Shown here in pieces: positions 1-61,500 of a DNA stretch of 61,500 nucleotides (position 1 is the first letter of the stretch; each line of letters starts with the position of its first letter). Made by a program: the position numbers and the translations under genes. The DNA lies in the IMG/VR virus record IMGVR_UViG_3300017740_002729, positions 1-61,500 of that record; one strand, given 5' to 3'. The stretch comes from a virus. Its lineage: Duplodnaviria; Caudoviricetes. Under the pieces are notes generated by a model. The model was not told where the DNA came from. It was given only the letters and a program-made list of their open reading frames with translations, and searched no databases.

Positions 1-1
1 T

Positions 2-235
2 CAAAACTTAACTAAACAACAACTTAGTATGGTATTGGGTAGATTAGGTAAAGGTTCTACTATGATTCTTTGTGGAGACCCTCAACAAATTGATTTAAAG
101 TTTGCTAATGATTCCGCTATACACGAAGTACCAAAGGTTAAAGAATCTAAATATGTTTACTCAGTTAACTTATTAGATAATCATAGACATGAATCGTTAG
201 ATGAAATATTAAGATTACTTCAAGCATATGCGTAA
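2..235 (+). CDS. phoH: PhoH-like ATPase, C-terminal part (5' end outside the window)
   Basis: Frame is open from position 2: QNLTKQQLSMVLGRLGKGS...GDPQQIDL...NHRH, matching PhoH C-terminal motifs (QN, RLG, GDxxQxD). Confidence 0.85.
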   Translation, partial: QNLTKQQLSMVLGRLGKGSTMILCGDPQQIDLKFANDSAIHEVPKVKESKYVYSVNLLDNHRHESLDEILRLLQAYA

Positions 236-713
236 TGTAGATGTAGAACACATATTAGATATTTACAATAAAAAAGATTACTCTAATGATTTTATAAATT
301 ATGATTTAAAATACAAAAGAGTAAAAACGTTATCACTATCATCATTTACTGAATTTGATTTTATTAAAGAATTAATAAATAAAGATGTAAAGAAAATTGA
401 TGAAACTTATGAAGTATCTGAGTTTATAACTTTACTAAAATATGAGAAAGGAAACTTTTTTAGAGAACATACAGATAAGGTAAGTTATACATCCACATCA
501 GCCAATACAATATTATCGGCTGGGTATTTATTAAATGATAACTATAATGGAGGTGATTTTATTATAAATTCTAAAAAACTTAATGTTGGTATAGGGGAAT
601 TATTTACGTTTGGTAGAACTGAACCACATGAAGTAACGGATATTACCGATGGTGTTAGATTATCAATTCACTTTGCAATTAATACAACTCACCAAGCAAC
701 TTCTTTGATATGA
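228..713 (+). CDS. 2OG-Fe(II) oxygenase (prolyl-hydroxylase-like)
   Basis: KYEKGNFFREHTD (HxD), YLLNDNYNGGDF, PHEV (distal His), GVRLS (RxS). Confidence 0.8.
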   Translation: MRNVDVEHILDIYNKKDYSNDFINYDLKYKRVKTLSLSSFTEFDFIKELINKDVKKIDETYEVSEFITLLKYEKGNFFREHTDKVSYTSTSANTILSAGYLLNDNYNGGDFIINSKKLNVGIGELFTFGRTEPHEVTDITDGVRLSIHFAINTTHQATSLI

Positions 714-1432
714 AAATAAAATTAATATGTTGTATAGGATTAGATTATGATACAAAGTTAATAGAACATTTTTGTAAACACTATTCTCAATATAATATTC
801 ACTCGTTTCATTTTATATTAAACAAAAAAGAAAACTTTAAAACAAATGATTATTTAGATTACTTCTTAGATGCAGACCCATTTAATATAACATTTGAAAA
901 GTGGATTGGTGATTTTAATGATATAGATAAAATAGATAAGTTTAATCGCATAATAAAATATTCAGTAGAATCACATATTTTGTTATCTGATATAGATGAA
1001 TTTCAACAACACATTAAACCAATAGAATCCGATTATATATGGGGTAAGTTGATAGATAGAGAACCAATAAGTGGTAAAACAAAAATAGTAACAAAATTTC
1101 CAATAGAAGAGCAGTTTCCAATACAAAGTAATATAAGTAATTGGAAGTATCCAATAAAACCATGTGTATTCCCATCATCAGAAAGATTAGAAAATTCGCA
1201 TCATCTTAAAGATGAATCTAATATATGTGTAAAGTATGCATATGCAAATGAAAATAAAATACAAATTTATCACTACAGATGGACTAGTACTAGATTAAAA
1301 AAATCAAAAGATAGATATAAAATTTTTACTGAAGTAAAAAATTCAAACAAAAGATTTGATAGTGGTCATAGACAATCGTTGGGTGATAGTAAAAAGCTGA
1401 TAGGGTATTTAAAAGATAACACTTTGTTGTAA
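710..1432 (+). CDS. GT-A fold glycosyltransferase (GT2/GT92-like)
   Basis: FCKHY N-terminal motif, LSDIDEF (DxD), late IYHYRW; same pattern as 51909..52763. Confidence 0.6.
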   Translation: MKIKLICCIGLDYDTKLIEHFCKHYSQYNIHSFHFILNKKENFKTNDYLDYFLDADPFNITFEKWIGDFNDIDKIDKFNRIIKYSVESHILLSDIDEFQQHIKPIESDYIWGKLIDREPISGKTKIVTKFPIEEQFPIQSNISNWKYPIKPCVFPSSERLENSHHLKDESNICVKYAYANENKIQIYHYRWTSTRLKKSKDRYKIFTEVKNSNKRFDSGHRQSLGDSKKLIGYLKDNTLL

Positions 1433-2121
1433 TGGAAAATCAAAATTTAAACCAAGCAATTAATTTTAGTAAACAAGTAATATTTGTTGCTATTCCGAAG
1501 TGTGGAACAACCACTATAAGAAAGCAATTAAAAGAATTTCATACCGATAGACCTTTTATCTTAAATTCTCATTTAGATATTCAACAGATAAAACAACTAT
1601 TTTACTTTCAACAATTAAAAAATAGTTTAGAGAAGAATGAAACGTTTCCATCAACTGGAGTTTTAGATAATATAGGAATAAAAAATACAGCAGATGTAAA
1701 TTTTAATAAGATGTTTAAATTTTCATTAGTAAGAAATCCTTGGTCAAGAGTAGTATCGTTGTATCATAGAAGAGAAGGATTAAAATTTGGACAAGATATG
1801 AACTTTACTGAATTTTGTGAAAATATAAAATATGCAAGTGATTCTTGTAGACAGCCAACACTTCATAGAAATCAATTGGATTGGTTAACTGATGAAGATG
1901 GAAATATTGGAGTTGATTACATTGGTAAATTGGAAGAATTTGATAAAGCTATTAAAGATATTTACACTTTAACAAATGGGAGAATAAAATTAACGAACAC
2001 ACCAAAAAATGTAAATCCAGCCTCACCAATCGATTATAAGAAAATGTATAATGATTATACAAAGGTACTTATTGAAAAAACATTTTCCAAAGATATTAGT
2101 TTTTTTAATTATATTTTTTAG
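1432..2121 (+). CDS. Sulfotransferase (Sulfotransfer_2-like)
   Basis: 5'-PSB IPKCGTT, 3'-PB VRNPWSRVVSLY, DYIGKLE, C-terminal FSKDISFFNY. Confidence 0.85.
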   Translation: MENQNLNQAINFSKQVIFVAIPKCGTTTIRKQLKEFHTDRPFILNSHLDIQQIKQLFYFQQLKNSLEKNETFPSTGVLDNIGIKNTADVNFNKMFKFSLVRNPWSRVVSLYHRREGLKFGQDMNFTEFCENIKYASDSCRQPTLHRNQLDWLTDEDGNIGVDYIGKLEEFDKAIKDIYTLTNGRIKLTNTPKNVNPASPIDYKKMYNDYTKVLIEKTFSKDISFFNYIF

Positions 2122-2150
2122 ATAAAATTTCGGTAACTTTATAAATCTTA

Positions 2151-2158
2151 TACTTATA
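2151..2158 (+). promoter_or_regulatory. Putative late promoter, variant TACTTATA
   Basis: One mismatch to the recurrent TATTTATA motif; intergenic, upstream of 2185. Confidence 0.45.
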
Positions 2159-2184
2159 TATGAACAAATAATAGGAGATATATT

Positions 2185-2427
2185 ATGGCAATATTAATTA
2201 AAAAACTTGATGGAACTGTAGAGTTCACAGTAAGTGCAGAAGATTTCACTGTAATGATAGAAGCATCTGAATCAGAAGAGAATGGATTATGTAAACTACC
2301 AAACGATGAGTTAGTAGCTATGTACCACACAACAGAAGTTAACAAAGATACTATCTTAGGTGAATTGGTTGAAGAGCATGGTGCTGATGCAGTTAACTGC
2401 AGATTAGCTGTTGACGAAGCTCTATAG
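2185..2427 (+). CDS. Small acidic hypothetical protein
   Basis: 80-aa ORF with AGGAG at 2173-2177. Confidence 0.75.
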   Translation: MAILIKKLDGTVEFTVSAEDFTVMIEASESEENGLCKLPNDELVAMYHTTEVNKDTILGELVEEHGADAVNCRLAVDEAL

Positions 2428-2430
2428 AAA

Positions 2431-2778
2431 CTACCTAAGTTTCTTTCTTTTTCTTTTAAGTAAATCATCTAATTCAATAGTGATACCAACGGTTATAGCG
2501 CCGTACATACCTGCCGCTATATCATTACCATCTACTTTACCATTATCAATAAAGATTTCTTTAAATGCAGATAATGCTAAAGTTGTTGCCATTGAATAAA
2601 GCACAGCTTTCTCTTTACTTTGAGTTTCTTCAAATATTAAATCGTGAGCGATACTTGTTATAGCAATACCACCAATGTAATGATATACTTTATCTTCTTC
2701 GAAGGTTTTACCGAAAACATTTAATTGAGAAAACGCTAATGTTGGGAATAGTACGAGTAATAGAATTAAGTTCTTCAT
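2431..2778 (-). CDS. Signal-peptide membrane protein, YfiM/DUF2279-like
   Basis: Likely start MKNLILLLVLFPTLAFS (signal peptide); DKVYH...KEIFID...DIAAG pattern; TATTTATT upstream on the minus strand (2836-2829). Confidence 0.6.
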   Translation of the reverse strand: MKNLILLLVLFPTLAFSQLNVFGKTFEEDKVYHYIGGIAITSIAHDLIFEETQSKEKAVLYSMATTLALSAFKEIFIDNGKVDGNDIAAGMYGAITVGITIELDDLLKRKRKKLR

Positions 2779-2856
2779 AATCCTTTTTTTTAACATAATG
2801 TTACACCTGTAACATTTCAATGTACAAAAATAAATATAAAAATAATTACGATTTCC

Positions 2857-2888
2857 CTTGGATATATCATATTTTTTTCGTATATTTA
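2857..2888 (+). promoter_or_regulatory. Bacteroidetes-type (-33/-7) early promoter
   Basis: CTTG-N20-TATATTTA; five copies in the window share the 20-nt spacer. Confidence 0.75.
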
Positions 2889-2923
2889 CTATGTAAATAA
2901 GTTAAAATATAAAAATTAAAATT

Positions 2924-3103
2924 ATGATTAAAGCTATTAAGAGTAAACTATTAACTTACCTATTCAAAGATTGGGTAATGAATGAAACAGATTTAGAAAC
3001 ACTACAAGTATCTAAACAATTTATTAAAAAGAGAGAAATCGAAATCACAGGCCACATACCAGTACTTGGATTTAGGTCACATTTATCTGAAAATAATTCA
3101 TAA
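2924..3103 (+). CDS. Hypothetical protein, 59 aa (not in ORF track)
   Basis: ATG 2924 to TAA 3103, MIKAIKSKLLTYLFKDW...SENNS, directly after an early promoter. Confidence 0.7.
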   Translation: MIKAIKSKLLTYLFKDWVMNETDLETLQVSKQFIKKREIEITGHIPVLGFRSHLSENNS

Positions 3104-3107
3104 AATC

Positions 3108-3139
3108 CTTGGTTATTTGAAAAATATTTCGTATATTTA
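3108..3139 (+). promoter_or_regulatory. Bacteroidetes-type early promoter
   Basis: CTTG-N20-TATATTTA. Confidence 0.75.
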
Positions 3140-3147
3140 CATAGTAA

Positions 3148-3663
3148 ATGAGTGATAATATTAACCCTAACAATAAAAATTTGAACAAAAAGATATTATA
3201 TATCGATATGGATGGTGTATTAGTTGATTTTAATGCAGCTATTACTGATTTCTTAGAAAAGAATCCACACTTAAAAACAAAATTCAAAGGTTGTCCTGAC
3301 CACATACCAGGTATCTTTAGAGAACCTCCTCCAATTAAAGGAGCTATTGAAGCTGTAAAGAAACTACACAATAGTGGTAAGTATGATATGTACATAGCTA
3401 CATCGGCACCTTGGGGTAATCCACAATCACTTACTGATAAAAGATTTTGGATAGAAAAATACTTTGGGAGAATCTTCCACAAAAGATTAGTTACAACTCA
3501 CCAAAAGAATCATTTGATGGGAGATTACCTTATCGATGATAGATTGAAGAATGGTGCTGGTGAATTTACTGGTCAATTACTAAGATACGGAGTAGATTGG
3601 GAGAATGATAATTCACCAAACGAATATCCAACTTGGGATAGTATATTAGATAAATTATTATAA
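3148..3663 (+). CDS. 5'(3')-deoxyribonucleotidase (NT5C, HAD family)
   Basis: YIDMDGVLVDF (HAD motif I), ATSAPW, DKRFW, DYLIDDR. Confidence 0.9.
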   Translation: MSDNINPNNKNLNKKILYIDMDGVLVDFNAAITDFLEKNPHLKTKFKGCPDHIPGIFREPPPIKGAIEAVKKLHNSGKYDMYIATSAPWGNPQSLTDKRFWIEKYFGRIFHKRLVTTHQKNHLMGDYLIDDRLKNGAGEFTGQLLRYGVDWENDNSPNEYPTWDSILDKLL

Positions 3664-4145
3664 TGAAAAATAATCATAGAAAAGAACAAACAGAAAAATT
3701 CGCATTAAGTGGGTTGGCTTTTTGTGGAGTACTTCTCATAGTATTGGTATTGTTTTCATTTCTAACAAGTTGTACAGTTGAAGATGATGATTTACTAACA
3801 CCTCAACCAACCTTAGAGTTGGATGGTAGATTACCAATTGATTCAAATGGCTTTTATCATTTAGAATTAAACGATAGTTCTAATCAAACTATACACACAA
3901 TAAGTGGTACAGTTGGTAATACTCTTTATTGGGATGAACCAATTAAAGTAGAGTGGAATAGTAATTTATATTGGGAATATGAAGGAGAGGATGTAAGTAC
4001 ATCTAATCAAGCATCTTATGTAGTTGATGGTAAAGTTCATAATGTGATAGCACCAATCAATACAATGGTAGGAGATACTCTTATATTAACTGGTATAATC
4101 AGAGAACACTTAGTAAGTAAAACTATTAAATTTGTTTTAGATTGA
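3663..4145 (+). CDS. Putative lipoprotein
   Basis: Hydrophobic segment ending FLTSC (lipobox-like), followed by an acidic beta-rich domain. Confidence 0.6.
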   Translation: MKNNHRKEQTEKFALSGLAFCGVLLIVLVLFSFLTSCTVEDDDLLTPQPTLELDGRLPIDSNGFYHLELNDSSNQTIHTISGTVGNTLYWDEPIKVEWNSNLYWEYEGEDVSTSNQASYVVDGKVHNVIAPINTMVGDTLILTGIIREHLVSKTIKFVLD

Positions 4146-4465
4146 TGAATAGAATAAAACCAATAAAATTACCACAAACTCCGATAACAGATGAAACCTT
4201 TATAAAGCAGGGTTGGAGAAAAGAAGTGGATGATGAAAATCCAAAGGAAGAGGTGTATCAATGGATACTATCTTTACCAAAAGAAAGTAGAGACCCGTAT
4301 TGTTTACAATTAATATCTACGGCAAATACTGATAGATTTCCTGGTATACCTAAAGGAACATATGGTGTTCAACTATTAGATTGTAATGGATTGGGTAGTT
4401 GTCAAACCGAAGAAGAAATAGAAATATTATATAAAACCCTAACTAAAAAATCAATTTATGGTTAA
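4142..4465 (+). CDS. Hypothetical protein
   Basis: ORF overlaps both neighbours in operon fashion. Confidence 0.7.
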   Translation: MMNRIKPIKLPQTPITDETFIKQGWRKEVDDENPKEEVYQWILSLPKESRDPYCLQLISTANTDRFPGIPKGTYGVQLLDCNGLGSCQTEEEIEILYKTLTKKSIYG

Positions 4466-5150
4466 AATAAAGAATTATACAGCAGAACAATTATCAGAAA
4501 ATTATGATAAATTTATCACCGCATTAGAAAAAGTATTTAGTGGTGAACGATTGGAAAAGTTAAAACATATGTACTCAGAAAACGAATTGGGTACTGAATT
4601 AACATTAGCACCAGCAAGTGGTAAACTTAACTTTCATAATTGTTATGAAGGTGGTTATATCGACCACATTATGAATGTAGCTAGGAATGCACACAAAATG
4701 AAAAAACTATTTGTAGAGGGTAATGGATATGTTAACTTTACAGATGAGGAATTGTTCTTTGCTGCATTTCACCACGACTTAGGTAAGCTAGGTGATGGTG
4801 TAGAACCTTACTATGTACCACAAACATCAGAGTGGCATCAGAAGAATAAAAAAGAATACTTTACACATAATCCAAAGTTACAATATTTTGATGTAACCGA
4901 TAGAGCATTTTGGTTATTAAACAAATATGGAATCACTTATACTCAAAAAGAACAATTGGGTATTATGATGGCTGATGGATTGTATAACGAAGCTACTAAA
5001 AAATATTGGATATCTTATAATGAAGATTTCCAACTCAAAACGGATTTACCATATATAATTCACTGGGCTGATTGTATGAGTACTAGACAAGAGAACTCAG
5101 AATACAGAACTAAAAATGGAATGTATGACAAAATGTCAGACAATTTCTAA
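4458..5150 (+). CDS. HD-domain phosphohydrolase
   Basis: APAS...FHNCYEGGYIDH...FHHDLGKLG...IHWAD. Confidence 0.85.
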   Translation: MVKIKNYTAEQLSENYDKFITALEKVFSGERLEKLKHMYSENELGTELTLAPASGKLNFHNCYEGGYIDHIMNVARNAHKMKKLFVEGNGYVNFTDEELFFAAFHHDLGKLGDGVEPYYVPQTSEWHQKNKKEYFTHNPKLQYFDVTDRAFWLLNKYGITYTQKEQLGIMMADGLYNEATKKYWISYNEDFQLKTDLPYIIHWADCMSTRQENSEYRTKNGMYDKMSDNF

Positions 5151-5173
5151 TAAAACCTGACAATTTGTCAGGT
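5126..5173. promoter_or_regulatory. Two TGACA-N3-TGTCA inverted repeats upstream of hsp20
   Basis: TGACAAAATGTCA at 5126-5138; ACCTGACAATTTGTCAGGT at 5155-5173. Confidence 0.6.
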
Positions 5174-5249
5174 GATGATAGTGAATACACCATTGGTATA
5201 GATTTGGTACTATAGAAAGTATATTATTAAAATTCAAATTAAAAAAATT

Positions 5250-5621
5250 ATGGCATTACTATTTAACACTTATTCAAATTCAATTTTTGATGATATCATT
5301 AATGATACATTCAGACCAATTACCAAAACACACAATCAATTTGATGTAGAAGTTTTGGAAAATGGCAAACAAAAAGTTACAATTAATACTACTGGGCATA
5401 ATCCAAAAGATATGACAGTAAATGTTACAGAAGAAAATGTTCACATCAAATCTGAAAGTAAAAGTACTTCTAAATTTGTTGAGGATATTGATTTAACCCT
5501 GACTGTTGGGAAAAACTATGATGGTACGAAATCATCTGCTAGTTTTGAAAATGGTTTACTAACTCTCCTGATTGATAAGAAAGAAAGTAAGAAAGGAAAA
5601 ACTTTAAAAATATCTTATTAA
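5250..5621 (+). CDS. Small heat-shock protein (Hsp20/alpha-crystallin)
   Basis: 123 aa; GHNPKDMTVNV and SASFENGLLTLLI alpha-crystallin motifs. Confidence 0.85.
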   Translation: MALLFNTYSNSIFDDIINDTFRPITKTHNQFDVEVLENGKQKVTINTTGHNPKDMTVNVTEENVHIKSESKSTSKFVEDIDLTLTVGKNYDGTKSSASFENGLLTLLIDKKESKKGKTLKISY

Positions 5622-5640
5622 TCACATTTAATCTTGTAAG

Positions 5641-5668
5641 AAAGGGGGAAGGAAATTCCCCTTTTTTT
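5641..5668 (+). terminator. Rho-independent terminator
   Basis: GGGGAA/TTCCCC stem, GGAAA loop, T7 tail, after hsp20. Confidence 0.85.
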
Positions 5669-5677
5669 ATATTCTAA

Positions 5678-5685
5678 TATTTATA
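5678..5685 (+). promoter_or_regulatory. Putative late promoter TATTTATA
   Basis: Recurrent intergenic motif, just after the terminator. Confidence 0.65.
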
Positions 5686-5709
5686 TAAACACAATAAAAC
5701 GTAAAAAAT

Positions 5710-5889
5710 ATGAAAGATATTTATAAAACGAAGGTTTACGGATTACTAGAAGGTATTCGTTCTCGTGCATCTTTACTCAGTAAAGGAGTTAAAGGTGAAC
5801 AGCAAGTTGACCCAAACATGGCTATTAGGTTATTGCAAGAAATTGAAAAATTGCAAGAAGATGTCAAAGAAATGGTTGACATCTCGTAA
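5710..5889 (+). CDS. Hypothetical protein, 59 aa (not in ORF track)
   Basis: ATG 5710 to TAA 5889, MKDIYKTKVYGLLEGIRSR...EMVDIS; fills the gap better than the 5765..5968 ORF. Confidence 0.75.
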   Translation: MKDIYKTKVYGLLEGIRSRASLLSKGVKGEQQVDPNMAIRLLQEIEKLQEDVKEMVDIS

Positions 5890-5894
5890 GAGAT

Positions 5895-7019
5895 ATGAAA
5901 TTCAGAACATTTTTATTAGGAGTATCAGCATTATTTGTAGCATTCAATGCTGCATTCTTTTCAGTTAGTGGTTTAAGTAAACTATTTGCTGGAGCTGCAT
6001 TCTCTGTAATAATAATGGCAAGTTCATTAGAGCTAGCAAAACTAATTACCGCTGGTTATCTTTACAACTATTGGCAAAAGATAAACAAATCATTTAGAAT
6101 CTATCTAAGTATTGCGGTTCTTATTTTAATCCTTATAACTTCATTGGGTATCTATGGATTCCTAACATCGGCTTTTCAAGATACATTTAATCAATATAGT
6201 ATAAAGGAAAAACAATTAGCATTCTTACAACAAAAAGAACAATTTTGGGGTGATGATGTAGCAAGGTATGATGAAGAACTTAAAAGAATTAGTGGTAACA
6301 TTAGTACTCTTTCTAATGCGAAATCTCAATCAATCCAAGTACGAGACACCTCGGTGGTTGGGGGCGTTAGAACAACCATCTCTACTTCCGAACTTAGGAT
6401 GGCAGCTAAACGTATCGAAGTTGAAGAAGAAAATCGTAAAGGTGTTCAAGCGAAAAGAGAAGTAGCATCGGATTCATTACAATCTATTCAGTTAAAAATA
6501 TTAGATTTAGAATCTATGGAAGGTGTATCATCTGAATTAGGTCCTTTAGAATATCTTAGTGGATTATTAGATAGACCTATGGATGTTATTATTAATTGGT
6601 TTATCTTAATTATTATCTTTGTATTCGACCCATTAGCAGTAGCGCTTGTAATTGCTTTTAACAATGCTTTACAAGTTGATAGGGGTATTGTAGATAAAAA
6701 GAAAGTAATCCGTAAGAGAGAGTTATATGATGAAGAACCTGAAAAAGAAGAACTCTTAGAAGAACCAACCAAACTGCCAGATGAAGCAAGGGGTGTAAAA
6801 CCACCTGAAAAAAAAAAGATTAAACTTTCTAAAGAGGAAATAGAAAAATCTTTAAATAATATGGGAACTCCTCTTATCAGAGCAGCAGAAGAACATTCAA
6901 ACTTTCAAGGAAAACCATATTATGAACACCAAAACTTCGATTGGAAAGTAAAAAAACTTTGGCAAAATGACCCCAAAGCAGTTCAGTATTGGATTAAAAA
7001 TATTAAAAATAAAAAATAA
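5895..7019 (+). CDS. Membrane protein with coiled-coil region
   Basis: Three N-terminal TM segments, long coiled coil, further TM segment (IIFVFDPLAVALVIA). Confidence 0.75.
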   Translation: MKFRTFLLGVSALFVAFNAAFFSVSGLSKLFAGAAFSVIIMASSLELAKLITAGYLYNYWQKINKSFRIYLSIAVLILILITSLGIYGFLTSAFQDTFNQYSIKEKQLAFLQQKEQFWGDDVARYDEELKRISGNISTLSNAKSQSIQVRDTSVVGGVRTTISTSELRMAAKRIEVEEENRKGVQAKREVASDSLQSIQLKILDLESMEGVSSELGPLEYLSGLLDRPMDVIINWFILIIIFVFDPLAVALVIAFNNALQVDRGIVDKKKVIRKRELYDEEPEKEELLEEPTKLPDEARGVKPPEKKKIKLSKEEIEKSLNNMGTPLIRAAEEHSNFQGKPYYEHQNFDWKVKKLWQNDPKAVQYWIKNIKNKK

Positions 7020-7030
7020 TTCAATATTTC

Positions 7031-7062
7031 CTTGGATATTTAATATTATTTTCGTATATTTG
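7031..7062 (+). promoter_or_regulatory. Bacteroidetes-type early promoter
   Basis: CTTG-N20-TATATTTG, exact TAnnTTTG -7 box. Confidence 0.8.
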
Positions 7063-7080
7063 AGTATCAAATAACAAATT

Positions 7081-8028
7081 ATGAATTTAGGATACGCTTG
7101 TATTAATATGACCTTATCAGGTCAAAAACCAAAAGTAACAACAAATCGTAGTATGATTAAAAAAACCTTCAATGAGAAAGGTTTGAATTATGCTGGTGAA
7201 TTAGGTATGTTAAATGCGGCTGATTTGAGTAAGATACTTAAATGGAATGTACAGAACGGAATCAAATGTTTTAGATTATCTTCTGAATTTTTCCCTTGGG
7301 CATCTGAATACAACTTCAAAGATTTACCACAATATGCACGCATCAAAACTTTATTAGCTGGTGCTGGTAATTACGCTAAACAAAATGGATTACGTTTAAC
7401 TTCACATCCAGGTCCGTTCAATGTATTAGTATCTCCGCGTGAGCATGTAGTAGAAAATACAATTACTGACTTACGAATACATGGTGAGATATTTGATATG
7501 TTAGGATTAAGTAGAACTCCTTATAACAAAATCAATATACATTGTAATGGTGTGTATGGTGATAAGATTTCTGCTATGGATAGATTCTGTAAAAACTTTG
7601 AGAGGTTGCCTGAATCAGTTCAGACTCGTTTGACTGTAGAGAATGATGATAAAGCATCTATGTACTCAGTAAAAGATTTGATGTATATACATGAACGTAT
7701 TGGTATTCCTATTGTATTTGATTATCATCACCACAAATTCTGTACAGGTGATTTATCAGAGCAAGAAGCATTAGAACTTGCACTATCAACTTGGCCAAAA
7801 GGTATTACACCAATTGTACATTATTCAGAATCAAAAATGTTGCATGAGGGTAATGAGAAACTAAAACCACAAGCTCACTCCGATTATATTAACTCAATAC
7901 CCAATACATATGGTAATGATGTTGATATTATGGTAGAAGCTAAAGCAAAAGAATTATCTATATTACCATTTATTAATTCAAATAAATGTGAGTATAGTGG
8001 ACTATTAAATACAGCAAGCTATGAATAA
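7081..8028 (+). CDS. uvsE: UV damage endonuclease
   Basis: LGYACIN, FRLSS, HPGPF, ENDD, VFDYHHH, HYSES, AHSDY, MVEAKAKE. Confidence 0.95.
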   Translation: MNLGYACINMTLSGQKPKVTTNRSMIKKTFNEKGLNYAGELGMLNAADLSKILKWNVQNGIKCFRLSSEFFPWASEYNFKDLPQYARIKTLLAGAGNYAKQNGLRLTSHPGPFNVLVSPREHVVENTITDLRIHGEIFDMLGLSRTPYNKINIHCNGVYGDKISAMDRFCKNFERLPESVQTRLTVENDDKASMYSVKDLMYIHERIGIPIVFDYHHHKFCTGDLSEQEALELALSTWPKGITPIVHYSESKMLHEGNEKLKPQAHSDYINSIPNTYGNDVDIMVEAKAKELSILPFINSNKCEYSGLLNTASYE

Positions 8029-8245
8029 AAAAGAATGGCATTGGATGGATAAGATTTCAGGAGAGAACCACTATTATAACGAAGGTAAAGAATATTTAAG
8101 AAAAATGACAAAAGAAGATATAGAATTTAGGCAAGGTAGAAGTAAAAAACAATATGAAAATAATGCAAAGGTTGGATTTTATGCAACAGTTGCATTATTT
8201 TTTACTATACTTAGTATAATCGTTTATGGACTATTAACTGTATGA
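8021..8245 (+). CDS. Small membrane protein
   Basis: C-terminal TM helix; operon overlaps. Confidence 0.65.
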   Translation: MNKKEWHWMDKISGENHYYNEGKEYLRKMTKEDIEFRQGRSKKQYENNAKVGFYATVALFFTILSIIVYGLLTV

Positions 8246-8568
8246 AGCAATTTGAAGATACATACAGACCATTACCCGATGGGTTATCAATAATGGAAAG
8301 TTCAATTGAAGGGTTAGGATTATATGCACAAAGAGATTTTTCTGCTGGAGAAATATTTGGTGAAACGCATGTATTTGCAGTTTCAACTAATAGAAGAGAG
8401 TGGGTACGAACTCCATTAGGTGGATTTATAAATCATAGCGAAAATCCTAATTGCTACATTAGTACCGATACCGAAGAAAGAACATTACACTCTGTAAGAC
8501 CAATAAAGGCAGGAGATGAATTAACAGTATATTATAGGTTCGAATCCTATGATGGAATGACAGCATAA
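8242..8568 (+). CDS. Minimal SET-domain protein (lysine methyltransferase-like)
   Basis: GLGLYA, FINHSENPNC, IKAGDELTVYY. Confidence 0.9.
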   Translation: MKQFEDTYRPLPDGLSIMESSIEGLGLYAQRDFSAGEIFGETHVFAVSTNRREWVRTPLGGFINHSENPNCYISTDTEERTLHSVRPIKAGDELTVYYRFESYDGMTA

Positions 8569-8569
8569 T

Positions 8570-9454
8570 ATGAATACAGTAGATAAACAATATCAGGGGT
8601 TTCTTAGAAAACTCATAATGTATGGACAAGAAAAAGAAGATAGGACTGGAACAGGTACCTTATCTTATTTTGGTGAACAATTCAGACACGATATGAGTAA
8701 AGGGTTTCCTCTTCTTACAACAAAGAAAATGGCAATCAAGTCAATTATGACCGAACTTAAATGGTTCTTAAAAGGTAGAACTGATTTAAGATATTTGTTA
8801 CAGAACGATTGTCATATTTGGACAGGTGATGCTTATAGTAGTTATGTAAGAACTCATCAATGGGAATTAGATGATGATTACTATAAAGATGTTAAAGATT
8901 TTGAAAAAAGAATATTAGAAGATGATGACTTTAGTAAAGTTTGGGGTAACTTAGGATTCATATATGGTAAACAATGGAAGGATTGGGATGGTAAAGACCA
9001 AATCAAAGAATTAATTAAAAATATAAAAGAGAATCCTAATAGTAGAAGATTAATGGTATCAGCGTGGAACGTAGGTGAACTCAGTTTAATGAAACTTCCT
9101 CCTTGTCATTATGGATTCCAATGTTATGTAAACGATGGTAAACTATCTCTAATGTGGAATCAAAGAAGTGTTGATACTTTCTTAGGATTACCATTTAACA
9201 TAGCATCTTATGGGGTGTTATTACTTTTACTATGTAAAGAAACTAATTTAAAACCAGGTGAACTAATCGGTTCATTGGGTGATACTCATTTATACAAAAA
9301 TCATTTAGAACAAGCACACGAACAAATTAAGAGAGATTCATTTAAATTACCAACAATTAGATTGGATAATGTAAATGTATTAGAAGGTGAGTTTGATTAT
9401 AAGATTTTAAATTATGAATCACACTCATCGATTAAAGCACCATTAAGTAATTAA
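8570..9454 (+). CDS. thyA: Thymidylate synthase
   Basis: DRTGTGT, FPLLTTKK, SRR, LPPCH, QRSVDTFLGLPFNIASY, DTHLYKNH. Confidence 0.97.
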   Translation: MNTVDKQYQGFLRKLIMYGQEKEDRTGTGTLSYFGEQFRHDMSKGFPLLTTKKMAIKSIMTELKWFLKGRTDLRYLLQNDCHIWTGDAYSSYVRTHQWELDDDYYKDVKDFEKRILEDDDFSKVWGNLGFIYGKQWKDWDGKDQIKELIKNIKENPNSRRLMVSAWNVGELSLMKLPPCHYGFQCYVNDGKLSLMWNQRSVDTFLGLPFNIASYGVLLLLLCKETNLKPGELIGSLGDTHLYKNHLEQAHEQIKRDSFKLPTIRLDNVNVLEGEFDYKILNYESHSSIKAPLSN

Positions 9455-9455
9455 T

Positions 9456-9839
9456 ATGAATTATCACGAAGATGATAGAGCACAAAGATTATTAGATGTA
9501 TTTCCTTTAGAAAAAGGACAAGTAAATATATCTTATATTAACTCAACTGAGCATATTGTAGCTTGGCATAAGCACGAAAAACAAACCGATTATTGGATTT
9601 GTTTAAAAGGAAGTTTAAAAGTTGGTTGGGCAACTGAAGAAGATGGGTGTGAATTTAAATACCTATCAGATAAAAACCCACAAGTATTAGAGATACCACC
9701 TGGTATCTATCATGGATATAAGGCATTGGAGCCAGGTACCATATTAGGATATTATGTAACACAAAAATACAACCCATCAGATGAACATAGAAAAGAAGTA
9801 GGTGCATTTGGTGAAGAGTGGAAAACAGAAAACAAATGA
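9456..9839 (+). CDS. RmlC/FdtA-like cupin (NDP-sugar epimerase/isomerase)
   Basis: VAWHKHEKQTDYW, LEIPPGIYHGY. Confidence 0.75.
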   Translation: MNYHEDDRAQRLLDVFPLEKGQVNISYINSTEHIVAWHKHEKQTDYWICLKGSLKVGWATEEDGCEFKYLSDKNPQVLEIPPGIYHGYKALEPGTILGYYVTQKYNPSDEHRKEVGAFGEEWKTENK

Positions 9840-10309
9840 GTAAAAAATATAAAATAATTTTGATTAGTGGTGGATTTGACCCTGTACATAAAGGTCATAT
9901 CGAATGTATCCAAAACGCTAAGAAGTTAGCAGATGAAGTTTGGATTGGACTTAACAACGATAGTTGGTTAAGGAGAAAGAAAGGTAAATCTTTTATGAAA
10001 GAAGGAGAACGAAAGTTTATAATGGAATCATTAAGAGATGTGGATTATGTTTATGTAATGAATCCACTTATACATGGAGATGATACAGCAATTGATTTCA
10101 TTGACCATGCAAAACATAAATGGCATACTGAAAAAAGGGGTGAGTTGGAAGGTAATGTTGCATTCGGTAATGGTGGAGATAGAACAGAAACAACTACACC
10201 AGAAAACGATGTATGTAATTCATACGGAATAGATTCAGTATGGGGATTGGGAGATAAAGTACAATCTTCATCTTGGTTATTAGAAAAATATTTAAACATA
10301 GCAGAATAA
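9836..10309 (+). CDS. Cytidylyltransferase-family nucleotidyltransferase
   Basis: SGGFDPVHKGH (HxGH), NGGDR, KVQSSS. Confidence 0.85.
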   Translation: MSKKYKIILISGGFDPVHKGHIECIQNAKKLADEVWIGLNNDSWLRRKKGKSFMKEGERKFIMESLRDVDYVYVMNPLIHGDDTAIDFIDHAKHKWHTEKRGELEGNVAFGNGGDRTETTTPENDVCNSYGIDSVWGLGDKVQSSSWLLEKYLNIAE

Positions 10310-10989
10310 TGAATAAAACTGAAATATTTAATCTTTTAGATAAGTGGGTTTCTGACAAAGGCGATGGAAACTACATTGAATATGAATACAATCCATATCA
10401 TTGTATATTTAGCAATCACTTAAATGAAGAAAAAGGAATTCAACAAGTTAAAAAAGAATTAGAAATTTTAGTTGATAAAGTTATTGAAACAAATAACAAT
10501 AATGGTACTTGTTTAGAAATTGGATTAGGTCACTTTGGTAGTACCCATTTTTTATGGAGACAGTTATTCGATAAAGTAATTACAGTTGAAAAAAACTTTG
10601 AAAGAATCAGAGAATTTGGTAGGAATACTAAAAAGTTTTACAATAAATTTATTTTAAATGATGAACGTTCTGTATTTTATAATGGACTATCAAATGATGA
10701 AACTATAGTAGAAGAAGTTTACGAAAAGCATAACGATATAAATTTCTTATTTATAGATGGAAATCACACCTATGCATCAGCTTTAGCAGATTTTCTTTTG
10801 TATCACCCACTTGTTAAGAAAGGTGGTATTATAGCTTTCCACGATACTGTTTATAGTAAAGGAGCTAATGAAGATGTACCAAAACTAATACAACATCTTA
10901 AAGATGGGAAATATACAAATGGTAAAAAATTACCTATTGTAGATATTGTTGAAAGTAAAACACAAGGAATAAGTTATTTTATAAAATAA
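10309..10989 (+). CDS. Class I SAM methyltransferase (Methyltransf_24-like)
   Basis: LEIGLG, LFIDGNHTY, GGIIAFHDT; TAATG overlap with the upstream gene. Confidence 0.85.
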   Translation: MNKTEIFNLLDKWVSDKGDGNYIEYEYNPYHCIFSNHLNEEKGIQQVKKELEILVDKVIETNNNNGTCLEIGLGHFGSTHFLWRQLFDKVITVEKNFERIREFGRNTKKFYNKFILNDERSVFYNGLSNDETIVEEVYEKHNDINFLFIDGNHTYASALADFLLYHPLVKKGGIIAFHDTVYSKGANEDVPKLIQHLKDGKYTNGKKLPIVDIVESKTQGISYFIK

Positions 10990-10996
10990 AGAAAAT

Positions 10997-11230
10997 ATGA
11001 ATATAGATAAATTAGTAGAGCAATATCCAAACGATATGGAGCTTGGAGGAAAAGTAAGAGAAATGTATTGGGAAAATAAAAAAATACAAGAAGCGTTTAT
11101 TGATAAAAAAGCTTGGATTTTTGAATCACCTGATGGTGGTAAAACTGTAACCCGTAGAAGAATGGGTGATGATTATACCAAAAGAGAATTAGTAAATAAT
11201 ATTAATCAATTAAATTTATTCGATGACTAA
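10997..11230 (+). CDS. Hypothetical protein
   Basis: ORF in operon; YPNDMELG and FESPDGGKTV segments. Confidence 0.7.
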   Translation: MNIDKLVEQYPNDMELGGKVREMYWENKKIQEAFIDKKAWIFESPDGGKTVTRRRMGDDYTKRELVNNINQLNLFDD

Positions 11231-11843
11231 GATAGTACAAGATGTAAGTAAGTTACGAACTCCACTAACGGAGTTACCAAAAAATAAAGCTGAGCAAGAT
11301 GTACTTGGAGCAGCTTTACTAACACAATTAAAAAATCACAAAGGGTTAGGATTATCAGCCAATCAGATTGGGGTAAACAAACGAGTTTGTGTTATTGGTG
11401 TAAAAGACCCATTGGTGTTAGTTAATCCTCGTATAGTTAAACGAAGTGAAGAAGCAGTTCAATATATTGAGAGTTGTTTATCACTTCCCAAAACAATGAG
11501 AAAACCAAAGAATACAGTTAGGAGTGTTTCTGTAACTGTAGAAACTGATAACTTAGGTACGATTGAGTTTGGAGCAGATGAGCCAGATAAGATTGGTACA
11601 GAAGGTCACAATTACTTTGGTGATGAGGGATTATTAGAATGTGTGGTTGCTCAACATGAGATAGACCACTTGGATGGTATATTGATTACTGATTCAGCTA
11701 GAGCATACAATATCCAAAGAAAAACTGATAAAAAATATGGTAGAAACGAAAGAGTAATGGTTAAGTTACCAAGTGGAGATACTGAATTTATGAAATACAA
11801 AAAAGCAGAACCCTTACTTTCTATGGGAGCTGAAATCTTATAA
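11223..11843 (+). CDS. def: Peptide deformylase with C-terminal extension
   Basis: GLGLSANQIG, ESCLS, QHEIDHLDG. Confidence 0.93.
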   Translation: MTKIVQDVSKLRTPLTELPKNKAEQDVLGAALLTQLKNHKGLGLSANQIGVNKRVCVIGVKDPLVLVNPRIVKRSEEAVQYIESCLSLPKTMRKPKNTVRSVSVTVETDNLGTIEFGADEPDKIGTEGHNYFGDEGLLECVVAQHEIDHLDGILITDSARAYNIQRKTDKKYGRNERVMVKLPSGDTEFMKYKKAEPLLSMGAEIL

Positions 11844-11855
11844 TTAAACGAAAAC

Positions 11856-12116
11856 ATGGGAAAGCTAATATTTAGATATACGGAAGAAGATAATCAGAAA
11901 CAATTGAATAGGGAAGCAAATGAAGTAGAACTATCTGTTCCTGATGATATGAACATTAATGAATTCAAAGTAGTTTGTGTTAGATTAGCACAAGCTTTAG
12001 GTTATCAACAAAAATCCATAGAAAGTGGATTTGGTGATTTAGTTTATGGAGATGAATCAACCGATGAGTTAAAAAAACTAATAAGAGAGATAACAGAACC
12101 AAAAAATGTCAAATAA
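11856..12116 (+). CDS. Hypothetical protein
   Basis: ORF in operon. Confidence 0.7.
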   Translation: MGKLIFRYTEEDNQKQLNREANEVELSVPDDMNINEFKVVCVRLAQALGYQQKSIESGFGDLVYGDESTDELKKLIREITEPKNVK

Positions 12117-12372
12117 CGAAAATCAAAGAAATATAAATGATGCATTAATAAATCAGAGTGTAATTGATTTATTGATTGAAAAGAAAATCTTCACCAAAGA
12201 AGAACTTGCAGAAACCTTACAACAAAACTTAGAGTTATTTAAAAAACTAGCAAAGGAATATAGCAAACTACTCATAGAAGCTAAAGAAATAGAAGTCAAA
12301 TATGACTTAAATAAAGATTTAGATGAGGATGTTTTGGAGGGTCTTTACTACGGCCCAATGGGCGAAGCTTAA
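12106..12372 (+). CDS. Hypothetical protein
   Basis: ORF in operon. Confidence 0.7.
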   Translation: MSNNENQRNINDALINQSVIDLLIEKKIFTKEELAETLQQNLELFKKLAKEYSKLLIEAKEIEVKYDLNKDLDEDVLEGLYYGPMGEA

Positions 12373-12388
12373 AATAATTGATAAAAAA

Positions 12389-12420
12389 TTAGGATATATC
12401 AAATATTTTTTGTATATTAG
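12389..12420 (+). promoter_or_regulatory. Bacteroidetes-type early promoter (variant)
   Basis: TTAG-N20-TATATTAG; spacer GATATATC... resembles the copy at 2857. Confidence 0.65.
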
Positions 12421-12452
12421 TAGTAATATAATCAATCAAAAGGAGAAATCTT

Positions 12453-13022
12453 ATGAGAAAAATTATAGTGTTGTCAGTATTGACAACCTTTTGCTCGATG
12501 GGTGTTATAGATTCATCGGTAGCTGAACAACCTTCTAATAAACTTCAAGCACAAATAGCTGGAGATATAGAAAGAGAAAATAAAATTAAACAACATCAAA
12601 AAGAAGAATTAGAAAGATTCTTAACAGATGTTGGATTCAGAGAAAGTGGTAATAGATATAATATCACAAACAAATGGGGATACATGGGTAAGTATCAATT
12701 TGGAAGAAGTACTTTAAAAGGATTAGGATTCAAAGTAACTAAAGAAGAATTCTTAAATAACCCACAACTACAAGAAGAAGCAATGATGGCTTTATTACTA
12801 CACAACAAAGAAAAACTTCAAAAGTATATCGATGTATTTGATGGACAAACTGTTAATGGTATGTACATCTCAGAAAGTGGTATATTGGCAGCTGCACATC
12901 TTGGAGGACAGGGTTCTGTAAAACGATACTTTAAAAATGGAAAAGTTTTTAAGGATGGATTCGGAACTAAGATTACATCGTATATGGCTCAATTTAGTGG
13001 ATACGATATTAAATTAAATTAA
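12453..13022 (+). CDS. Lysozyme-like peptidoglycan hydrolase with N-terminal signal or anchor
   Basis: RESGNRY...YMGKYQFG lysozyme/SLT-type motif, LAAAHLGG; hydrophobic N-terminus. Confidence 0.75.
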   Translation: MRKIIVLSVLTTFCSMGVIDSSVAEQPSNKLQAQIAGDIERENKIKQHQKEELERFLTDVGFRESGNRYNITNKWGYMGKYQFGRSTLKGLGFKVTKEEFLNNPQLQEEAMMALLLHNKEKLQKYIDVFDGQTVNGMYISESGILAAAHLGGQGSVKRYFKNGKVFKDGFGTKITSYMAQFSGYDIKLN

Positions 13023-13029
13023 AAAAGTT

Positions 13030-13296
13030 ATGATTATAGAAATATTATTAGGAATATCCGTAATATCTAATTTAGTACTTTTGTATGGAGTAAGGAATTT
13101 ACTCAAACAAAACGAACAATTGGAAGATACGTTATCAGAGGTTGTGTTAAATACAACACAAACACTAACTGATACATTAGAAGAAATGAAACGAATTGAT
13201 TTAAGAGGTTCATTTGAATCAGATGATGAAGTGGGTTCTGTATTTCAACAACTCAAATCTATAATTGAAAAATTAAACCAAAATTACTTAGGATAA
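13030..13296 (+). CDS. Membrane-anchored coiled-coil protein
   Basis: N-terminal TM segment followed by a helical region. Confidence 0.65.
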   Translation: MIIEILLGISVISNLVLLYGVRNLLKQNEQLEDTLSEVVLNTTQTLTDTLEEMKRIDLRGSFESDDEVGSVFQQLKSIIEKLNQNYLG

Positions 13297-13299
13297 AAT

Positions 13300-14031
13300 A
13301 TGCCAAGACCAAGAAGAAAAAAATCAAAAATGTATTTTGGTACACCAGCTCAAGAAGCTATTATTGCCTATAATAAATGTACCGATGATAAAGAAAAAAA
13401 TAGGATATACAATGAAGGGATAAAATATCCTTTTGAAAAATTAGCAGAAAATGTATTGAATACATTTAAGTTTACATACTTTGATGTACCAAAGATGGAT
13501 GTTCAGAGAGAAGTTGTATCTGCTATGGTAGAAAAGATTCATATGTTTAAAGAAGGAAGAGGTAAAGCATTTTCTTACTTTACTATTATAGCAAAAAATT
13601 ATTTAATATTAAATAATAATGGAAACTATAAGAGATGGCAAAAAAACCAACTAATATCAGAAATGCCTGTAACTTGGAATCCTGAAAATGACTTTTATCA
13701 AAAAGAACAAAATGATGAGTTTACGGAATTTAGAAGAATAATGTTATCTTATTGGGATAAAAATCTAACACTTGTATTTACAAAGAAGAGAGATATACAA
13801 ATTGCAGATGCCGTATTAGAATTATTTAGAAGAGCAGATTATATTGAAAACTTTAATAAGAAGCATTTGTATTTGTTGATTAGAGAAATGACAGATTGTA
13901 AAACACATTACATCACTAAAGTAGTAAACACTATGAAGCAGCATCAAAAGAAAATGTTAAATTCATTTTTAGATGGTGAGTCAATTAACGAAAACTTAGA
14001 TGGTGAATATTGGCAAGGGGATGGATACTAA
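13300..14031 (+). CDS. Phage late sigma factor-like protein (T4 gp55-like)
   Basis: KLAENV..FKF.Y, KGKAFSYFT-like segment (RGKAFSYFTIIAKN), recalling the gp55/sigma region 2 FAYFT motif. Confidence 0.6.
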   Translation: MPRPRRKKSKMYFGTPAQEAIIAYNKCTDDKEKNRIYNEGIKYPFEKLAENVLNTFKFTYFDVPKMDVQREVVSAMVEKIHMFKEGRGKAFSYFTIIAKNYLILNNNGNYKRWQKNQLISEMPVTWNPENDFYQKEQNDEFTEFRRIMLSYWDKNLTLVFTKKRDIQIADAVLELFRRADYIENFNKKHLYLLIREMTDCKTHYITKVVNTMKQHQKKMLNSFLDGESINENLDGEYWQGDGY

Positions 14032-15724
14032 CGATAAATACATATTAGGAATATCATATGGATATCACGATTCAGCAGTTGCTTTACTTTATAATGGAAA
14101 GGTTTTATCAGCTGTAGAAGAAGAAAGATTTACAGGAATAAAACATGATAATTCGTTTCCAACTCAATCTATAGAGTGGATTACAAAACAAAATGGTATA
14201 ACCAAAGATAATATAGCAATTGTTTGTTTCTATGAAAACCCTATACTAAAGGATGATAGGAATAAAAAGATATATAGAAAATATTGGTATAAAAATATAT
14301 TTGCATGGAAAAAGAAAGCAGCTTCTTTTTATGCTCTAAAAAGTTATTTTCCAAAAGCAAATGTTATGATGGGAAATCATCATCTATCTCATTTATCATA
14401 TAGCTATTACACTTCTCCATTTAAATCAGCATCTATACTTTCAGTAGATGGTGTTGGTGAATGGGATACTACTGTTATGGCAACGGGTAGTCCATATGGA
14501 ATAGATACTCATCAATCTATAAAATATCCACACTCGTTGGGTATGTTATATTCTACTATAACTGCTTTTTTAGGATTCAAACCAAATGAAGGTGAATACA
14601 AAGTAATGGGATTAGCTCCTTATGGAAATGAAGATACTAAAAGTTTTTCATCACTATCATCAAAGTTCGATACTTTGGTTACTAAAAAGAATGGAGGATA
14701 TGAATTAAACTTAGATTACTTTAGTTATCATTATTCAGATAAGATGATGTTTAATAAAAACTTATCTAAGTTATTAGGTATTCCAAATAGATTACCACAT
14801 GAACCTGTTGAACAAATTCATAAGGATTTAGCATTGATTCTCCAACAAAAGTATGAAGAGATTTTCTTTTACTTATTAAATAATTTATATCTTTTAACTG
14901 GTAATAAAAATTTGTGTTTAAGTGGTGGATGTGCTTATAACGGAACTGCTAATGGTAAGATACAAAACCAAACACCATTTGATAATATTTGGATACCACC
15001 AGCTCCATCTGATGCTGGTTCTGCTATTGGAGCAGCTTTGTATGTTTATTATCATTGTAATCCAAACTCTGAACGTATTAATAACACCACACCATTCTTA
15101 GGTCCAAGTGAAAAAATATTAGATATTGTAAAAGTTTGTAAAGAAAACGAAGATAGAATATTCATAGAAGCTATTTCTGAAAATAAATTATTACCAAAAG
15201 TAGCTAAACTTATTTCTGAAGGTAATATTATAGGATGGGTTCAGGGTAAATTAGAATTTGGTGCTAGAGCATTGGGTAATCGTTCTATATTAGCAGACCC
15301 AAGAGACCCACAAATGAAACAGAGAGTTAATTCTGTAGTTAAGAAAAGAGAAGGATTTAGACCATTTGCACCAATGTGTACTTTTGCTGAAATGGGAAAA
15401 TTCTTTACACCTACTATAGAAATACCATATATGAATCAAATAGTTAATGTAAAACCAGTACACAGAAAAAAACTACCAGCGATTACACATACTGATGGTT
15501 CAGCAAGAGTACAAACTTTAAAAAAGGATTTTAATCCTAAGATGTATTCACTATTAAAAGAATATCAAAAAATTACAAAGTATCCAATACTACTTAATAC
15601 ATCATTTAATCTAAAAGACCAAACTATGGTTAGAGATTCACAAGAAGCAATTGATACATTTATGAATTGTGATTTGGATTATTTAGTAATTGACAATATT
15701 TTGATTACAAAAAAGATTATTTAG
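14021..15724 (+). CDS. Carbamoyltransferase (NodU/CmcH family)
   Basis: HDSAVAL, EEERF, HHLSH, DGVGE, EYKVMGLAPYG, EFGARALGNRSILADP, REGFRPFAP, LLNTSFN. Confidence 0.95.
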   Translation: MDTNDKYILGISYGYHDSAVALLYNGKVLSAVEEERFTGIKHDNSFPTQSIEWITKQNGITKDNIAIVCFYENPILKDDRNKKIYRKYWYKNIFAWKKKAASFYALKSYFPKANVMMGNHHLSHLSYSYYTSPFKSASILSVDGVGEWDTTVMATGSPYGIDTHQSIKYPHSLGMLYSTITAFLGFKPNEGEYKVMGLAPYGNEDTKSFSSLSSKFDTLVTKKNGGYELNLDYFSYHYSDKMMFNKNLSKLLGIPNRLPHEPVEQIHKDLALILQQKYEEIFFYLLNNLYLLTGNKNLCLSGGCAYNGTANGKIQNQTPFDNIWIPPAPSDAGSAIGAALYVYYHCNPNSERINNTTPFLGPSEKILDIVKVCKENEDRIFIEAISENKLLPKVAKLISEGNIIGWVQGKLEFGARALGNRSILADPRDPQMKQRVNSVVKKREGFRPFAPMCTFAEMGKFFTPTIEIPYMNQIVNVKPVHRKKLPAITHTDGSARVQTLKKDFNPKMYSLLKEYQKITKYPILLNTSFNLKDQTMVRDSQEAIDTFMNCDLDYLVIDNILITKKII

Positions 15725-15874
15725 TATTTGACACTCGATAGTGTTTACCCATTTGGTGTTAAAATCTAAATCATACTTTTTATTTAATATATACTATAGT
15801 TATTGTTGACATGTCCGACGTTTTGTAATATGGAAAAGTTATTTGACAATTAATTAAAACAGAGGAGAGATAAT

Positions 15875-16111
15875 ATGGAATTTCTAAATAAAATTGGTGA
15901 TTGGGCAAAATCACTTACAGAAATTGGTATTAGTATCATTGCGCTTGGTGTAGTATTAGAAGTACTATTTAAGGGAGCAGCGATTCCTTTTTGGCCTGAA
16001 GTATCAGTAGTGGATAACATTATGGGTATATTAGGTTCATTAAGTAACGAAGGTCTATTAGGTTTAGTAGGTGCATTCGTTTTATACCACATTCTAAAAA
16101 AGAAGGCGTAA
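15875..16111 (+). CDS. Small two-TM membrane protein
   Basis: Two hydrophobic segments, basic C-terminus, GAGGAG at 15862-15867, own terminator. Confidence 0.8.
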   Translation: MEFLNKIGDWAKSLTEIGISIIALGVVLEVLFKGAAIPFWPEVSVVDNIMGILGSLSNEGLLGLVGAFVLYHILKKKA

Positions 16112-16143
16112 TAGCTAGTAATAGAAATGTACATTATAGAAAG

Positions 16144-16171
16144 ACCTCACTTGAAAAAGTGAGGTTTTTTT
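16144..16171 (+). terminator. Rho-independent terminator
   Basis: ACCTCACTT-GAAA-AAGTGAGGT followed by a T tract. Confidence 0.9.
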
Positions 16172-16179
16172 GTTTGTGA

Positions 16180-16187
16180 TATTTATA
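16180..16187 (+). promoter_or_regulatory. Putative late promoter TATTTATA
   Basis: Recurrent motif at the head of the structural module. Confidence 0.7.
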
Positions 16188-16209
16188 TACAAGAGAATAT
16201 ATAAAAATT

Positions 16210-16638
16210 ATGAGTACAGATTTTGAATTATTTCCGGGAAAAGATTTAAGTGGATTGTTTAAAAATATCTATGATAATCAACAAAACAAAAAACAAAGAA
16301 TCTCAGAACTAATTGCTGAAATGAAAAAGGTAATTAGACATGCTGGGGATATGGCAGTTATTGGTCCGATACTAAAAGACCTAATAGATACATCAGTTAG
16401 AAACGATGAATCATTAATTAAAATGGCAGCGATTGCACAACGAATGATTGCATCAAAGGATAAAGCTGAAGGAGATACTGGTTTCCTTTCTGATAAAGAA
16501 AAAGAACAACTACTACAACAATTAGAAGGAGTTGTTGTTGATGCAACTGAAGAAGCAGAAGAAAAGGTTGATGAACTAACTAATGAAGTTGAAGAATTAA
16601 AACAAAAGGTTAATCATGCAGAAGAACAGAAGGTCTAG
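16210..16638 (+). CDS. Hypothetical coiled-coil protein
   Basis: Helical, first gene of the structural operon. Confidence 0.75.
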   Translation: MSTDFELFPGKDLSGLFKNIYDNQQNKKQRISELIAEMKKVIRHAGDMAVIGPILKDLIDTSVRNDESLIKMAAIAQRMIASKDKAEGDTGFLSDKEKEQLLQQLEGVVVDATEEAEEKVDELTNEVEELKQKVNHAEEQKV

Positions 16639-17860
16639 TGTAGGTAGTGGGCGTAGGAGTAAATCATCTCCAACAACAGGTCCAGCTATAGCGGCTATTG
16701 TTACTGGTGTAATATTGGATGAAGAATCTCAAGCTATTACTGATGAATTAACATCACCGAGTTCTATAGGAGCTATACAATTTAAAATTTTGGGTAAGGG
16801 TGGATTAAGTGATTCTGGTGGAGGAAATGTAGTTGCATATCCAATGAATACATCTTCTTTTAGTTTACCTTTAAAAAATGAAGTTGTTGATTTATTTCAC
16901 ATATCAGGAGTTTACAGATATCAACGTAGACATAATGGAGAGTTTCAAAACTTAAACTCAACAGAATCAGCATTAGATGATACTTACGCACCAAGACAGG
17001 TAGACAGTGACCCCAAGGGTAATTCGGATGGATATGAATCAACATCTAATACTGGTATATCAAACTCAAATGCAGCTGGAGAAACAAGTGGATATGGTGA
17101 TTACTTTACACCAAATGAAACAATACATAGATTAAAATTATATGAAGGTGATACTTTGATACAAAGTAGATTTGGTCAATCAATTAGGTTTAGTGGATAT
17201 AATAATGAAGAACAAACCGAATCACCAACAATTATAATTAGAAATAGAGAATCTGATATTACTCAAAACGAAATAGAACAACCAGACCCAGTAGAAGAAG
17301 ATGTAAGTAGAGATGGTTCTATTATATCAATGACAAGTCAAGATTATTTGTTAGGATATCAACCTGGTACTGTTGATGATGGTGGTACGAGTGATTTTGA
17401 AACAAAGCCCGAAATGTTTGAGGATTATCCATCAGAACTAAAAGGAGACCAAATTTTAATTAATAGTGGTAGGATTATTATCTCATCAAAAGAATCTGAA
17501 ATGATTTTTTATTCCAAAGGTAATTATGGTTTTATTTCGGATAAATCCTTATCAATAGATAATGAGGGTGGTATATTTGCTCAAACAAATGACCATATGG
17601 AATGGAATACTCAAGGTAATAACTTTATTATCAATAGTGATGGGGGTAAGATTTATTTAGGAGAAGATGGAAACGAAGATGAGCCGGTTGCGTTGGGACA
17701 AACCTTAATAGATATTTTAGGTGAAATCTTAACAGAACTACAAGCTGAGATTCATCCAACACCAGCAGGTCCATCAGGTCCACCAACTAACGCTGCTAAA
17801 TATGCTGCTATACAGAATAAATTAGAAACTATTCTTAGTAAACAAAACTTTACGGTATAA
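16616..17860 (+). CDS. Baseplate spike/hub protein (gp5/gpV-like)
   Basis: N-terminal OB-like region (LPLKNEVV), beta-repeat region (EGDTLIQSRFGQSIRF, INSGRIII), tip IHPTPAGPSGPP; lies upstream of gp25 and gp6. Confidence 0.65.
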   Translation: MQKNRRSSVGSGRRSKSSPTTGPAIAAIVTGVILDEESQAITDELTSPSSIGAIQFKILGKGGLSDSGGGNVVAYPMNTSSFSLPLKNEVVDLFHISGVYRYQRRHNGEFQNLNSTESALDDTYAPRQVDSDPKGNSDGYESTSNTGISNSNAAGETSGYGDYFTPNETIHRLKLYEGDTLIQSRFGQSIRFSGYNNEEQTESPTIIIRNRESDITQNEIEQPDPVEEDVSRDGSIISMTSQDYLLGYQPGTVDDGGTSDFETKPEMFEDYPSELKGDQILINSGRIIISSKESEMIFYSKGNYGFISDKSLSIDNEGGIFAQTNDHMEWNTQGNNFIINSDGGKIYLGEDGNEDEPVALGQTLIDILGEILTELQAEIHPTPAGPSGPPTNAAKYAAIQNKLETILSKQNFTV

Positions 17861-17863
17861 CAA

Positions 17864-18430
17864 ATGGGATGGGGAATATTCAAACAAAACATGAAATCGT
17901 ATATGGAAGCCGAAGGTGGTTCTCCATCACAAGCTGATTTTGCTGCAAAGCTAACAAAGGAATATGATAATTGTGTAAAATCATTCGGAACACAAAATCC
18001 TAATTTATCTAAAATACAAAAAGGTAATACTTCTTTAATGGAAGTACAGATTAAAGCATGTTTAGGGGAAGGGTTCTCAAAACAATCAGGAAGTTTTCCT
18101 TGGATAAAAAAGCTAGGTCCAGCCGTATTAGGATATTGGACGGGGTTAACACTAACAGGCCCACCACCTCCACCACCTGCACCCGGTTCTATAGCTAACA
18201 TACAATTTGTTGCTGGTACCTGTAATAATCCAGGTCAATGGAGTACAGATATACCAACTCCACCTAATCAAAATGTTATGATTTTTATAAATGGATTTGT
18301 AGCAGCAGCTCAGATACACCTAACATCCGTATCGGGTATAATCAATACAATATCATTATATCCTGCTGGTCCATCGCCTGTACCGGGTCCTGGTGTAATT
18401 ATGTGGAGTACATTTACTGTGCCGGGATAA
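17864..18430 (+). CDS. Hypothetical baseplate-associated protein
   Basis: Follows the spike; Pro/Gly-rich. Confidence 0.65.
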   Translation: MGWGIFKQNMKSYMEAEGGSPSQADFAAKLTKEYDNCVKSFGTQNPNLSKIQKGNTSLMEVQIKACLGEGFSKQSGSFPWIKKLGPAVLGYWTGLTLTGPPPPPPAPGSIANIQFVAGTCNNPGQWSTDIPTPPNQNVMIFINGFVAAAQIHLTSVSGIINTISLYPAGPSPVPGPGVIMWSTFTVPG

Positions 18431-18453
18431 AACATCAAAATATTTAAAACATA

Positions 18454-18461
18454 TATTTATA
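18454..18461 (+). promoter_or_regulatory. Putative late promoter TATTTATA
   Basis: Recurrent intergenic motif. Confidence 0.7.
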
Positions 18462-18486
18462 GTAAGAAAAACACATTAATACAATT

Positions 18487-19017
18487 ATGGAATCTAAAAA
18501 ATTAGTTAAAGTTATTAAGGCGTTGGTAGAAGTTGAGGTTAAAAAACAACAATTAAACTTCTTACAAAACCAATTCCCAAAAATTTTAGAAGAGGCGGTT
18601 CAATCAAGGATTAAATCGAAACCTCAAAAGAAAGCTGCAGAAGTAGACCCATTTACCTTAGCAGAAGCTGTATTAGAACAAGATAGAACAGATACTGCGC
18701 CAAATGTAAGTTATACAAAAAATCAAGCATTGAATAAAATACTAAATGAAACGGCTCAATCACATACAGCAGTTGCTGATGATAAGACAGTTTCGTTTGG
18801 AACTCATAATGTACCAACGGGACAACAACCTGTAGGAACAGATGCGGTATCTAATATGAGACAAAGTATGGCTCAACAAATGGGATATGGTGATATGAGA
18901 ACGGGTGGAGCAAGTAAACCACAATCTGGTGGATTAGGTGTTCAGACTGGGTTGCCTGGTTTGGATAAAATTTTGAATAGAGATAATAGTGAATTGGTAA
19001 AACGATTTAAACGATAG
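18487..19017 (+). CDS. Hypothetical protein
   Basis: ORF after late motif. Confidence 0.75.
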   Translation: MESKKLVKVIKALVEVEVKKQQLNFLQNQFPKILEEAVQSRIKSKPQKKAAEVDPFTLAEAVLEQDRTDTAPNVSYTKNQALNKILNETAQSHTAVADDKTVSFGTHNVPTGQQPVGTDAVSNMRQSMAQQMGYGDMRTGGASKPQSGGLGVQTGLPGLDKILNRDNSELVKRFKR

Positions 19018-19031
19018 TATAGGAAAGAGAG

Positions 19032-19463
19032 ATGGCTTACGAATTAGGGCAAAAATTAGTAATCGATACAGAAGAGTTTAACAACTTTGCAATCGGTTTA
19101 ACATTACCTCTACAAAGAGGTAACACTGGATATTTTGCCCAATCGTTTACAACTACTGAACAAGTGAGAAGTAATATTATTAATCTTTTAAAAACTAAAA
19201 GAGGAGAAAGATTATTTCAACCTGAATTTGGTAGTGGATTGCATGGTTTGTTATTTGAACAAGCCACAGATACGTTAGAGGAGGATATTGAAGAAACAAT
19301 AAACTCAGCATTAGAACAATGGTTACCATATGTTGTGGCAGAAGAAATAAATATTGATATTAGTAAAGAGATGACTGATTTCAATCAAGCATCGGTTTCA
19401 ATTAAATTTAAATTAGAAGGACAACAAACGTTAGATACAGTAACTTTCGTAGTTTCAGAATAA
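19032..19463 (+). CDS. Baseplate wedge/sheath initiator (GPW/gp25)
   Basis: NIINLLKTKRGERLFQPEFGSGLHGLLFE, QWLPYV. Confidence 0.92.
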   Translation: MAYELGQKLVIDTEEFNNFAIGLTLPLQRGNTGYFAQSFTTTEQVRSNIINLLKTKRGERLFQPEFGSGLHGLLFEQATDTLEEDIEETINSALEQWLPYVVAEEINIDISKEMTDFNQASVSIKFKLEGQQTLDTVTFVVSE

Positions 19464-19464
19464 T

Positions 19465-21516
19465 ATGGCATTAAATAATCAAATAAAGAATTTTAAGAAT
19501 AAGGGTAGGGATATAAAATACCTTAACAAAGATTTCGAAGCATTTAGAACTAATCTAATGGATTTCGCAAAAACTTACTTCCCTTCTACTTACAATGACT
19601 TTAACGAGTCATCACCTGGTATGATGTTCATTGAAATGGCATCTTATGTTGGTGATGTATTGGGTTATTATATCGATGATACATTAAAAGAATCATTACT
19701 AACAACTGCTGAAGATAGAGAGAATATATTTGAACTATCTAAGTTTATGGGATATAAACCAAAAGTAACTTCACCAGCGGTAACTAATTTGACTGTTTAT
19801 CAATTAGTACCTTCGAGAATAAAAGCTGACCCAATAGCTAGTGGTGATTTAAGATATGAACCAGATAGTGATTATTTTTTAAGAGTAAAAGAAGGTATGG
19901 AGGTTGATGCTGATGGTGTAACCTTTAGAACAACAGAATTATTAGATTTCTCAGTAGAAGATGGTAGAGAAATAACAATCTATGAAAGAGATGGTGATAC
20001 TAATACACCAACATTCTACTTAGTAAAAAAATATGTAGATGTGATATCTGCAACAGAAAAAGAATTAGAAATAACATTTGGAGCAGGTACTGGGGAATTT
20101 GCTAAGATAGATATACCCGATACTGATGTTATTCAGATATATGATGTAAGAGATAGTAATAATAACAAATACTATGAAGTACCTTACTTAGCACAAGAGA
20201 TGGTTTATGTTGAATATTCAAATACAGAAACGCAGGATAAGGACTTATATCAATTTAAAGATACAGTTCCATCGATATTAAAACTAATAAAAACACCAAG
20301 AAGATTTAAAAGTGTAATTAATCCAAATGGTTCTACTACAATACAATTTGGTAGTGGTGATGCTGGTAAGGATGATGAATTACTAATACCAAACTTTAAG
20401 AATGTAGGTTTAGGATTACCAAATTCTATAAATAGATTAGGCGCATCCTTTGACCCATCTAATTTCTTAATGACAAAATCATATGGACAATCTCCAAAAA
20501 ATACTACTATAACAGTTAAGTATTTTGTAGGGGGTGGTGTTTCTACAAATGTAGCATCTAATACAATTAAAAGAATAACAAATGCTAACTTTGATGAAGA
20601 TTTAACAATATTCGATGAAGTAAAAAGAGGATTATATGCTCAAGCTAAAAATTCATTAGCAGTAAACAACGACCAACCAGCTAAAGGTGGTAGAGGAGCA
20701 GAAACCTTAGAAGAGATAAGAGAAAACGCTATAGCAAACTTTGGTTCTCAAAACAGAGCAGTAACCGCTAAGGATTATCAAGTTAGAGCATTATCAATGC
20801 CACCTAAGTTTGGTAACGTAACTAAAGCATTTGTTGCAGCTGATGGAAACTTAGATGATAATTCACCAGCATCAATATTAGCATCACCTGATTCACTATC
20901 TGAGTTCAGTACATTGATTCAAGATTTAGTAGAAGATGGAGATATATCAGATAAGGATGTAAAAGAAAAAGTAACTAAGTTTTTATCAAACAAAAAATCA
21001 AATACTAAAGAAAAAAATAATCCATTTGCGGTAAACCTTTATGTATTGGGATACAATTCTGATAAGCATTTATCACCATTAAACATAGCAGTTAAACAAA
21101 ATATAAAAACATATTTAAATGAATTTAGAGTTTTAACTGATGGTATAAATTTAATGGATGGATTTGTCATAAATATGGGATTAGATTTCTCTATAAGAGT
21201 GTATAGAGATTATAATAAGAGAGAAGTATTAACAAACTGTATCTCATCGATAAAAGAACATTTTGAAATCGATAATTGGACATTTAATATGCCAATCAAT
21301 ATTGGTGAAGTAGAAATGATTATTGGAAACATCGAAGGTGTACAATCTGTTGTAGAGTGTACATTTAAAAATTTATGTGGAGAATCATCTGGATATTCTC
21401 CAAACGCATATGATGTATTGGCGGCTACGAAGAATAAACAAATTTATCCTTCATTAGACCCATCAATATTTGAAATTAAGTATCCAGATAACGATATAAA
21501 AGGAAGAGTTGTATAA
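19465..21516 (+). CDS. Baseplate wedge protein (T4 gp6-like)
   Basis: NKDFEAFR, YNDFNESSPG, GYKPK, QFGSG, GGRGAET, SQNRAVTAKDY. Confidence 0.9.
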   Translation: MALNNQIKNFKNKGRDIKYLNKDFEAFRTNLMDFAKTYFPSTYNDFNESSPGMMFIEMASYVGDVLGYYIDDTLKESLLTTAEDRENIFELSKFMGYKPKVTSPAVTNLTVYQLVPSRIKADPIASGDLRYEPDSDYFLRVKEGMEVDADGVTFRTTELLDFSVEDGREITIYERDGDTNTPTFYLVKKYVDVISATEKELEITFGAGTGEFAKIDIPDTDVIQIYDVRDSNNNKYYEVPYLAQEMVYVEYSNTETQDKDLYQFKDTVPSILKLIKTPRRFKSVINPNGSTTIQFGSGDAGKDDELLIPNFKNVGLGLPNSINRLGASFDPSNFLMTKSYGQSPKNTTITVKYFVGGGVSTNVASNTIKRITNANFDEDLTIFDEVKRGLYAQAKNSLAVNNDQPAKGGRGAETLEEIRENAIANFGSQNRAVTAKDYQVRALSMPPKFGNVTKAFVAADGNLDDNSPASILASPDSLSEFSTLIQDLVEDGDISDKDVKEKVTKFLSNKKSNTKEKNNPFAVNLYVLGYNSDKHLSPLNIAVKQNIKTYLNEFRVLTDGINLMDGFVINMGLDFSIRVYRDYNKREVLTNCISSIKEHFEIDNWTFNMPINIGEVEMIIGNIEGVQSVVECTFKNLCGESSGYSPNAYDVLAATKNKQIYPSLDPSIFEIKYPDNDIKGRVV

Positions 21517-22574
21517 TGTATTATTTTTTAACCGCATCTAAGGACACAACAATATTTTCTCAGCAAGCTGTACAGAATACAGGATTGGATGAGATATTAG
21601 AAGTGTCTAAAGTTTATTATGGGAACTTAAAGGATACTGCTCGTTCTTTAGTAAAATTTGATTTAAATACACTTCCATCCAAATTATCATCTGGAGCAGT
21701 AACTATGAGTGAAGCACAGATAGTAATCAGAGAAACACAACCAAGTGAAATAGCATTAGCATACTCATTACATATACACCCAATATCTCAATCTTGGGAA
21801 ATGGGAATAGGTACTCGTTTTGATAACATATCAACGGATGGTTGTACTTGGAACTATAGAGCAAGTGGTAGTAAGTGGCTACCTACCGAAGTTCCAAATG
21901 GTGGATTGGCTACTGGCTCTTATGATGGTAGAGGTGGTATGTGGTACACCGCATCCGAACAAACCCAATCATATGAATACCAATCAACTGATTTAGAAAT
22001 TGATGTATCTTCATCTCTTTCGTTTTGGTTAGATGATAATTACCCAAATGAAGGATTTATCATAAAACACAGCGATAGCAAAGAGAATGATGATATAGAT
22101 TATGGACAATTAAAATTCTTTAGTAAAGATACCAATACAATATACCAACCAAAAATTAGAATAGGTTGGGATGATAGTAGGTATGAAACAGGTTCACTAA
22201 CCGATTTACCAGAAGAATACAAAATATCACTAAAAAGATTAAAGAAATCTTACAAAGAGGGAACTAGAGCTGATATTGAAGTATTCGCAAGAGAATTGTA
22301 TCCACAAAAAACATTCAACAACACATTCGGATACTCCACAGGCAGTTTACTTCCAACATCATCATTCTACCAAATTAGAGATTTCGAAAGTAATGATATT
22401 ATAATTCCGTTTTCGGATTATTCTAAACTAAGTACATACAACGATAAAAGTAGAATTAGTTTAGATTTTACAAATTTTGAAATTAACAGAAGTTATAAAG
22501 TAGAATTGAAAATAGAACGTAGTGGTTCTGTTGAATTTTTTGATGATGATTATATTTTTGAAGTAACTAAATAA
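21516..22574 (+). CDS. Virion structural protein (DNRLRE-like beta-sandwich)
   Basis: ASKDTTI, NTGLDEILE, RSLVKFD, NEGFIIK, FFSKDT..YQPKI; baseplate context. Confidence 0.6.
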   Translation: MYYFLTASKDTTIFSQQAVQNTGLDEILEVSKVYYGNLKDTARSLVKFDLNTLPSKLSSGAVTMSEAQIVIRETQPSEIALAYSLHIHPISQSWEMGIGTRFDNISTDGCTWNYRASGSKWLPTEVPNGGLATGSYDGRGGMWYTASEQTQSYEYQSTDLEIDVSSSLSFWLDDNYPNEGFIIKHSDSKENDDIDYGQLKFFSKDTNTIYQPKIRIGWDDSRYETGSLTDLPEEYKISLKRLKKSYKEGTRADIEVFARELYPQKTFNNTFGYSTGSLLPTSSFYQIRDFESNDIIIPFSDYSKLSTYNDKSRISLDFTNFEINRSYKVELKIERSGSVEFFDDDYIFEVTK

Positions 22575-23953
22575 TGGCATTAGAAAAAGAAGAAAGAATA
22601 ATTGAACTACAACAAAGTGGTTCTAGCGCTCTCAAATCATTAGATGAATTTGGTAGGCACACTTTTCTTGCTCCACAAATGGGTGGAGAAATGGATGGAG
22701 AAATTGCTGGTAGACTTCGTAGAATGAAATATGATGAGGAAGAGTTAATCAAAGCAATTGATACTTCTGTAAATGAACTTATAAAATCTAAACCAGACCC
22801 AAAGGTTGATGTAGTTGAATTAGATGAATATGAAAGAGTTTTAGCTCAGTTAGAACAAGCTAACAGTTTATTAGCTGATGTAAGGTCGGAATTACAATCA
22901 CAAAAAGGAATATCTGGAGCATTAAGGTCAGAAATAGAAGGATTTAAAGCTGATTTAGATGCATCTTTGGTTAGAGTAGCAATTGCTGAAAATCAATCAG
23001 AAGCTACCAATGATAAGTTTGTAGGTACAGTAAATGATTTACAACAATCAATACAAAAGGGTACATTAGAAGCAATAGAGAGAGTTTCCTTAGAAGCTCA
23101 AGTAGAAGGTTTAGCTGCACAAAAAGAAGCATTGGTTTCACAAGTTGCATCTTTAGAAGAATCATTATCTGGAAAATCAGCTCAACTTGCTCAAGGGGGT
23201 AAAGCAGCTGGAAATAAATTTACAGCTATTATAAAAGAAAAAGCAGACCCCAAAAGCACAGATTTAAGATATTATCAAGCTAAAAAAGGACCAAATACAG
23301 GTTGGAAGAATGGACCAACTATTGAGGTATTAAATATATCAGAAGAACCACTATCAGTATCATTTAGTAAAGATGGTTCAACAAGTTGGTTAGCAGTACC
23401 GGGTAGTGGTACAGTTGCATCTGGTGAGAGTAGAAACTTTATATGTAGAAAACAAGGTGGATGGATGAAGGGAGATAAAAAAGGAAACTTAACTGTAAAG
23501 TCTGGAGCTGAAAGTGTTGTATTCAGCGCAGGTTACAGAGGAGATAAGAACAGTAAGAAAATAGTATGTGCTGAATTATATCATCAAGGTTGGATTCCAT
23601 ATGAGATATTCAGAGCGGATGAAGATTGGGGAGATGCTATGTTCTTAAAAGACCCAAAATTGGTTGTAGGTTATCAAATGTGGTCTAAACATATTGTTAA
23701 CTTTATGAGAAAGTATCCACAATACACTGGATTGGTTTATTATGGTATGAGTAAATATTGGTGTCATTGGATGGCTCACCAAATGGGAGTTGTAAAAACA
23801 AACAACTTATTGGGTCAAGCAATACATTGGGTAGGAAAACATCTATCTTATTATGTTTACGATAATTATGGTGGGGATAGAATTTATAGATTCCTACTTA
23901 AAAAAGTTTTAGTTGAATCATTTGATGAATTTAAATCACATTTAAAAGAATAA
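22574..23953 (+). CDS. Structural protein: coiled coil, Ig-like domain and C-terminal KIVC..LY domain
   Basis: Long heptad region, beta-rich middle, distinct helical C-terminal domain from about 23558. Confidence 0.7.
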   Translation: MALEKEERIIELQQSGSSALKSLDEFGRHTFLAPQMGGEMDGEIAGRLRRMKYDEEELIKAIDTSVNELIKSKPDPKVDVVELDEYERVLAQLEQANSLLADVRSELQSQKGISGALRSEIEGFKADLDASLVRVAIAENQSEATNDKFVGTVNDLQQSIQKGTLEAIERVSLEAQVEGLAAQKEALVSQVASLEESLSGKSAQLAQGGKAAGNKFTAIIKEKADPKSTDLRYYQAKKGPNTGWKNGPTIEVLNISEEPLSVSFSKDGSTSWLAVPGSGTVASGESRNFICRKQGGWMKGDKKGNLTVKSGAESVVFSAGYRGDKNSKKIVCAELYHQGWIPYEIFRADEDWGDAMFLKDPKLVVGYQMWSKHIVNFMRKYPQYTGLVYYGMSKYWCHWMAHQMGVVKTNNLLGQAIHWVGKHLSYYVYDNYGGDRIYRFLLKKVLVESFDEFKSHLKE

Positions 23954-23954
23954 A

Positions 23955-25763
23955 ATGGCTATAAAAAATTTTAAAAGTATTTTAGATAAGACCGGCTACT
24001 ACGTTAGTGAGAAGGATAGGAAAATCTTTGAGAGAGGTTCTCTTCCTGCTTACTTTGGTAGAGGTATGACTGATACTATTGAATTTATTTTATATGACCA
24101 AGGTGATAATATTTTACCTCAAGGTAAAGATGGTAAAATGGTAAGGTATGTAGATATATCTAACAAAGAAGCCATTAGAAGATATATTCTAATTGTGAGA
24201 CCTCAAGTATCAAATAAACCAAATGAGTATTTTGTTGATGTTGAAAAACTAATTAATGAAGCTGGATATAAAAATGGTATATTTAAAACCCAAGTAACAC
24301 TACTTAATAAAAGAGTTGGTAGTGAGAAAAAAACCAATAAACTTTGGGTACATGAAATATCACCATCAAGAACTGAAATTAGGGTTTTACCATTAAAGGT
24401 TGAGAATAAAAGATTACAAAACGATTTATTAACTCGATATGATATATTCCTCAGAGATGGTGAATTTAGAGATGATATTGTAAATAGATTACAAGCATTC
24501 CAATCTACACTAAATGCTGAATCGGTTAAGAAAGTATTACAAAACGCATATGGTGAGGATTGGATAAAATTAGTTAAATCAGAATTTCAAGTTCCTGATA
24601 TAGATGATTTTTTAAGAAGAGTGGTTGAGAAATCTAAAGAAGCTCTAAACCACTTTATAGCAGGTAAAGAATTTAAAATAAAAAGTAGTAGATATGGTGA
24701 ACCATTACGAAGAAAACAATCAGCTGCTTTGGATATAATGAGATTATATAAAGTATCCAATCAAATAGTTTGTGATGTTATTGAGGACTTTTTACCTAAA
24801 CGTAATATTATAAGAAAAACTCAAGCTAGCCCAATTATGCTAGAATCAAGAGATAAGTTAGGAAAGATACTTCAACAATTTACATCTAATAAAACATTAG
24901 ATACTAAGGCTAGTGTGGTTGCTAAGGTAATAAAACCAAGACCAATAAAAAAAGGTAGGGTAACTGTTAAACCACCACCACCGCCACCACCGAAACCTGT
25001 AATTATTAAAACACCACCAAAAGTATATTATTTTTATCAATGTACTGCAAATGGTAAAATAGGAAGACCAAGTAAAAGTAGATTTGGTAAAAGTATTTCA
25101 CCTGTAGCAAGAGGAGGCGGAGGAGGATGCTATCAAATGCTATCAGCATTTTTTAGTTATGAAGATATGAATGGCAATAAGATTAAATTTAATCTGAAGC
25201 CAGGTAGTAGCTCTAAAATATGTGCATTAGAAGGTTCGGTAGTTGCAACTGGAGGAGGTAGAATTGTAAAGAAAGAACTATGTAAGGTTAAGAATTATAA
25301 ACCAATCATAGTTAAACCTAAGCCATATATACCACCACCGCCACCGCCACCACCGAAACCTATTGAGATAAAGCCAGTTCCTATTTTGAACTTGCCTTTT
25401 AAATTTCCACCATTGAAGTTGGATTTTCCACCTATTAAACCATTTCCACCAATTAAGTGGCCAATAATGCCTGCTAATACAGGACAATATTCTACGCTAT
25501 CAAAAGAGTTAGCGAAAATAAATCCACCGATACCTAAACCAGCACCAAAGCCAACACCACCACCACCTCCAATCATACCACCAGCTGTCAGAGTACAATC
25601 AGAAGCTGTTGGAATTGACCCAGATGCATATTTAAAAAGTATGAGGGATAGAGGAGCCGCAATGGGCGGTGGCGGAGGAATGGGAACATTCGGAGGTTAT
25701 AGAAAAACATCATTCGGAAGTGGGTTCAGCCCCTTCGGAAGTAATAGATTTAATACATACTAA
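23955..25763 (+). CDS. Structural protein with polyproline C-terminal half
   Basis: HEISPSRTEIRV motif; PPPPPPP/KP-rich stretches; FG/G-rich tail. Confidence 0.75.
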   Translation: MAIKNFKSILDKTGYYVSEKDRKIFERGSLPAYFGRGMTDTIEFILYDQGDNILPQGKDGKMVRYVDISNKEAIRRYILIVRPQVSNKPNEYFVDVEKLINEAGYKNGIFKTQVTLLNKRVGSEKKTNKLWVHEISPSRTEIRVLPLKVENKRLQNDLLTRYDIFLRDGEFRDDIVNRLQAFQSTLNAESVKKVLQNAYGEDWIKLVKSEFQVPDIDDFLRRVVEKSKEALNHFIAGKEFKIKSSRYGEPLRRKQSAALDIMRLYKVSNQIVCDVIEDFLPKRNIIRKTQASPIMLESRDKLGKILQQFTSNKTLDTKASVVAKVIKPRPIKKGRVTVKPPPPPPPKPVIIKTPPKVYYFYQCTANGKIGRPSKSRFGKSISPVARGGGGGCYQMLSAFFSYEDMNGNKIKFNLKPGSSSKICALEGSVVATGGGRIVKKELCKVKNYKPIIVKPKPYIPPPPPPPPKPIEIKPVPILNLPFKFPPLKLDFPPIKPFPPIKWPIMPANTGQYSTLSKELAKINPPIPKPAPKPTPPPPPIIPPAVRVQSEAVGIDPDAYLKSMRDRGAAMGGGGGMGTFGGYRKTSFGSGFSPFGSNRFNTY

Positions 25764-25790
25764 TGAGATTCGGCGGAAGTAATAGATTTA
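25736..25790 (+). repeat. 17-bp direct repeat CGGAAGTAATAGATTTA across a gene junction
   Basis: Copies at 25736-25752 and 25774-25790. Confidence 0.9.
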
Positions 25791-28700
25791 GAAATAGAAA
25801 CAAAAGAGCTAATCAGTTAACTGGTAGGAGAAGTCGAGGTGGAGGACAAACTTTAAATCTTTCAGCTGGTGCATCTGCTCAGTTGCTTAGACTTAAGCAA
25901 ATTGCTCCAAAACCAGCTCCAATGAAAATAGTGAGAGTGCCTTCAAATGCTAGGCCATCATCTATTACAGCAACTAGAGTAGTAATACCACCTGCTCCAC
26001 CAATTTTACCACCACCAAGGGTAAATCCACCACCAAGAAAATCAAAACCAGCGGCTGAGCCAGATTATAATCCACCGGTGGTTAGAACGGCTGTACAAAT
26101 AACGGGTAATACTATTCAACGTAATTTACAACCAAAAGCGGTATATGAAACACCAAAACCATTTAATACTAGATTTATACCACCACCAGGTGGTAATTTA
26201 AGTAATTCGGCATTAGCAAGACTTAGGTCACAAACACCAGTTAAACCACCAGTAAATAGACCTACACGTCCAATAGCTATTGGTAGTCCAATGGTAAGAG
26301 GAATATCTACTGATAGAGGATTTACAGATGGAGTAGCTGCAAGTACTGTGGGTGGAACTTTAAATGAAGGATTACAACCAATGGCTGTATTGATGGACCA
26401 GTACGATGCTAGAGCTAATGAAATTAGAAATAATCCTTTTGCTACACAAAATACAGGTCAATTAGAACAAGAAGTTATTAATCAAATTGGGGTAAGACCA
26501 AGGGGGCCTGTAAGAATACCACCTCCACCAAGGGTAGATGTAAAGCCACCTATTAGAACATATCCTAAACCAATACCTAACCCACCACTACCTAAGCCGG
26601 ATATTCCAAATAAGGATTTTACACTTACTGTTGGTTCAACTCCAGGTGGTGCAAATATTTATATGGATGGTAAAAAGGTAGGAAGTGCTTTTACAGTAAT
26701 TACCCTTCCTTATAAATCAATATTAGGTGTAACTAAAAAAATAACCGCTCAATTAACTGGTTATACAAATAGATTGGGTAGAGATGCAGTTTATTATACA
26801 ATTACAGGTGTAACAAAAACTGTACAGATTAAAGAAAATTACGATACCTATGAATTTGATGATGTAATTGAACCTGATGAATTAGTAGATATAAGACGAG
26901 GCCCAAGAGGTAATTTTGGAATTGAAGATAGAGGATTTGGAGGATTTGGTGGACAGGGTTCTCCTGAAGGAGGTTTTTATGGAACTAATCTGAATAGACG
27001 TGAAAGAGATAGATTCGATAGAGATAAATCTCCATTTGGAGGAAGGGTTACTAAAAAAAGAAGAAAAGTAACAAAGACACGAATTAAATCCGTAGATAAA
27101 TACGAGATTGTAGTTAAAAAATATCTGAAGGGTAAAGAAGTTTCAGGTGGATTACCAAGCAACCAACTACGTCATTTAATTTTTGATTTCAAAAAAGTAA
27201 TAATTGATATTAAGGATGATGATATCAAAGATGATTATCCTAAAAAAACCGATGACCCACCACCACCGCCGGTAAATCCCGAACTATTAATAGTTTCTAA
27301 GGGTGGAAGAATGAATACGTTTAATGTAAACGTAAAGGGAGAAAACATAACAAACTCAGCTGGGAACTATTCATCAAAAAAACCATTTACAGTAACAATT
27401 ACACAAGTTGCAGGATATGATATAAAAGGATTTGGGATTTTAAAAGGTCAAATAGATGACCAACCCGATGAACCAGCTATGGAGCAGTTAGATTTAAATG
27501 AACTAACTATTGATGTAGGTGGTAAGATGACTATCTATGTTGACTGGCAAAATGAAGTCAAAATACTTAAACCAAGTGTAACGTTAAATAATAATTCATT
27601 TACTATCAACATTGGTGAGCTCACTAATGGTTTAGGTGGAATTATAATAGGATATGCATCTCAAAACGCATCTACTATTAAATTACAACTTAGAAAAATA
27701 GCAAGAACCAACACAAACCAAGCTGGTACATTTTCATTAAATCCAAATGTATTTTCTGAAGGCGTAGGACAATATGTTGGATATGTAATTCCAAATAACC
27801 CCGGATATGGTGATGGTGAAAAGAAAAGATTTACTGTAAATGTTATTTCTAAAACTTTCTTACCTGGACCTGATATTGTTAACATAACATATCCATCGTT
27901 AGTAAAAGGAGCAGATTTTAGAGGATTAAATGTAGATTTTACCATTGGATATGAATCTGTAAATACAAATTATGTAAACATATCCGTAGGAGCTCCTGAT
28001 ATATTTTATGGTAAATTTGGAAAAGCACAAGCGGTTGATTTTAATATAGCAAGAATATTAAAGTTAGCTGGTGATAAAATAAAAGATGAAGATGAGGATA
28101 ATATCAAATTTAGTATATTCCTCTGTCCATACAATACAGCAACGGATAAAGTAGTAAAAGGTAAAGTAGAAGAATTATCTATTACATTTGATAAAGGAAA
28201 TTTAACATTATCAAGAGGAGATGTGGTTGAAAGATTATGTTCAGCATTCCAATTTGATTTTACTACATTTGATGATGAAACATCTAAATACCTAACTCAC
28301 TTAGCACATTTTGGTGATGGTAATAATAAACTTATAACAACTTGGGAAACGGATGATGTAACCTTTGTTGATTTTAAAGCAGACCCTATAACAGGTAAAG
28401 CAACTGATAAGAGACGTGGTGGATTTGATAGTTTGGTTTTAAAATTATATGAACCATTAGAAAAATCAATTCAACCAAACTCTACATTATTTTTATCTAA
28501 AATAATTACACCATCTGTAATTGAAGAAATTTCTATCATAGATGATGCGGAAGAATATTGTGTACCATTAAAAGGACCTAATTTTGGTGTAAATCTATGT
28601 GGAACACCAAGTGATATGGGATACACACTAATAGATGAATTAGTAGATAGTGGTTCTCAATCATCAGCAAAGTTAATAAATACATTTGTATCTAAGAGTG

Positions 28701-31699
28701 GAATTGATACAGATAAGTTAGAAATAGAGTACATATCATCTTCATATGATTATGTAGAAACTGATAAAGGATGGGATGCAGATGGTACTATAACAGAAAA
28801 CTATGCATTTGATAACTTCTCACACTTTGGTTCATCTGAAGAAAGAAGTAGAAACTTTCATTATAAAGTTTCATTGTTAGAAATATATAGTTCATCATTA
28901 GATAACTTAAACAATGCAGTTGGTTCTGCAACATCTTCATTAAGTGTACTTAGAGAAAAAGAATCTATAGTAAAGAAACAGAATGATGTTTTAGTGAATT
29001 TTGATGGGTTTGAAAAATTCTTATATGAATCAACTTCATCATTAGCTTATCCAAAAAAGGCCGATGGGGTTACACTACAATCAACTGGAAGTGGTGATTC
29101 CATAGCTTGGCTTAATTCTCTTATTGTAGCTTCTTCTGATTACGATTCACTAAATGAAAATTATTTAGTAAATAATATTCCTGAATTTATAGCAGTAGAT
29201 TCTGAAAATGATGATTATAAATTATTCTTACAAATGATTGGTCATCACTTTGATATTATATGGAGTTATATTAAAGGATTAGAAAGATTAAAGACTGTTG
29301 AAGAAAAACATAGAATGGGTGTAACTGATGATATGTTAAAACACATTCTTAAAAATTATAGTTGGATACCAGCTTCTTCTAAAAACTCATCTCAATTATG
29401 GGAGTACGCATTAGGATATAGAGATTCTAATCAAACTTCTAAATTAGTTAAAACAGGTAAAGAATACGAAAGTACCATTTGGAGAAGAATACTTAATAAT
29501 CTACCTTACTTATTAAAACACAAAGGTACTCGTAGAGGTATAAGTGCATTATTAACAACATATGGTATTCCATCATCACTTCTTACAATTATGGAGTTTG
29601 GTGGACCAAGAAATACAGAATCTCAAAGTTCTACATTTACATTTGATGATAGAACCGCAGCTGCAGTATTCCAAGCTGATTATGATTCTAAGGTGAATGT
29701 AGATTGGAATGTAACAAATGAAGTATCTTCCTCACATGCACTTGAATTTAGAGTAAAAACTAATGAAAGAAATAATCAAACTATTATTAGTAATGAACCA
29801 CATTGGAATATAGGATTAGAACATAAAGTTAGTACATTAGGTAGATTATTTTATTCATCATCCGAAGGATATGTTTACTCACATTCGGGTTCTTTATTTA
29901 ATAATGAATACACACAAATTGCAGTAAATGTAAATTACCATACAGCTTCACAAGGACCAGCATCGGCATCTATTGATTTATTTGCAGCTCAAGATTTCCA
30001 AGGAAGAATAAGAATGGAAGTTACTGGTAGTACTACAGGTTCATTTAATAATGTAGATACTTTCTTTAGTGGTTCTCAAATTTCATTAGGAGATGGATTT
30101 ACGGGTTCAATGGATGAATTTAGAATATGGAGCTCAGCTCTATCATCATCTATTCTGAGAGACCATACGTTTATGCCTGATAAAACAAATGGTAATCACA
30201 TATCATCATCTACTCAAGATTTAGAATTTAGATTAGATTTTGAAAAACCTGAAAACCTAAATGTATCTACATCTATAACAAATATAGCAGTTAAGAAAGA
30301 TTATGATGTTGCATACGCTACAGCATCTAATTTCCAAAATAGACCAAACTATCCATATAACTTTGAAATATATGAAAGACAAGTAACGGCTAAAGTACCA
30401 TCAGTAGGATTCGCACCAGCTGATAAATTTAGATTTGAAACTCAAACATTGGATATGGACTTGAGTTACCGACAAAGAAGTACAAAAAAATCATTTGATA
30501 AAGCTCCAATAGATTCTAATAAATTAGGTATATTTTTATCACCAACAAAAGAACTAAATATGGATATTATCAAATCACTACCTGATTTTGTGATTGATGA
30601 TTACATTGGAGACCCTAAAGATTTATATAAAGACCATTATCCAGATTTAAATACATTAAGAAATTATGTATTTGGTAGATATGATTTAAACATATACGAA
30701 TATATTAATTTAATAAAATATATAGATAAATCTATGTTTGAAACTTTACATCAGTTAATACCTGCTAGGGTAAAATTAATTGATGGGTTGTTAATAGAAC
30801 CACATTTCTTAGAAAGAAATAAAGTAAAAAACATAGAACCACAAGCATCTGTACATCATCATTCATCATCGATTGTTGATATACCACCCGAAGTTTCAAC
30901 TGAGTTTATACCAAAGGAAGCTTTATTGCATGTTTCGGAATCTGTTGTACCTGTTGTATCTATTGAAGGATTGGATGGTACGATTACCGATACAACATTG
31001 GAAGAGCTAACAGTTGAGATTCAAGATATTAATGGTAATATTAGTTTTGATGATACAAATGAATTAGCGGCTGTAATAACAAGAAACTCTGGTTCTGATA
31101 TGGGTGGATTCTCAATAGTAGTGGATGCTCAACAAACAGGTTCTATATCAACTGAATTGGATTCGTTTACAGAAGATAATATAATTGGATTATCTAACGA
31201 TTCACTATCAGTAGCTGGATTTGGTATAGGTCCTGGTAAGAATGGATTTGCACATAGAACATTTAGAGATGTAGATAATAATTTTGTAAAAGAAAAAATT
31301 AAAGTATATTTAGTTAAGAAAAGTAGAGAATACAAAGAAAAAGTTAATGTTGATTCTAATGATTCAAGTTTAGGTACAAAATTAGCAATTAAAACAAAAG
31401 AATTTTCTATAGTAACAATACAATCACCAAGTGGTTCAGCACCCCAAGTTGGAGATGTTGACCCAGATGGAACAGTTATACAGGTTACTCTATATGATGG
31501 TTACTTCCCAACTCACTACAGAAATACATCTGATAAAACAAGTGGTATGGAAAATTCGTACTATAATGGGAGTAAGCAAACAATAGCAACTACATTGGAT
31601 GGAACACCTCCAATTGAAACATTTACTACGAATCCGAACACATTAAAAGTATCAGATAGTGGTAGAGGAAGTGGAGAACCGATATTAGAAGTTGAATAA
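25763..31699 (+). CDS. Very large baseplate protein (Pro/Arg-rich N-terminus, PEGA-like, gp7/tail-I-like and LamG-like regions)
   Basis: TVGSTPGGANIYMDG (PEGA-like); LPYLLKHKGTRRGI (gp7/P2 gpI-type motif); FTGSMDEFRIWS (LamG-like). Confidence 0.7.
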   Translation: MRFGGSNRFRNRNKRANQLTGRRSRGGGQTLNLSAGASAQLLRLKQIAPKPAPMKIVRVPSNARPSSITATRVVIPPAPPILPPPRVNPPPRKSKPAAEPDYNPPVVRTAVQITGNTIQRNLQPKAVYETPKPFNTRFIPPPGGNLSNSALARLRSQTPVKPPVNRPTRPIAIGSPMVRGISTDRGFTDGVAASTVGGTLNEGLQPMAVLMDQYDARANEIRNNPFATQNTGQLEQEVINQIGVRPRGPVRIPPPPRVDVKPPIRTYPKPIPNPPLPKPDIPNKDFTLTVGSTPGGANIYMDGKKVGSAFTVITLPYKSILGVTKKITAQLTGYTNRLGRDAVYYTITGVTKTVQIKENYDTYEFDDVIEPDELVDIRRGPRGNFGIEDRGFGGFGGQGSPEGGFYGTNLNRRERDRFDRDKSPFGGRVTKKRRKVTKTRIKSVDKYEIVVKKYLKGKEVSGGLPSNQLRHLIFDFKKVIIDIKDDDIKDDYPKKTDDPPPPPVNPELLIVSKGGRMNTFNVNVKGENITNSAGNYSSKKPFTVTITQVAGYDIKGFGILKGQIDDQPDEPAMEQLDLNELTIDVGGKMTIYVDWQNEVKILKPSVTLNNNSFTINIGELTNGLGGIIIGYASQNASTIKLQLRKIARTNTNQAGTFSLNPNVFSEGVGQYVGYVIPNNPGYGDGEKKRFTVNVISKTFLPGPDIVNITYPSLVKGADFRGLNVDFTIGYESVNTNYVNISVGAPDIFYGKFGKAQAVDFNIARILKLAGDKIKDEDEDNIKFSIFLCPYNTATDKVVKGKVEELSITFDKGNLTLSRGDVVERLCSAFQFDFTTFDDETSKYLTHLAHFGDGNNKLITTWETDDVTFVDFKADPITGKATDKRRGGFDSLVLKLYEPLEKSIQPNSTLFLSKIITPSVIEEISIIDDAEEYCVPLKGPNFGVNLCGTPSDMGYTLIDELVDSGSQSSAKLINTFVSKSGIDTDKLEIEYISSSYDYVETDKGWDADGTITENYAFDNFSHFGSSEERSRNFHYKVSLLEIYSSSLDNLNNAVGSATSSLSVLREKESIVKKQNDVLVNFDGFEKFLYESTSSLAYPKKADGVTLQSTGSGDSIAWLNSLIVASSDYDSLNENYLVNNIPEFIAVDSENDDYKLFLQMIGHHFDIIWSYIKGLERLKTVEEKHRMGVTDDMLKHILKNYSWIPASSKNSSQLWEYALGYRDSNQTSKLVKTGKEYESTIWRRILNNLPYLLKHKGTRRGISALLTTYGIPSSLLTIMEFGGPRNTESQSSTFTFDDRTAAAVFQADYDSKVNVDWNVTNEVSSSHALEFRVKTNERNNQTIISNEPHWNIGLEHKVSTLGRLFYSSSEGYVYSHSGSLFNNEYTQIAVNVNYHTASQGPASASIDLFAAQDFQGRIRMEVTGSTTGSFNNVDTFFSGSQISLGDGFTGSMDEFRIWSSALSSSILRDHTFMPDKTNGNHISSSTQDLEFRLDFEKPENLNVSTSITNIAVKKDYDVAYATASNFQNRPNYPYNFEIYERQVTAKVPSVGFAPADKFRFETQTLDMDLSYRQRSTKKSFDKAPIDSNKLGIFLSPTKELNMDIIKSLPDFVIDDYIGDPKDLYKDHYPDLNTLRNYVFGRYDLNIYEYINLIKYIDKSMFETLHQLIPARVKLIDGLLIEPHFLERNKVKNIEPQASVHHHSSSIVDIPPEVSTEFIPKEALLHVSESVVPVVSIEGLDGTITDTTLEELTVEIQDINGNISFDDTNELAAVITRNSGSDMGGFSIVVDAQQTGSISTELDSFTEDNIIGLSNDSLSVAGFGIGPGKNGFAHRTFRDVDNNFVKEKIKVYLVKKSREYKEKVNVDSNDSSLGTKLAIKTKEFSIVTIQSPSGSAPQVGDVDPDGTVIQVTLYDGYFPTHYRNTSDKTSGMENSYYNGSKQTIATTLDGTPPIETFTTNPNTLKVSDSGRGSGEPILEVE

Positions 31700-31723
31700 T
31701 TAATCGAAAATTAAATTTAGTTA

Positions 31724-31731
31724 TATTTATA
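31724..31731 (+). promoter_or_regulatory. Putative late promoter TATTTATA
   Basis: Recurrent intergenic motif. Confidence 0.7.
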
Positions 31732-31771
31732 TACTGAAAGTGATACACTTTTTAAAACGGAATAAAACATT

Positions 31772-32401
31772 ATGGCATATTTAGACAACACAGAAATTAC
31801 AGTCGATGCGATTCTTACCAAGAAAGGTAGAGAAAAGCTCGCAACAGGTGAGGGTTTAAACATTACGAGATTTGCTTTAGGAGATGATGAAATAGATTAT
31901 GGTTTATATGAACCAGCTCATCCAAAGGGTTCTGCATATTATGATGCAGCAATTAAAGCAATCCCGATTTTGGAAGCATCTCCCGATGAAACACAAGTAT
32001 TAAGATATAAATTGGTAACTTTACCAAAAGGTACTACTAAGATTCCAAAAGTAGAATTTGGTATCCCATCTATCTCTGTAAATCAGAATAGTGGTGAAGT
32101 AGCACTAGCACCTACAACATCTCCCGCTGGAAATGGAACAGCAGGATATACAGTTGTATTAGCAAATAAAAACGCTGGTACAATCGTTGGTAGTGGATTG
32201 GCAGTCTCGGCTGGTTCAGTACCTGTATTTTTAGGTGATGAAGTTACTACAACAGCAGCAGTTGAAAGTGGATTAAAATTTGAATTTATTCCTAATCCAA
32301 ATATAACTGAATCAATTAAAACAACAATAACAGTATATGGAAACGAAACGGGTGGTTCACAAACTATCCCAGTTAAAGTTGGATATATACCTAATAGTTA
32401 A
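31772..32401 (+). CDS. Baseplate/tail-fibre attachment protein
   Basis: AILTKKGREKLA...ITRFALGDD resembles the N-terminus of tail-collar fibre (DUF3751-like) proteins. Confidence 0.6.
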   Translation: MAYLDNTEITVDAILTKKGREKLATGEGLNITRFALGDDEIDYGLYEPAHPKGSAYYDAAIKAIPILEASPDETQVLRYKLVTLPKGTTKIPKVEFGIPSISVNQNSGEVALAPTTSPAGNGTAGYTVVLANKNAGTIVGSGLAVSAGSVPVFLGDEVTTTAAVESGLKFEFIPNPNITESIKTTITVYGNETGGSQTIPVKVGYIPNS

Positions 32402-32417
32402 TAGAGGATAAAATAAA

Positions 32418-33650
32418 ATGGCAGAAATAACAGGACAACAAGGAGCATCGTTAACTAATGAGTTAGCACAATACCTTCAAAATGCAGATGGATTAGTATC
32501 CTCTGAGGAAATTGCAGGAATTGTTAATGAATACCTCTCCGGCGGAGACCAACTTGAAGCAAGTGGTATCAGCGCAGCAACAGGTATTTATAAAAGATTT
32601 AATCAATTTGATTTAATTACTGGTAAAGTTGAAGTAGTAACAACGGGATTATGGTCAGGTGATACAGGTTCACTTACATCATTCTATACTTCATCTCAAT
32701 CGGCATCTTCATCAGGTGATTATTATTATAATGTATTTAACGATACAGCAGGAGCAAACCTTCAGTTTGCAGTAGCATATGGTCATATTAGTGGTAGTGG
32801 TTCTGTCTCCCTTGCAACTAATGATAATGCTAAGAATCCTACTAAAGCAACTTATTCTCAATATCGTTCTGTACTATTAGACCAAGGAGATTCACACTTT
32901 ACATTCGCATCTTCATCTGGATTGGGACACAATACAGAAGATTTCTTTGTAATTAACATAGCAAGAGCTAGATATAAAGAACAAATGGATGCTGGTAACT
33001 GGTCACTTAAATTAAGTGGTTCAAGAGGTACACATACGTTTATTGATGATAGTGGTAAGAAATTCTCAGATACAGTTGGTAAATCAGGAAGAATATTTAA
33101 TGTAGTAAGTGGTTCATTGAACTTAGGTTCAGCAAATGAAGCAGCTATAGAAAGAACATATACTTCGGGCGCAATGGAAGGACAAGGATTTGGATTATTC
33201 TATCCTGACCAAGGAATGATTATTCTTAACCCTGGCGCTTTAGAATCTACAATAGGAACTTCGTTAGATACAGGTTCAGCTGGTGGATTCTCAATGACAG
33301 GTTCAAAGGCAGTTGGTATAGATGCTGATAAGAAAGCACACCATTGGTTGTATGAAGCAATGGTTAAAGGAGCTGATTTCGAAGCAAGAAGAACAGAAAA
33401 CGTTTCTACTTCACATTACTTCGTAAGAGCAACAAACAGAGAATACAACTTCTCTAACAACCCAACATTCGTAAGTGGTTCTGATAACGCATTTGCAGTA
33501 TCTTCATTTAGAAGAGACCCAAAAACGTTTATTACTACAATCGGACTTTACAATAACGCAAGTGAACTATTAGCAGTAGCTAAAACATCACAACCTGTTG
33601 CAAAATCTTTTGATAAAGAAGTATTGGTAAAAGTTAAGTTAGACTTTTAA
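32418..33650 (+). CDS. Virion structural protein
   Basis: C-terminal EYNFSNNPT...ITTIGLYNNASELLAVAK, shared with the next gene; rich in SGS/TGS. Confidence 0.7.
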   Translation: MAEITGQQGASLTNELAQYLQNADGLVSSEEIAGIVNEYLSGGDQLEASGISAATGIYKRFNQFDLITGKVEVVTTGLWSGDTGSLTSFYTSSQSASSSGDYYYNVFNDTAGANLQFAVAYGHISGSGSVSLATNDNAKNPTKATYSQYRSVLLDQGDSHFTFASSSGLGHNTEDFFVINIARARYKEQMDAGNWSLKLSGSRGTHTFIDDSGKKFSDTVGKSGRIFNVVSGSLNLGSANEAAIERTYTSGAMEGQGFGLFYPDQGMIILNPGALESTIGTSLDTGSAGGFSMTGSKAVGIDADKKAHHWLYEAMVKGADFEARRTENVSTSHYFVRATNREYNFSNNPTFVSGSDNAFAVSSFRRDPKTFITTIGLYNNASELLAVAKTSQPVAKSFDKEVLVKVKLDF

Positions 33651-33675
33651 TAACAGGCACACATTTTAAAAACAG

Positions 33676-33707
33676 AAAACCTCATCAAAAGTGAGGTTTT
33701 TCTTTTT
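33676..33707 (+). terminator. Rho-independent terminator
   Basis: AAAACCTCA/TGAGGTTTT stem followed by a T-rich tail. Confidence 0.85.
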
Positions 33708-33711
33708 GTGA

Positions 33712-33719
33712 TATTTATA
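33712..33719 (+). promoter_or_regulatory. Putative late promoter TATTTATA
   Basis: Recurrent motif just after the terminator. Confidence 0.7.
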
Positions 33720-33740
33720 TAGAGTAAAGAGGATATATCT

Positions 33741-34970
33741 ATGTTTAAAGAAATACCGCAACCAAATGCGAATATAAGACCATTTAAGACTCATAAGTCA
33801 TATGTTATAAGTGAAGCCGATTATGCTCCATTTACAATTGTGAGTTCTTCTGATTTAACAAAGGGTGGGTATGATGATGAATTTACTTTTAAACCAGAAA
33901 CGGATGCAAAAACACAAGGATTATATCAAAGAATATTACATAAATCTTTAGAAGCTAATTATTATCATCCTGATAATAAGATGAGTCCATTAACTGGAGC
34001 TGGTAAATTTGCTAAATATGCATATGGTAATCAAAGAGAATTATCAAACGAATTCGAAATCTTATTAATATCTCAATCAGAATTTGGTGAAGAAATAAAA
34101 CCAGGTTCTATTGAACTATTTACGAATGAAAGAAAAGTTGACCCTGGTAAAACTTATAAAATAGTAGATGATGGGTATGGTAATTTAATAGAATCAAATA
34201 GAGCAGCTAAACTATTATTATTAGATGAGGAAAATGGAATTGTTAACTTTGCTGATTTTGATGGGAATGAATATTATGGTACAACTGATTTAGTTGATTT
34301 TGAAAGTGGTTCTATAAACATAAATACGATAGTACCAGGACCTGGTTCAGACCCAAGAGTAACAGCAAAAGCACCAGTTGAAATATTAACCGCAGATTTT
34401 CAATGTGGTATTATGAGATTTGAAGGCGAAGACCCATTTGAATTAATTTCTAATTGGGCTAATTTTGTAGTAGGTAATGTATTTTATGCAGATGGTTTAA
34501 TTGTGATGACTGATTCTAAATGTACATCCTTACAAGAAGGATACACAATGAAATATAAAGCTACCCATACAATATACGAACATGAATATTTTATAGAAGT
34601 TGGTGATTGTGAATTTAATTATTCTCAAAACCCCACTGCAATAGAAATAGATTTATCAGGTTCATATGATTGGGAAACTACTCCACTACAAAGAGGATTA
34701 CCAACAGGTTCAACAAATATAAAGGTAATAAATCATATAGCAAGAACTCCATTTTATTCTGGTTCAGTAAGCCAAAGTATATCAGGTTCTTGGGATGATT
34801 ATTGGGATTCAGGTTCAACAGATTTGACTGGCTCTTATTTAGTACCTATGATTACAACAATCGGTTTATATAATAATGAAAATGAAATGCTAGCAGTAGC
34901 AAAGTTACCTAAACCAATACAAAACTTACCTGATTATCCAGTTAACTTCATAGTTAGATTCGATATTTAG
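33741..34970 (+). CDS. Virion structural protein, paralogous to 32418..33650
   Basis: EFNYSQNPT...ITTIGLYNNENEMLAVAKLPKP...VRFD; DDGYGNL, GNVFYADG. Confidence 0.7.
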   Translation: MFKEIPQPNANIRPFKTHKSYVISEADYAPFTIVSSSDLTKGGYDDEFTFKPETDAKTQGLYQRILHKSLEANYYHPDNKMSPLTGAGKFAKYAYGNQRELSNEFEILLISQSEFGEEIKPGSIELFTNERKVDPGKTYKIVDDGYGNLIESNRAAKLLLLDEENGIVNFADFDGNEYYGTTDLVDFESGSININTIVPGPGSDPRVTAKAPVEILTADFQCGIMRFEGEDPFELISNWANFVVGNVFYADGLIVMTDSKCTSLQEGYTMKYKATHTIYEHEYFIEVGDCEFNYSQNPTAIEIDLSGSYDWETTPLQRGLPTGSTNIKVINHIARTPFYSGSVSQSISGSWDDYWDSGSTDLTGSYLVPMITTIGLYNNENEMLAVAKLPKPIQNLPDYPVNFIVRFDI

Positions 34971-34991
34971 TATGTTTAATAAAAAATCTTA

Positions 34992-34999
34992 TATTTATA
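34992..34999 (+). promoter_or_regulatory. Putative late promoter TATTTATA
   Basis: Recurrent intergenic motif. Confidence 0.7.
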
Positions 35000-35023
35000 T
35001 ATAAGTAAAAGAGGAATAATATT

Positions 35024-35206
35024 ATGGCATCAATAGAAGATTTATACAAAGGCTCAGAATTCGCAAAAATTAAGAGTAGCTCTGATAAAGACAAAACTCC
35101 AGTATCACTTGATGGTGGAAAAGATTTAATGAAACCCGCTAACTTAGAAAAAGCTAGAGGAGCAAAGTTAAACTTAAAAAAGTACTCGGATACAGTTCAA
35201 CGATAA
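35024..35206 (+). CDS. Small basic hypothetical protein
   Basis: 60 aa, AGAGGA at 35010-35015. Confidence 0.7.
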   Translation: MASIEDLYKGSEFAKIKSSSDKDKTPVSLDGGKDLMKPANLEKARGAKLNLKKYSDTVQR

Positions 35207-35219
35207 AACATTTTTGCTT

Positions 35220-35624
35220 ATGCCCACATGGACATACGGCGGTAAGTACATTACCGAAATTTCCGATATGCCTGAAGGAACAGTAGGATTCGTATATAAA
35301 ATACGAAACACATCAACAGGCGCTTTTTACATCGGAAAAAAGCAACTTTACTCACATAGAACATTACCACCGCTAAAAGGTATGAAACGTAAGCGTAAGG
35401 TAATTAAAGAGATGAAGTGGCAAGGATACCAATCATCCCAATCTCAAGTAAACGAATGGCAAACCGATAATATCGAAAAAATCATACTCAGATATTGTAA
35501 ATCAAAAAAAGCATTAACGTATTACGAAGTGGAAGAACAGATAAAACATAACGTTTTAGGGGAAGAACACTCGTTAAATGATAATATTTTAGGAAAATTC
35601 TTTAGAAAAGACTTGGAATTGTAA
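35220..35624 (+). CDS. GIY-YIG-like nuclease-domain protein
   Basis: GFVYKIRN...FYIGKK, YYEVEEQ, LNDNI. Confidence 0.7.
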   Translation: MPTWTYGGKYITEISDMPEGTVGFVYKIRNTSTGAFYIGKKQLYSHRTLPPLKGMKRKRKVIKEMKWQGYQSSQSQVNEWQTDNIEKIILRYCKSKKALTYYEVEEQIKHNVLGEEHSLNDNILGKFFRKDLEL

Positions 35625-35643
35625 AATATTTTTCGTATATTTA
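35612..35643 (+). promoter_or_regulatory. Bacteroidetes-type early promoter
   Basis: CTTG-N20-TATATTTA upstream of primase. Confidence 0.75.
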
Positions 35644-35663
35644 CATAGTAAATTGTATATCTT

Positions 35664-36605
35664 ATGCTCACGCAAAGAAATAAACAACAGGTTATAAACA
35701 TATTAGATGATACTTTGGGTGTAGGAACATCTTTAAGAGGTAATGAACAAGCACATCATTGTCCATTCTGTCATCATCATAAAAAGAAGTTACAAGTCAA
35801 CTTAGAAACTCAACAATGGCATTGTTGGGTATGTGATTCTAAAGGTAAAAAAATACAATCTTTACTTAAAAGATTGCATGTTGATAGTAAGAAGCTTAAA
35901 AGAATATATGAAATATATGGAGATGATTACATTGTAACATCTTCTACTACCAATGAAGATAAGGTAGAACTTAGGTTACCCAATGAGTTTCAATCACTAC
36001 TAAATGTACCAAAGGGATTAAACCCGTTGTACAGAAAGGTAATGGGATATGTCAAGCAAAGGGGTATCACCAACGAAGATATCATTAGGTATAATATCGG
36101 GTATTGTGATTCTGGTCATTATGCCAATCGTATTATTATTCCATCTTATGATTTGGATAATAGACTCAATTACTTCATCGCACGTTCTGTATATGATGAG
36201 GAAAAGTTTAAGTATAAGAATCCGCCGGTTTCGAAAAATGTTACAATCTTCGAAAATCAAATAAACTGGAATGAACCAATAACCTTAGTAGAAGGTGTAT
36301 TTGATGCTATGGCGGTGAAAAGAAACGCTATTCCCTTATTAGGTAAATTTGTACCCAAAACACTTATGGAAAACATTTTTAGAAATGGTGTTAAGGAAAT
36401 AAAAATATTATTAGATAACGATGCACAAGAACAAGCACTTCGTTATGTTAGCTTTTTTAACAAACAAAATATTATAACAAAAAATATAAAACCCACAGAT
36501 AAAGATGCATCTGATATGGGATTTAAAGAAGTGAATAAAACTCTGAAGGATTCTAAAAAAACAGATTTTACAGATATCATATCACAAAAATTAATGGGAA
36601 TATGA
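35664..36605 (+). CDS. DNA primase (Zn-finger plus TOPRIM)
   Basis: CPFC...HCWVC, RIIIP, KYKNP, VEGVFD, LDND, DASD. Confidence 0.92.
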   Translation: MLTQRNKQQVINILDDTLGVGTSLRGNEQAHHCPFCHHHKKKLQVNLETQQWHCWVCDSKGKKIQSLLKRLHVDSKKLKRIYEIYGDDYIVTSSTTNEDKVELRLPNEFQSLLNVPKGLNPLYRKVMGYVKQRGITNEDIIRYNIGYCDSGHYANRIIIPSYDLDNRLNYFIARSVYDEEKFKYKNPPVSKNVTIFENQINWNEPITLVEGVFDAMAVKRNAIPLLGKFVPKTLMENIFRNGVKEIKILLDNDAQEQALRYVSFFNKQNIITKNIKPTDKDASDMGFKEVNKTLKDSKKTDFTDIISQKLMGI

Positions 36606-37381
36606 AATTTGACAAAATAGTTTCCTTTGGAGATAGCTGGACTGTTGGTGAAGGTTTTGATTATAAGTTAGAACAAACATTAGAATATGCTGATGGTGAA
36701 AGAGATTTCTTTGGTGGTAATAAAGAGTTGTATGATTTAAGAGTACAACATTCTTATACTAAACACTTAGCAGATTCATACAATATACCATTTGAAGTAT
36801 ATGGAACATCAGGTGGTTCTAACGAAACTATAATGAATAACTTCTTTAGGTTTAGAAAATCTATAGATGATAAAACATTAGTAGTATTTATGTGGTCATC
36901 TAAACTTAGAGATAGAATACTATACTTACCAAAATTATATGCAGAAGATAATCGGTGGTTAGTTTGGAGTAAAGATTTACTGAAAAGTGAAGCGAATAGA
37001 TTTTGGAAAGATGTGGATAATGAGTGGGATAAAGAATTTAGAAAATATTTTTATACAAATTTATTTGATGAATCATTATTAGATACATACACAGCTATGT
37101 ATAAAATATCATTACAGCATTTTTGTAAGTACTATAATATACCATATATAATGTGTAACGCTTTTGAAAAATCCGAACCAAATAAAAACGTAAATAAGGA
37201 ATTTTATTACAAATATGATTCAAGTATATATGATGATTTAAAAAATATAGATGGTGATATTTGGGAAGATAAAGAAAGGTTTACCAAAGAACAATATTTA
37301 AATGGATTACATCCAAACAATGAAGGGTATAAAATAATAGCAAATATTTTAAAAAAGTTTATTGATGATAAGTTTATTTAA
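36602..37381 (+). CDS. SGNH/GDSL hydrolase-like protein
   Basis: FGDSWTVG, GGSN, LHPNNEGY. Confidence 0.75.
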   Translation: MKFDKIVSFGDSWTVGEGFDYKLEQTLEYADGERDFFGGNKELYDLRVQHSYTKHLADSYNIPFEVYGTSGGSNETIMNNFFRFRKSIDDKTLVVFMWSSKLRDRILYLPKLYAEDNRWLVWSKDLLKSEANRFWKDVDNEWDKEFRKYFYTNLFDESLLDTYTAMYKISLQHFCKYYNIPYIMCNAFEKSEPNKNVNKEFYYKYDSSIYDDLKNIDGDIWEDKERFTKEQYLNGLHPNNEGYKIIANILKKFIDDKFI

Positions 37382-38390
37382 ATATAATCTTAGTAGTAAT
37401 TCTCTAACACTATTACGGGGCAATAATACTTTGTTTCAAATGGAAGATGAGAGATACACAACAATGATTAATGTTTTTAACAAATACAAAAAAACAGAAA
37501 AAAATATTGCATTTATAGAATGTGATTCTTTGATACTAAAATGTTTAGAACACATAAATACGACTAAATTTGCACAATCATATGACAAAGTTATTTTATG
37601 GGCATCTGAATTGTATTGGGATAGTTGTGATAATGAAAATGATATAAATAAAATATTAGATGATAATGTTCATATTATATTTAATTTTTTTAGAAAAGAT
37701 TCACCATTTAAATTAAAAACTAAATCATATTGTTCTATCGGTTCTTTTGGTGATATCACACAAATGTATTTAAACAAATATAATTTTGAAATAAATTTAA
37801 ATACTAAATATAATTTAATTTGTAAGTTTGGTAGACCAAATTCACATAGAACGGAAGTTTATAATAAGCTAAAAAATTTACCAAATTTTACCTATAGTAT
37901 AAATAACTTTGAAGCTTATGATGGGGAAGCAACAGAGCTTATAAAAAAAACATTCGAATCAGAAAAACATTTAAAAGGTGATTTTAAATCATATCACCTA
38001 CCTAATGAAGATTTTGAATCATTCGCTGAATTAATAACAGAAACAAGATTATCACAATTTAAAGAAAGTAATCGATTAATATCAGCAACAGAAAAGACAT
38101 TAAAAGGATTTATGTTTAAAAGACCAAACATAACCTTTGTACAACCAGAAGTATATTCCTACTTAGAAAGCTTTGGATTTAAATTTCCAAATATATTAGG
38201 AATGGATTCTAAAACAAAACAACTTGAGATTTGTAAGGATATAACCTTACTATCTAAAGTACAATGTAAGGATATAACCTTACAAAATAAAGATGTATAT
38301 GAAAGTAATTTCAATACACTTATAGATTTTTTAAAGTATCATCGAACCAAATTTGATGAAATAGTAAAAGAAATAATATATGATAATTAA
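37362..38390 (+). CDS. Hypothetical protein (possibly glycan-related)
   Basis: GRPNSHR, LITET, ATEKTLKGF..KRP, YLESFGFK; start codon uncertain. Confidence 0.6.
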   Translation: MMISLFKYNLSSNSLTLLRGNNTLFQMEDERYTTMINVFNKYKKTEKNIAFIECDSLILKCLEHINTTKFAQSYDKVILWASELYWDSCDNENDINKILDDNVHIIFNFFRKDSPFKLKTKSYCSIGSFGDITQMYLNKYNFEINLNTKYNLICKFGRPNSHRTEVYNKLKNLPNFTYSINNFEAYDGEATELIKKTFESEKHLKGDFKSYHLPNEDFESFAELITETRLSQFKESNRLISATEKTLKGFMFKRPNITFVQPEVYSYLESFGFKFPNILGMDSKTKQLEICKDITLLSKVQCKDITLQNKDVYESNFNTLIDFLKYHRTKFDEIVKEIIYDN

Positions 38391-41300
38391 TAAAGTTTAT
38401 CACTTAGCGGATTTGCACATCCGTAATTTAAAAAGGCACAAAGAATATAGAGAAGTATTCAACAAATTCTTAAAACAAGTAAAGGATGATAAATTAGAGG
38501 ATTCTTTAATTTATATAGGTGGAGATATCGCTCATGCTAAAACTGAGATGTCACCTGAATTAGTTCAAGAGATAAGTTGGTTCTTAACGGAATGTGCTAA
38601 ACTCAGAGAAGTAGTACTTATTACTGGTAATCACGATTGTAACTTAAACAATAACTACAGATTAGATGTACTCACCCCAATTATCGAAAATCTTAGTAAT
38701 CCTCGTATCCATTATTTACGTGATACTGGTATTTACCCTATTCACAACCTTACTTTTTGCGTATATTCTATTATGGATAATCAAAAGAATTGGCCTAATG
38801 GTAATGATGTTGAGGGAGAAAATACAATCTGTTTATTTCATGGACCGGTAAATGATTCTACAACTGATATAGGATATACTGTATCATCAAATTCATTTAC
38901 ATCAGATATGTTTGATGGATTCGATATGGTAATGATGGGTGATATCCACAAAAGACAAACAATCGGTGGAGGAACAATCGCATATTGTGGTTCTATGATT
39001 CAACAGAATCATGGTGAAACCTTAGATAGACACGGATACTTATTGTGGGATATTCCAACTCGTACATTTACTGAACATGATATTCATAATGATTATGGGT
39101 TCTATACTTTAGATGTAAACAATGGAATTGTGCCTGATGTAACTGATATGCCTAAGAAACCTCGATTAAGAGTAAGGATATCAAATACAGACCCATCACA
39201 AATTAAAAGAGCTATAACCCAAATAAAGAAAAAGTATAAGGTGCAGGAATTTACTGTAACTCGAATGGATACTTTATCTAAACGAAAGGTTGGTGATTTC
39301 GATAACAAACTCGCTATCGGTAATGTTAGAGATGTGGAGTTCCAAAACGAACTTATCAAAGATTACTTAGAAAGACAATATTTGGCAGATAATGATACTA
39401 TAGATAAGATACAGCAAATCAATAGAGATATTAATACCAAACTTACAGATGATGATGTAACTCCCAATATACAATGGATACCACAATCATTTGAATTTAC
39501 TAATATGTTCTCTTATGGGGAGGATAACAAAGTAGACTTTACTAAAACAAAAGGTATCGTTGGTATATTTGCTCCTAATGCTAGTGGTAAATCCTCTCTG
39601 TTCGATGCTTTATCATTTTGTGTATATGATAAGACAAGTAGAACGTACATCGCTAAGAACATCTTAAACAACCGAAAAACAAACTTTAGATGTAAACTAC
39701 ACTTTACGATAGATGATATTGATTACCATATAGAAAGAAGAGCTAAGTTAATTAACCACGGAAGAAATCTAAAGGTTGATGTTGATTTCTATAAAGTAGA
39801 AGATGGATATACTACTTCATTAAATGGGGAACAACGAAAGGATACGAATAAGAACATTATTCAATATTTAGGAACGTATGAGGATTTCGTACTAACTGCT
39901 TTATCTTTGCAGGGTAATAACGCATTATTCATTGATAAATCCCAAAGTGAGAGAAAGGAGATATTAGCTCAATTTATGGGAGTAGATATCTTTGATAAAC
40001 TATATGGATTGGCAGGAGATGAGAATAGAGATAACGCATCACTCATCAGAAAATTTAAGTCAGACGATTTTACGACTCGATTAGCCGATATAGAAAATAA
40101 CCTTAAATCCGATAGAGTAGATTATAAAGAGTTAGAAGATGAGCAATCTTTAGTAAAGGATAAGGAGGAAGTTTTAAATAAAAAGATTATATCTCTTAAT
40201 GAGAAGATTGTAAAATTAAATGCCGATAGTGGAGTTAGTATTGAGGAATTAGAAAAACGAAAAGGTATTTTAGATAAAAAGATTGATACCATAAGTAAAA
40301 GTAAAGATTCGATTCAAGATAGAATTACTCATAGAGAAGAATTACAAATACAATTGGATGAAGTATTGGATAAGTTTGATGAAGAAGTATTGAATAAAAA
40401 CATAACTTCTCTATATGAAACATTAACAGAATCGGATAAAATAAAATCTGAAATAGATAAAATCCAAATCAAATTAGATTCTTTGTATGAAAGAAAAGAG
40501 CATTTAGATTCACATAAATACAACGAAGATTGTGAGATATGTATGGAAAACTCTGAAACTATTTTAGACCAAAAAGAAAAAGTAAATACTAAAATAAAAG
40601 ATGAGGAAGAAAGTTTACAAACATTTAATCAAAGTTATTTAGATACGGATGTAAAGGTAAAATCATTAAAACCATATGAAGCAGAATGGAAACTTTTTCA
40701 AGAAGCTAAGGAAAAAGAAAATAAAATAGATAGAGAAATATCAGGACTTATTAACAAGTTATCAACAACCGAAACTGAAGAATATAAGATTTCTACTCAA
40801 ATTACTCAACAAGAGCAACTTATAAAAGAATATTATAAGAATGAAAAGCAAATAAAAAAGAATAAAGAAATTAGAGATGAAATAGTAGATGTTCGTACTG
40901 ATTTAGATAAAGTTAAACAAATCATAAAAAACAACAATACAGATATCCTTTCATTAAATGGTAAGATTTCTGCTTTACAAAATCAAAAAGAAACTATCGA
41001 AGATAGAATCAATGAAGTAACTGAATTAGAAGAAACACATAATCTATTTGAATATTACCTTAATTCTTTAGGTAGAGATGGTGTATCATATGAACTAATT
41101 CAAAAGGCACTTCCTATGATTGAGGGTGAGATAAACAATATATTAGGACAGATTGTGGATTTCGGAATGCAATTGGAAATGGATGGTAAGAGTATAAACG
41201 CATTTATTGTTTACGATGACCAGAAGTGGGGATTGGAAATGTGTAGTGGTATGGAGAGGTTCATATCAGGTTTAGCAATTAGAATCGCTCTAATCAATGT

Positions 41301-41514
41301 ATGTAACCTTCCTAGACCCAACTTTTTGGTAATCGATGAAGGATTTGGAACACTGGATAACGAAAATCTCCAGTCTTTGTATATGTTATTTGCATATCTA
41401 AAAACTCAATTTGAATTTGTTATGATTATATCACATATAGATTCTATGAGGGATGCAGTAGATACGATTGTTGAAATTAAAAAAGTAAATGGATTTAGTA
41501 ACGTAAAATATTAG
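38380..41514 (+). CDS. Fused SbcD/Mre11 nuclease and SbcC/Rad50 ATPase (gp47-gp46-like)
   Basis: ADLH, GGD, GNHD, FHG, GDIH phosphoesterase motifs; NASGKSS Walker A; CEIC zinc hook; SGMERF signature; IDEGFGTLD; ISH. Confidence 0.92.
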   Translation: MIINKVYHLADLHIRNLKRHKEYREVFNKFLKQVKDDKLEDSLIYIGGDIAHAKTEMSPELVQEISWFLTECAKLREVVLITGNHDCNLNNNYRLDVLTPIIENLSNPRIHYLRDTGIYPIHNLTFCVYSIMDNQKNWPNGNDVEGENTICLFHGPVNDSTTDIGYTVSSNSFTSDMFDGFDMVMMGDIHKRQTIGGGTIAYCGSMIQQNHGETLDRHGYLLWDIPTRTFTEHDIHNDYGFYTLDVNNGIVPDVTDMPKKPRLRVRISNTDPSQIKRAITQIKKKYKVQEFTVTRMDTLSKRKVGDFDNKLAIGNVRDVEFQNELIKDYLERQYLADNDTIDKIQQINRDINTKLTDDDVTPNIQWIPQSFEFTNMFSYGEDNKVDFTKTKGIVGIFAPNASGKSSLFDALSFCVYDKTSRTYIAKNILNNRKTNFRCKLHFTIDDIDYHIERRAKLINHGRNLKVDVDFYKVEDGYTTSLNGEQRKDTNKNIIQYLGTYEDFVLTALSLQGNNALFIDKSQSERKEILAQFMGVDIFDKLYGLAGDENRDNASLIRKFKSDDFTTRLADIENNLKSDRVDYKELEDEQSLVKDKEEVLNKKIISLNEKIVKLNADSGVSIEELEKRKGILDKKIDTISKSKDSIQDRITHREELQIQLDEVLDKFDEEVLNKNITSLYETLTESDKIKSEIDKIQIKLDSLYERKEHLDSHKYNEDCEICMENSETILDQKEKVNTKIKDEEESLQTFNQSYLDTDVKVKSLKPYEAEWKLFQEAKEKENKIDREISGLINKLSTTETEEYKISTQITQQEQLIKEYYKNEKQIKKNKEIRDEIVDVRTDLDKVKQIIKNNNTDILSLNGKISALQNQKETIEDRINEVTELEETHNLFEYYLNSLGRDGVSYELIQKALPMIEGEINNILGQIVDFGMQLEMDGKSINAFIVYDDQKWGLEMCSGMERFISGLAIRIALINVCNLPRPNFLVIDEGFGTLDNENLQSLYMLFAYLKTQFEFVMIISHIDSMRDAVDTIVEIKKVNGFSNVKY

Positions 41515-41515
41515 T

Positions 41516-42397
41516 ATGAAAATAAGAGTAGTAGTTACGGGTGGAGCAGGATTTATTGGTTCTTCGTTTGCTAACTTATGTGTTAGTAAAGGATTAGATG
41601 TTTTGGTAGTAGATAAACTAACATACGCTTCTAACGTAGATATCATTCCAAAAATACCAATACTAAAAAAAGATATATGTGATGTAACCGAAGAAGATTT
41701 AGGTGAGTATGATTTTTTAGTAAACTTTGCAGCTGAATCTCATGTTGATAACTCAATCAAAGATGGTAAACCCTTCGTTAAATCTAATATAGAAGGAACA
41801 TACAATCTTTTAGAATTGGCAAGAAAAAATCCAAAATTACAAAAGTTTGTACAAATCAGTACCGATGAGGTTTATGGTGATTTAGATTTATTAGATATCG
41901 ATGCATCGTTTGAACAAAACTTTTTATATCCATCATCCTATTACTCAGCAACAAAAGCATCAGCTGATATGTTAGTTTATAGTTGTGGGCATACGTTTGG
42001 ATTACCTTATGTTATAACTCGTACCTGTAACAACTTTGGTATCAACCAACATAGTGAAAAGTTTATTCCTACAATCATGCGTTCTATAAAAGAGGATAAA
42101 CCAATACCTGTCTATGGTGATGGTAAACAAATTAGAGAATGGATTTGGGTTGAGGATAATGTTAAAGAAATATTAAAACTAATGTTGTACAAAGAAGGTA
42201 CTTACAATATTGGTAGTGGTGATACTTTACAAAACATAGATATTGTAGCTCATATAGCATTCCTTTTAGGTAAAGCACCTAAGTATGAATTTGTTGAGGA
42301 TAGAAAAGGACACGATAGAAGATACACATTGGATACGGATTTTGAAAAACCGAATATAACAAAAACGTTATTTCAATATTTAAAAGAACAATTATGA
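41516..42397 (+). CDS. rmlB: dTDP-glucose 4,6-dehydratase
   Basis: TGGAGFIGS, DKLTYA, AAESHVDNS, STDEVYG, YSATK, DRKGHDRRY. Confidence 0.93.
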   Translation: MKIRVVVTGGAGFIGSSFANLCVSKGLDVLVVDKLTYASNVDIIPKIPILKKDICDVTEEDLGEYDFLVNFAAESHVDNSIKDGKPFVKSNIEGTYNLLELARKNPKLQKFVQISTDEVYGDLDLLDIDASFEQNFLYPSSYYSATKASADMLVYSCGHTFGLPYVITRTCNNFGINQHSEKFIPTIMRSIKEDKPIPVYGDGKQIREWIWVEDNVKEILKLMLYKEGTYNIGSGDTLQNIDIVAHIAFLLGKAPKYEFVEDRKGHDRRYTLDTDFEKPNITKTLFQYLKEQL

Positions 42398-43227
42398 AAA
42401 TAGGAATAATAGGACAGGGATTTGTTGGTAATGCGATTTACCAAAAGTTTAAAAACTACTTTGATGTATTAACTTATGATTTAGATAAATCAAAGTGTAA
42501 TTCTACATTTGGTGATTTGATGATGTGTAATACTATATTTTTATGTTTACCCACACCAATGAATATGGATGGAAGTTGTAATGTTGATATTGTACAAAAC
42601 ACATTATCAGAAATAGATTTAATTGCAGATAATCAAGAAGTTAAAAAAACTATAGTAATAAAATCTACGGTATCACCTGGTACAACAAAAAAATGGAACT
42701 CCTTATATCAATCATTAGATATAGTTTTTAATCCAGAGTTTTTAACTGAAGCAAATGCGGTTGATGATTTTAATAATCAAAATAGAATTATATTAGGAGG
42801 ACCAAGACCAGCTACTACAGAATTAAGAAGATTATATTCTAAGGTATTTCCAAAGGCACATATTATAAAAACTGATTCAACTCATGCTGAAATGGTAAAA
42901 TATTTAACTAATTCGTTTTTAGCAACTAAAGTTTCTTTTGCTAATGAAATGTATCAAGTCTGTGAAAAGTTAAATATTGATTACGATAAAGTAGTTGAGT
43001 ATGCAACTTTAGATGATAGGTTAGGAAAATCACATTGGAATGTACCAGGACCAGATGGAGATTTTGGATTCGGAGGACATTGTTTACCAAAAGATTTACA
43101 TGCATTAATATCATTAGCACATGACTTAAATGTACAACCACGAATACTAACAGCAGTTGATTCTAAAAACAATGATGTTAGAACAGATAAAGATTGGAAA
43201 AGAATGAAAGGGAGGGCAGTTATTTAG
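42394..43227 (+). CDS. UDP-glucose/GDP-mannose dehydrogenase family protein (short form)
   Basis: GQGFVG, CLPTP, IKST, NPEFL, AEMVKY, GFGGHCLPKD. Confidence 0.9.
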   Translation: MKIGIIGQGFVGNAIYQKFKNYFDVLTYDLDKSKCNSTFGDLMMCNTIFLCLPTPMNMDGSCNVDIVQNTLSEIDLIADNQEVKKTIVIKSTVSPGTTKKWNSLYQSLDIVFNPEFLTEANAVDDFNNQNRIILGGPRPATTELRRLYSKVFPKAHIIKTDSTHAEMVKYLTNSFLATKVSFANEMYQVCEKLNIDYDKVVEYATLDDRLGKSHWNVPGPDGDFGFGGHCLPKDLHALISLAHDLNVQPRILTAVDSKNNDVRTDKDWKRMKGRAVI

Positions 43228-43375
43228 TAACTCTTAGTACTTCACCTTCAAATGTTATTTCCCTTCTGATTAATCTCTCTACTAACCCACTTAACGTATA
43301 TCCGTTTTCTTCACAATACTCATGTAATTTTGCATGAGTTTCTTTTTTTATTTGTATTGTTGTGTATTTTCCCAT
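43220..43375 (-). CDS. Ribbon-helix-helix DNA-binding protein, 51 aa (not in ORF track)
   Basis: MGKYTTIQIKKETHAKLHEYCEENGYTLSGLVERLIRREITF...: beta strand, helix, G-turn-S, helix. Confidence 0.75.
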   Translation of the reverse strand: MGKYTTIQIKKETHAKLHEYCEENGYTLSGLVERLIRREITFEGEVLRVTK

Positions 43376-43376
43376 A

Positions 43377-43396
43377 ATCTATAGAATTCTATAGAT
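43377..43396. promoter_or_regulatory. Perfect 20-bp palindrome ATCTATAGAATTCTATAGAT (putative operator)
   Basis: Self-complementary; 1 nt from the RHH start codon. Confidence 0.7.
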
Positions 43397-43423
43397 AAAT
43401 AGAGTGAGAATATTTTTTCAATA

Positions 43424-43431
43424 TATTTATG
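43424..43431 (+). promoter_or_regulatory. Putative late promoter, variant TATTTATG
   Basis: Immediately upstream of the tail fibre gene. Confidence 0.55.
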
Positions 43432-43434
43432 TGT

Positions 43435-46400
43435 ATGGGAATTATAAAAAAGTACGGAACACTTCATAAACTAAAGAATAAACAACCATTTATACTTGAT
43501 AGAAATCCAGCATCAGACTATTTCAATATTACAGAATTTCCTGAAACATTTGGTGGTGGAAAAAATGGATTCTTAATAGAAGGTTCGCCTTTATTAAAAC
43601 CATCTACAAAGTTAAAAATAGATATTACAGATGTAGATGGTAATGCTATATATTTTGAACCAGCTACAAGTAATGGTAAAACATTTTATGATGGTACATC
43701 AGCCGTTGTATCAGTTTGGGTATATGATGATACTCCGATTGGTATTGGTGAGATTACTATAATGGGTGAATTGACTCATTTTATTGATGAGAGGGGAGTT
43801 AAAAGACCTGTACCTGAAAAGTGGGAAGATACATATAATGTAAAGTGGACTCGTAGATTCAAAGTAAATTCAGGTTTACCAAATAAAGAAAAAGTTAGGT
43901 TTTTCAAAAAACCAGTTGTTACTATAGATGAAATAGTAAAGCAGGTTTATATAAAAGAAATACCATCGATTACTCAAACAGGTAGTGTTGATGGATTTGC
44001 AGGAACACCTGAAGAAGGACAGGATTTATCTACTTGGACTGCTGGTACTTTTTACAAAATAAAATTAGATACAGATAACCCATCTCAACCAGGATTTTCA
44101 CAAAGTATGGATGAGACTATCATATCTATTCCAAGTTTAGGATACAATCCAACAATTAAAGAAGTTGTAACACCAACCGATTTATTAGTAGATGTTCCAT
44201 TTACACAAAAAGGATTAGTATCTAACTTCCAAGATGCTCCGTATAGTGTAACCTTTGAAGCAACAGAAGACCAAGTGCTTGGGGAAACTTCACTAACAGG
44301 TTCATTTGCTGATATTAAAATAACAAATTTAAAAACATTTACTGGTGATGTAGCTAGAGTAAAAATATTTAGAAAATCAAGAAATGAAGTAGGTGATTTT
44401 CAATTCGTTCAAGAAACAAAGTTAGAATCAGCTGAATTATTAAGAAATGTAACAAACACATCGGATACTATAATTGAATATGGTAACTTAAATTCATTTA
44501 ATGTTGCAAATTTCTTCGTATCGCATTCTACTGGTGTTCAATTAAATAATGATAAATTAATAAATTCTATGTTTTTAGAAAGTGATGGTTTAATCCACAC
44601 TTCTGAATCTATAGATTTTGTTAGTGGTTCTGAATATACATTATCTTATAGGGTTAGAAAAAACGGATTTAGTGAAACTGATAAATTATACTTTTCTATT
44701 AGTGGTTCATCCACATCACAAAGTATAGATATAGTATCAGCATCTGTAGCTAACGAATTTGGTTCGAATGGATACAATCAATCTAAAAAGATAACTAAAA
44801 ACTTTATATCAACAATAAGTGGTTCAGCTAATTTAAATATTCAAGCTGATAATCCAACTGCTAATGAATTTCATATAGCTAATCTAAGTTTAAAATCAGC
44901 AGAACAAACATCGTTTTCACCTGATGAATTTAATACGATTATTGATATACCAAGAAAAGGTGTTGCGGAACAATTTGATTTTAAATTTGAGTTTTACGAT
45001 ATTAATAATAACTTTATTCCAATAACAGTAACATCAACTAAAAACTTTACTGGTGGTAATACATCTGAAATATCTAAACTTACAAAGTTCTTAAACTTTG
45101 AATCAAACAAAACCGCATTTAGATTTACAACAGGTTCATTTGGTAGTCCTGAGAATCAATCATTAGGATTTAAAACACAATTTAACTTATTAACTGGTTC
45201 GGTAACATATCTTTCATCAGCATTTGATACGGAAGGTAACTACATTGTACCATCTGCCTATACTCAAAGTGGGGCTCATACATATCCGGGTGCTTTAACT
45301 AACACCTCTATTAATGGAGCTACATTAACAATTGCATCATTCTCTGGTTCAAGACATAATGAACAATATGGTAGTGGTGGTGGTGAATCAACCATTGTAG
45401 TTGGTTCTATAACATACACCGCATCTATGGAAGGTGGGGAGCATGAAGAATTTGAAACAGTATACAGATTTGAAGATGGTGATTCAGCAGCTGCAATTAT
45501 AGCAACTGCAAACCAATCAAACTTTGTATATAGAGCATCTACATTAAACCCAGACCCAACAAGTCAAACAATATTAATTAATGTAGCTAGAAAAAACTTA
45601 GGTGGACCAAACAAACCGATAGAAATAAACTCAGCATCAGCCGAAGGAACTCCACCACCATTAACCGAAGTTACTGATTCTAATGGTATAAAAACTTTAT
45701 CACTTGGAGTTGATGCATATCCATTTACTGAAGGAACTACAACATACTCATTTACATCTTCGGATGATTTTAATATAGATTATTCAGATTCAGTTACAAT
45801 ATCGCCTGTAAAGATATTTGGTGGTGTATCCGTAACGTTAACAAATGAAAACGCATCGTTTGAAGCAACGCCTGTAGGTACAGTTGCTGCAGGTGATTTT
45901 GCTGCTAGTAGTGGTTCTATACAATTGAAAGTTGGTAATGAAGATATTACTTTTGATGATGATAATGATTCATCAACTGCTAATAACACATTTGCATTAA
46001 TAGGAGTTACGGGTTCAGGATGTACACCAAACTTTAATAATCCAGCCATAAACGAATATGGTATAACAGCGATGTCTCAAGATTCAGCATCATTGGAACT
46101 ACAGATAAGATATAAAGATGGTAGTGGTGATACAACGGATTTTTCTAAGACAGTAACTTATACAAAAACAAAACAAGCAACACCAAACATTGAAGTAGCA
46201 GCTACACCATCATCTCAAACAATCGCAGCTGATTCTAAAGGTAGTGGTTCTTCTGTACCTGATAGTATAGAAGTATCCGCAGTTGAGGGTGGTGTTGATA
46301 GATTTATTTCGATTGGTACACCTACATTTTCAAATGGATTAGCAGGTTCAACAGGTGGGTTAGCTAGTAAAGTAATAACTTTTACATCTAATGCATCAGC

Positions 46401-49400
46401 TATGACATCCGATACTGGTAGAATTGAAATTCCAATAAACTTTCAAGATGCAGATGGAGTAACGGGTCAAAAAAATGTAGTTTGTTCTGTAACGAGAGTA
46501 AAATCAGCACCACCTGTAATAGTTGTAAATGCTTCACCTGGTGCACAAACTATAGAAGCAACTTCATTTGGTACAGGTTCTGAAATACCAGACCCAATCA
46601 CAATAACAGCATTTGAAGGAACTACAAACGCATTTACATCTATGGTTGCTAGTGGTTCAAATGGAATGACTGGTAGTATAAGTAGTAATGTATTTACATA
46701 TACTACAAGCGCAACCAATATGGGAATTGGGCCAGATAATGCTAATATAACATTTACAATAACCCACACCGATTCAGAAGGAACTGTAGGTACTTCTAAT
46801 GTTATATCATCTGTAAGTAGAGTAAGAAAAGGAAAATCGGCATTCCAAATAATATTAGACCCACAAGTACAAACTGTAGTAAGTTCTTCATCCATTGCGG
46901 CTCCATCTTCATTTACAATTGCATTACAAGAAGGAGCAAACGCTTACACATATAGACATAGTTCATCTCCTGGTTCACCATACCAATTTAGTGTAAATGG
47001 TCTTACAAATGGTACAAACATATCATCAGCTGATGGTTCTTTAGTTACAATATTACCAACAACTCCATCTAATAATAATGGAACAAAGACAACAGTCTTA
47101 CTAAACATTATGGATGGTGAAGGTCAAACTTTTGTAGACCAAAAAGTTACACATATTGTTAACGTTAGTGGAGTAGGACCTGCTGGGGCACAAGGACCAC
47201 AAGGAAATCCGGGAGCACCCGGTTCTTCGGGTACTACCGCAGCTGGTATAGTATTTACAGGTAACTATTCTGCAGCAAAAACATATGTATCATCATCGGC
47301 TAGAATAGATGTTTGTGAATTAACAGATACAACCGCAGGAACAAACTTTTGGAAAGCAATTAGTTCTGGTTCATTAGGACAACCATCTCCATCATCATCA
47401 GATTGGGAAGCATTTGGAGAAGAGTTTGATTCAGTAGCTACAGATATTTTATTCGCTCAAGATGCATACGCTAATAGAACACTTAATGTTGGTACAAGCG
47501 GAAGTACAAAACCAGTCATAGCACTTAATTCAGATTTTGCTAATGATGGTGCTAATCCATTTATTGGAGTAAATGTTTCAGCATATGCAGCTTCTGAAGG
47601 AATGTATATGGGATATGATGGAGGAACGCCAAAATTAAGTTTAAAGGGTGGAGTAAGTGATGGATTCTTTACATGGGATGGAAGTAACTTAAATATACAA
47701 GGTTCAATTAATATAACAGGTGGAGCTACCGCTGATACGATATCACAATTAAATACAGCAACTGGTTCTCTATCTTCTGATATAAGTACGGCTGAAACAA
47801 ATGCTACAAATGCGGGACAAGCGGCTGCAGCAAATGCGGTAACAAGTGGTTCAACCGCTGCATCTACCGCCCAATCCAACGCTCAATCTTTTGCAACTAC
47901 GGCAGCAGGAAATGCTGCTACTTCTGCATCGAATGCTCAATCAACCGCAAATACAGCCAATTCAAATGCGAGTACTGCTCTAACTGCGGCTAATGCAGCT
48001 ATCGCTAGTAGTTCTACAGACCCAACAACTGGAAAATTAACTAAACCTTTTACACCAACTGGAGATGGTTTATTTTTAGGACCAGATAATTTAGGTTTCT
48101 ATAGTTCTTCAGATTGGAGAACATATATGTCATCAAGTGGTGATTTTGAATTAGCAGGTACAAGTGGATTCTTACAATGGAATGCTGGTTCATCATCTTT
48201 ACTAATACATGGTAGAGTTAGTGGTTCTCAAATAGAAGGAGGAACATTAGTAGGTTCATCTATTAGCATACCTACCGCAGAATCACCAAAATTCTCAGTT
48301 GATAGTAATGGAAATATGACTTGCCAAGACGCAACCATATCTGGTTCAATTAATGTTGATGATGGGGTTGTGGGATTGTGGCACGTAACTGATTCAGGTT
48401 CAGGTGGATTCTTTCAAAATGCTAGTGGAAAGCTTGGTGGAGGTGAAGCAACAATTATTTTAGACCCAACTACACCTGAGATGTTATTTAAATCTGGCGC
48501 AGCGGGTGGTAATTTTGAAACAAAATTAAGAATCAAACCAGGTGATGAATGGACTTCAACCTCTGGAGGTAATATCTCTATTAACGATATGGATATAGTG
48601 GAAGGTACTCCTTCCAATCCTACATCTGATTCTAGTAATACAAATTACGTTTACAATGAAGTTGCTGAAACTTTAACAGGAACAACATATACAATACCTG
48701 GTGGTACATTTGATTTGGGCTCAATACGAACACCATATTATTTAGAATTGGGAACACCTGGTACTGTTTCTGCTGGTAGTACTGATTATCCAAACTATTC
48801 TCCATCATACGCAAACCAACAACATCCGTTCTTTGGACAAAGTACCATATCTAAAGGATTTTCCGCGAACTTCTATTTGGAAGCAGTGAATCAAGCAGAT
48901 AGCTCAGTTACTACAGTACAATTATATAGTGCATTCGCTTCGGGACAATATGTAACTTCACCTTATTATCAATCCGAATCAACTGGATTTGGATTACAAT
49001 GGGTTTATAATGGTGGTACTACTATTTCTGCAACAAGTAATGGTGAAATAGCTGGTAGCTCTTCGGTAATTAATAACAAATCAATTACCTTAACCGCAGG
49101 TGATTATAAATTTAGATATAAATTAAAAGTTGGAGCAAGAAGTGGTAGAAGGGTTAACACCGATTCTTCAGGAAATCAGACACTTACATACCAAACCCAT
49201 ACCCTTAGTGGATTAAATTATGATTTGGGAAGTTTAACAAACTTTTTTCAAATAATAGTACCAACTAATGTTATTGATTTAACATCTAAAGGATTGCAGG
49301 TATTAAATGATTCCGATACATATGTTCAAATTAATAGATTAGGTAGTGGGTTTGGTTCACAACCAACTCTTGTAAATGTTAAAGGGGGTAAGGTTGCTAT

Positions 49401-50103
49401 TGATGGAGATGATGCTTCAAATTCTGCCGATTTAACGGCAAACTATGCACAATTCCAAACAGGTTCATCTAATATATTTTCAGTAGGTTATAACGGAGCT
49501 CAAACTACAGAAGGAAATCTTAGAGGTAGTTTATATTTGACAGGAGATGTAGACCCTGCTTATTACACAACTGGTAATTCAACTAGAGATATGGGTAATA
49601 CCAGTAGATGGTGGGATGAACTATATGCAGATAACTTCAATAATCAATCTGATATAAAAATTAAAGAAAATATTAGTGGTTCAGAACTTGGTTTAACTTT
49701 TATAAATTCATTAAGACCAGTACAATATAGTTTAAAAGAGAGTACTAAAAAAAGAACTCGATATGGTCTTATTGCTCAAGAAGTTTCAGAATCACTTGGT
49801 CAAATTGGAAAAACAACTGCTGATTTTAAAGGATTAAATACAGGTTCAAGTAAAATTGCTAGTTACGAAAGTAAATTTGAAAAATCAATTTCTGAAATAG
49901 TATTAAGTGGTTCACATTATCATTCTTATGATTCGGAAGGAACTGGTTCGGGTGAAATAACACAAGAATGGGTTGATAATGAAATTAGTTCATCTATATG
50001 GACACTAACCTATACTGAATTTATTGCTCCATTAATTAAATCAGTACAAGAGTTATCGGCAAAGGTAACTGAATTAGAAAACCAAATAAGTGGTTCTGAA
50101 TGA
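43435..50103 (+). CDS. Large tail fibre/spike protein with C-terminal intramolecular chaperone (peptidase S74-like)
   Basis: Ig-like beta repeats, short collagen GXY run at 47176-47232, Ala/Thr/Asn coiled coil, SDIKIKENI...LRPVQY...GLIAQEV...LIKSVQELS; start could be 43429. Confidence 0.85.
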   Translation: MGIIKKYGTLHKLKNKQPFILDRNPASDYFNITEFPETFGGGKNGFLIEGSPLLKPSTKLKIDITDVDGNAIYFEPATSNGKTFYDGTSAVVSVWVYDDTPIGIGEITIMGELTHFIDERGVKRPVPEKWEDTYNVKWTRRFKVNSGLPNKEKVRFFKKPVVTIDEIVKQVYIKEIPSITQTGSVDGFAGTPEEGQDLSTWTAGTFYKIKLDTDNPSQPGFSQSMDETIISIPSLGYNPTIKEVVTPTDLLVDVPFTQKGLVSNFQDAPYSVTFEATEDQVLGETSLTGSFADIKITNLKTFTGDVARVKIFRKSRNEVGDFQFVQETKLESAELLRNVTNTSDTIIEYGNLNSFNVANFFVSHSTGVQLNNDKLINSMFLESDGLIHTSESIDFVSGSEYTLSYRVRKNGFSETDKLYFSISGSSTSQSIDIVSASVANEFGSNGYNQSKKITKNFISTISGSANLNIQADNPTANEFHIANLSLKSAEQTSFSPDEFNTIIDIPRKGVAEQFDFKFEFYDINNNFIPITVTSTKNFTGGNTSEISKLTKFLNFESNKTAFRFTTGSFGSPENQSLGFKTQFNLLTGSVTYLSSAFDTEGNYIVPSAYTQSGAHTYPGALTNTSINGATLTIASFSGSRHNEQYGSGGGESTIVVGSITYTASMEGGEHEEFETVYRFEDGDSAAAIIATANQSNFVYRASTLNPDPTSQTILINVARKNLGGPNKPIEINSASAEGTPPPLTEVTDSNGIKTLSLGVDAYPFTEGTTTYSFTSSDDFNIDYSDSVTISPVKIFGGVSVTLTNENASFEATPVGTVAAGDFAASSGSIQLKVGNEDITFDDDNDSSTANNTFALIGVTGSGCTPNFNNPAINEYGITAMSQDSASLELQIRYKDGSGDTTDFSKTVTYTKTKQATPNIEVAATPSSQTIAADSKGSGSSVPDSIEVSAVEGGVDRFISIGTPTFSNGLAGSTGGLASKVITFTSNASAMTSDTGRIEIPINFQDADGVTGQKNVVCSVTRVKSAPPVIVVNASPGAQTIEATSFGTGSEIPDPITITAFEGTTNAFTSMVASGSNGMTGSISSNVFTYTTSATNMGIGPDNANITFTITHTDSEGTVGTSNVISSVSRVRKGKSAFQIILDPQVQTVVSSSSIAAPSSFTIALQEGANAYTYRHSSSPGSPYQFSVNGLTNGTNISSADGSLVTILPTTPSNNNGTKTTVLLNIMDGEGQTFVDQKVTHIVNVSGVGPAGAQGPQGNPGAPGSSGTTAAGIVFTGNYSAAKTYVSSSARIDVCELTDTTAGTNFWKAISSGSLGQPSPSSSDWEAFGEEFDSVATDILFAQDAYANRTLNVGTSGSTKPVIALNSDFANDGANPFIGVNVSAYAASEGMYMGYDGGTPKLSLKGGVSDGFFTWDGSNLNIQGSINITGGATADTISQLNTATGSLSSDISTAETNATNAGQAAAANAVTSGSTAASTAQSNAQSFATTAAGNAATSASNAQSTANTANSNASTALTAANAAIASSSTDPTTGKLTKPFTPTGDGLFLGPDNLGFYSSSDWRTYMSSSGDFELAGTSGFLQWNAGSSSLLIHGRVSGSQIEGGTLVGSSISIPTAESPKFSVDSNGNMTCQDATISGSINVDDGVVGLWHVTDSGSGGFFQNASGKLGGGEATIILDPTTPEMLFKSGAAGGNFETKLRIKPGDEWTSTSGGNISINDMDIVEGTPSNPTSDSSNTNYVYNEVAETLTGTTYTIPGGTFDLGSIRTPYYLELGTPGTVSAGSTDYPNYSPSYANQQHPFFGQSTISKGFSANFYLEAVNQADSSVTTVQLYSAFASGQYVTSPYYQSESTGFGLQWVYNGGTTISATSNGEIAGSSSVINNKSITLTAGDYKFRYKLKVGARSGRRVNTDSSGNQTLTYQTHTLSGLNYDLGSLTNFFQIIVPTNVIDLTSKGLQVLNDSDTYVQINRLGSGFGSQPTLVNVKGGKVAIDGDDASNSADLTANYAQFQTGSSNIFSVGYNGAQTTEGNLRGSLYLTGDVDPAYYTTGNSTRDMGNTSRWWDELYADNFNNQSDIKIKENISGSELGLTFINSLRPVQYSLKESTKKRTRYGLIAQEVSESLGQIGKTTADFKGLNTGSSKIASYESKFEKSISEIVLSGSHYHSYDSEGTGSGEITQEWVDNEISSSIWTLTYTEFIAPLIKSVQELSAKVTELENQISGSE

Positions 50104-51083
50104 AATTATTAGTAACAACAGGTTGTGGTAACATAATACAAGGTGGAGCAGATATATGGGTAAATCATTTTATAGATTTAGTTTTTCCTCATATCGGTGA
50201 TTGTTTTATATTAGTAGATGGTAAAAAACCTGTAGGTTGGGATTCTGATACAAAATATATTCATTTTCATAATGATGATAGTGACTTCTCAGATATACTT
50301 TTAGACCAATGCGATGAGATACATTTCTTACACGCTAACTATCACAAAAGAGAACATCTATGGAAACATAAAGATAAATGGGAAAATATATTTGTACATG
50401 CTTATTTACCTGATATGTTAAAGTATGGTGATTCTGTAAAACAATTTAATACAAATGTAGATACCGAAGCAGTTGATGATTTGATGAAGTATTGTAAGAA
50501 AAGAATATGGATTGGATTAACAGATTCACAATTATTTACAGATTATCCTAATAATACTATAACAATTCCAAACTTTTATGAATTTAAAAATAATTTTCTA
50601 CTAGAAAAATTAACAGATTCTAAAATTGGATTTACTTCTCGTATTGAATCTCGTAAAAATGTTCACTATTTAGATAACCATAGGGGGTTTGTTTTAACTG
50701 GGCAATATGATTGGAAAAATATATTACAAACTAATCAATATAATTTTTCAGATATAAAATTTTTTCAATGGGATTCTAAGATATTGGATTTGTTTATGAA
50801 AAAAGATTGGAGTATATCACATTCCTGTCACACTAACGAACCATTTGGATATTCAATCTTTCAAGCCGTTGATTACGGAAAACTTCCGATACTACACTCC
50901 GATTGGGGAGATGTAGATTACAAATATAGAGTATCATCAAAAGAAGAGTTTGATTCTATGGTAGAAATCATATGTAACGATTCTTATGAGGAGCAATTAG
51001 ATAATTGGATGAGATTATCAAATTGGATGATACAATATGATGATAAGTGGGGTTGGGCAAATAAAATCAAAAAACTTTTCTAA
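50100..51083 (+). CDS. GT-B glycosyltransferase (GT4-like)
   Basis: QGGAD, SRIESRKN, EPFGYSIFQAVDYGKLPI. Confidence 0.75.
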   Translation: MKLLVTTGCGNIIQGGADIWVNHFIDLVFPHIGDCFILVDGKKPVGWDSDTKYIHFHNDDSDFSDILLDQCDEIHFLHANYHKREHLWKHKDKWENIFVHAYLPDMLKYGDSVKQFNTNVDTEAVDDLMKYCKKRIWIGLTDSQLFTDYPNNTITIPNFYEFKNNFLLEKLTDSKIGFTSRIESRKNVHYLDNHRGFVLTGQYDWKNILQTNQYNFSDIKFFQWDSKILDLFMKKDWSISHSCHTNEPFGYSIFQAVDYGKLPILHSDWGDVDYKYRVSSKEEFDSMVEIICNDSYEEQLDNWMRLSNWMIQYDDKWGWANKIKKLF

Positions 51084-51110
51084 TTTTTTTACGTTTTATA
51101 TACTTTTATA

Positions 51111-51118
51111 TATTTATA
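51111..51118 (+). promoter_or_regulatory. Putative late promoter TATTTATA
   Basis: Intergenic, 23 nt before ATG 51142. Confidence 0.65.
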
Positions 51119-51141
51119 TACAACACCATAATCTAAACTTA

Positions 51142-51921
51142 ATGTCTTTACTTAACGTAGGATTAATACAAAAATATATAACGAATAATCAAATCAAAAA
51201 AAGAGATACCAATGGTAAACCTTTTACTGATGTTGAACCTGTTAAATATAGATGGACACATGGAGCTACTGATTCCCATTTGGGAGATGGTATGATTGTG
51301 TATTCTGTTATTCAAATGATGAAAGCAAAGACTTGTGTATGTTTAGGAAGTGGTGGAGGATTTATTCCTCGTATAATGACACAAGCAAGAATAGACTTGC
51401 ATGACCAAAAAATATTCAATGGTCTAAAACAAATGGAGTGGGGTGACTGTGGTACTACTATTTTGGTAGATGCAGATAATGGAGTAGGTGGATATACAGA
51501 TTGGACAGAGAAACGTTCTTTTTTCAGAAAGAATTTTGATTGTAGAATTATCTTAGATACTACCGAAAACGCATTTTATAATTATTTTGTAAAAGAAGAT
51601 ATAAAGATAGATTATCTACATATCGATGCGGGTCACTCGTATGATGATGTTAAAAATGATTTTACTCTTTACTCAAGTATCCTATCGGATTATGGTGTAA
51701 TATCGATTCACGATACAGATGATAGTTTTGAAAAAGACCTCATCGTAACTGAAGATGTAAAAGAAAAAAATCATCATGCTCCATTTGATGGACCTAATAA
51801 ACTCATAAAAGAATTAAAAGATAATAAAGAGTGGGAAGTTTTCAATTTATTCAATAATGGTATATTAAGAGAAAAACCATCTTCAACTGGAATAACATTA
51901 GTACAAAAATGCAGAGTTTAA
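51142..51921 (+). CDS. Class I SAM methyltransferase (Methyltransf_24-like)
   Basis: CLGSGGG, LHIDAGHSY, GVISIHDT; start moved from 51037 to the ATG after the promoter. Confidence 0.8.
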   Translation: MSLLNVGLIQKYITNNQIKKRDTNGKPFTDVEPVKYRWTHGATDSHLGDGMIVYSVIQMMKAKTCVCLGSGGGFIPRIMTQARIDLHDQKIFNGLKQMEWGDCGTTILVDADNGVGGYTDWTEKRSFFRKNFDCRIILDTTENAFYNYFVKEDIKIDYLHIDAGHSYDDVKNDFTLYSSILSDYGVISIHDTDDSFEKDLIVTEDVKEKNHHAPFDGPNKLIKELKDNKEWEVFNLFNNGILREKPSSTGITLVQKCRV

Positions 51922-52763
51922 ATTTAGTTACAGTAGTTGGGCACAACATAACTATGTTACCGCATATGTTACATTACTATAAACATATTGTAGATAATAT
52001 ATTTGTAGTAGTTTATAGACAAAATGAAGATGATGGTATATTAGAAGAAATTGAAAAACTTGGTATAACACCATACAAAGTTGTTACTGAGCCAAAATTT
52101 AATTGGGAAAAAGTAACAGAACTTTACAATGAGGTTAAACTCACCAAACCAAACGATTGGTGGATAGTATCGGATGATGATGAAATACAAATTTATCCTG
52201 AAGATATTAAGGTGATGATATCAAAGTGTGAAGAAAACGGATGGAAGTTTATAACAGGTGGTTTTCTTGATAGAATTGGAGAGGATGGGACTTTTCCACG
52301 CATAAATAACTATACCAATATATGGGAATCTTTTCCATATAGTGGATTTTTTAGATATCCTATGAGTGGAGCTTGTCCAAATAAGGTTTGTGTAATGAAA
52401 GGTGATGTGGAAATCACAACTGGACAACATTATGCGAAAATAGATAGCAACAATGTGTGGGGTGAAGAGGGAGTTAAACATCCTCTTCGATACCCACCCG
52501 GTAGAGGTGAAGGATTTATACAAGTTCATCACTTTAAATGGGATTCAACTGTTTTAGAACGATTAAAAGAAGTTTCGGAAACAGAAAAAGATTACACTTT
52601 TTGGAAAGAATACAAAAAGATGTATAAAGCAATCGAAATTAACGATTGGAAAATAGATATTAATAATCCTATGTTTGGATTAGAAAAGCAAGTTCCTTTT
52701 CAAAATGAACATTGGGATTATCAGTATTGGAATAGATTAACAAAAGGAATAATTAAAATTTAA
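51909..52763 (+). CDS. GT-A glycosyltransferase (GT2-like)
   Basis: LHYY, WWIVSDDDE, GQHY, VHHFKW. Confidence 0.7.
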   Translation: MQSLNLVTVVGHNITMLPHMLHYYKHIVDNIFVVVYRQNEDDGILEEIEKLGITPYKVVTEPKFNWEKVTELYNEVKLTKPNDWWIVSDDDEIQIYPEDIKVMISKCEENGWKFITGGFLDRIGEDGTFPRINNYTNIWESFPYSGFFRYPMSGACPNKVCVMKGDVEITTGQHYAKIDSNNVWGEEGVKHPLRYPPGRGEGFIQVHHFKWDSTVLERLKEVSETEKDYTFWKEYKKMYKAIEINDWKIDINNPMFGLEKQVPFQNEHWDYQYWNRLTKGIIKI

Positions 52764-52767
52764 AATT

Positions 52768-52974
52768 ATGGCTAAAAAAGCAACAACAGCAACTCCTACC
52801 ACTGGTGTAGATTCACTAATGGAAGAAAGAAAAATCAAAGCGTTAGAAAAAATCGCTAACTCTTTGGATGCTATGACTCTATGGTTCGAAGAAATCGATA
52901 AAGATGAATGGGGACCAAGAATTGAATGGTATCTTTCAATGTGGAAAGAGAAGTATATAGATGACGAAAAATAA
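52768..52974 (+). CDS. Hypothetical protein
   Basis: 68-aa ORF in operon. Confidence 0.7.
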   Translation: MAKKATTATPTTGVDSLMEERKIKALEKIANSLDAMTLWFEEIDKDEWGPRIEWYLSMWKEKYIDDEK

Positions 52975-54415
52975 AATTGGTATAGTAGTTCCTTACAGAA
53001 ATCGTAGAGAACACCTTAACCATTTTATCCCCACCATAACATCTCATTTAAAGAATCAAAAAATTGATTATGAGGTTATCATAGTTGAACAAGCTGATGA
53101 TAAACCTTTTAATAGAGGAAAGTTACTTAATATAGGTGTAGAAAGGGCTAAAAAATTAAAGTGTAACTACGTTGCTCTGCACGATGTTGATATGTTACCA
53201 CATGAAGATGTGGACTACAGCATTGTTGATAGACCAACTCACCTAGCTACAAAGTTTACATCAGACCATAAGGAAAAAAGAGTAATATTCGATGGATACT
53301 TCGGAGGAGTTACTTTATTTCCTATTATGGATTATTACAAAGTAAACGGATATTCAAATGAGTATTGGGGTTGGGGTTATGAAGATGATGACTTATTATT
53401 TAGATGTAAGGAAAACTTATTCGATTTTAACACTAAACAAACACCTATAAAAACAATCAACTCAGCTGGGTTAGAGTTTAATGGTTGGGATAGTGAAGTA
53501 AAAATACCTATGAAGTTTGGTTTAGATAATTATACTATTTTATTATCATTCGAACCATATGAAATCGATTGTAGGGAAGAGTTAGATATAGATGAGTATT
53601 CAATATTTTGTATACCTGGTTTTGATACTGGTTTTACTTTTAACGCATTTAAACGATATAAATTTGAAACGTTTACTACGGGTAAACAATGTATTAGTTT
53701 AAAATCAACTATTCAAGAGGAAAGAAGAACCACTTTAATGGTTGTAGTAGATTCATATAATAAGTTTATTAAACTATATCAGGACAATGAGTTAATAGAT
53801 GAAGCTGAATTTGAGGGTAGGTTAATGCCTTACCATAAACAAAAGTTTATGTATTTGGGAAAAGCTTTAGAAGAATCTCAGAACAAGCGTAGACCTTTTA
53901 AAGGTATTATAAATCAATTTGCAATATGGAATCACTCATTAGAACCAGGACAAGTTAAATCTGTATATGATAATTTACAATTGGGAGTTACTGAACAATT
54001 TGAAGGATACACAACACCTCATTGTTTAGAGGTAGCATATGATATGAAAGCATCTAATTATCACACTTTATATGATTTGAGTGGTAATGGAAATAACGCT
54101 AAGATTCATCATTGTAATAGAGTAGCAACTCATCATATAGAGGATTTTAAAGAAGTACCAATTCCTTGGAGAAGAGAATCTACTTTTAAATTACTACCTC
54201 ATGCAGATAATGGCTTTTATGAAAATAAATGGACTTATACCGAAACAAGAAAAAATCAACTAAAGTTTTACAATAGAGTTCTAAAAGGTAAAACTAATTG
54301 GAGGAGAGATGGTATAGAAAATTTAAAATATAAAGTGGTTAGTGATAATAAATTGAATTATGCAGGTAAAGATAATACACCTGTAGAAGTAAATTATATA
54401 AGTGTAATAATATGA
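52961..54415 (+). CDS. GT7 (beta-1,4-galactosyltransferase-like) glycosyltransferase with inserted LamG domain
   Basis: VPYRNR, FNRGKLLN, HDVD, FGGV, NGYSNEYWGWGYEDDD; LamG-like insert; terminal DGIENLKY. Confidence 0.85.
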   Translation: MTKNKIGIVVPYRNRREHLNHFIPTITSHLKNQKIDYEVIIVEQADDKPFNRGKLLNIGVERAKKLKCNYVALHDVDMLPHEDVDYSIVDRPTHLATKFTSDHKEKRVIFDGYFGGVTLFPIMDYYKVNGYSNEYWGWGYEDDDLLFRCKENLFDFNTKQTPIKTINSAGLEFNGWDSEVKIPMKFGLDNYTILLSFEPYEIDCREELDIDEYSIFCIPGFDTGFTFNAFKRYKFETFTTGKQCISLKSTIQEERRTTLMVVVDSYNKFIKLYQDNELIDEAEFEGRLMPYHKQKFMYLGKALEESQNKRRPFKGIINQFAIWNHSLEPGQVKSVYDNLQLGVTEQFEGYTTPHCLEVAYDMKASNYHTLYDLSGNGNNAKIHHCNRVATHHIEDFKEVPIPWRRESTFKLLPHADNGFYENKWTYTETRKNQLKFYNRVLKGKTNWRRDGIENLKYKVVSDNKLNYAGKDNTPVEVNYISVII

Positions 54416-54888
54416 AAAATGAAAAACAAATAGTAGGATTTACTGCGGGAAATTTTGATTTAATCCATCCGGGTTACATCTATACATTCGAAGCAGCAAG
54501 AAAACATTGTGATAAGTTTATAGTGTTTCTTCAAAGAGACCCACATGAACATAGAAAATCAAAGTACAAACCAGTAATTCCAATACATGAAAGATATAGA
54601 ACATTGATGGCTATCAAATATATAGATGAAGTTTATGTATATCAAACAGAAGATGAACTTTATGATTTGATTACTTTTTTTAAACCTGATATTAGAATCT
54701 TAGGTGAGGATTACATCGGAAAATCATTTACAGGTGATGACCTACCACCTAAAGTAGTTTATACAACTCGAGCACATGGTTGGTCAACAACTAAGATGAA
54801 GGATATGATTGCTATGCAAACAATCAAACAAAATCCACAAGTGTTAAAAGATTCAAAACACTTTGATAGAAAAATGAATATGGATTAA
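54412..54888 (+). CDS. Cytidylyltransferase (TagD-like)
   Basis: GNFDLIHPGY, ILGEDY, RAHGWSTT. Confidence 0.85.
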   Translation: MKNEKQIVGFTAGNFDLIHPGYIYTFEAARKHCDKFIVFLQRDPHEHRKSKYKPVIPIHERYRTLMAIKYIDEVYVYQTEDELYDLITFFKPDIRILGEDYIGKSFTGDDLPPKVVYTTRAHGWSTTKMKDMIAMQTIKQNPQVLKDSKHFDRKMNMD

Positions 54889-54890
54889 CT

Positions 54891-55049
54891 ATGGCACTAA
54901 AAACCAAATGGGATGAGATAGATGAAAAGTTACAATTTATTCATAGAAACTTAGATATATGTTGTCAAGATTTGTGTGAAGGACAAGAATCAAAATATAA
55001 ATTAGAAGAAGTTATGGAATTATTAGTAGATATTAGAGAAGGTAAATGA
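54891..55049 (+). CDS. Hypothetical protein, 52 aa (not in ORF track)
   Basis: ATG 54891 to TGA 55049, ATGA overlap with the next gene. Confidence 0.65.
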   Translation: MALKTKWDEIDEKLQFIHRNLDICCQDLCEGQESKYKLEEVMELLVDIREGK

Positions 55050-56488
55050 AATTAGGAGTTTGTGTACCATATAGAAATAGAGAAGCTCATTTAAAAAGAT
55101 TTGTACCAGAGGTTGGTAAATATCTTGATAAGATGGGTATTGATTATTGTATGTACTTCGGTCATCAATGTGATGATAAATTGTTCAATAGAGGAGCGAT
55201 GAAAAATGTTGCTGCAAAACATGCATTTGAAGATGGTTGTGATTATATAGTTTGGCACGATATTGATATGATACCAGAAGATGGTACAGATTATTCATTT
55301 CCATCCGAAACACCAATACATATAGCAACTCATATATCTCAGATGAATTATGAATTAAAATATCAAGAATACTTTGGAGGAGCCGTTTTATTTTCAAAAG
55401 AACAAGTAGAAAAAACTAATGGATATTCTAATGATTATTGGGATTGGGGTATGGAGGATGATGATTTGTTTTGGAGATGTGTGTTAGAAGGTTATGCAAA
55501 TACAGAATATTTAGAATTAGATAGAATAGAATCATTCGCAAGGTTTAATGGTAAATCCTCATCAATTGAAATACCATCTACAAGAGATACTGCACATCTT
55601 ACAAATAAATCACACACTATATCCGTATTAGTAAGAGCAAATCAGCAAGAGGATAAAGTTCCTATTTGGTTAGTTGGTGATTATGATAGAAGGTTTTGTG
55701 AATATCCAATACTTCGTAGACCAGGTTATGATTATGGATTGAGTTACAATAACTCTAGAGCATATACTGCACTTTTATGGAATCATAAAAAAGAAGCATT
55801 GTATCAATGGATGAAGCGTTATGAAAACGAATGGAGTTGGGTTACCTTATCAGTTGATACATTAGAAAAAACGATTCACTTCTATCTAAATGGGAAAGAG
55901 TCTGATGCAAGACATGGACACGGGACACATTCTCCTCAATCCTACGAAGGTAATTTAAAAAGATATGGTTCAGTACCATACTTAATTGGAACAACCACCT
56001 CCGTTGGAGAAAAAGATGTTAACAAATATTTTAAAGGAGATGTAGCAAAGGTTATGGTTTGGGATAGAAAGTTAGATAGTGGAGAAATAGAAAACTTACA
56101 CAAAGATATTCCATCGGATGGTTTAAAGATGTACTATGAGTTTGAAAATAGCGCAAATAATATAGTTGGTAATGATAATCATGGTAAAGTTTTTAATGTT
56201 GGGTTTGGTAAAGAAAAAATAAAAATACCATATCCACCAATACCACATAGAGTAGCTGGTAGGATGACTTGCTTACCACATAAAGATGAAGGATTGATTA
56301 CAGATGATAAAGGACAGGATAGGTGGGCTAAGGGAGAAACTACCGCAAGAAACGAAAGAAGATATGTTTTAGAAATGCAGCAAGGTACTTGGGATTACAA
56401 ATCAGATGGTATCAAGCAATTGAAATATGAGTTGTTAGATATTGAAGAAATAAACCCCAAGGCAAAACTGATAAATGTTAAACTCTAA
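55046..56488 (+). CDS. GT7 glycosyltransferase with inserted LamG domain (paralog)
   Basis: VPYRNR, FNRGAMKN, HDID, YFGG, NGYSNDYWDWGMEDDD; LamG-like insert; DGIKQLKY. Confidence 0.85.
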   Translation: MKLGVCVPYRNREAHLKRFVPEVGKYLDKMGIDYCMYFGHQCDDKLFNRGAMKNVAAKHAFEDGCDYIVWHDIDMIPEDGTDYSFPSETPIHIATHISQMNYELKYQEYFGGAVLFSKEQVEKTNGYSNDYWDWGMEDDDLFWRCVLEGYANTEYLELDRIESFARFNGKSSSIEIPSTRDTAHLTNKSHTISVLVRANQQEDKVPIWLVGDYDRRFCEYPILRRPGYDYGLSYNNSRAYTALLWNHKKEALYQWMKRYENEWSWVTLSVDTLEKTIHFYLNGKESDARHGHGTHSPQSYEGNLKRYGSVPYLIGTTTSVGEKDVNKYFKGDVAKVMVWDRKLDSGEIENLHKDIPSDGLKMYYEFENSANNIVGNDNHGKVFNVGFGKEKIKIPYPPIPHRVAGRMTCLPHKDEGLITDDKGQDRWAKGETTARNERRYVLEMQQGTWDYKSDGIKQLKYELLDIEEINPKAKLINVKL

Positions 56489-56512
56489 TATATATTAATA
56501 TACGAAAGTAAT

Positions 56513-57934
56513 ATGGCGAAAGAAAAAAATTGGAATCACCACGAAAATAAATATTTTGTACAAACAAAGAATGAATTGGATGCTCAAGGTTGTGGGTTTT
56601 GTTTAGCTAAATGGACACAAGTTACATTACAACTACAAACGGGTCATACACATTCGTGTCATCACCCAAAAACACATAAGATACCTACATCAGAAATCGT
56701 AAGAAATCCATCGGCACTTCATAATACTCGTTTTAAAAAGAAACGTAGAAAGGAAATGTTAGAAGGTGGTAGACCAGCTGAGTGTGATTATTGTTGGAAT
56801 GTTGAAGATAATTCAGACCAGTTTTCTGATAGAATATTTAAATCAAATGAAAGTTGGTCAAAACCTCATATGGATGAAATTAAACAATCCGATTGGAGAG
56901 CAGATTTTAATCCGAGATATGTAGAAGTAGCATTCTCAGCTGCCTGTAACTTTAAGTGTTCATATTGTGGACCTGCTTATTCTACAACTTGGCAAGAAGA
57001 AATTGAACAATATGGAGCATATCCAACCTCAGATAAATTTAATGACCCAGAAAGAGCTATTGAAGAAGATAAAGTTCCATTTAAACAAAGAGACCATAAT
57101 CCGTATGTAGAAGCATTTTGGAGATGGTGGCCAGATTTATATAGAGATTTACATACATTTAGAATTACGGGTGGTGAACCTTTATTATCAAAAGATACAT
57201 GGAAAGTTTTAGATTTTATTATTAAAGAACCAAATCCAAATAAAAACTTACAATTAGCTATTAATTCAAACTTAGGTGTTCCTGATAAACTGATAGATAG
57301 ATTTATAGAGAAGATAAATAAAATATGTGATGAAGATAGGGTTAAGGAATTTATCATATTTACATCAGTTGATACTTGGGGAGACCAAGCTGCATATATT
57401 AGAACTGGAATGGAGTTTAATAGATTTTGGGATAATCTAAATAAAATATTAGAAAAATGCCCAAGAGTAAATGTGACTGTGATGTCAACTTACAATTGTT
57501 TATCTATTCCAAATTATGATAAACTTATTGATGGTATTTATGATTTAAAAAATACATATGGTACAACTGATAGATATTGGGCATCTGCAGTATTTTTAGA
57601 TTCATCATATCTAAGATATCCTTGGCATCAAAGTGTTCAATTACTGCAAGATGAAAAATGGAAAAATATGGTATTAGAACAAGCTAAACTTATGTTCTTT
57701 CAAGGTGTACCTATATTTGACCACAATTATATTGGATACTCAGATATTGAAATTCAAAAAGTAAAAAGAATTTATGATTGGATGAATGCACCAGTTGACC
57801 CAAAACACTTAAAAACATCAATGCAGAATTTTTATAGATATTTTAATGCACACGATGAAAGAAGAGGAACTAACTTTTTGGAAACTTTTCCTGAGTTGGC
57901 TGACTTTCATCAAAAATGTAAATCATTATGTTAA
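56513..57934 (+). CDS. Radical SAM protein with N-terminal Cys-rich (twitch/SPASM-like) domain
   Basis: CNFKCSYC (CxxxCxxC), ITGGEP; N-terminal FCLAKW...SCHH...CDYCW. Confidence 0.9.
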   Translation: MAKEKNWNHHENKYFVQTKNELDAQGCGFCLAKWTQVTLQLQTGHTHSCHHPKTHKIPTSEIVRNPSALHNTRFKKKRRKEMLEGGRPAECDYCWNVEDNSDQFSDRIFKSNESWSKPHMDEIKQSDWRADFNPRYVEVAFSAACNFKCSYCGPAYSTTWQEEIEQYGAYPTSDKFNDPERAIEEDKVPFKQRDHNPYVEAFWRWWPDLYRDLHTFRITGGEPLLSKDTWKVLDFIIKEPNPNKNLQLAINSNLGVPDKLIDRFIEKINKICDEDRVKEFIIFTSVDTWGDQAAYIRTGMEFNRFWDNLNKILEKCPRVNVTVMSTYNCLSIPNYDKLIDGIYDLKNTYGTTDRYWASAVFLDSSYLRYPWHQSVQLLQDEKWKNMVLEQAKLMFFQGVPIFDHNYIGYSDIEIQKVKRIYDWMNAPVDPKHLKTSMQNFYRYFNAHDERRGTNFLETFPELADFHQKCKSLC

Positions 57935-58707
57935 AGATACAATACAAAATGCCTTGGTTTATAACCAACAACAATACTTATGGGTTTACTGATAAGAATG
58001 TGTGGGAAGCTATGCAGGGTGATTTTACTTTTTATGTAGAATTTAAAATGAATCCTGAAAATAATCAAAATAACCATACTATATTTTGTAGACCAGGAAT
58101 GCATATGGGTGTTTTTGTAAAAAACCAAGATATGATTACTTGGGATTTTTGGAATAATAATGGTATAAATAATTTCAATGATATTGCATTTTATGTAGGT
58201 AAAGAAAATATTTACAAAAAGTATTTACTAATTGTATCACATACAGTAAAAGATAAATCATTTCAATGTCATTTAAAATGTACAAGTGATGAAAGTATGC
58301 CTGTGGTTTACCAAGAAAAAACTTATGATGGAGTTTTACATGATTATACAGATACTCCTTATAACTTTGGAATAGCTAATTTTGAGCATGATTTGATGGA
58401 TGAACATAAAGCTATATGTGAATATAATTTATATAAAACAGGTTTATTTACAGAAACCTATACAGCACAACAAATATTTGATTTTTTAGAAACAAATAAA
58501 GATTGCAAACGAATTTTAAAATCATCTTTACCCGAAGCAATGTTTTTGGTTAACACAAACGAATTGACTAGATATAAGGCATATGATAATAGTGGTAATT
58601 GTTACAATTTAGAAATTAATGTAGGTTTAATTAAGAAAATATTTAATTATCACGAACACGAAACTATAAACTTAAATCACATTAATAAAGAAAAAGAAAT
58701 AATATGA
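57928..58707 (+). CDS. Stand-alone LamG/concanavalin-like protein
   Basis: IFCRPG and YDNSGN segments mirror the LamG inserts of the two GT7 proteins (IFCIPG/ILRRPG, YDLSGN). Confidence 0.55.
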   Translation: MLKIQYKMPWFITNNNTYGFTDKNVWEAMQGDFTFYVEFKMNPENNQNNHTIFCRPGMHMGVFVKNQDMITWDFWNNNGINNFNDIAFYVGKENIYKKYLLIVSHTVKDKSFQCHLKCTSDESMPVVYQEKTYDGVLHDYTDTPYNFGIANFEHDLMDEHKAICEYNLYKTGLFTETYTAQQIFDFLETNKDCKRILKSSLPEAMFLVNTNELTRYKAYDNSGNCYNLEINVGLIKKIFNYHEHETINLNHINKEKEII

Positions 58708-59090
58708 GTTTAAAGTTATACGAAATACTTTGTCCTGATGGATATGTAAAAAACGGATATGATAAATCAAAATTATCTACTATATTCGCTAACTCAATGA
58801 ATAGTTCTAAAACACCGAATACAGATTTCACACATATAGATAATTCAAAATCAGAAAAGATATCTATCTTTGAGTATGTATCATATCCAAAAGAATCAAT
58901 ATTTGAAATTTATTTAGATGAAAATTGTTCACCAAAACACTTATCACCAGAAACTATAAATTATTTGGAGGCATATAAAAAAACAGGTCAACTAATAAAC
59001 GTTGTAATAGTGGCATCTGATAACTTAAAAGTATCGGATGAAGAAGAAGAGATATTGAATAAAATAACTAATAATTTTACATACAAATGA
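58704..59090 (+). CDS. Hypothetical protein
   Basis: ORF in operon. Confidence 0.65.
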   Translation: MSLKLYEILCPDGYVKNGYDKSKLSTIFANSMNSSKTPNTDFTHIDNSKSEKISIFEYVSYPKESIFEIYLDENCSPKHLSPETINYLEAYKKTGQLINVVIVASDNLKVSDEEEEILNKITNNFTYK

Positions 59091-60058
59091 AAATATTAAT
59101 AACTGGAGGAGCCGGATATTTAGGTTCAATATTTACAGAACATTTACTAAGTCAAGGTGGAATAACAAAATTAGTAGTATATGATAATATGATGTATAAC
59201 CAAACATCATTGATATCTCATACTTGGAGAAGTAACTTTGAATATGTTTATGGTGATGTTAGAAATAAAAAGTTATTAAGAACGTATGTTGAAGAAGCTG
59301 ATGTAATTATTCCATTAGCGGCTATCGTAGGGTTTCCTGCATGTGATAGAGATAAGGAACTCGCAACAGCCATAAACTATGAGCATGTAAGATTTATATG
59401 TGAATTAGTAAAGAATAAAAATGTAAAGGTTGTTTACCCAAACACTAATAGTGGTTACGGAATAGGAGAGGACGGTATTTGTACCGAAGATAGCCCGTTA
59501 AACCCAATATCACACTATGGTATAACAAAAGTAAATGCAGAAAAAGAAGTTTTATCTATTGGTGGAATATCACTAAGGTTAGCTACTGTGTTTGGGTCAT
59601 CACCAAGAATGAGAATGGATTTATTAGTAAACGAATTTGTGTACAAAGCATTAACTGATAAATACATAACTATATTTGAGAAAGATTTTATCAGAAACTA
59701 TATTCATATCAGAGATGTGGCTTATACATTTAAATTTATGATAGATAGATATAAAGAACATAGTGGTCAAGTGTTTAATGTAGGATTATCTAAAGCAAAT
59801 TTATCAAAAGAACAATTAGTAGAAAAAATAAAAGGATATGTTCCTGATTTTGCAATAACATATTCTGATTATTACTCAGACCCTGATAAAAGAAATTACA
59901 CTGTATCTAATGAAAAATTAGAATCCACTGGGTGGACTCCACAATTTGATTTAGATAGAGGAATACAAGAACTAATTAAAACATATAATATCTTAATTTC
60001 TGATTTAAGTTCAAAATACAGAAATGGATTCCCTTTAAGTTATGGCAATAGGACGTAG
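59087..60058 (+). CDS. NAD-dependent epimerase/dehydratase (extended SDR)
   Basis: TGGAGYLGS, LAAIVG, YGITK (YxxxK), LRLATVFG. Confidence 0.92.
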   Translation: MKILITGGAGYLGSIFTEHLLSQGGITKLVVYDNMMYNQTSLISHTWRSNFEYVYGDVRNKKLLRTYVEEADVIIPLAAIVGFPACDRDKELATAINYEHVRFICELVKNKNVKVVYPNTNSGYGIGEDGICTEDSPLNPISHYGITKVNAEKEVLSIGGISLRLATVFGSSPRMRMDLLVNEFVYKALTDKYITIFEKDFIRNYIHIRDVAYTFKFMIDRYKEHSGQVFNVGLSKANLSKEQLVEKIKGYVPDFAITYSDYYSDPDKRNYTVSNEKLESTGWTPQFDLDRGIQELIKTYNILISDLSSKYRNGFPLSYGNRT

Positions 60059-60647
60059 TATATATTACAAAGAAAGAAGTTGGAATGATTTCCACTTTTA
60101 TAATTCAGAAACATTATCTGGTGGGGTTAAGATTATACAACCATCGGTATATCACGAACAAAGAGGTGAGATATCAACAACATATCATTCAGATTACTAT
60201 GATAGATTGATACCAGTTCAAGAAAGAGAAAGTGGTGTTCAATTTAAGCATGATAGATATTCAAAATCAGAAGAAGGTGTTTTGAGAGGATTGCATTATG
60301 ATGATAAGACATGGAAACTGGTATCTTGTCTAAATGGAAAGATTTACTTAGTTGTATTAGATGTAAGAGATGGGAATAAGAGTAAAAATCCACAATATGG
60401 AAGTTGGGAAACTTATATACTTTCACCAACAACACAAACACAAGTATTAATTCCACCTGGTTTTGCAAATGGACATTATGTAATGGAAAAAAATTCAATC
60501 TTCCATTATAAGATGGCTTACAAAGGTGAGTTTAATGATGTAGATAAACAACAAACAATAAAATGGAATAGTAAGAAGTTCGATATAGAGTGGCCTTGTA
60601 CTAATCCTATAATTTCTAAAAGAGATGCAAATGGAAAAAATTCTTAA
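60042..60647 (+). CDS. rmlC: dTDP-4-dehydrorhamnose 3,5-epimerase family protein
   Basis: GVLRGLH, KLVSC, VVLDVR, IPPGFANG, IKWN...ISKRD. Confidence 0.85.
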   Translation: MAIGRSIYYKERSWNDFHFYNSETLSGGVKIIQPSVYHEQRGEISTTYHSDYYDRLIPVQERESGVQFKHDRYSKSEEGVLRGLHYDDKTWKLVSCLNGKIYLVVLDVRDGNKSKNPQYGSWETYILSPTTQTQVLIPPGFANGHYVMEKNSIFHYKMAYKGEFNDVDKQQTIKWNSKKFDIEWPCTNPIISKRDANGKNS

Positions 60648-61272
60648 TTTAGATTACCACGAAGATAGGTGGTTGGAGGGAAACTTATCAAAAGAAGATT
60701 TAATAGCTTTTGAAGATGATATTATAAAACATTGGGAGGGTGGAGAAATCAGAGGACCTATTCATCTATCACATGGTAACGAAGAACAACTTATAGAGGT
60801 ATTTAAAAAAATATCTCCAACCGATTGGGTATTCTCAACTTGGAGGTCTCATTACCATGCACTTCTACATGGAGTAGAACCACAAGTTCTTAAACAAAAA
60901 ATATTAGATGGTAAATCAATTACTATTGTAGATAAAGATTCTAATTTTTATTCATCTGCGATTGTAACTGGAATACTACCAGTCGCATTGGGTGTTGCAA
61001 AATCAATGAAGATAAAAAATAGTAAAAATAAAGTTTGGTGTTTTGTTGGTGATATGACTTTTGAAACAGGTATATTTTATGAAGTTTACAAATATGCAAG
61101 AAACTATGATTTACCAATTTATTTTGTTGTGGAGGATAATGGTGTAAGTACAAACACACCAACTGCAGATACTTGGAATGGAATCCAAAGAGATATACCA
61201 AAAGATGTAATTTATTACAAATATGAATCTAAATATCCACATTACGGAACTGGAAAATGGGTAGTATTTTAG
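60631..61272 (+). CDS. TPP-dependent enzyme, short E1-alpha-like subunit
   Basis: IHLSHG, STWRSH, SAIV, GDMTFETG...EDN (TPP-binding motif), HYGTG. Confidence 0.85.
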   Translation: MEKILNLDYHEDRWLEGNLSKEDLIAFEDDIIKHWEGGEIRGPIHLSHGNEEQLIEVFKKISPTDWVFSTWRSHYHALLHGVEPQVLKQKILDGKSITIVDKDSNFYSSAIVTGILPVALGVAKSMKIKNSKNKVWCFVGDMTFETGIFYEVYKYARNYDLPIYFVVEDNGVSTNTPTADTWNGIQRDIPKDVIYYKYESKYPHYGTGKWVVF

Positions 61273-61500
61273 ATTTAAATTTTGTTTTCGAAAAGGATTC
61301 AGACACGTTTAATGGTTCTCCAAGATATTCATACAGAGGCCCACTTTACAATTTTGTAAAAAAACAAAGAGGTGTAGATAATAGTAAAATTTATACCGAA
61401 AATTTACAACTTGCTAATGGTAAACGTAATATTTTATTTTTTGAAATATCAAGAGGAGAACTTGAATTTAAACGAATCTTAAAAACATATAAAAATTGGA
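61257..61500 (+). CDS. Hypothetical protein, 3' end outside the window
   Basis: ATG 61257, open to the window end (MGSILDLNFVFEK...). Confidence 0.55.
   Translation, partial: MGSILDLNFVFEKDSDTFNGSPRYSYRGPLYNFVKKQRGVDNSKIYTENLQLANGKRNILFFEISRGELEFKRILKTYKNW

Follow-up and report, generated by a model that had tools for sequence, protein, structure and literature searches.

The window analysed here, by which we mean the whole 61.5-kb stretch of DNA from an uncultured aquatic phage, carries five + strand genes for peripheral tail proteins that are rich in the tripeptide [ST]-G-S. A 352-aa baseplate-peripheral protein encoded right after gp6 (21516..22574; 5 motifs against 0.52 expected) has no match to any Pfam or PHROG family. 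Downstream is a 1978-aa baseplate protein with a LamG-like domain (25763..31699; 10 against 2.02), in which every motif lies from residue 963 onward and five fall within the LamG-like stretch; its Laminin_G_3 match (residues 1322-1462) is under the Pfam cut-off. Then come a 410-aa peripheral tail protein (32418..33650; 8 against 1.04) and its 409-aa paralogue (33741..34970; 7 against 0.34), which have a C-terminus in common, and finally a 2224-aa tail fibre (43429..50103; 27 against 6.70) with a C-terminal Peptidase_S74 chaperone domain (PF13884, residues 2074-2123, E 1.1e-9 in Pfam). This fibre terminates in ...ISGSE, and related fibres also end C-terminally in [ST]GS-x. The gp25-like (19032-19463) and gp6-like (19465-21516) inner baseplate wedge proteins (together 19032..21516, + strand; PF04965 and baseplate wedge PHROGs) are motif-free internal controls with 0 motifs each, and the 1044-aa SbcCD (38380-41514) likewise has none.

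The window also contains many sugar-related genes, again on the + strand. Before the fibre gene lie an NAD-dependent sugar epimerase/dehydratase and a 277-aa ORF of the UDP-glucose/GDP-mannose dehydrogenase family (41516..43227), the latter having the N-terminal and central domains only, without the C-terminal one. Three ORFs sit 3' of the fibre (50100..52763): an unknown protein of 327 aa, a Methyltransf_24 protein and a 284-aa protein that is weakly GT2_4-like (under the cut-off, E 7.5e-4). A GT7 (beta-1,4-galactosyltransferase-like) enzyme with a LamG_3 domain (52961..54415), itself without motifs and a candidate glycan extender, matches GT7N (2e-23) and GT7C (3.9e-16) over the Pfam cut-off and LamG_3 (4e-6) at 27.5 bits, marginally under the 27.6-bit cut-off; a second GT7-LamG_3 enzyme (55046..56488) matches GT7C at 2.1e-19, GT7N at 1.1e-15 and LamG_3 at 3.5e-11 (Pfam). 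Both retain the DxD and WGWG..EDDD motifs (HDVDM and WGWGYEDDD in the first), and where the LamG-like stretch of the 1978-aa protein reads F-TGS-MDEFRIW, their LamG counterparts read FKGIINQFAIW and FKGDVAKVMVW. Between them is a cytidylyltransferase-like protein (54412..54888). A sugar-nucleotide tailoring block (56513..61272) comprises a radical SAM enzyme and two unknowns along with an epimerase/dehydratase, a dTDP-4-dehydrorhamnose 3,5-epimerase-like protein and a TPP enzyme fragment. Near the start of the window are a 2OG-Fe(II) oxygenase, an unknown ORF and a Sulfotransfer_2 protein (228..2121, the last at 1432-2121), and the region 9456..15724 encodes, among other ORFs, proteins resembling a cupin sugar isomerase, a cytidylyltransferase and a rhamnosyl O-methyltransferase, together with a sugar-tailoring carbamoyltransferase (14000-15724).

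The window as a whole has 60 [ST]GS against 17.5 expected, and its 55 ORFs were each compared with 2000 composition-preserving shuffles. The hand counts of the earlier note (5, 10, 8, 7 and 27) were matched exactly; against expectations of 0.3-6.7, 0/2000 shuffles reach the observed count in any of the five enriched proteins. The remaining 50 ORFs have 3 motifs in total (in 14000-15724, 17864-18430 and 22574-23953), in keeping with that note's remark that the inner baseplate and SbcCD lack them and that very few occur in other enzymes. When all tripeptides in the five proteins are ranked, SGS comes 1st (33 against 5.72, z 11.8) and TGS 3rd (24 against 4.81, z 8.8), with PPP 2nd. The excess is specific to this order, as the permuted forms are rare (GSS 9, SSG 8, GST 8, SGT 1). 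The residue following [ST]-G is S in 57/118 cases and T in 2/118; that preceding G-S is S or T in 57/91. The flanks are hydrophobic, not acidic. The view that this is not a DNA repeat also stood: across the five genes the DNA word [AT][GC][TA]GGTTC[AT] has 42 occurrences in frame 0, none in the other two + frames and 4 on the minus strand, and such confinement to the reading frame places the signal at the protein level. The accompanying statement that the codons vary was only partly right, the motif Gly being GGT in 52/57 cases and the first Ser AGT in 22/33. These oddities can be ascribed to GATC avoidance plus a codon-pair bias: GATC is missing from the entire window (0 against ~176 expected), the codon pair GGA-TCN would generate it, and AGT is likewise favoured before Gly outside the motif (62/95 SG[^S]). 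[ST]-G-S is thus a real, order-specific, protein-level feature of these peripheral tail proteins.

The same excess is found in related phages, with whole-genome observed/expected values of 109/41.9 in the complete relative G001, 117/46.3 in Flavobacterium phage immuto, 105/37.3 in Microcystis phage Mel-JY01 and 51/18.3 in Rhodothermus phage RM378. The lineage consists of relatives of RM378, the 'Far-T4' reference. The excess sits on fibres and neck proteins, at the periphery of the baseplate and in the variable part of the sheath, and the non-structural proteins display no significant avoidance of the motif (pooled 23 against 32.5). Among orthologues of the proteins enriched in G001, those in immuto (25 against 5.0) and Mel-JY01 (36 against 5.01) are enriched too; those in RM378 are not (3 against 1.16), and 7/8 of the enriched RM378 ORFs have no PHROG, with one weak match to a 'virion structural protein'. 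For the 352-aa protein, the orthologues have 7/0.68 in G001, 3/0.52 in immuto, 4/0.36 in Mel-JY01 and 0/0.24 in the related jumbo phage LR756508. The first 400 kb of LR756508 are not enriched (98/68.5, with both controls at 85/68.5). Its orthologues of the G001 set (6 against 2.98) fold alike without the excess, and the folds therefore do not require the motif. Nor is T4 enriched, either as a whole (19 against 27.2) or in 16 virion proteins (7 against 10.25), which argues against the excess being typical of tail proteins at large.

With respect to position, 120 close homologues of the 410-aa protein have a mean of 7.19 motifs (1.04 expected); positions 83, 127, 200, 231 and 353 are near-invariant, while 91, 125, 167, 250, 285 and 294 come and go. 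Sites 127 and 231 are retained in distant homologues, LR756508 included, and we therefore regard some sites as simply structural. Among 135 sheath representatives, mutually <=50% identical, the variable part has 548 [ST]GS against 149.2 expected (controls: GS[ST] 202 and S[ST]G 166, each against 149.1) and the last 290 residues have 41 against 19.2. In 94 aligned sheaths, 404 motifs are spread over 120 columns, the top column being filled in just 26/94: motif density is kept while positions turn over. The LR756508 sheath, 41% identical to that of G001, has 0 motifs against 9. All nine (residues 101-509) lie in loops or element ends of the G001 AF2 model (pLDDT 84.5) and none falls in the conserved C-terminal core; on this model, minimal sheaths overlay only ~333 residues (3j9q_A: Z 33.9, rmsd 2.7). 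Every site mapped on predicted structures is in fact a loop or strand end (the AF2 model of the 410-aa protein is poor, pLDDT 50.2), a location that does not discriminate, since S, G and T prefer loops regardless. The earlier note's caution about the S74 region was justified: 5 fibre motifs lie between the S74 domain start and the C-terminus, and fibre C-terminal tails including S74 domains are enriched (36 against 8.2 in 31 distinct tails). Limiting the motif to exposed virion surface is consequently too narrow. S74 chaperone domains are normally cleaved off.

The presence of one gene co-varies uniquely with the excess. When 206 G001 ORFs were searched (phmmer E<=1e-3), the sole one present in immuto, Mel-JY01 and RM378 and missing from both LR756508 and T4 was that for a small GT2, a bare GT domain of ~207 aa lacking the domains with which GmaR and SunS recognise their substrates. 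It is found in G001, G006, G007, G009, G011, G013, immuto and Mel-JY01 and, by profile, in RM378 (E 5.9e-15); it was not found in T4, and the profile has no match at E<=10 across all 484 kb of LR756508. A partner GT-B gene was not found in RM378. The small GT2 gene is not in the window, the record being only a 61.5-kb fragment; from its relatives, we infer that this phage carries it. In a 7-protein tree, LR756508 branches between RM378 and the G001/immuto/Mel-JY01 group (supports 97 and 87), and its lack of both GT2 and motif excess therefore looks like a joint loss; the tree has six taxa with long RM378 and T4 branches, and the co-variation comprises few independent events, namely one clade-wide presence and one apparent loss. 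The top solved relative of the GT2 profile is the GT domain of GmaR (E 7.1e-9, full length), with SunS at E 1e-5. SunS (TIGR04195) is the top NCBIfam family for 4/6 members, all far under its cut-off (best ~18 bits against 350). The GT2 family is huge, and a member may differ in acceptor from its nearest solved relative. In immuto DNA, G is replaced by fdPreQ1, as established by LC-UV-MS/MS (PMC10516641); the main text of that paper does not use 'glycosyl' and so does not point to DNA as the target of sugar transferases.

The best-supported reading of the motif excess is that a phage-encoded protein O-glycosyltransferase, for which the small GT2 is the candidate, would act in the cytoplasm with [S/T]-G-S as its putative acceptor site, and we would give this an even chance of being correct. 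Selection would then maintain the motif as a surface tag, independent of position, on those tail proteins of the lineage that face outward. We infer that the substrate of the GT2 is protein, modified at [ST]GS, and that the enzyme adds the first sugar to the first Ser/Thr, in loops at beta-strand ends or after helices; the freedom of S and T at position 1, with S (57) rather than T (2) at position 3, is as expected if position 1 supplies the acceptor hydroxyl. The variable sugar genes adjoining the fibre genes may then extend and tailor the glycan, in the window by means of two GT7-LamG enzymes, epimerases, methyl-, carbamoyl- and sulfo-transferases and cytidylyltransferases. If so, the tripeptide would be the attachment point for a phage-made sugar coat. 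Glycosylation of the virion at this motif, as envisaged in the earlier note, thus survives as the favoured interpretation. Its proposed route, a proteoglycan-like pathway in which GT7, UDP-glucose dehydrogenase and Sulfotransfer_2 proteins initiate and build a Ser-Gly glycan, does not, and strikes us as very improbable. Ser-Gly is the attachment dipeptide of proteoglycans, members of all three families are indeed in the window, and in IMG/VR relatives (38 loci encode relatives of the GT7-LamG enzyme) the fibres adjoining GT7-LamG genes are mostly 2-5 fold enriched. However, immuto and Mel-JY01 are enriched although the ORFs they share include no counterpart of GT7-LamG, of the UGDH-like ORF or of the sulfotransferase, and no GT7-LamG match was obtained by tblastn among 50,697 phage records, no cultured phage encoding one; the gene that does co-vary with the excess is the small GT2, which the window lacks. 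Moreover, the xylosyltransferase site of proteoglycans has acidic flanks, the UGDH-family ORF is short, and the acceptors known for CAZy GT7 enzymes are sugars, not protein.

A more serious, though still unlikely, alternative is a lineage-specific structural habit, with [ST]-G-S an unmodified tight turn or strand-end cap and the GT2 link a coincidence of shared ancestry. The typical hydrophobic-[ST]GS-hydrophobic context, the loop and strand-end locations, the five near-invariant sites of the 410-aa family (two of them ancient) and the few evolutionary events behind the GT2 correlation all suit it, as do six-residue periodic runs such as LTGSLSTSGSLGVTGSIYYN, recurring blocks such as DTHxFTGSvxvSGS and, in some fibres, collagen-like (G-[ST]-S)n arrays (105 motifs in L016). 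Yet LR756508 and T4 keep the folds without the motif, its density outlasts position turnover, and it occurs in folds as unrelated as LamG loops, the S74 domain and the sheath. No obvious turn rule explains why S and T exchange freely at position 1 (54 SGS and 52 TGS at one column of the 410-aa family) when position 3 takes S but not T; Asx residues, which can mimic S/T structurally in turns of this type, hardly ever take position 1 in that family. The single gene fitting the phyletic pattern is, besides, a GmaR/SunS-like transferase. Perhaps the motif is instead read by something other than a glycosyltransferase: another modification (phosphorylation, acylation), an assembly chaperone, or a host or environmental ligand of the tail surface. 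Selection for density in exposed regions indicates that it is read or useful without specifying the reader, and the S74-region enrichment and conserved C-terminal [ST]GS-x fibre ends would suit a signal for assembly or recognition, but no kinase or other candidate writer matches the phyletic pattern at phmmer E<=1e-3 and sugar-nucleotide genes abound beside the fibre genes of the window and its relatives; we think this improbable.

Among the known systems closest to a glycosylation sequon of this kind is that of mycobacteriophages, for which Freeman et al. 2023 are said to have chemically demonstrated virion O-glycosylation by phage-encoded glycosyltransferases, the targets reportedly being Ser/Thr-rich C-termini of capsid and tail tube. 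In both cases the phage's own enzymes are proposed or shown to decorate its virion proteins in the cytoplasm; here, the putative targets are sheath, baseplate periphery, neck and fibres, and the putative system would comprise a defined tripeptide and a minimal GmaR/SunS-like GT2. GmaR of Listeria monocytogenes, a flagellin O-GlcNAc transferase (PDB 22ao) and the best solved relative, acts in the cytoplasm, where it O-glycosylates Ser/Thr residues in a structural protein that builds filaments, its N-terminal ~180 residues putting GlcNAc on flagellin; the consulted part of the source (PMC9638930) reports no sequon. The 637 aa of GmaR include TPR and anti-repressor domains, whereas the phage enzyme is a GT domain alone. 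SunS, ThuS and PalS (GT2; TIGR04195; PDB 7msp, 7msn), whose GT-A domain matches the phage GT2 and which are prophage-borne (SPbeta), are described as glycosylating Cys in a flexible Gly-Cys-Gly-Gly/Ser loop after a helix (PMC6405829), a nucleophile-Gly-[Gly/Ser] site that resembles [ST]-G-S. SunS has 422 aa against ~207, including a C-terminal substrate-binding part that the phage GT2 lacks, and modifies one bacteriocin Cys, whereas the putative phage acceptors are Ser/Thr at many sites in large folded virion proteins. Compared with animal beta-1,4-galactosyltransferases (CAZy GT7), the window GT7N+GT7C enzymes retain DxD and WGWG..EDDD, but add a LamG_3 domain, and the enriched phages do not have them in common. 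Finally, giant viruses such as chloroviruses and mimivirus also encode sugar-nucleotide synthesis and glycosyltransferases and glycosylate their own capsids or fibrils at non-canonical sites; theirs are eukaryotic systems with N-linked or other sites, while here a tailed phage would use a putative O-linked tripeptide.

The tripeptide Ser/Thr-Gly-Ser ([ST]GS), put forward in an earlier note as the sequon of a phage-encoded virion O-glycosylation system, is concentrated in five of the 55 ORFs of the window, all 55 of which lie on the + strand. Compared with the mean of 2000 composition-preserving shuffles of each protein, it occurs 5 times (0.52 expected) in the 352-aa protein of the baseplate periphery (21516-22574), 10 times (2.02) in the 1978-aa protein (25763-31699), 8 times (1.04) in the 410-aa protein (32418-33650), 7 times (0.34) in its 409-aa paralogue (33741-34970) and 27 times (6.70) in the 2224-aa tail fibre (43429-50103). 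These are exactly the counts that the note had made by hand, and none of the 2000 shuffles attains the observed value in any of the five proteins, as its claim of an excess over shuffled controls had predicted. The remaining 50 ORFs hold three motifs in total, and gp6, gp25 and the SbcCD-like protein, in which none had been noticed by eye, indeed have none. When the five proteins are pooled, SGS is the most over-represented of all tripeptides (33 vs 5.72) and TGS the third (24 vs 4.81); the second is PPP (9 vs 0.63, z 10.0). The permuted orders that had been suggested as controls are scarce (GSS 9, SSG 8, GST 8), as is SGT (1). Within the same five proteins the residue after [ST]-G is Ser in 57 of 118 cases and Thr in 2, while Ser or Thr precedes G-S in 57 of 91.

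This signal belongs to the proteins and not to the DNA. In frame 0 of the five genes the nine-base word that underlies the motif is met 42 times; the two remaining + frames lack it altogether, so that a DNA-level source can be rejected and the motif is, as first thought, not a DNA repeat. The motif glycine is encoded by GGT in 52 of 57 instances because GGA-TCN would create GATC, a word that the window lacks entirely (0 vs ~176 expected). The first motif serine is AGT in 22 of 33 cases; AGT is likewise used in 62 of 95 Ser-Gly pairs outside the motif, and its preference is a general codon-pair habit. GATC is found 5 times in the 213.6 kb of G001, a complete IMG/VR relative, never in the 190 kb of Microcystis phage Mel-JY01 and 513 times in Flavobacterium phage immuto, whose dG is fully replaced by fdPreQ1 according to LC-UV-MS/MS (PMC10516641). 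The lack of GATC suggests that restriction is avoided in this way by phages whose DNA has no other protection.

The window contains a T4-like baseplate module in which gp25 and gp6 were recognised. The large proteins downstream of these have no Pfam match at the family cut-off, PHROGs gave a name to gp6 alone among 10 proteins searched, and for the fibre, the 1978-aa protein and the 410-aa family alike, sequence searches of solved structures were uninformative; a model of the 410-aa protein (pLDDT 50.2) was too poor for use. The fibre does have a C-terminal Peptidase_S74 intramolecular chaperone domain (PF13884, residues 2074-2123), which scores 38.8 bits against a cut-off of 22. The baseplate module and a primase are separated by a SegE-like GIY-YIG homing endonuclease (35214-35624), which besides a small glycosyltransferase is the sole G001 gene common to immuto and Mel-JY01 and missing from LR756508, a related jumbo phage.

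The enrichment extends well beyond the window. Homologues of the 410-aa protein (n=120, 62-96% identity) carry 3-12 motifs each, with a mean of 7.19 vs 1.04; five sites are near-invariant in this family and six have been gained or lost, for example as TSS/TGS, KDS/[ST]GS or SN-/SGS. The relatives compared were G001, in which 49 of the 55 window ORFs have a match, the cultured immuto, Mel-JY01 and Rhodothermus phage RM378, and the 484-kb uncultured LR756508. The 'Far-T4' phages have RM378 as their reference (PMC4360716), and from this kinship we infer that the window would also belong to that group. With simple ORF calling (at least 100 aa, overlaps removed) and an analytic expectation, [ST]GS is found 60 times in the window (17.5 expected), 109 in G001 (41.9), 117 in immuto (46.3), 105 in Mel-JY01 (37.3) and 51 in RM378 (18.3), as against 19 in T4 (27.2) and 98 in the first 400 kb of LR756508 (68.5). 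The small excess in LR756508 is not motif-specific, since both permuted controls there stand at 85/68.5, and the T4 counts dispose of the idea that tail fibres carry the motif in general. Enrichment in G001, immuto and Mel-JY01 falls on the tail sheath, the fibres, proteins of the baseplate periphery and neck or head-completion-like ones; there is none in their gp6, tape measure, hub or major capsid proteins. The enriched ORFs of RM378 are unannotated. Shared proteins number 46 for LR756508 and G001, compared with 39 for immuto and 44 for Mel-JY01, and the LR756508 orthologues of the enriched set have only 6 motifs vs 2.98, three of them in the 410-aa homologue at two ancient sites, and none in the sheath. 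These orthologues rule out a structural necessity of the motif for the folds concerned.

The sheath reveals most clearly what is being conserved. In 135 representatives, mutually no more than 50% identical, there are 548 motifs vs 149.2 ahead of the final 290-residue stretch and, inside it, 41 vs 19.2, with permuted-order controls at 202 and 166 vs 149.1. The 404 motifs of 94 aligned sheaths are spread over 120 columns, a number inflated by alignment error in the variable parts, and the fullest column holds at most 26 sequences; selection acts on the density of the motif, not on its place. The G001 sheath was modelled with confidence (pLDDT 84.5) as a contractile sheath, with the Klebsiella phage KP1-variant sheath as best match in VIA-align 2 (9f4a_SA, Z 37.7), T4 chains as the top Foldseek match (9mkb) and pyocin R2 aligning over 333 residues (Z 33.9). 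In this model all nine motifs (residues 101-509) are predicted to lie in loops or at the ends of elements, between conserved N- and C-terminal segments, and placement is comparable for the sheaths of immuto (7 motifs, residues 62-275) and Mel-JY01 (4, residues 66-410). Additions of this kind in solved sheaths face outward. Low-count sheaths (0-1 motifs) make up 19 of 132 representatives and are not randomly distributed on the sheath tree: one group clusters with LR756508 (counts 1, 0, 0, 0, 3, 1, 3) and a second clade has nine members with 0-3 motifs, making these clades candidates for further losses of the trait.

The motif also turns up inside the LamG domain of a virion protein, as F-TGS-MDEFRIW, where the GT7 enzymes of the phage read FKGI... 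and FKGD.... The C-terminal tails of the fibres are enriched as well (36 vs 8.2 in 31 distinct tails, many ending in [ST]GS-x), which bears out the caution that the motif occurs in the S74 domain; as a conserved tag, [ST]GS-x closes the S74 or coiled-coil region at the C-terminus. The window fibre ends in ...ISGSE (50089-50100), and related ends, in which a helix is followed by [ST]GS and one residue (LENQISGSE, LEAKISGSI, MESGSI, MITGSV), were seen in the window and in the IMG/VR loci L001, L004, L011, L014, L026, L028, L029 and L031. In four other loci (L016, L017, L018, L021) the long ORF upstream of GT7-LamG is a fibre in which (G-[ST]-S)n repeats run on at length, giving a collagen-like Gly-X-Y register of Ser and Thr only; that of L016 has 105 [ST]GS in 1321 aa.

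With respect to the enzymes, the window, which is only a 61.5-kb fragment, is well endowed. Two tandem + strand genes encode GT7N+GT7C+LamG_3 enzymes, at 52961-54415 (Pfam 82.9/58.9 bits, HDVDM) and 55046-56488 (57.9/69.4 bits, HDIDM); both have the N and C domains above cut-off and the DxD of the CAZy GT7 or beta-1,4-galactosyltransferase-like enzymes, and each has a further C-terminal part of ~130 residues. Relatives are present in 38 IMG/VR loci and in none of 50,697 cultured phage records. A 277-aa ORF of the UDP-glucose/GDP-mannose dehydrogenase family (42394-43227, + strand) covers the central domain and a portion of the N domain but has no C-terminal one; it could be truncated or serve another function. 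There are also two epimerase/dehydratases, a dTDP-sugar epimerase-like protein, a cupin and two cytidylyltransferase-like proteins, along with two Methyltransf_24, a radical SAM protein, a carbamoyltransferase, a Sulfotransfer_2 and a 2OG-Fe(II) oxygenase as tailoring functions. Glycosyltransferases and sugar-nucleotide enzymes, the gene complement looked for in virion glycosylation, are encoded by the window and by its relatives. The earlier note had tied the motif to GT7, UDP-glucose dehydrogenase and Sulfotransfer_2; all three are in the window, but they had to be abandoned as a conserved correlate, since none is common to immuto or Mel-JY01. The likeness to proteoglycan-type Ser-Gly sites, which have acidic flanking residues, also failed: the commonest residues at -1 are V, I and L (6 each of 56) and at +1 L (7 of 56), with D/E not dominant. 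The general O-glycosylation sequon of Bacteroidetes is D-[ST]-[AILVMT], and that this differs from the phage motif was rightly noted, given that D precedes [ST]GS in 5 of 56 cases and that Gly follows S/T by definition. The hosts of the enriched phages span Flavobacterium, Microcystis and Rhodothermus.

One gene does follow the motif. When the 206 ORFs of G001 were compared with five genomes by phmmer, a single one was present in immuto, Mel-JY01 and RM378 and missing from LR756508 and T4: a small GT2 glycosyltransferase of 204-226 aa. It is shared by immuto (52362-52985) and Mel-JY01 (37% identity), along with an adjoining GT-B, occurs in G001 and three further relatives (G006, G007, G009) at 48-50% identity and in two more (G011, G013), and is found in more than 554 IMG/VR contigs; among cultured phages tblastn detected it only in immuto (4 records) and Mel-JY01. 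In RM378 it was detected by profile: at NC_004735.1 14010-15269 there are two adjoining GT2-like ORFs annotated as hypothetical, Rm378p016 (E 5.9e-15) and Rm378p017 (E 2e-4). It is absent from T4, from the window and from the whole genome of LR756508. When seven proteins common to the six taxa were combined in one tree (2228 columns, long branches), the order was T4, RM378, LR756508, (G001, (immuto, Mel-JY01)) with supports of 97 and 87, and from its position LR756508 appears to have lost both gene and trait. The GT-B neighbour is conserved in G001, G009, immuto and Mel-JY01 and absent from RM378, with just a weak generic GT-B match in LR756508. A second immuto glycosyltransferase (396 aa) was rejected as a universal partner; it is present in G006 and G007 and missing from both G001 and G009, which are complete. 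The IMG/VR relatives of the low-count sheaths are distant (61% identity or less) and mostly on short contigs, and the 14 that were searched for GT2 yielded no further GT2-negative lineage; the one that is at least 90% complete has the gene, and its sheath has 5 motifs vs 0.82. The 173 sheaths of that search, a set that may overlap the others, are enriched (668 vs 179.8).

Pfam Glycos_transf_2 is recognised in all six GT2 members (best E 1.9e-10), and D91-A92-D93-E94 is invariant in them, as in GT-A enzymes of family GT2 with a DxD. Against the PDB, the six-sequence profile finds the GT domain of GmaR best (E 7.1e-9, positions 3-203 of 208), in a match that takes in a RIYK...W..VHE block, and SunS next (E 1e-5), for which this block gives a further short matching stretch. 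The closest characterised relatives are protein or peptide glycosyltransferases, and the match to them extends beyond the generic N-terminal half. SunS is also the best NCBIfam family (best E 4e-5), at 17.9 bits for member 1 compared with a cut-off of 350; on such scores the phage enzyme is related to the SunS family without being a member of it.

A glycosylation sequon is the best reading of [ST]GS, and one to which we would give about an even chance, because the motif is specific to a lineage and to the exposed tail, independent of position, dispensable for the fold and paralleled by just one gene, the closest characterised relatives of which attach sugars to proteins. The five enriched lineages or genomes have the GT2, either themselves or through a complete close relative, and the two non-enriched ones do not, but these represent few independent evolutionary events. 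Moreover, the candidate is a minimal enzyme of a vast family, some of the motif sites are clearly of ancestral origin, the enrichment extends to a chaperone domain that is usually cleaved away, and avoidance of [ST]GS in non-virion proteins is not significant (23 vs 32.5 pooled). As for DNA being the glycosyltransferase target, it counts against this that the main text on immuto DNA, which describes dG as replaced by fdPreQ1, does not use the word 'glycosyl' (PMC10516641). If the sequon reading is correct, the acceptor would be at position 1, which fits the free exchange of S and T there and the strict S at position 3. A fuller scenario, for which we would put the chances slightly below even, is that an abundant aquatic phage lineage of relatives of RM378, immuto and Mel-JY01 clothes the exterior of its tail, from the surface domains of the sheath and the periphery of the baseplate to the neck and the fibres, in glycans of its own making. 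The [S/T]-G-S O-sequon would be dedicated to this and read by the minimal GmaR/SunS-like GT2, and the outer sugars would be diversified by enzymes that vary greatly between phages, like the GT7-LamG pair of the window.

Such a programmable glycan shield would mean that abundant marine and freshwater phages decorate their tails with self-made sugars, affecting adsorption, host range, stickiness to particles or mucus, protease resistance and the way in which grazers or immune systems recognise them. No defined O-sequon known for a protein glycosyltransferase of the cytoplasm would be shorter than [S/T]-G-S, which would offer glycoengineering three residues and a 200-residue cytoplasmic enzyme. 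Should it not be glycosylation, this would still be unusually clean selection for the density of a short motif over its position, and would call for a different explanation. Literature searches turned up neither a description of such a motif nor a report of virion glycosylation in these phages, and with three enriched phages in culture (immuto, Mel-JY01, RM378) the question is directly testable.

Virion glycosylation by phages is known from the mycobacteriophages; here the site would be the tripeptide [ST]GS and the candidate enzyme is a minimal GT2. GmaR is a protein of 637 aa with TPR, of which the N-terminal ~180 residues add GlcNAc to flagellin (PMC9638930), whereas the phage GT2 is a bare catalytic domain. 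Nor does it have an extra substrate-recognition domain like the C-terminal one of SunS. SunS, ThuS and PalS glycosylate the Cys of a Gly-Cys-Gly-Gly/Ser loop that follows a helix; in the case of ThuS, a Ser is glycosylated as well (PMC6405829). The SunS-type site, a nucleophile followed by Gly and then by Gly or Ser, parallels the [ST]-G-S of the phages.
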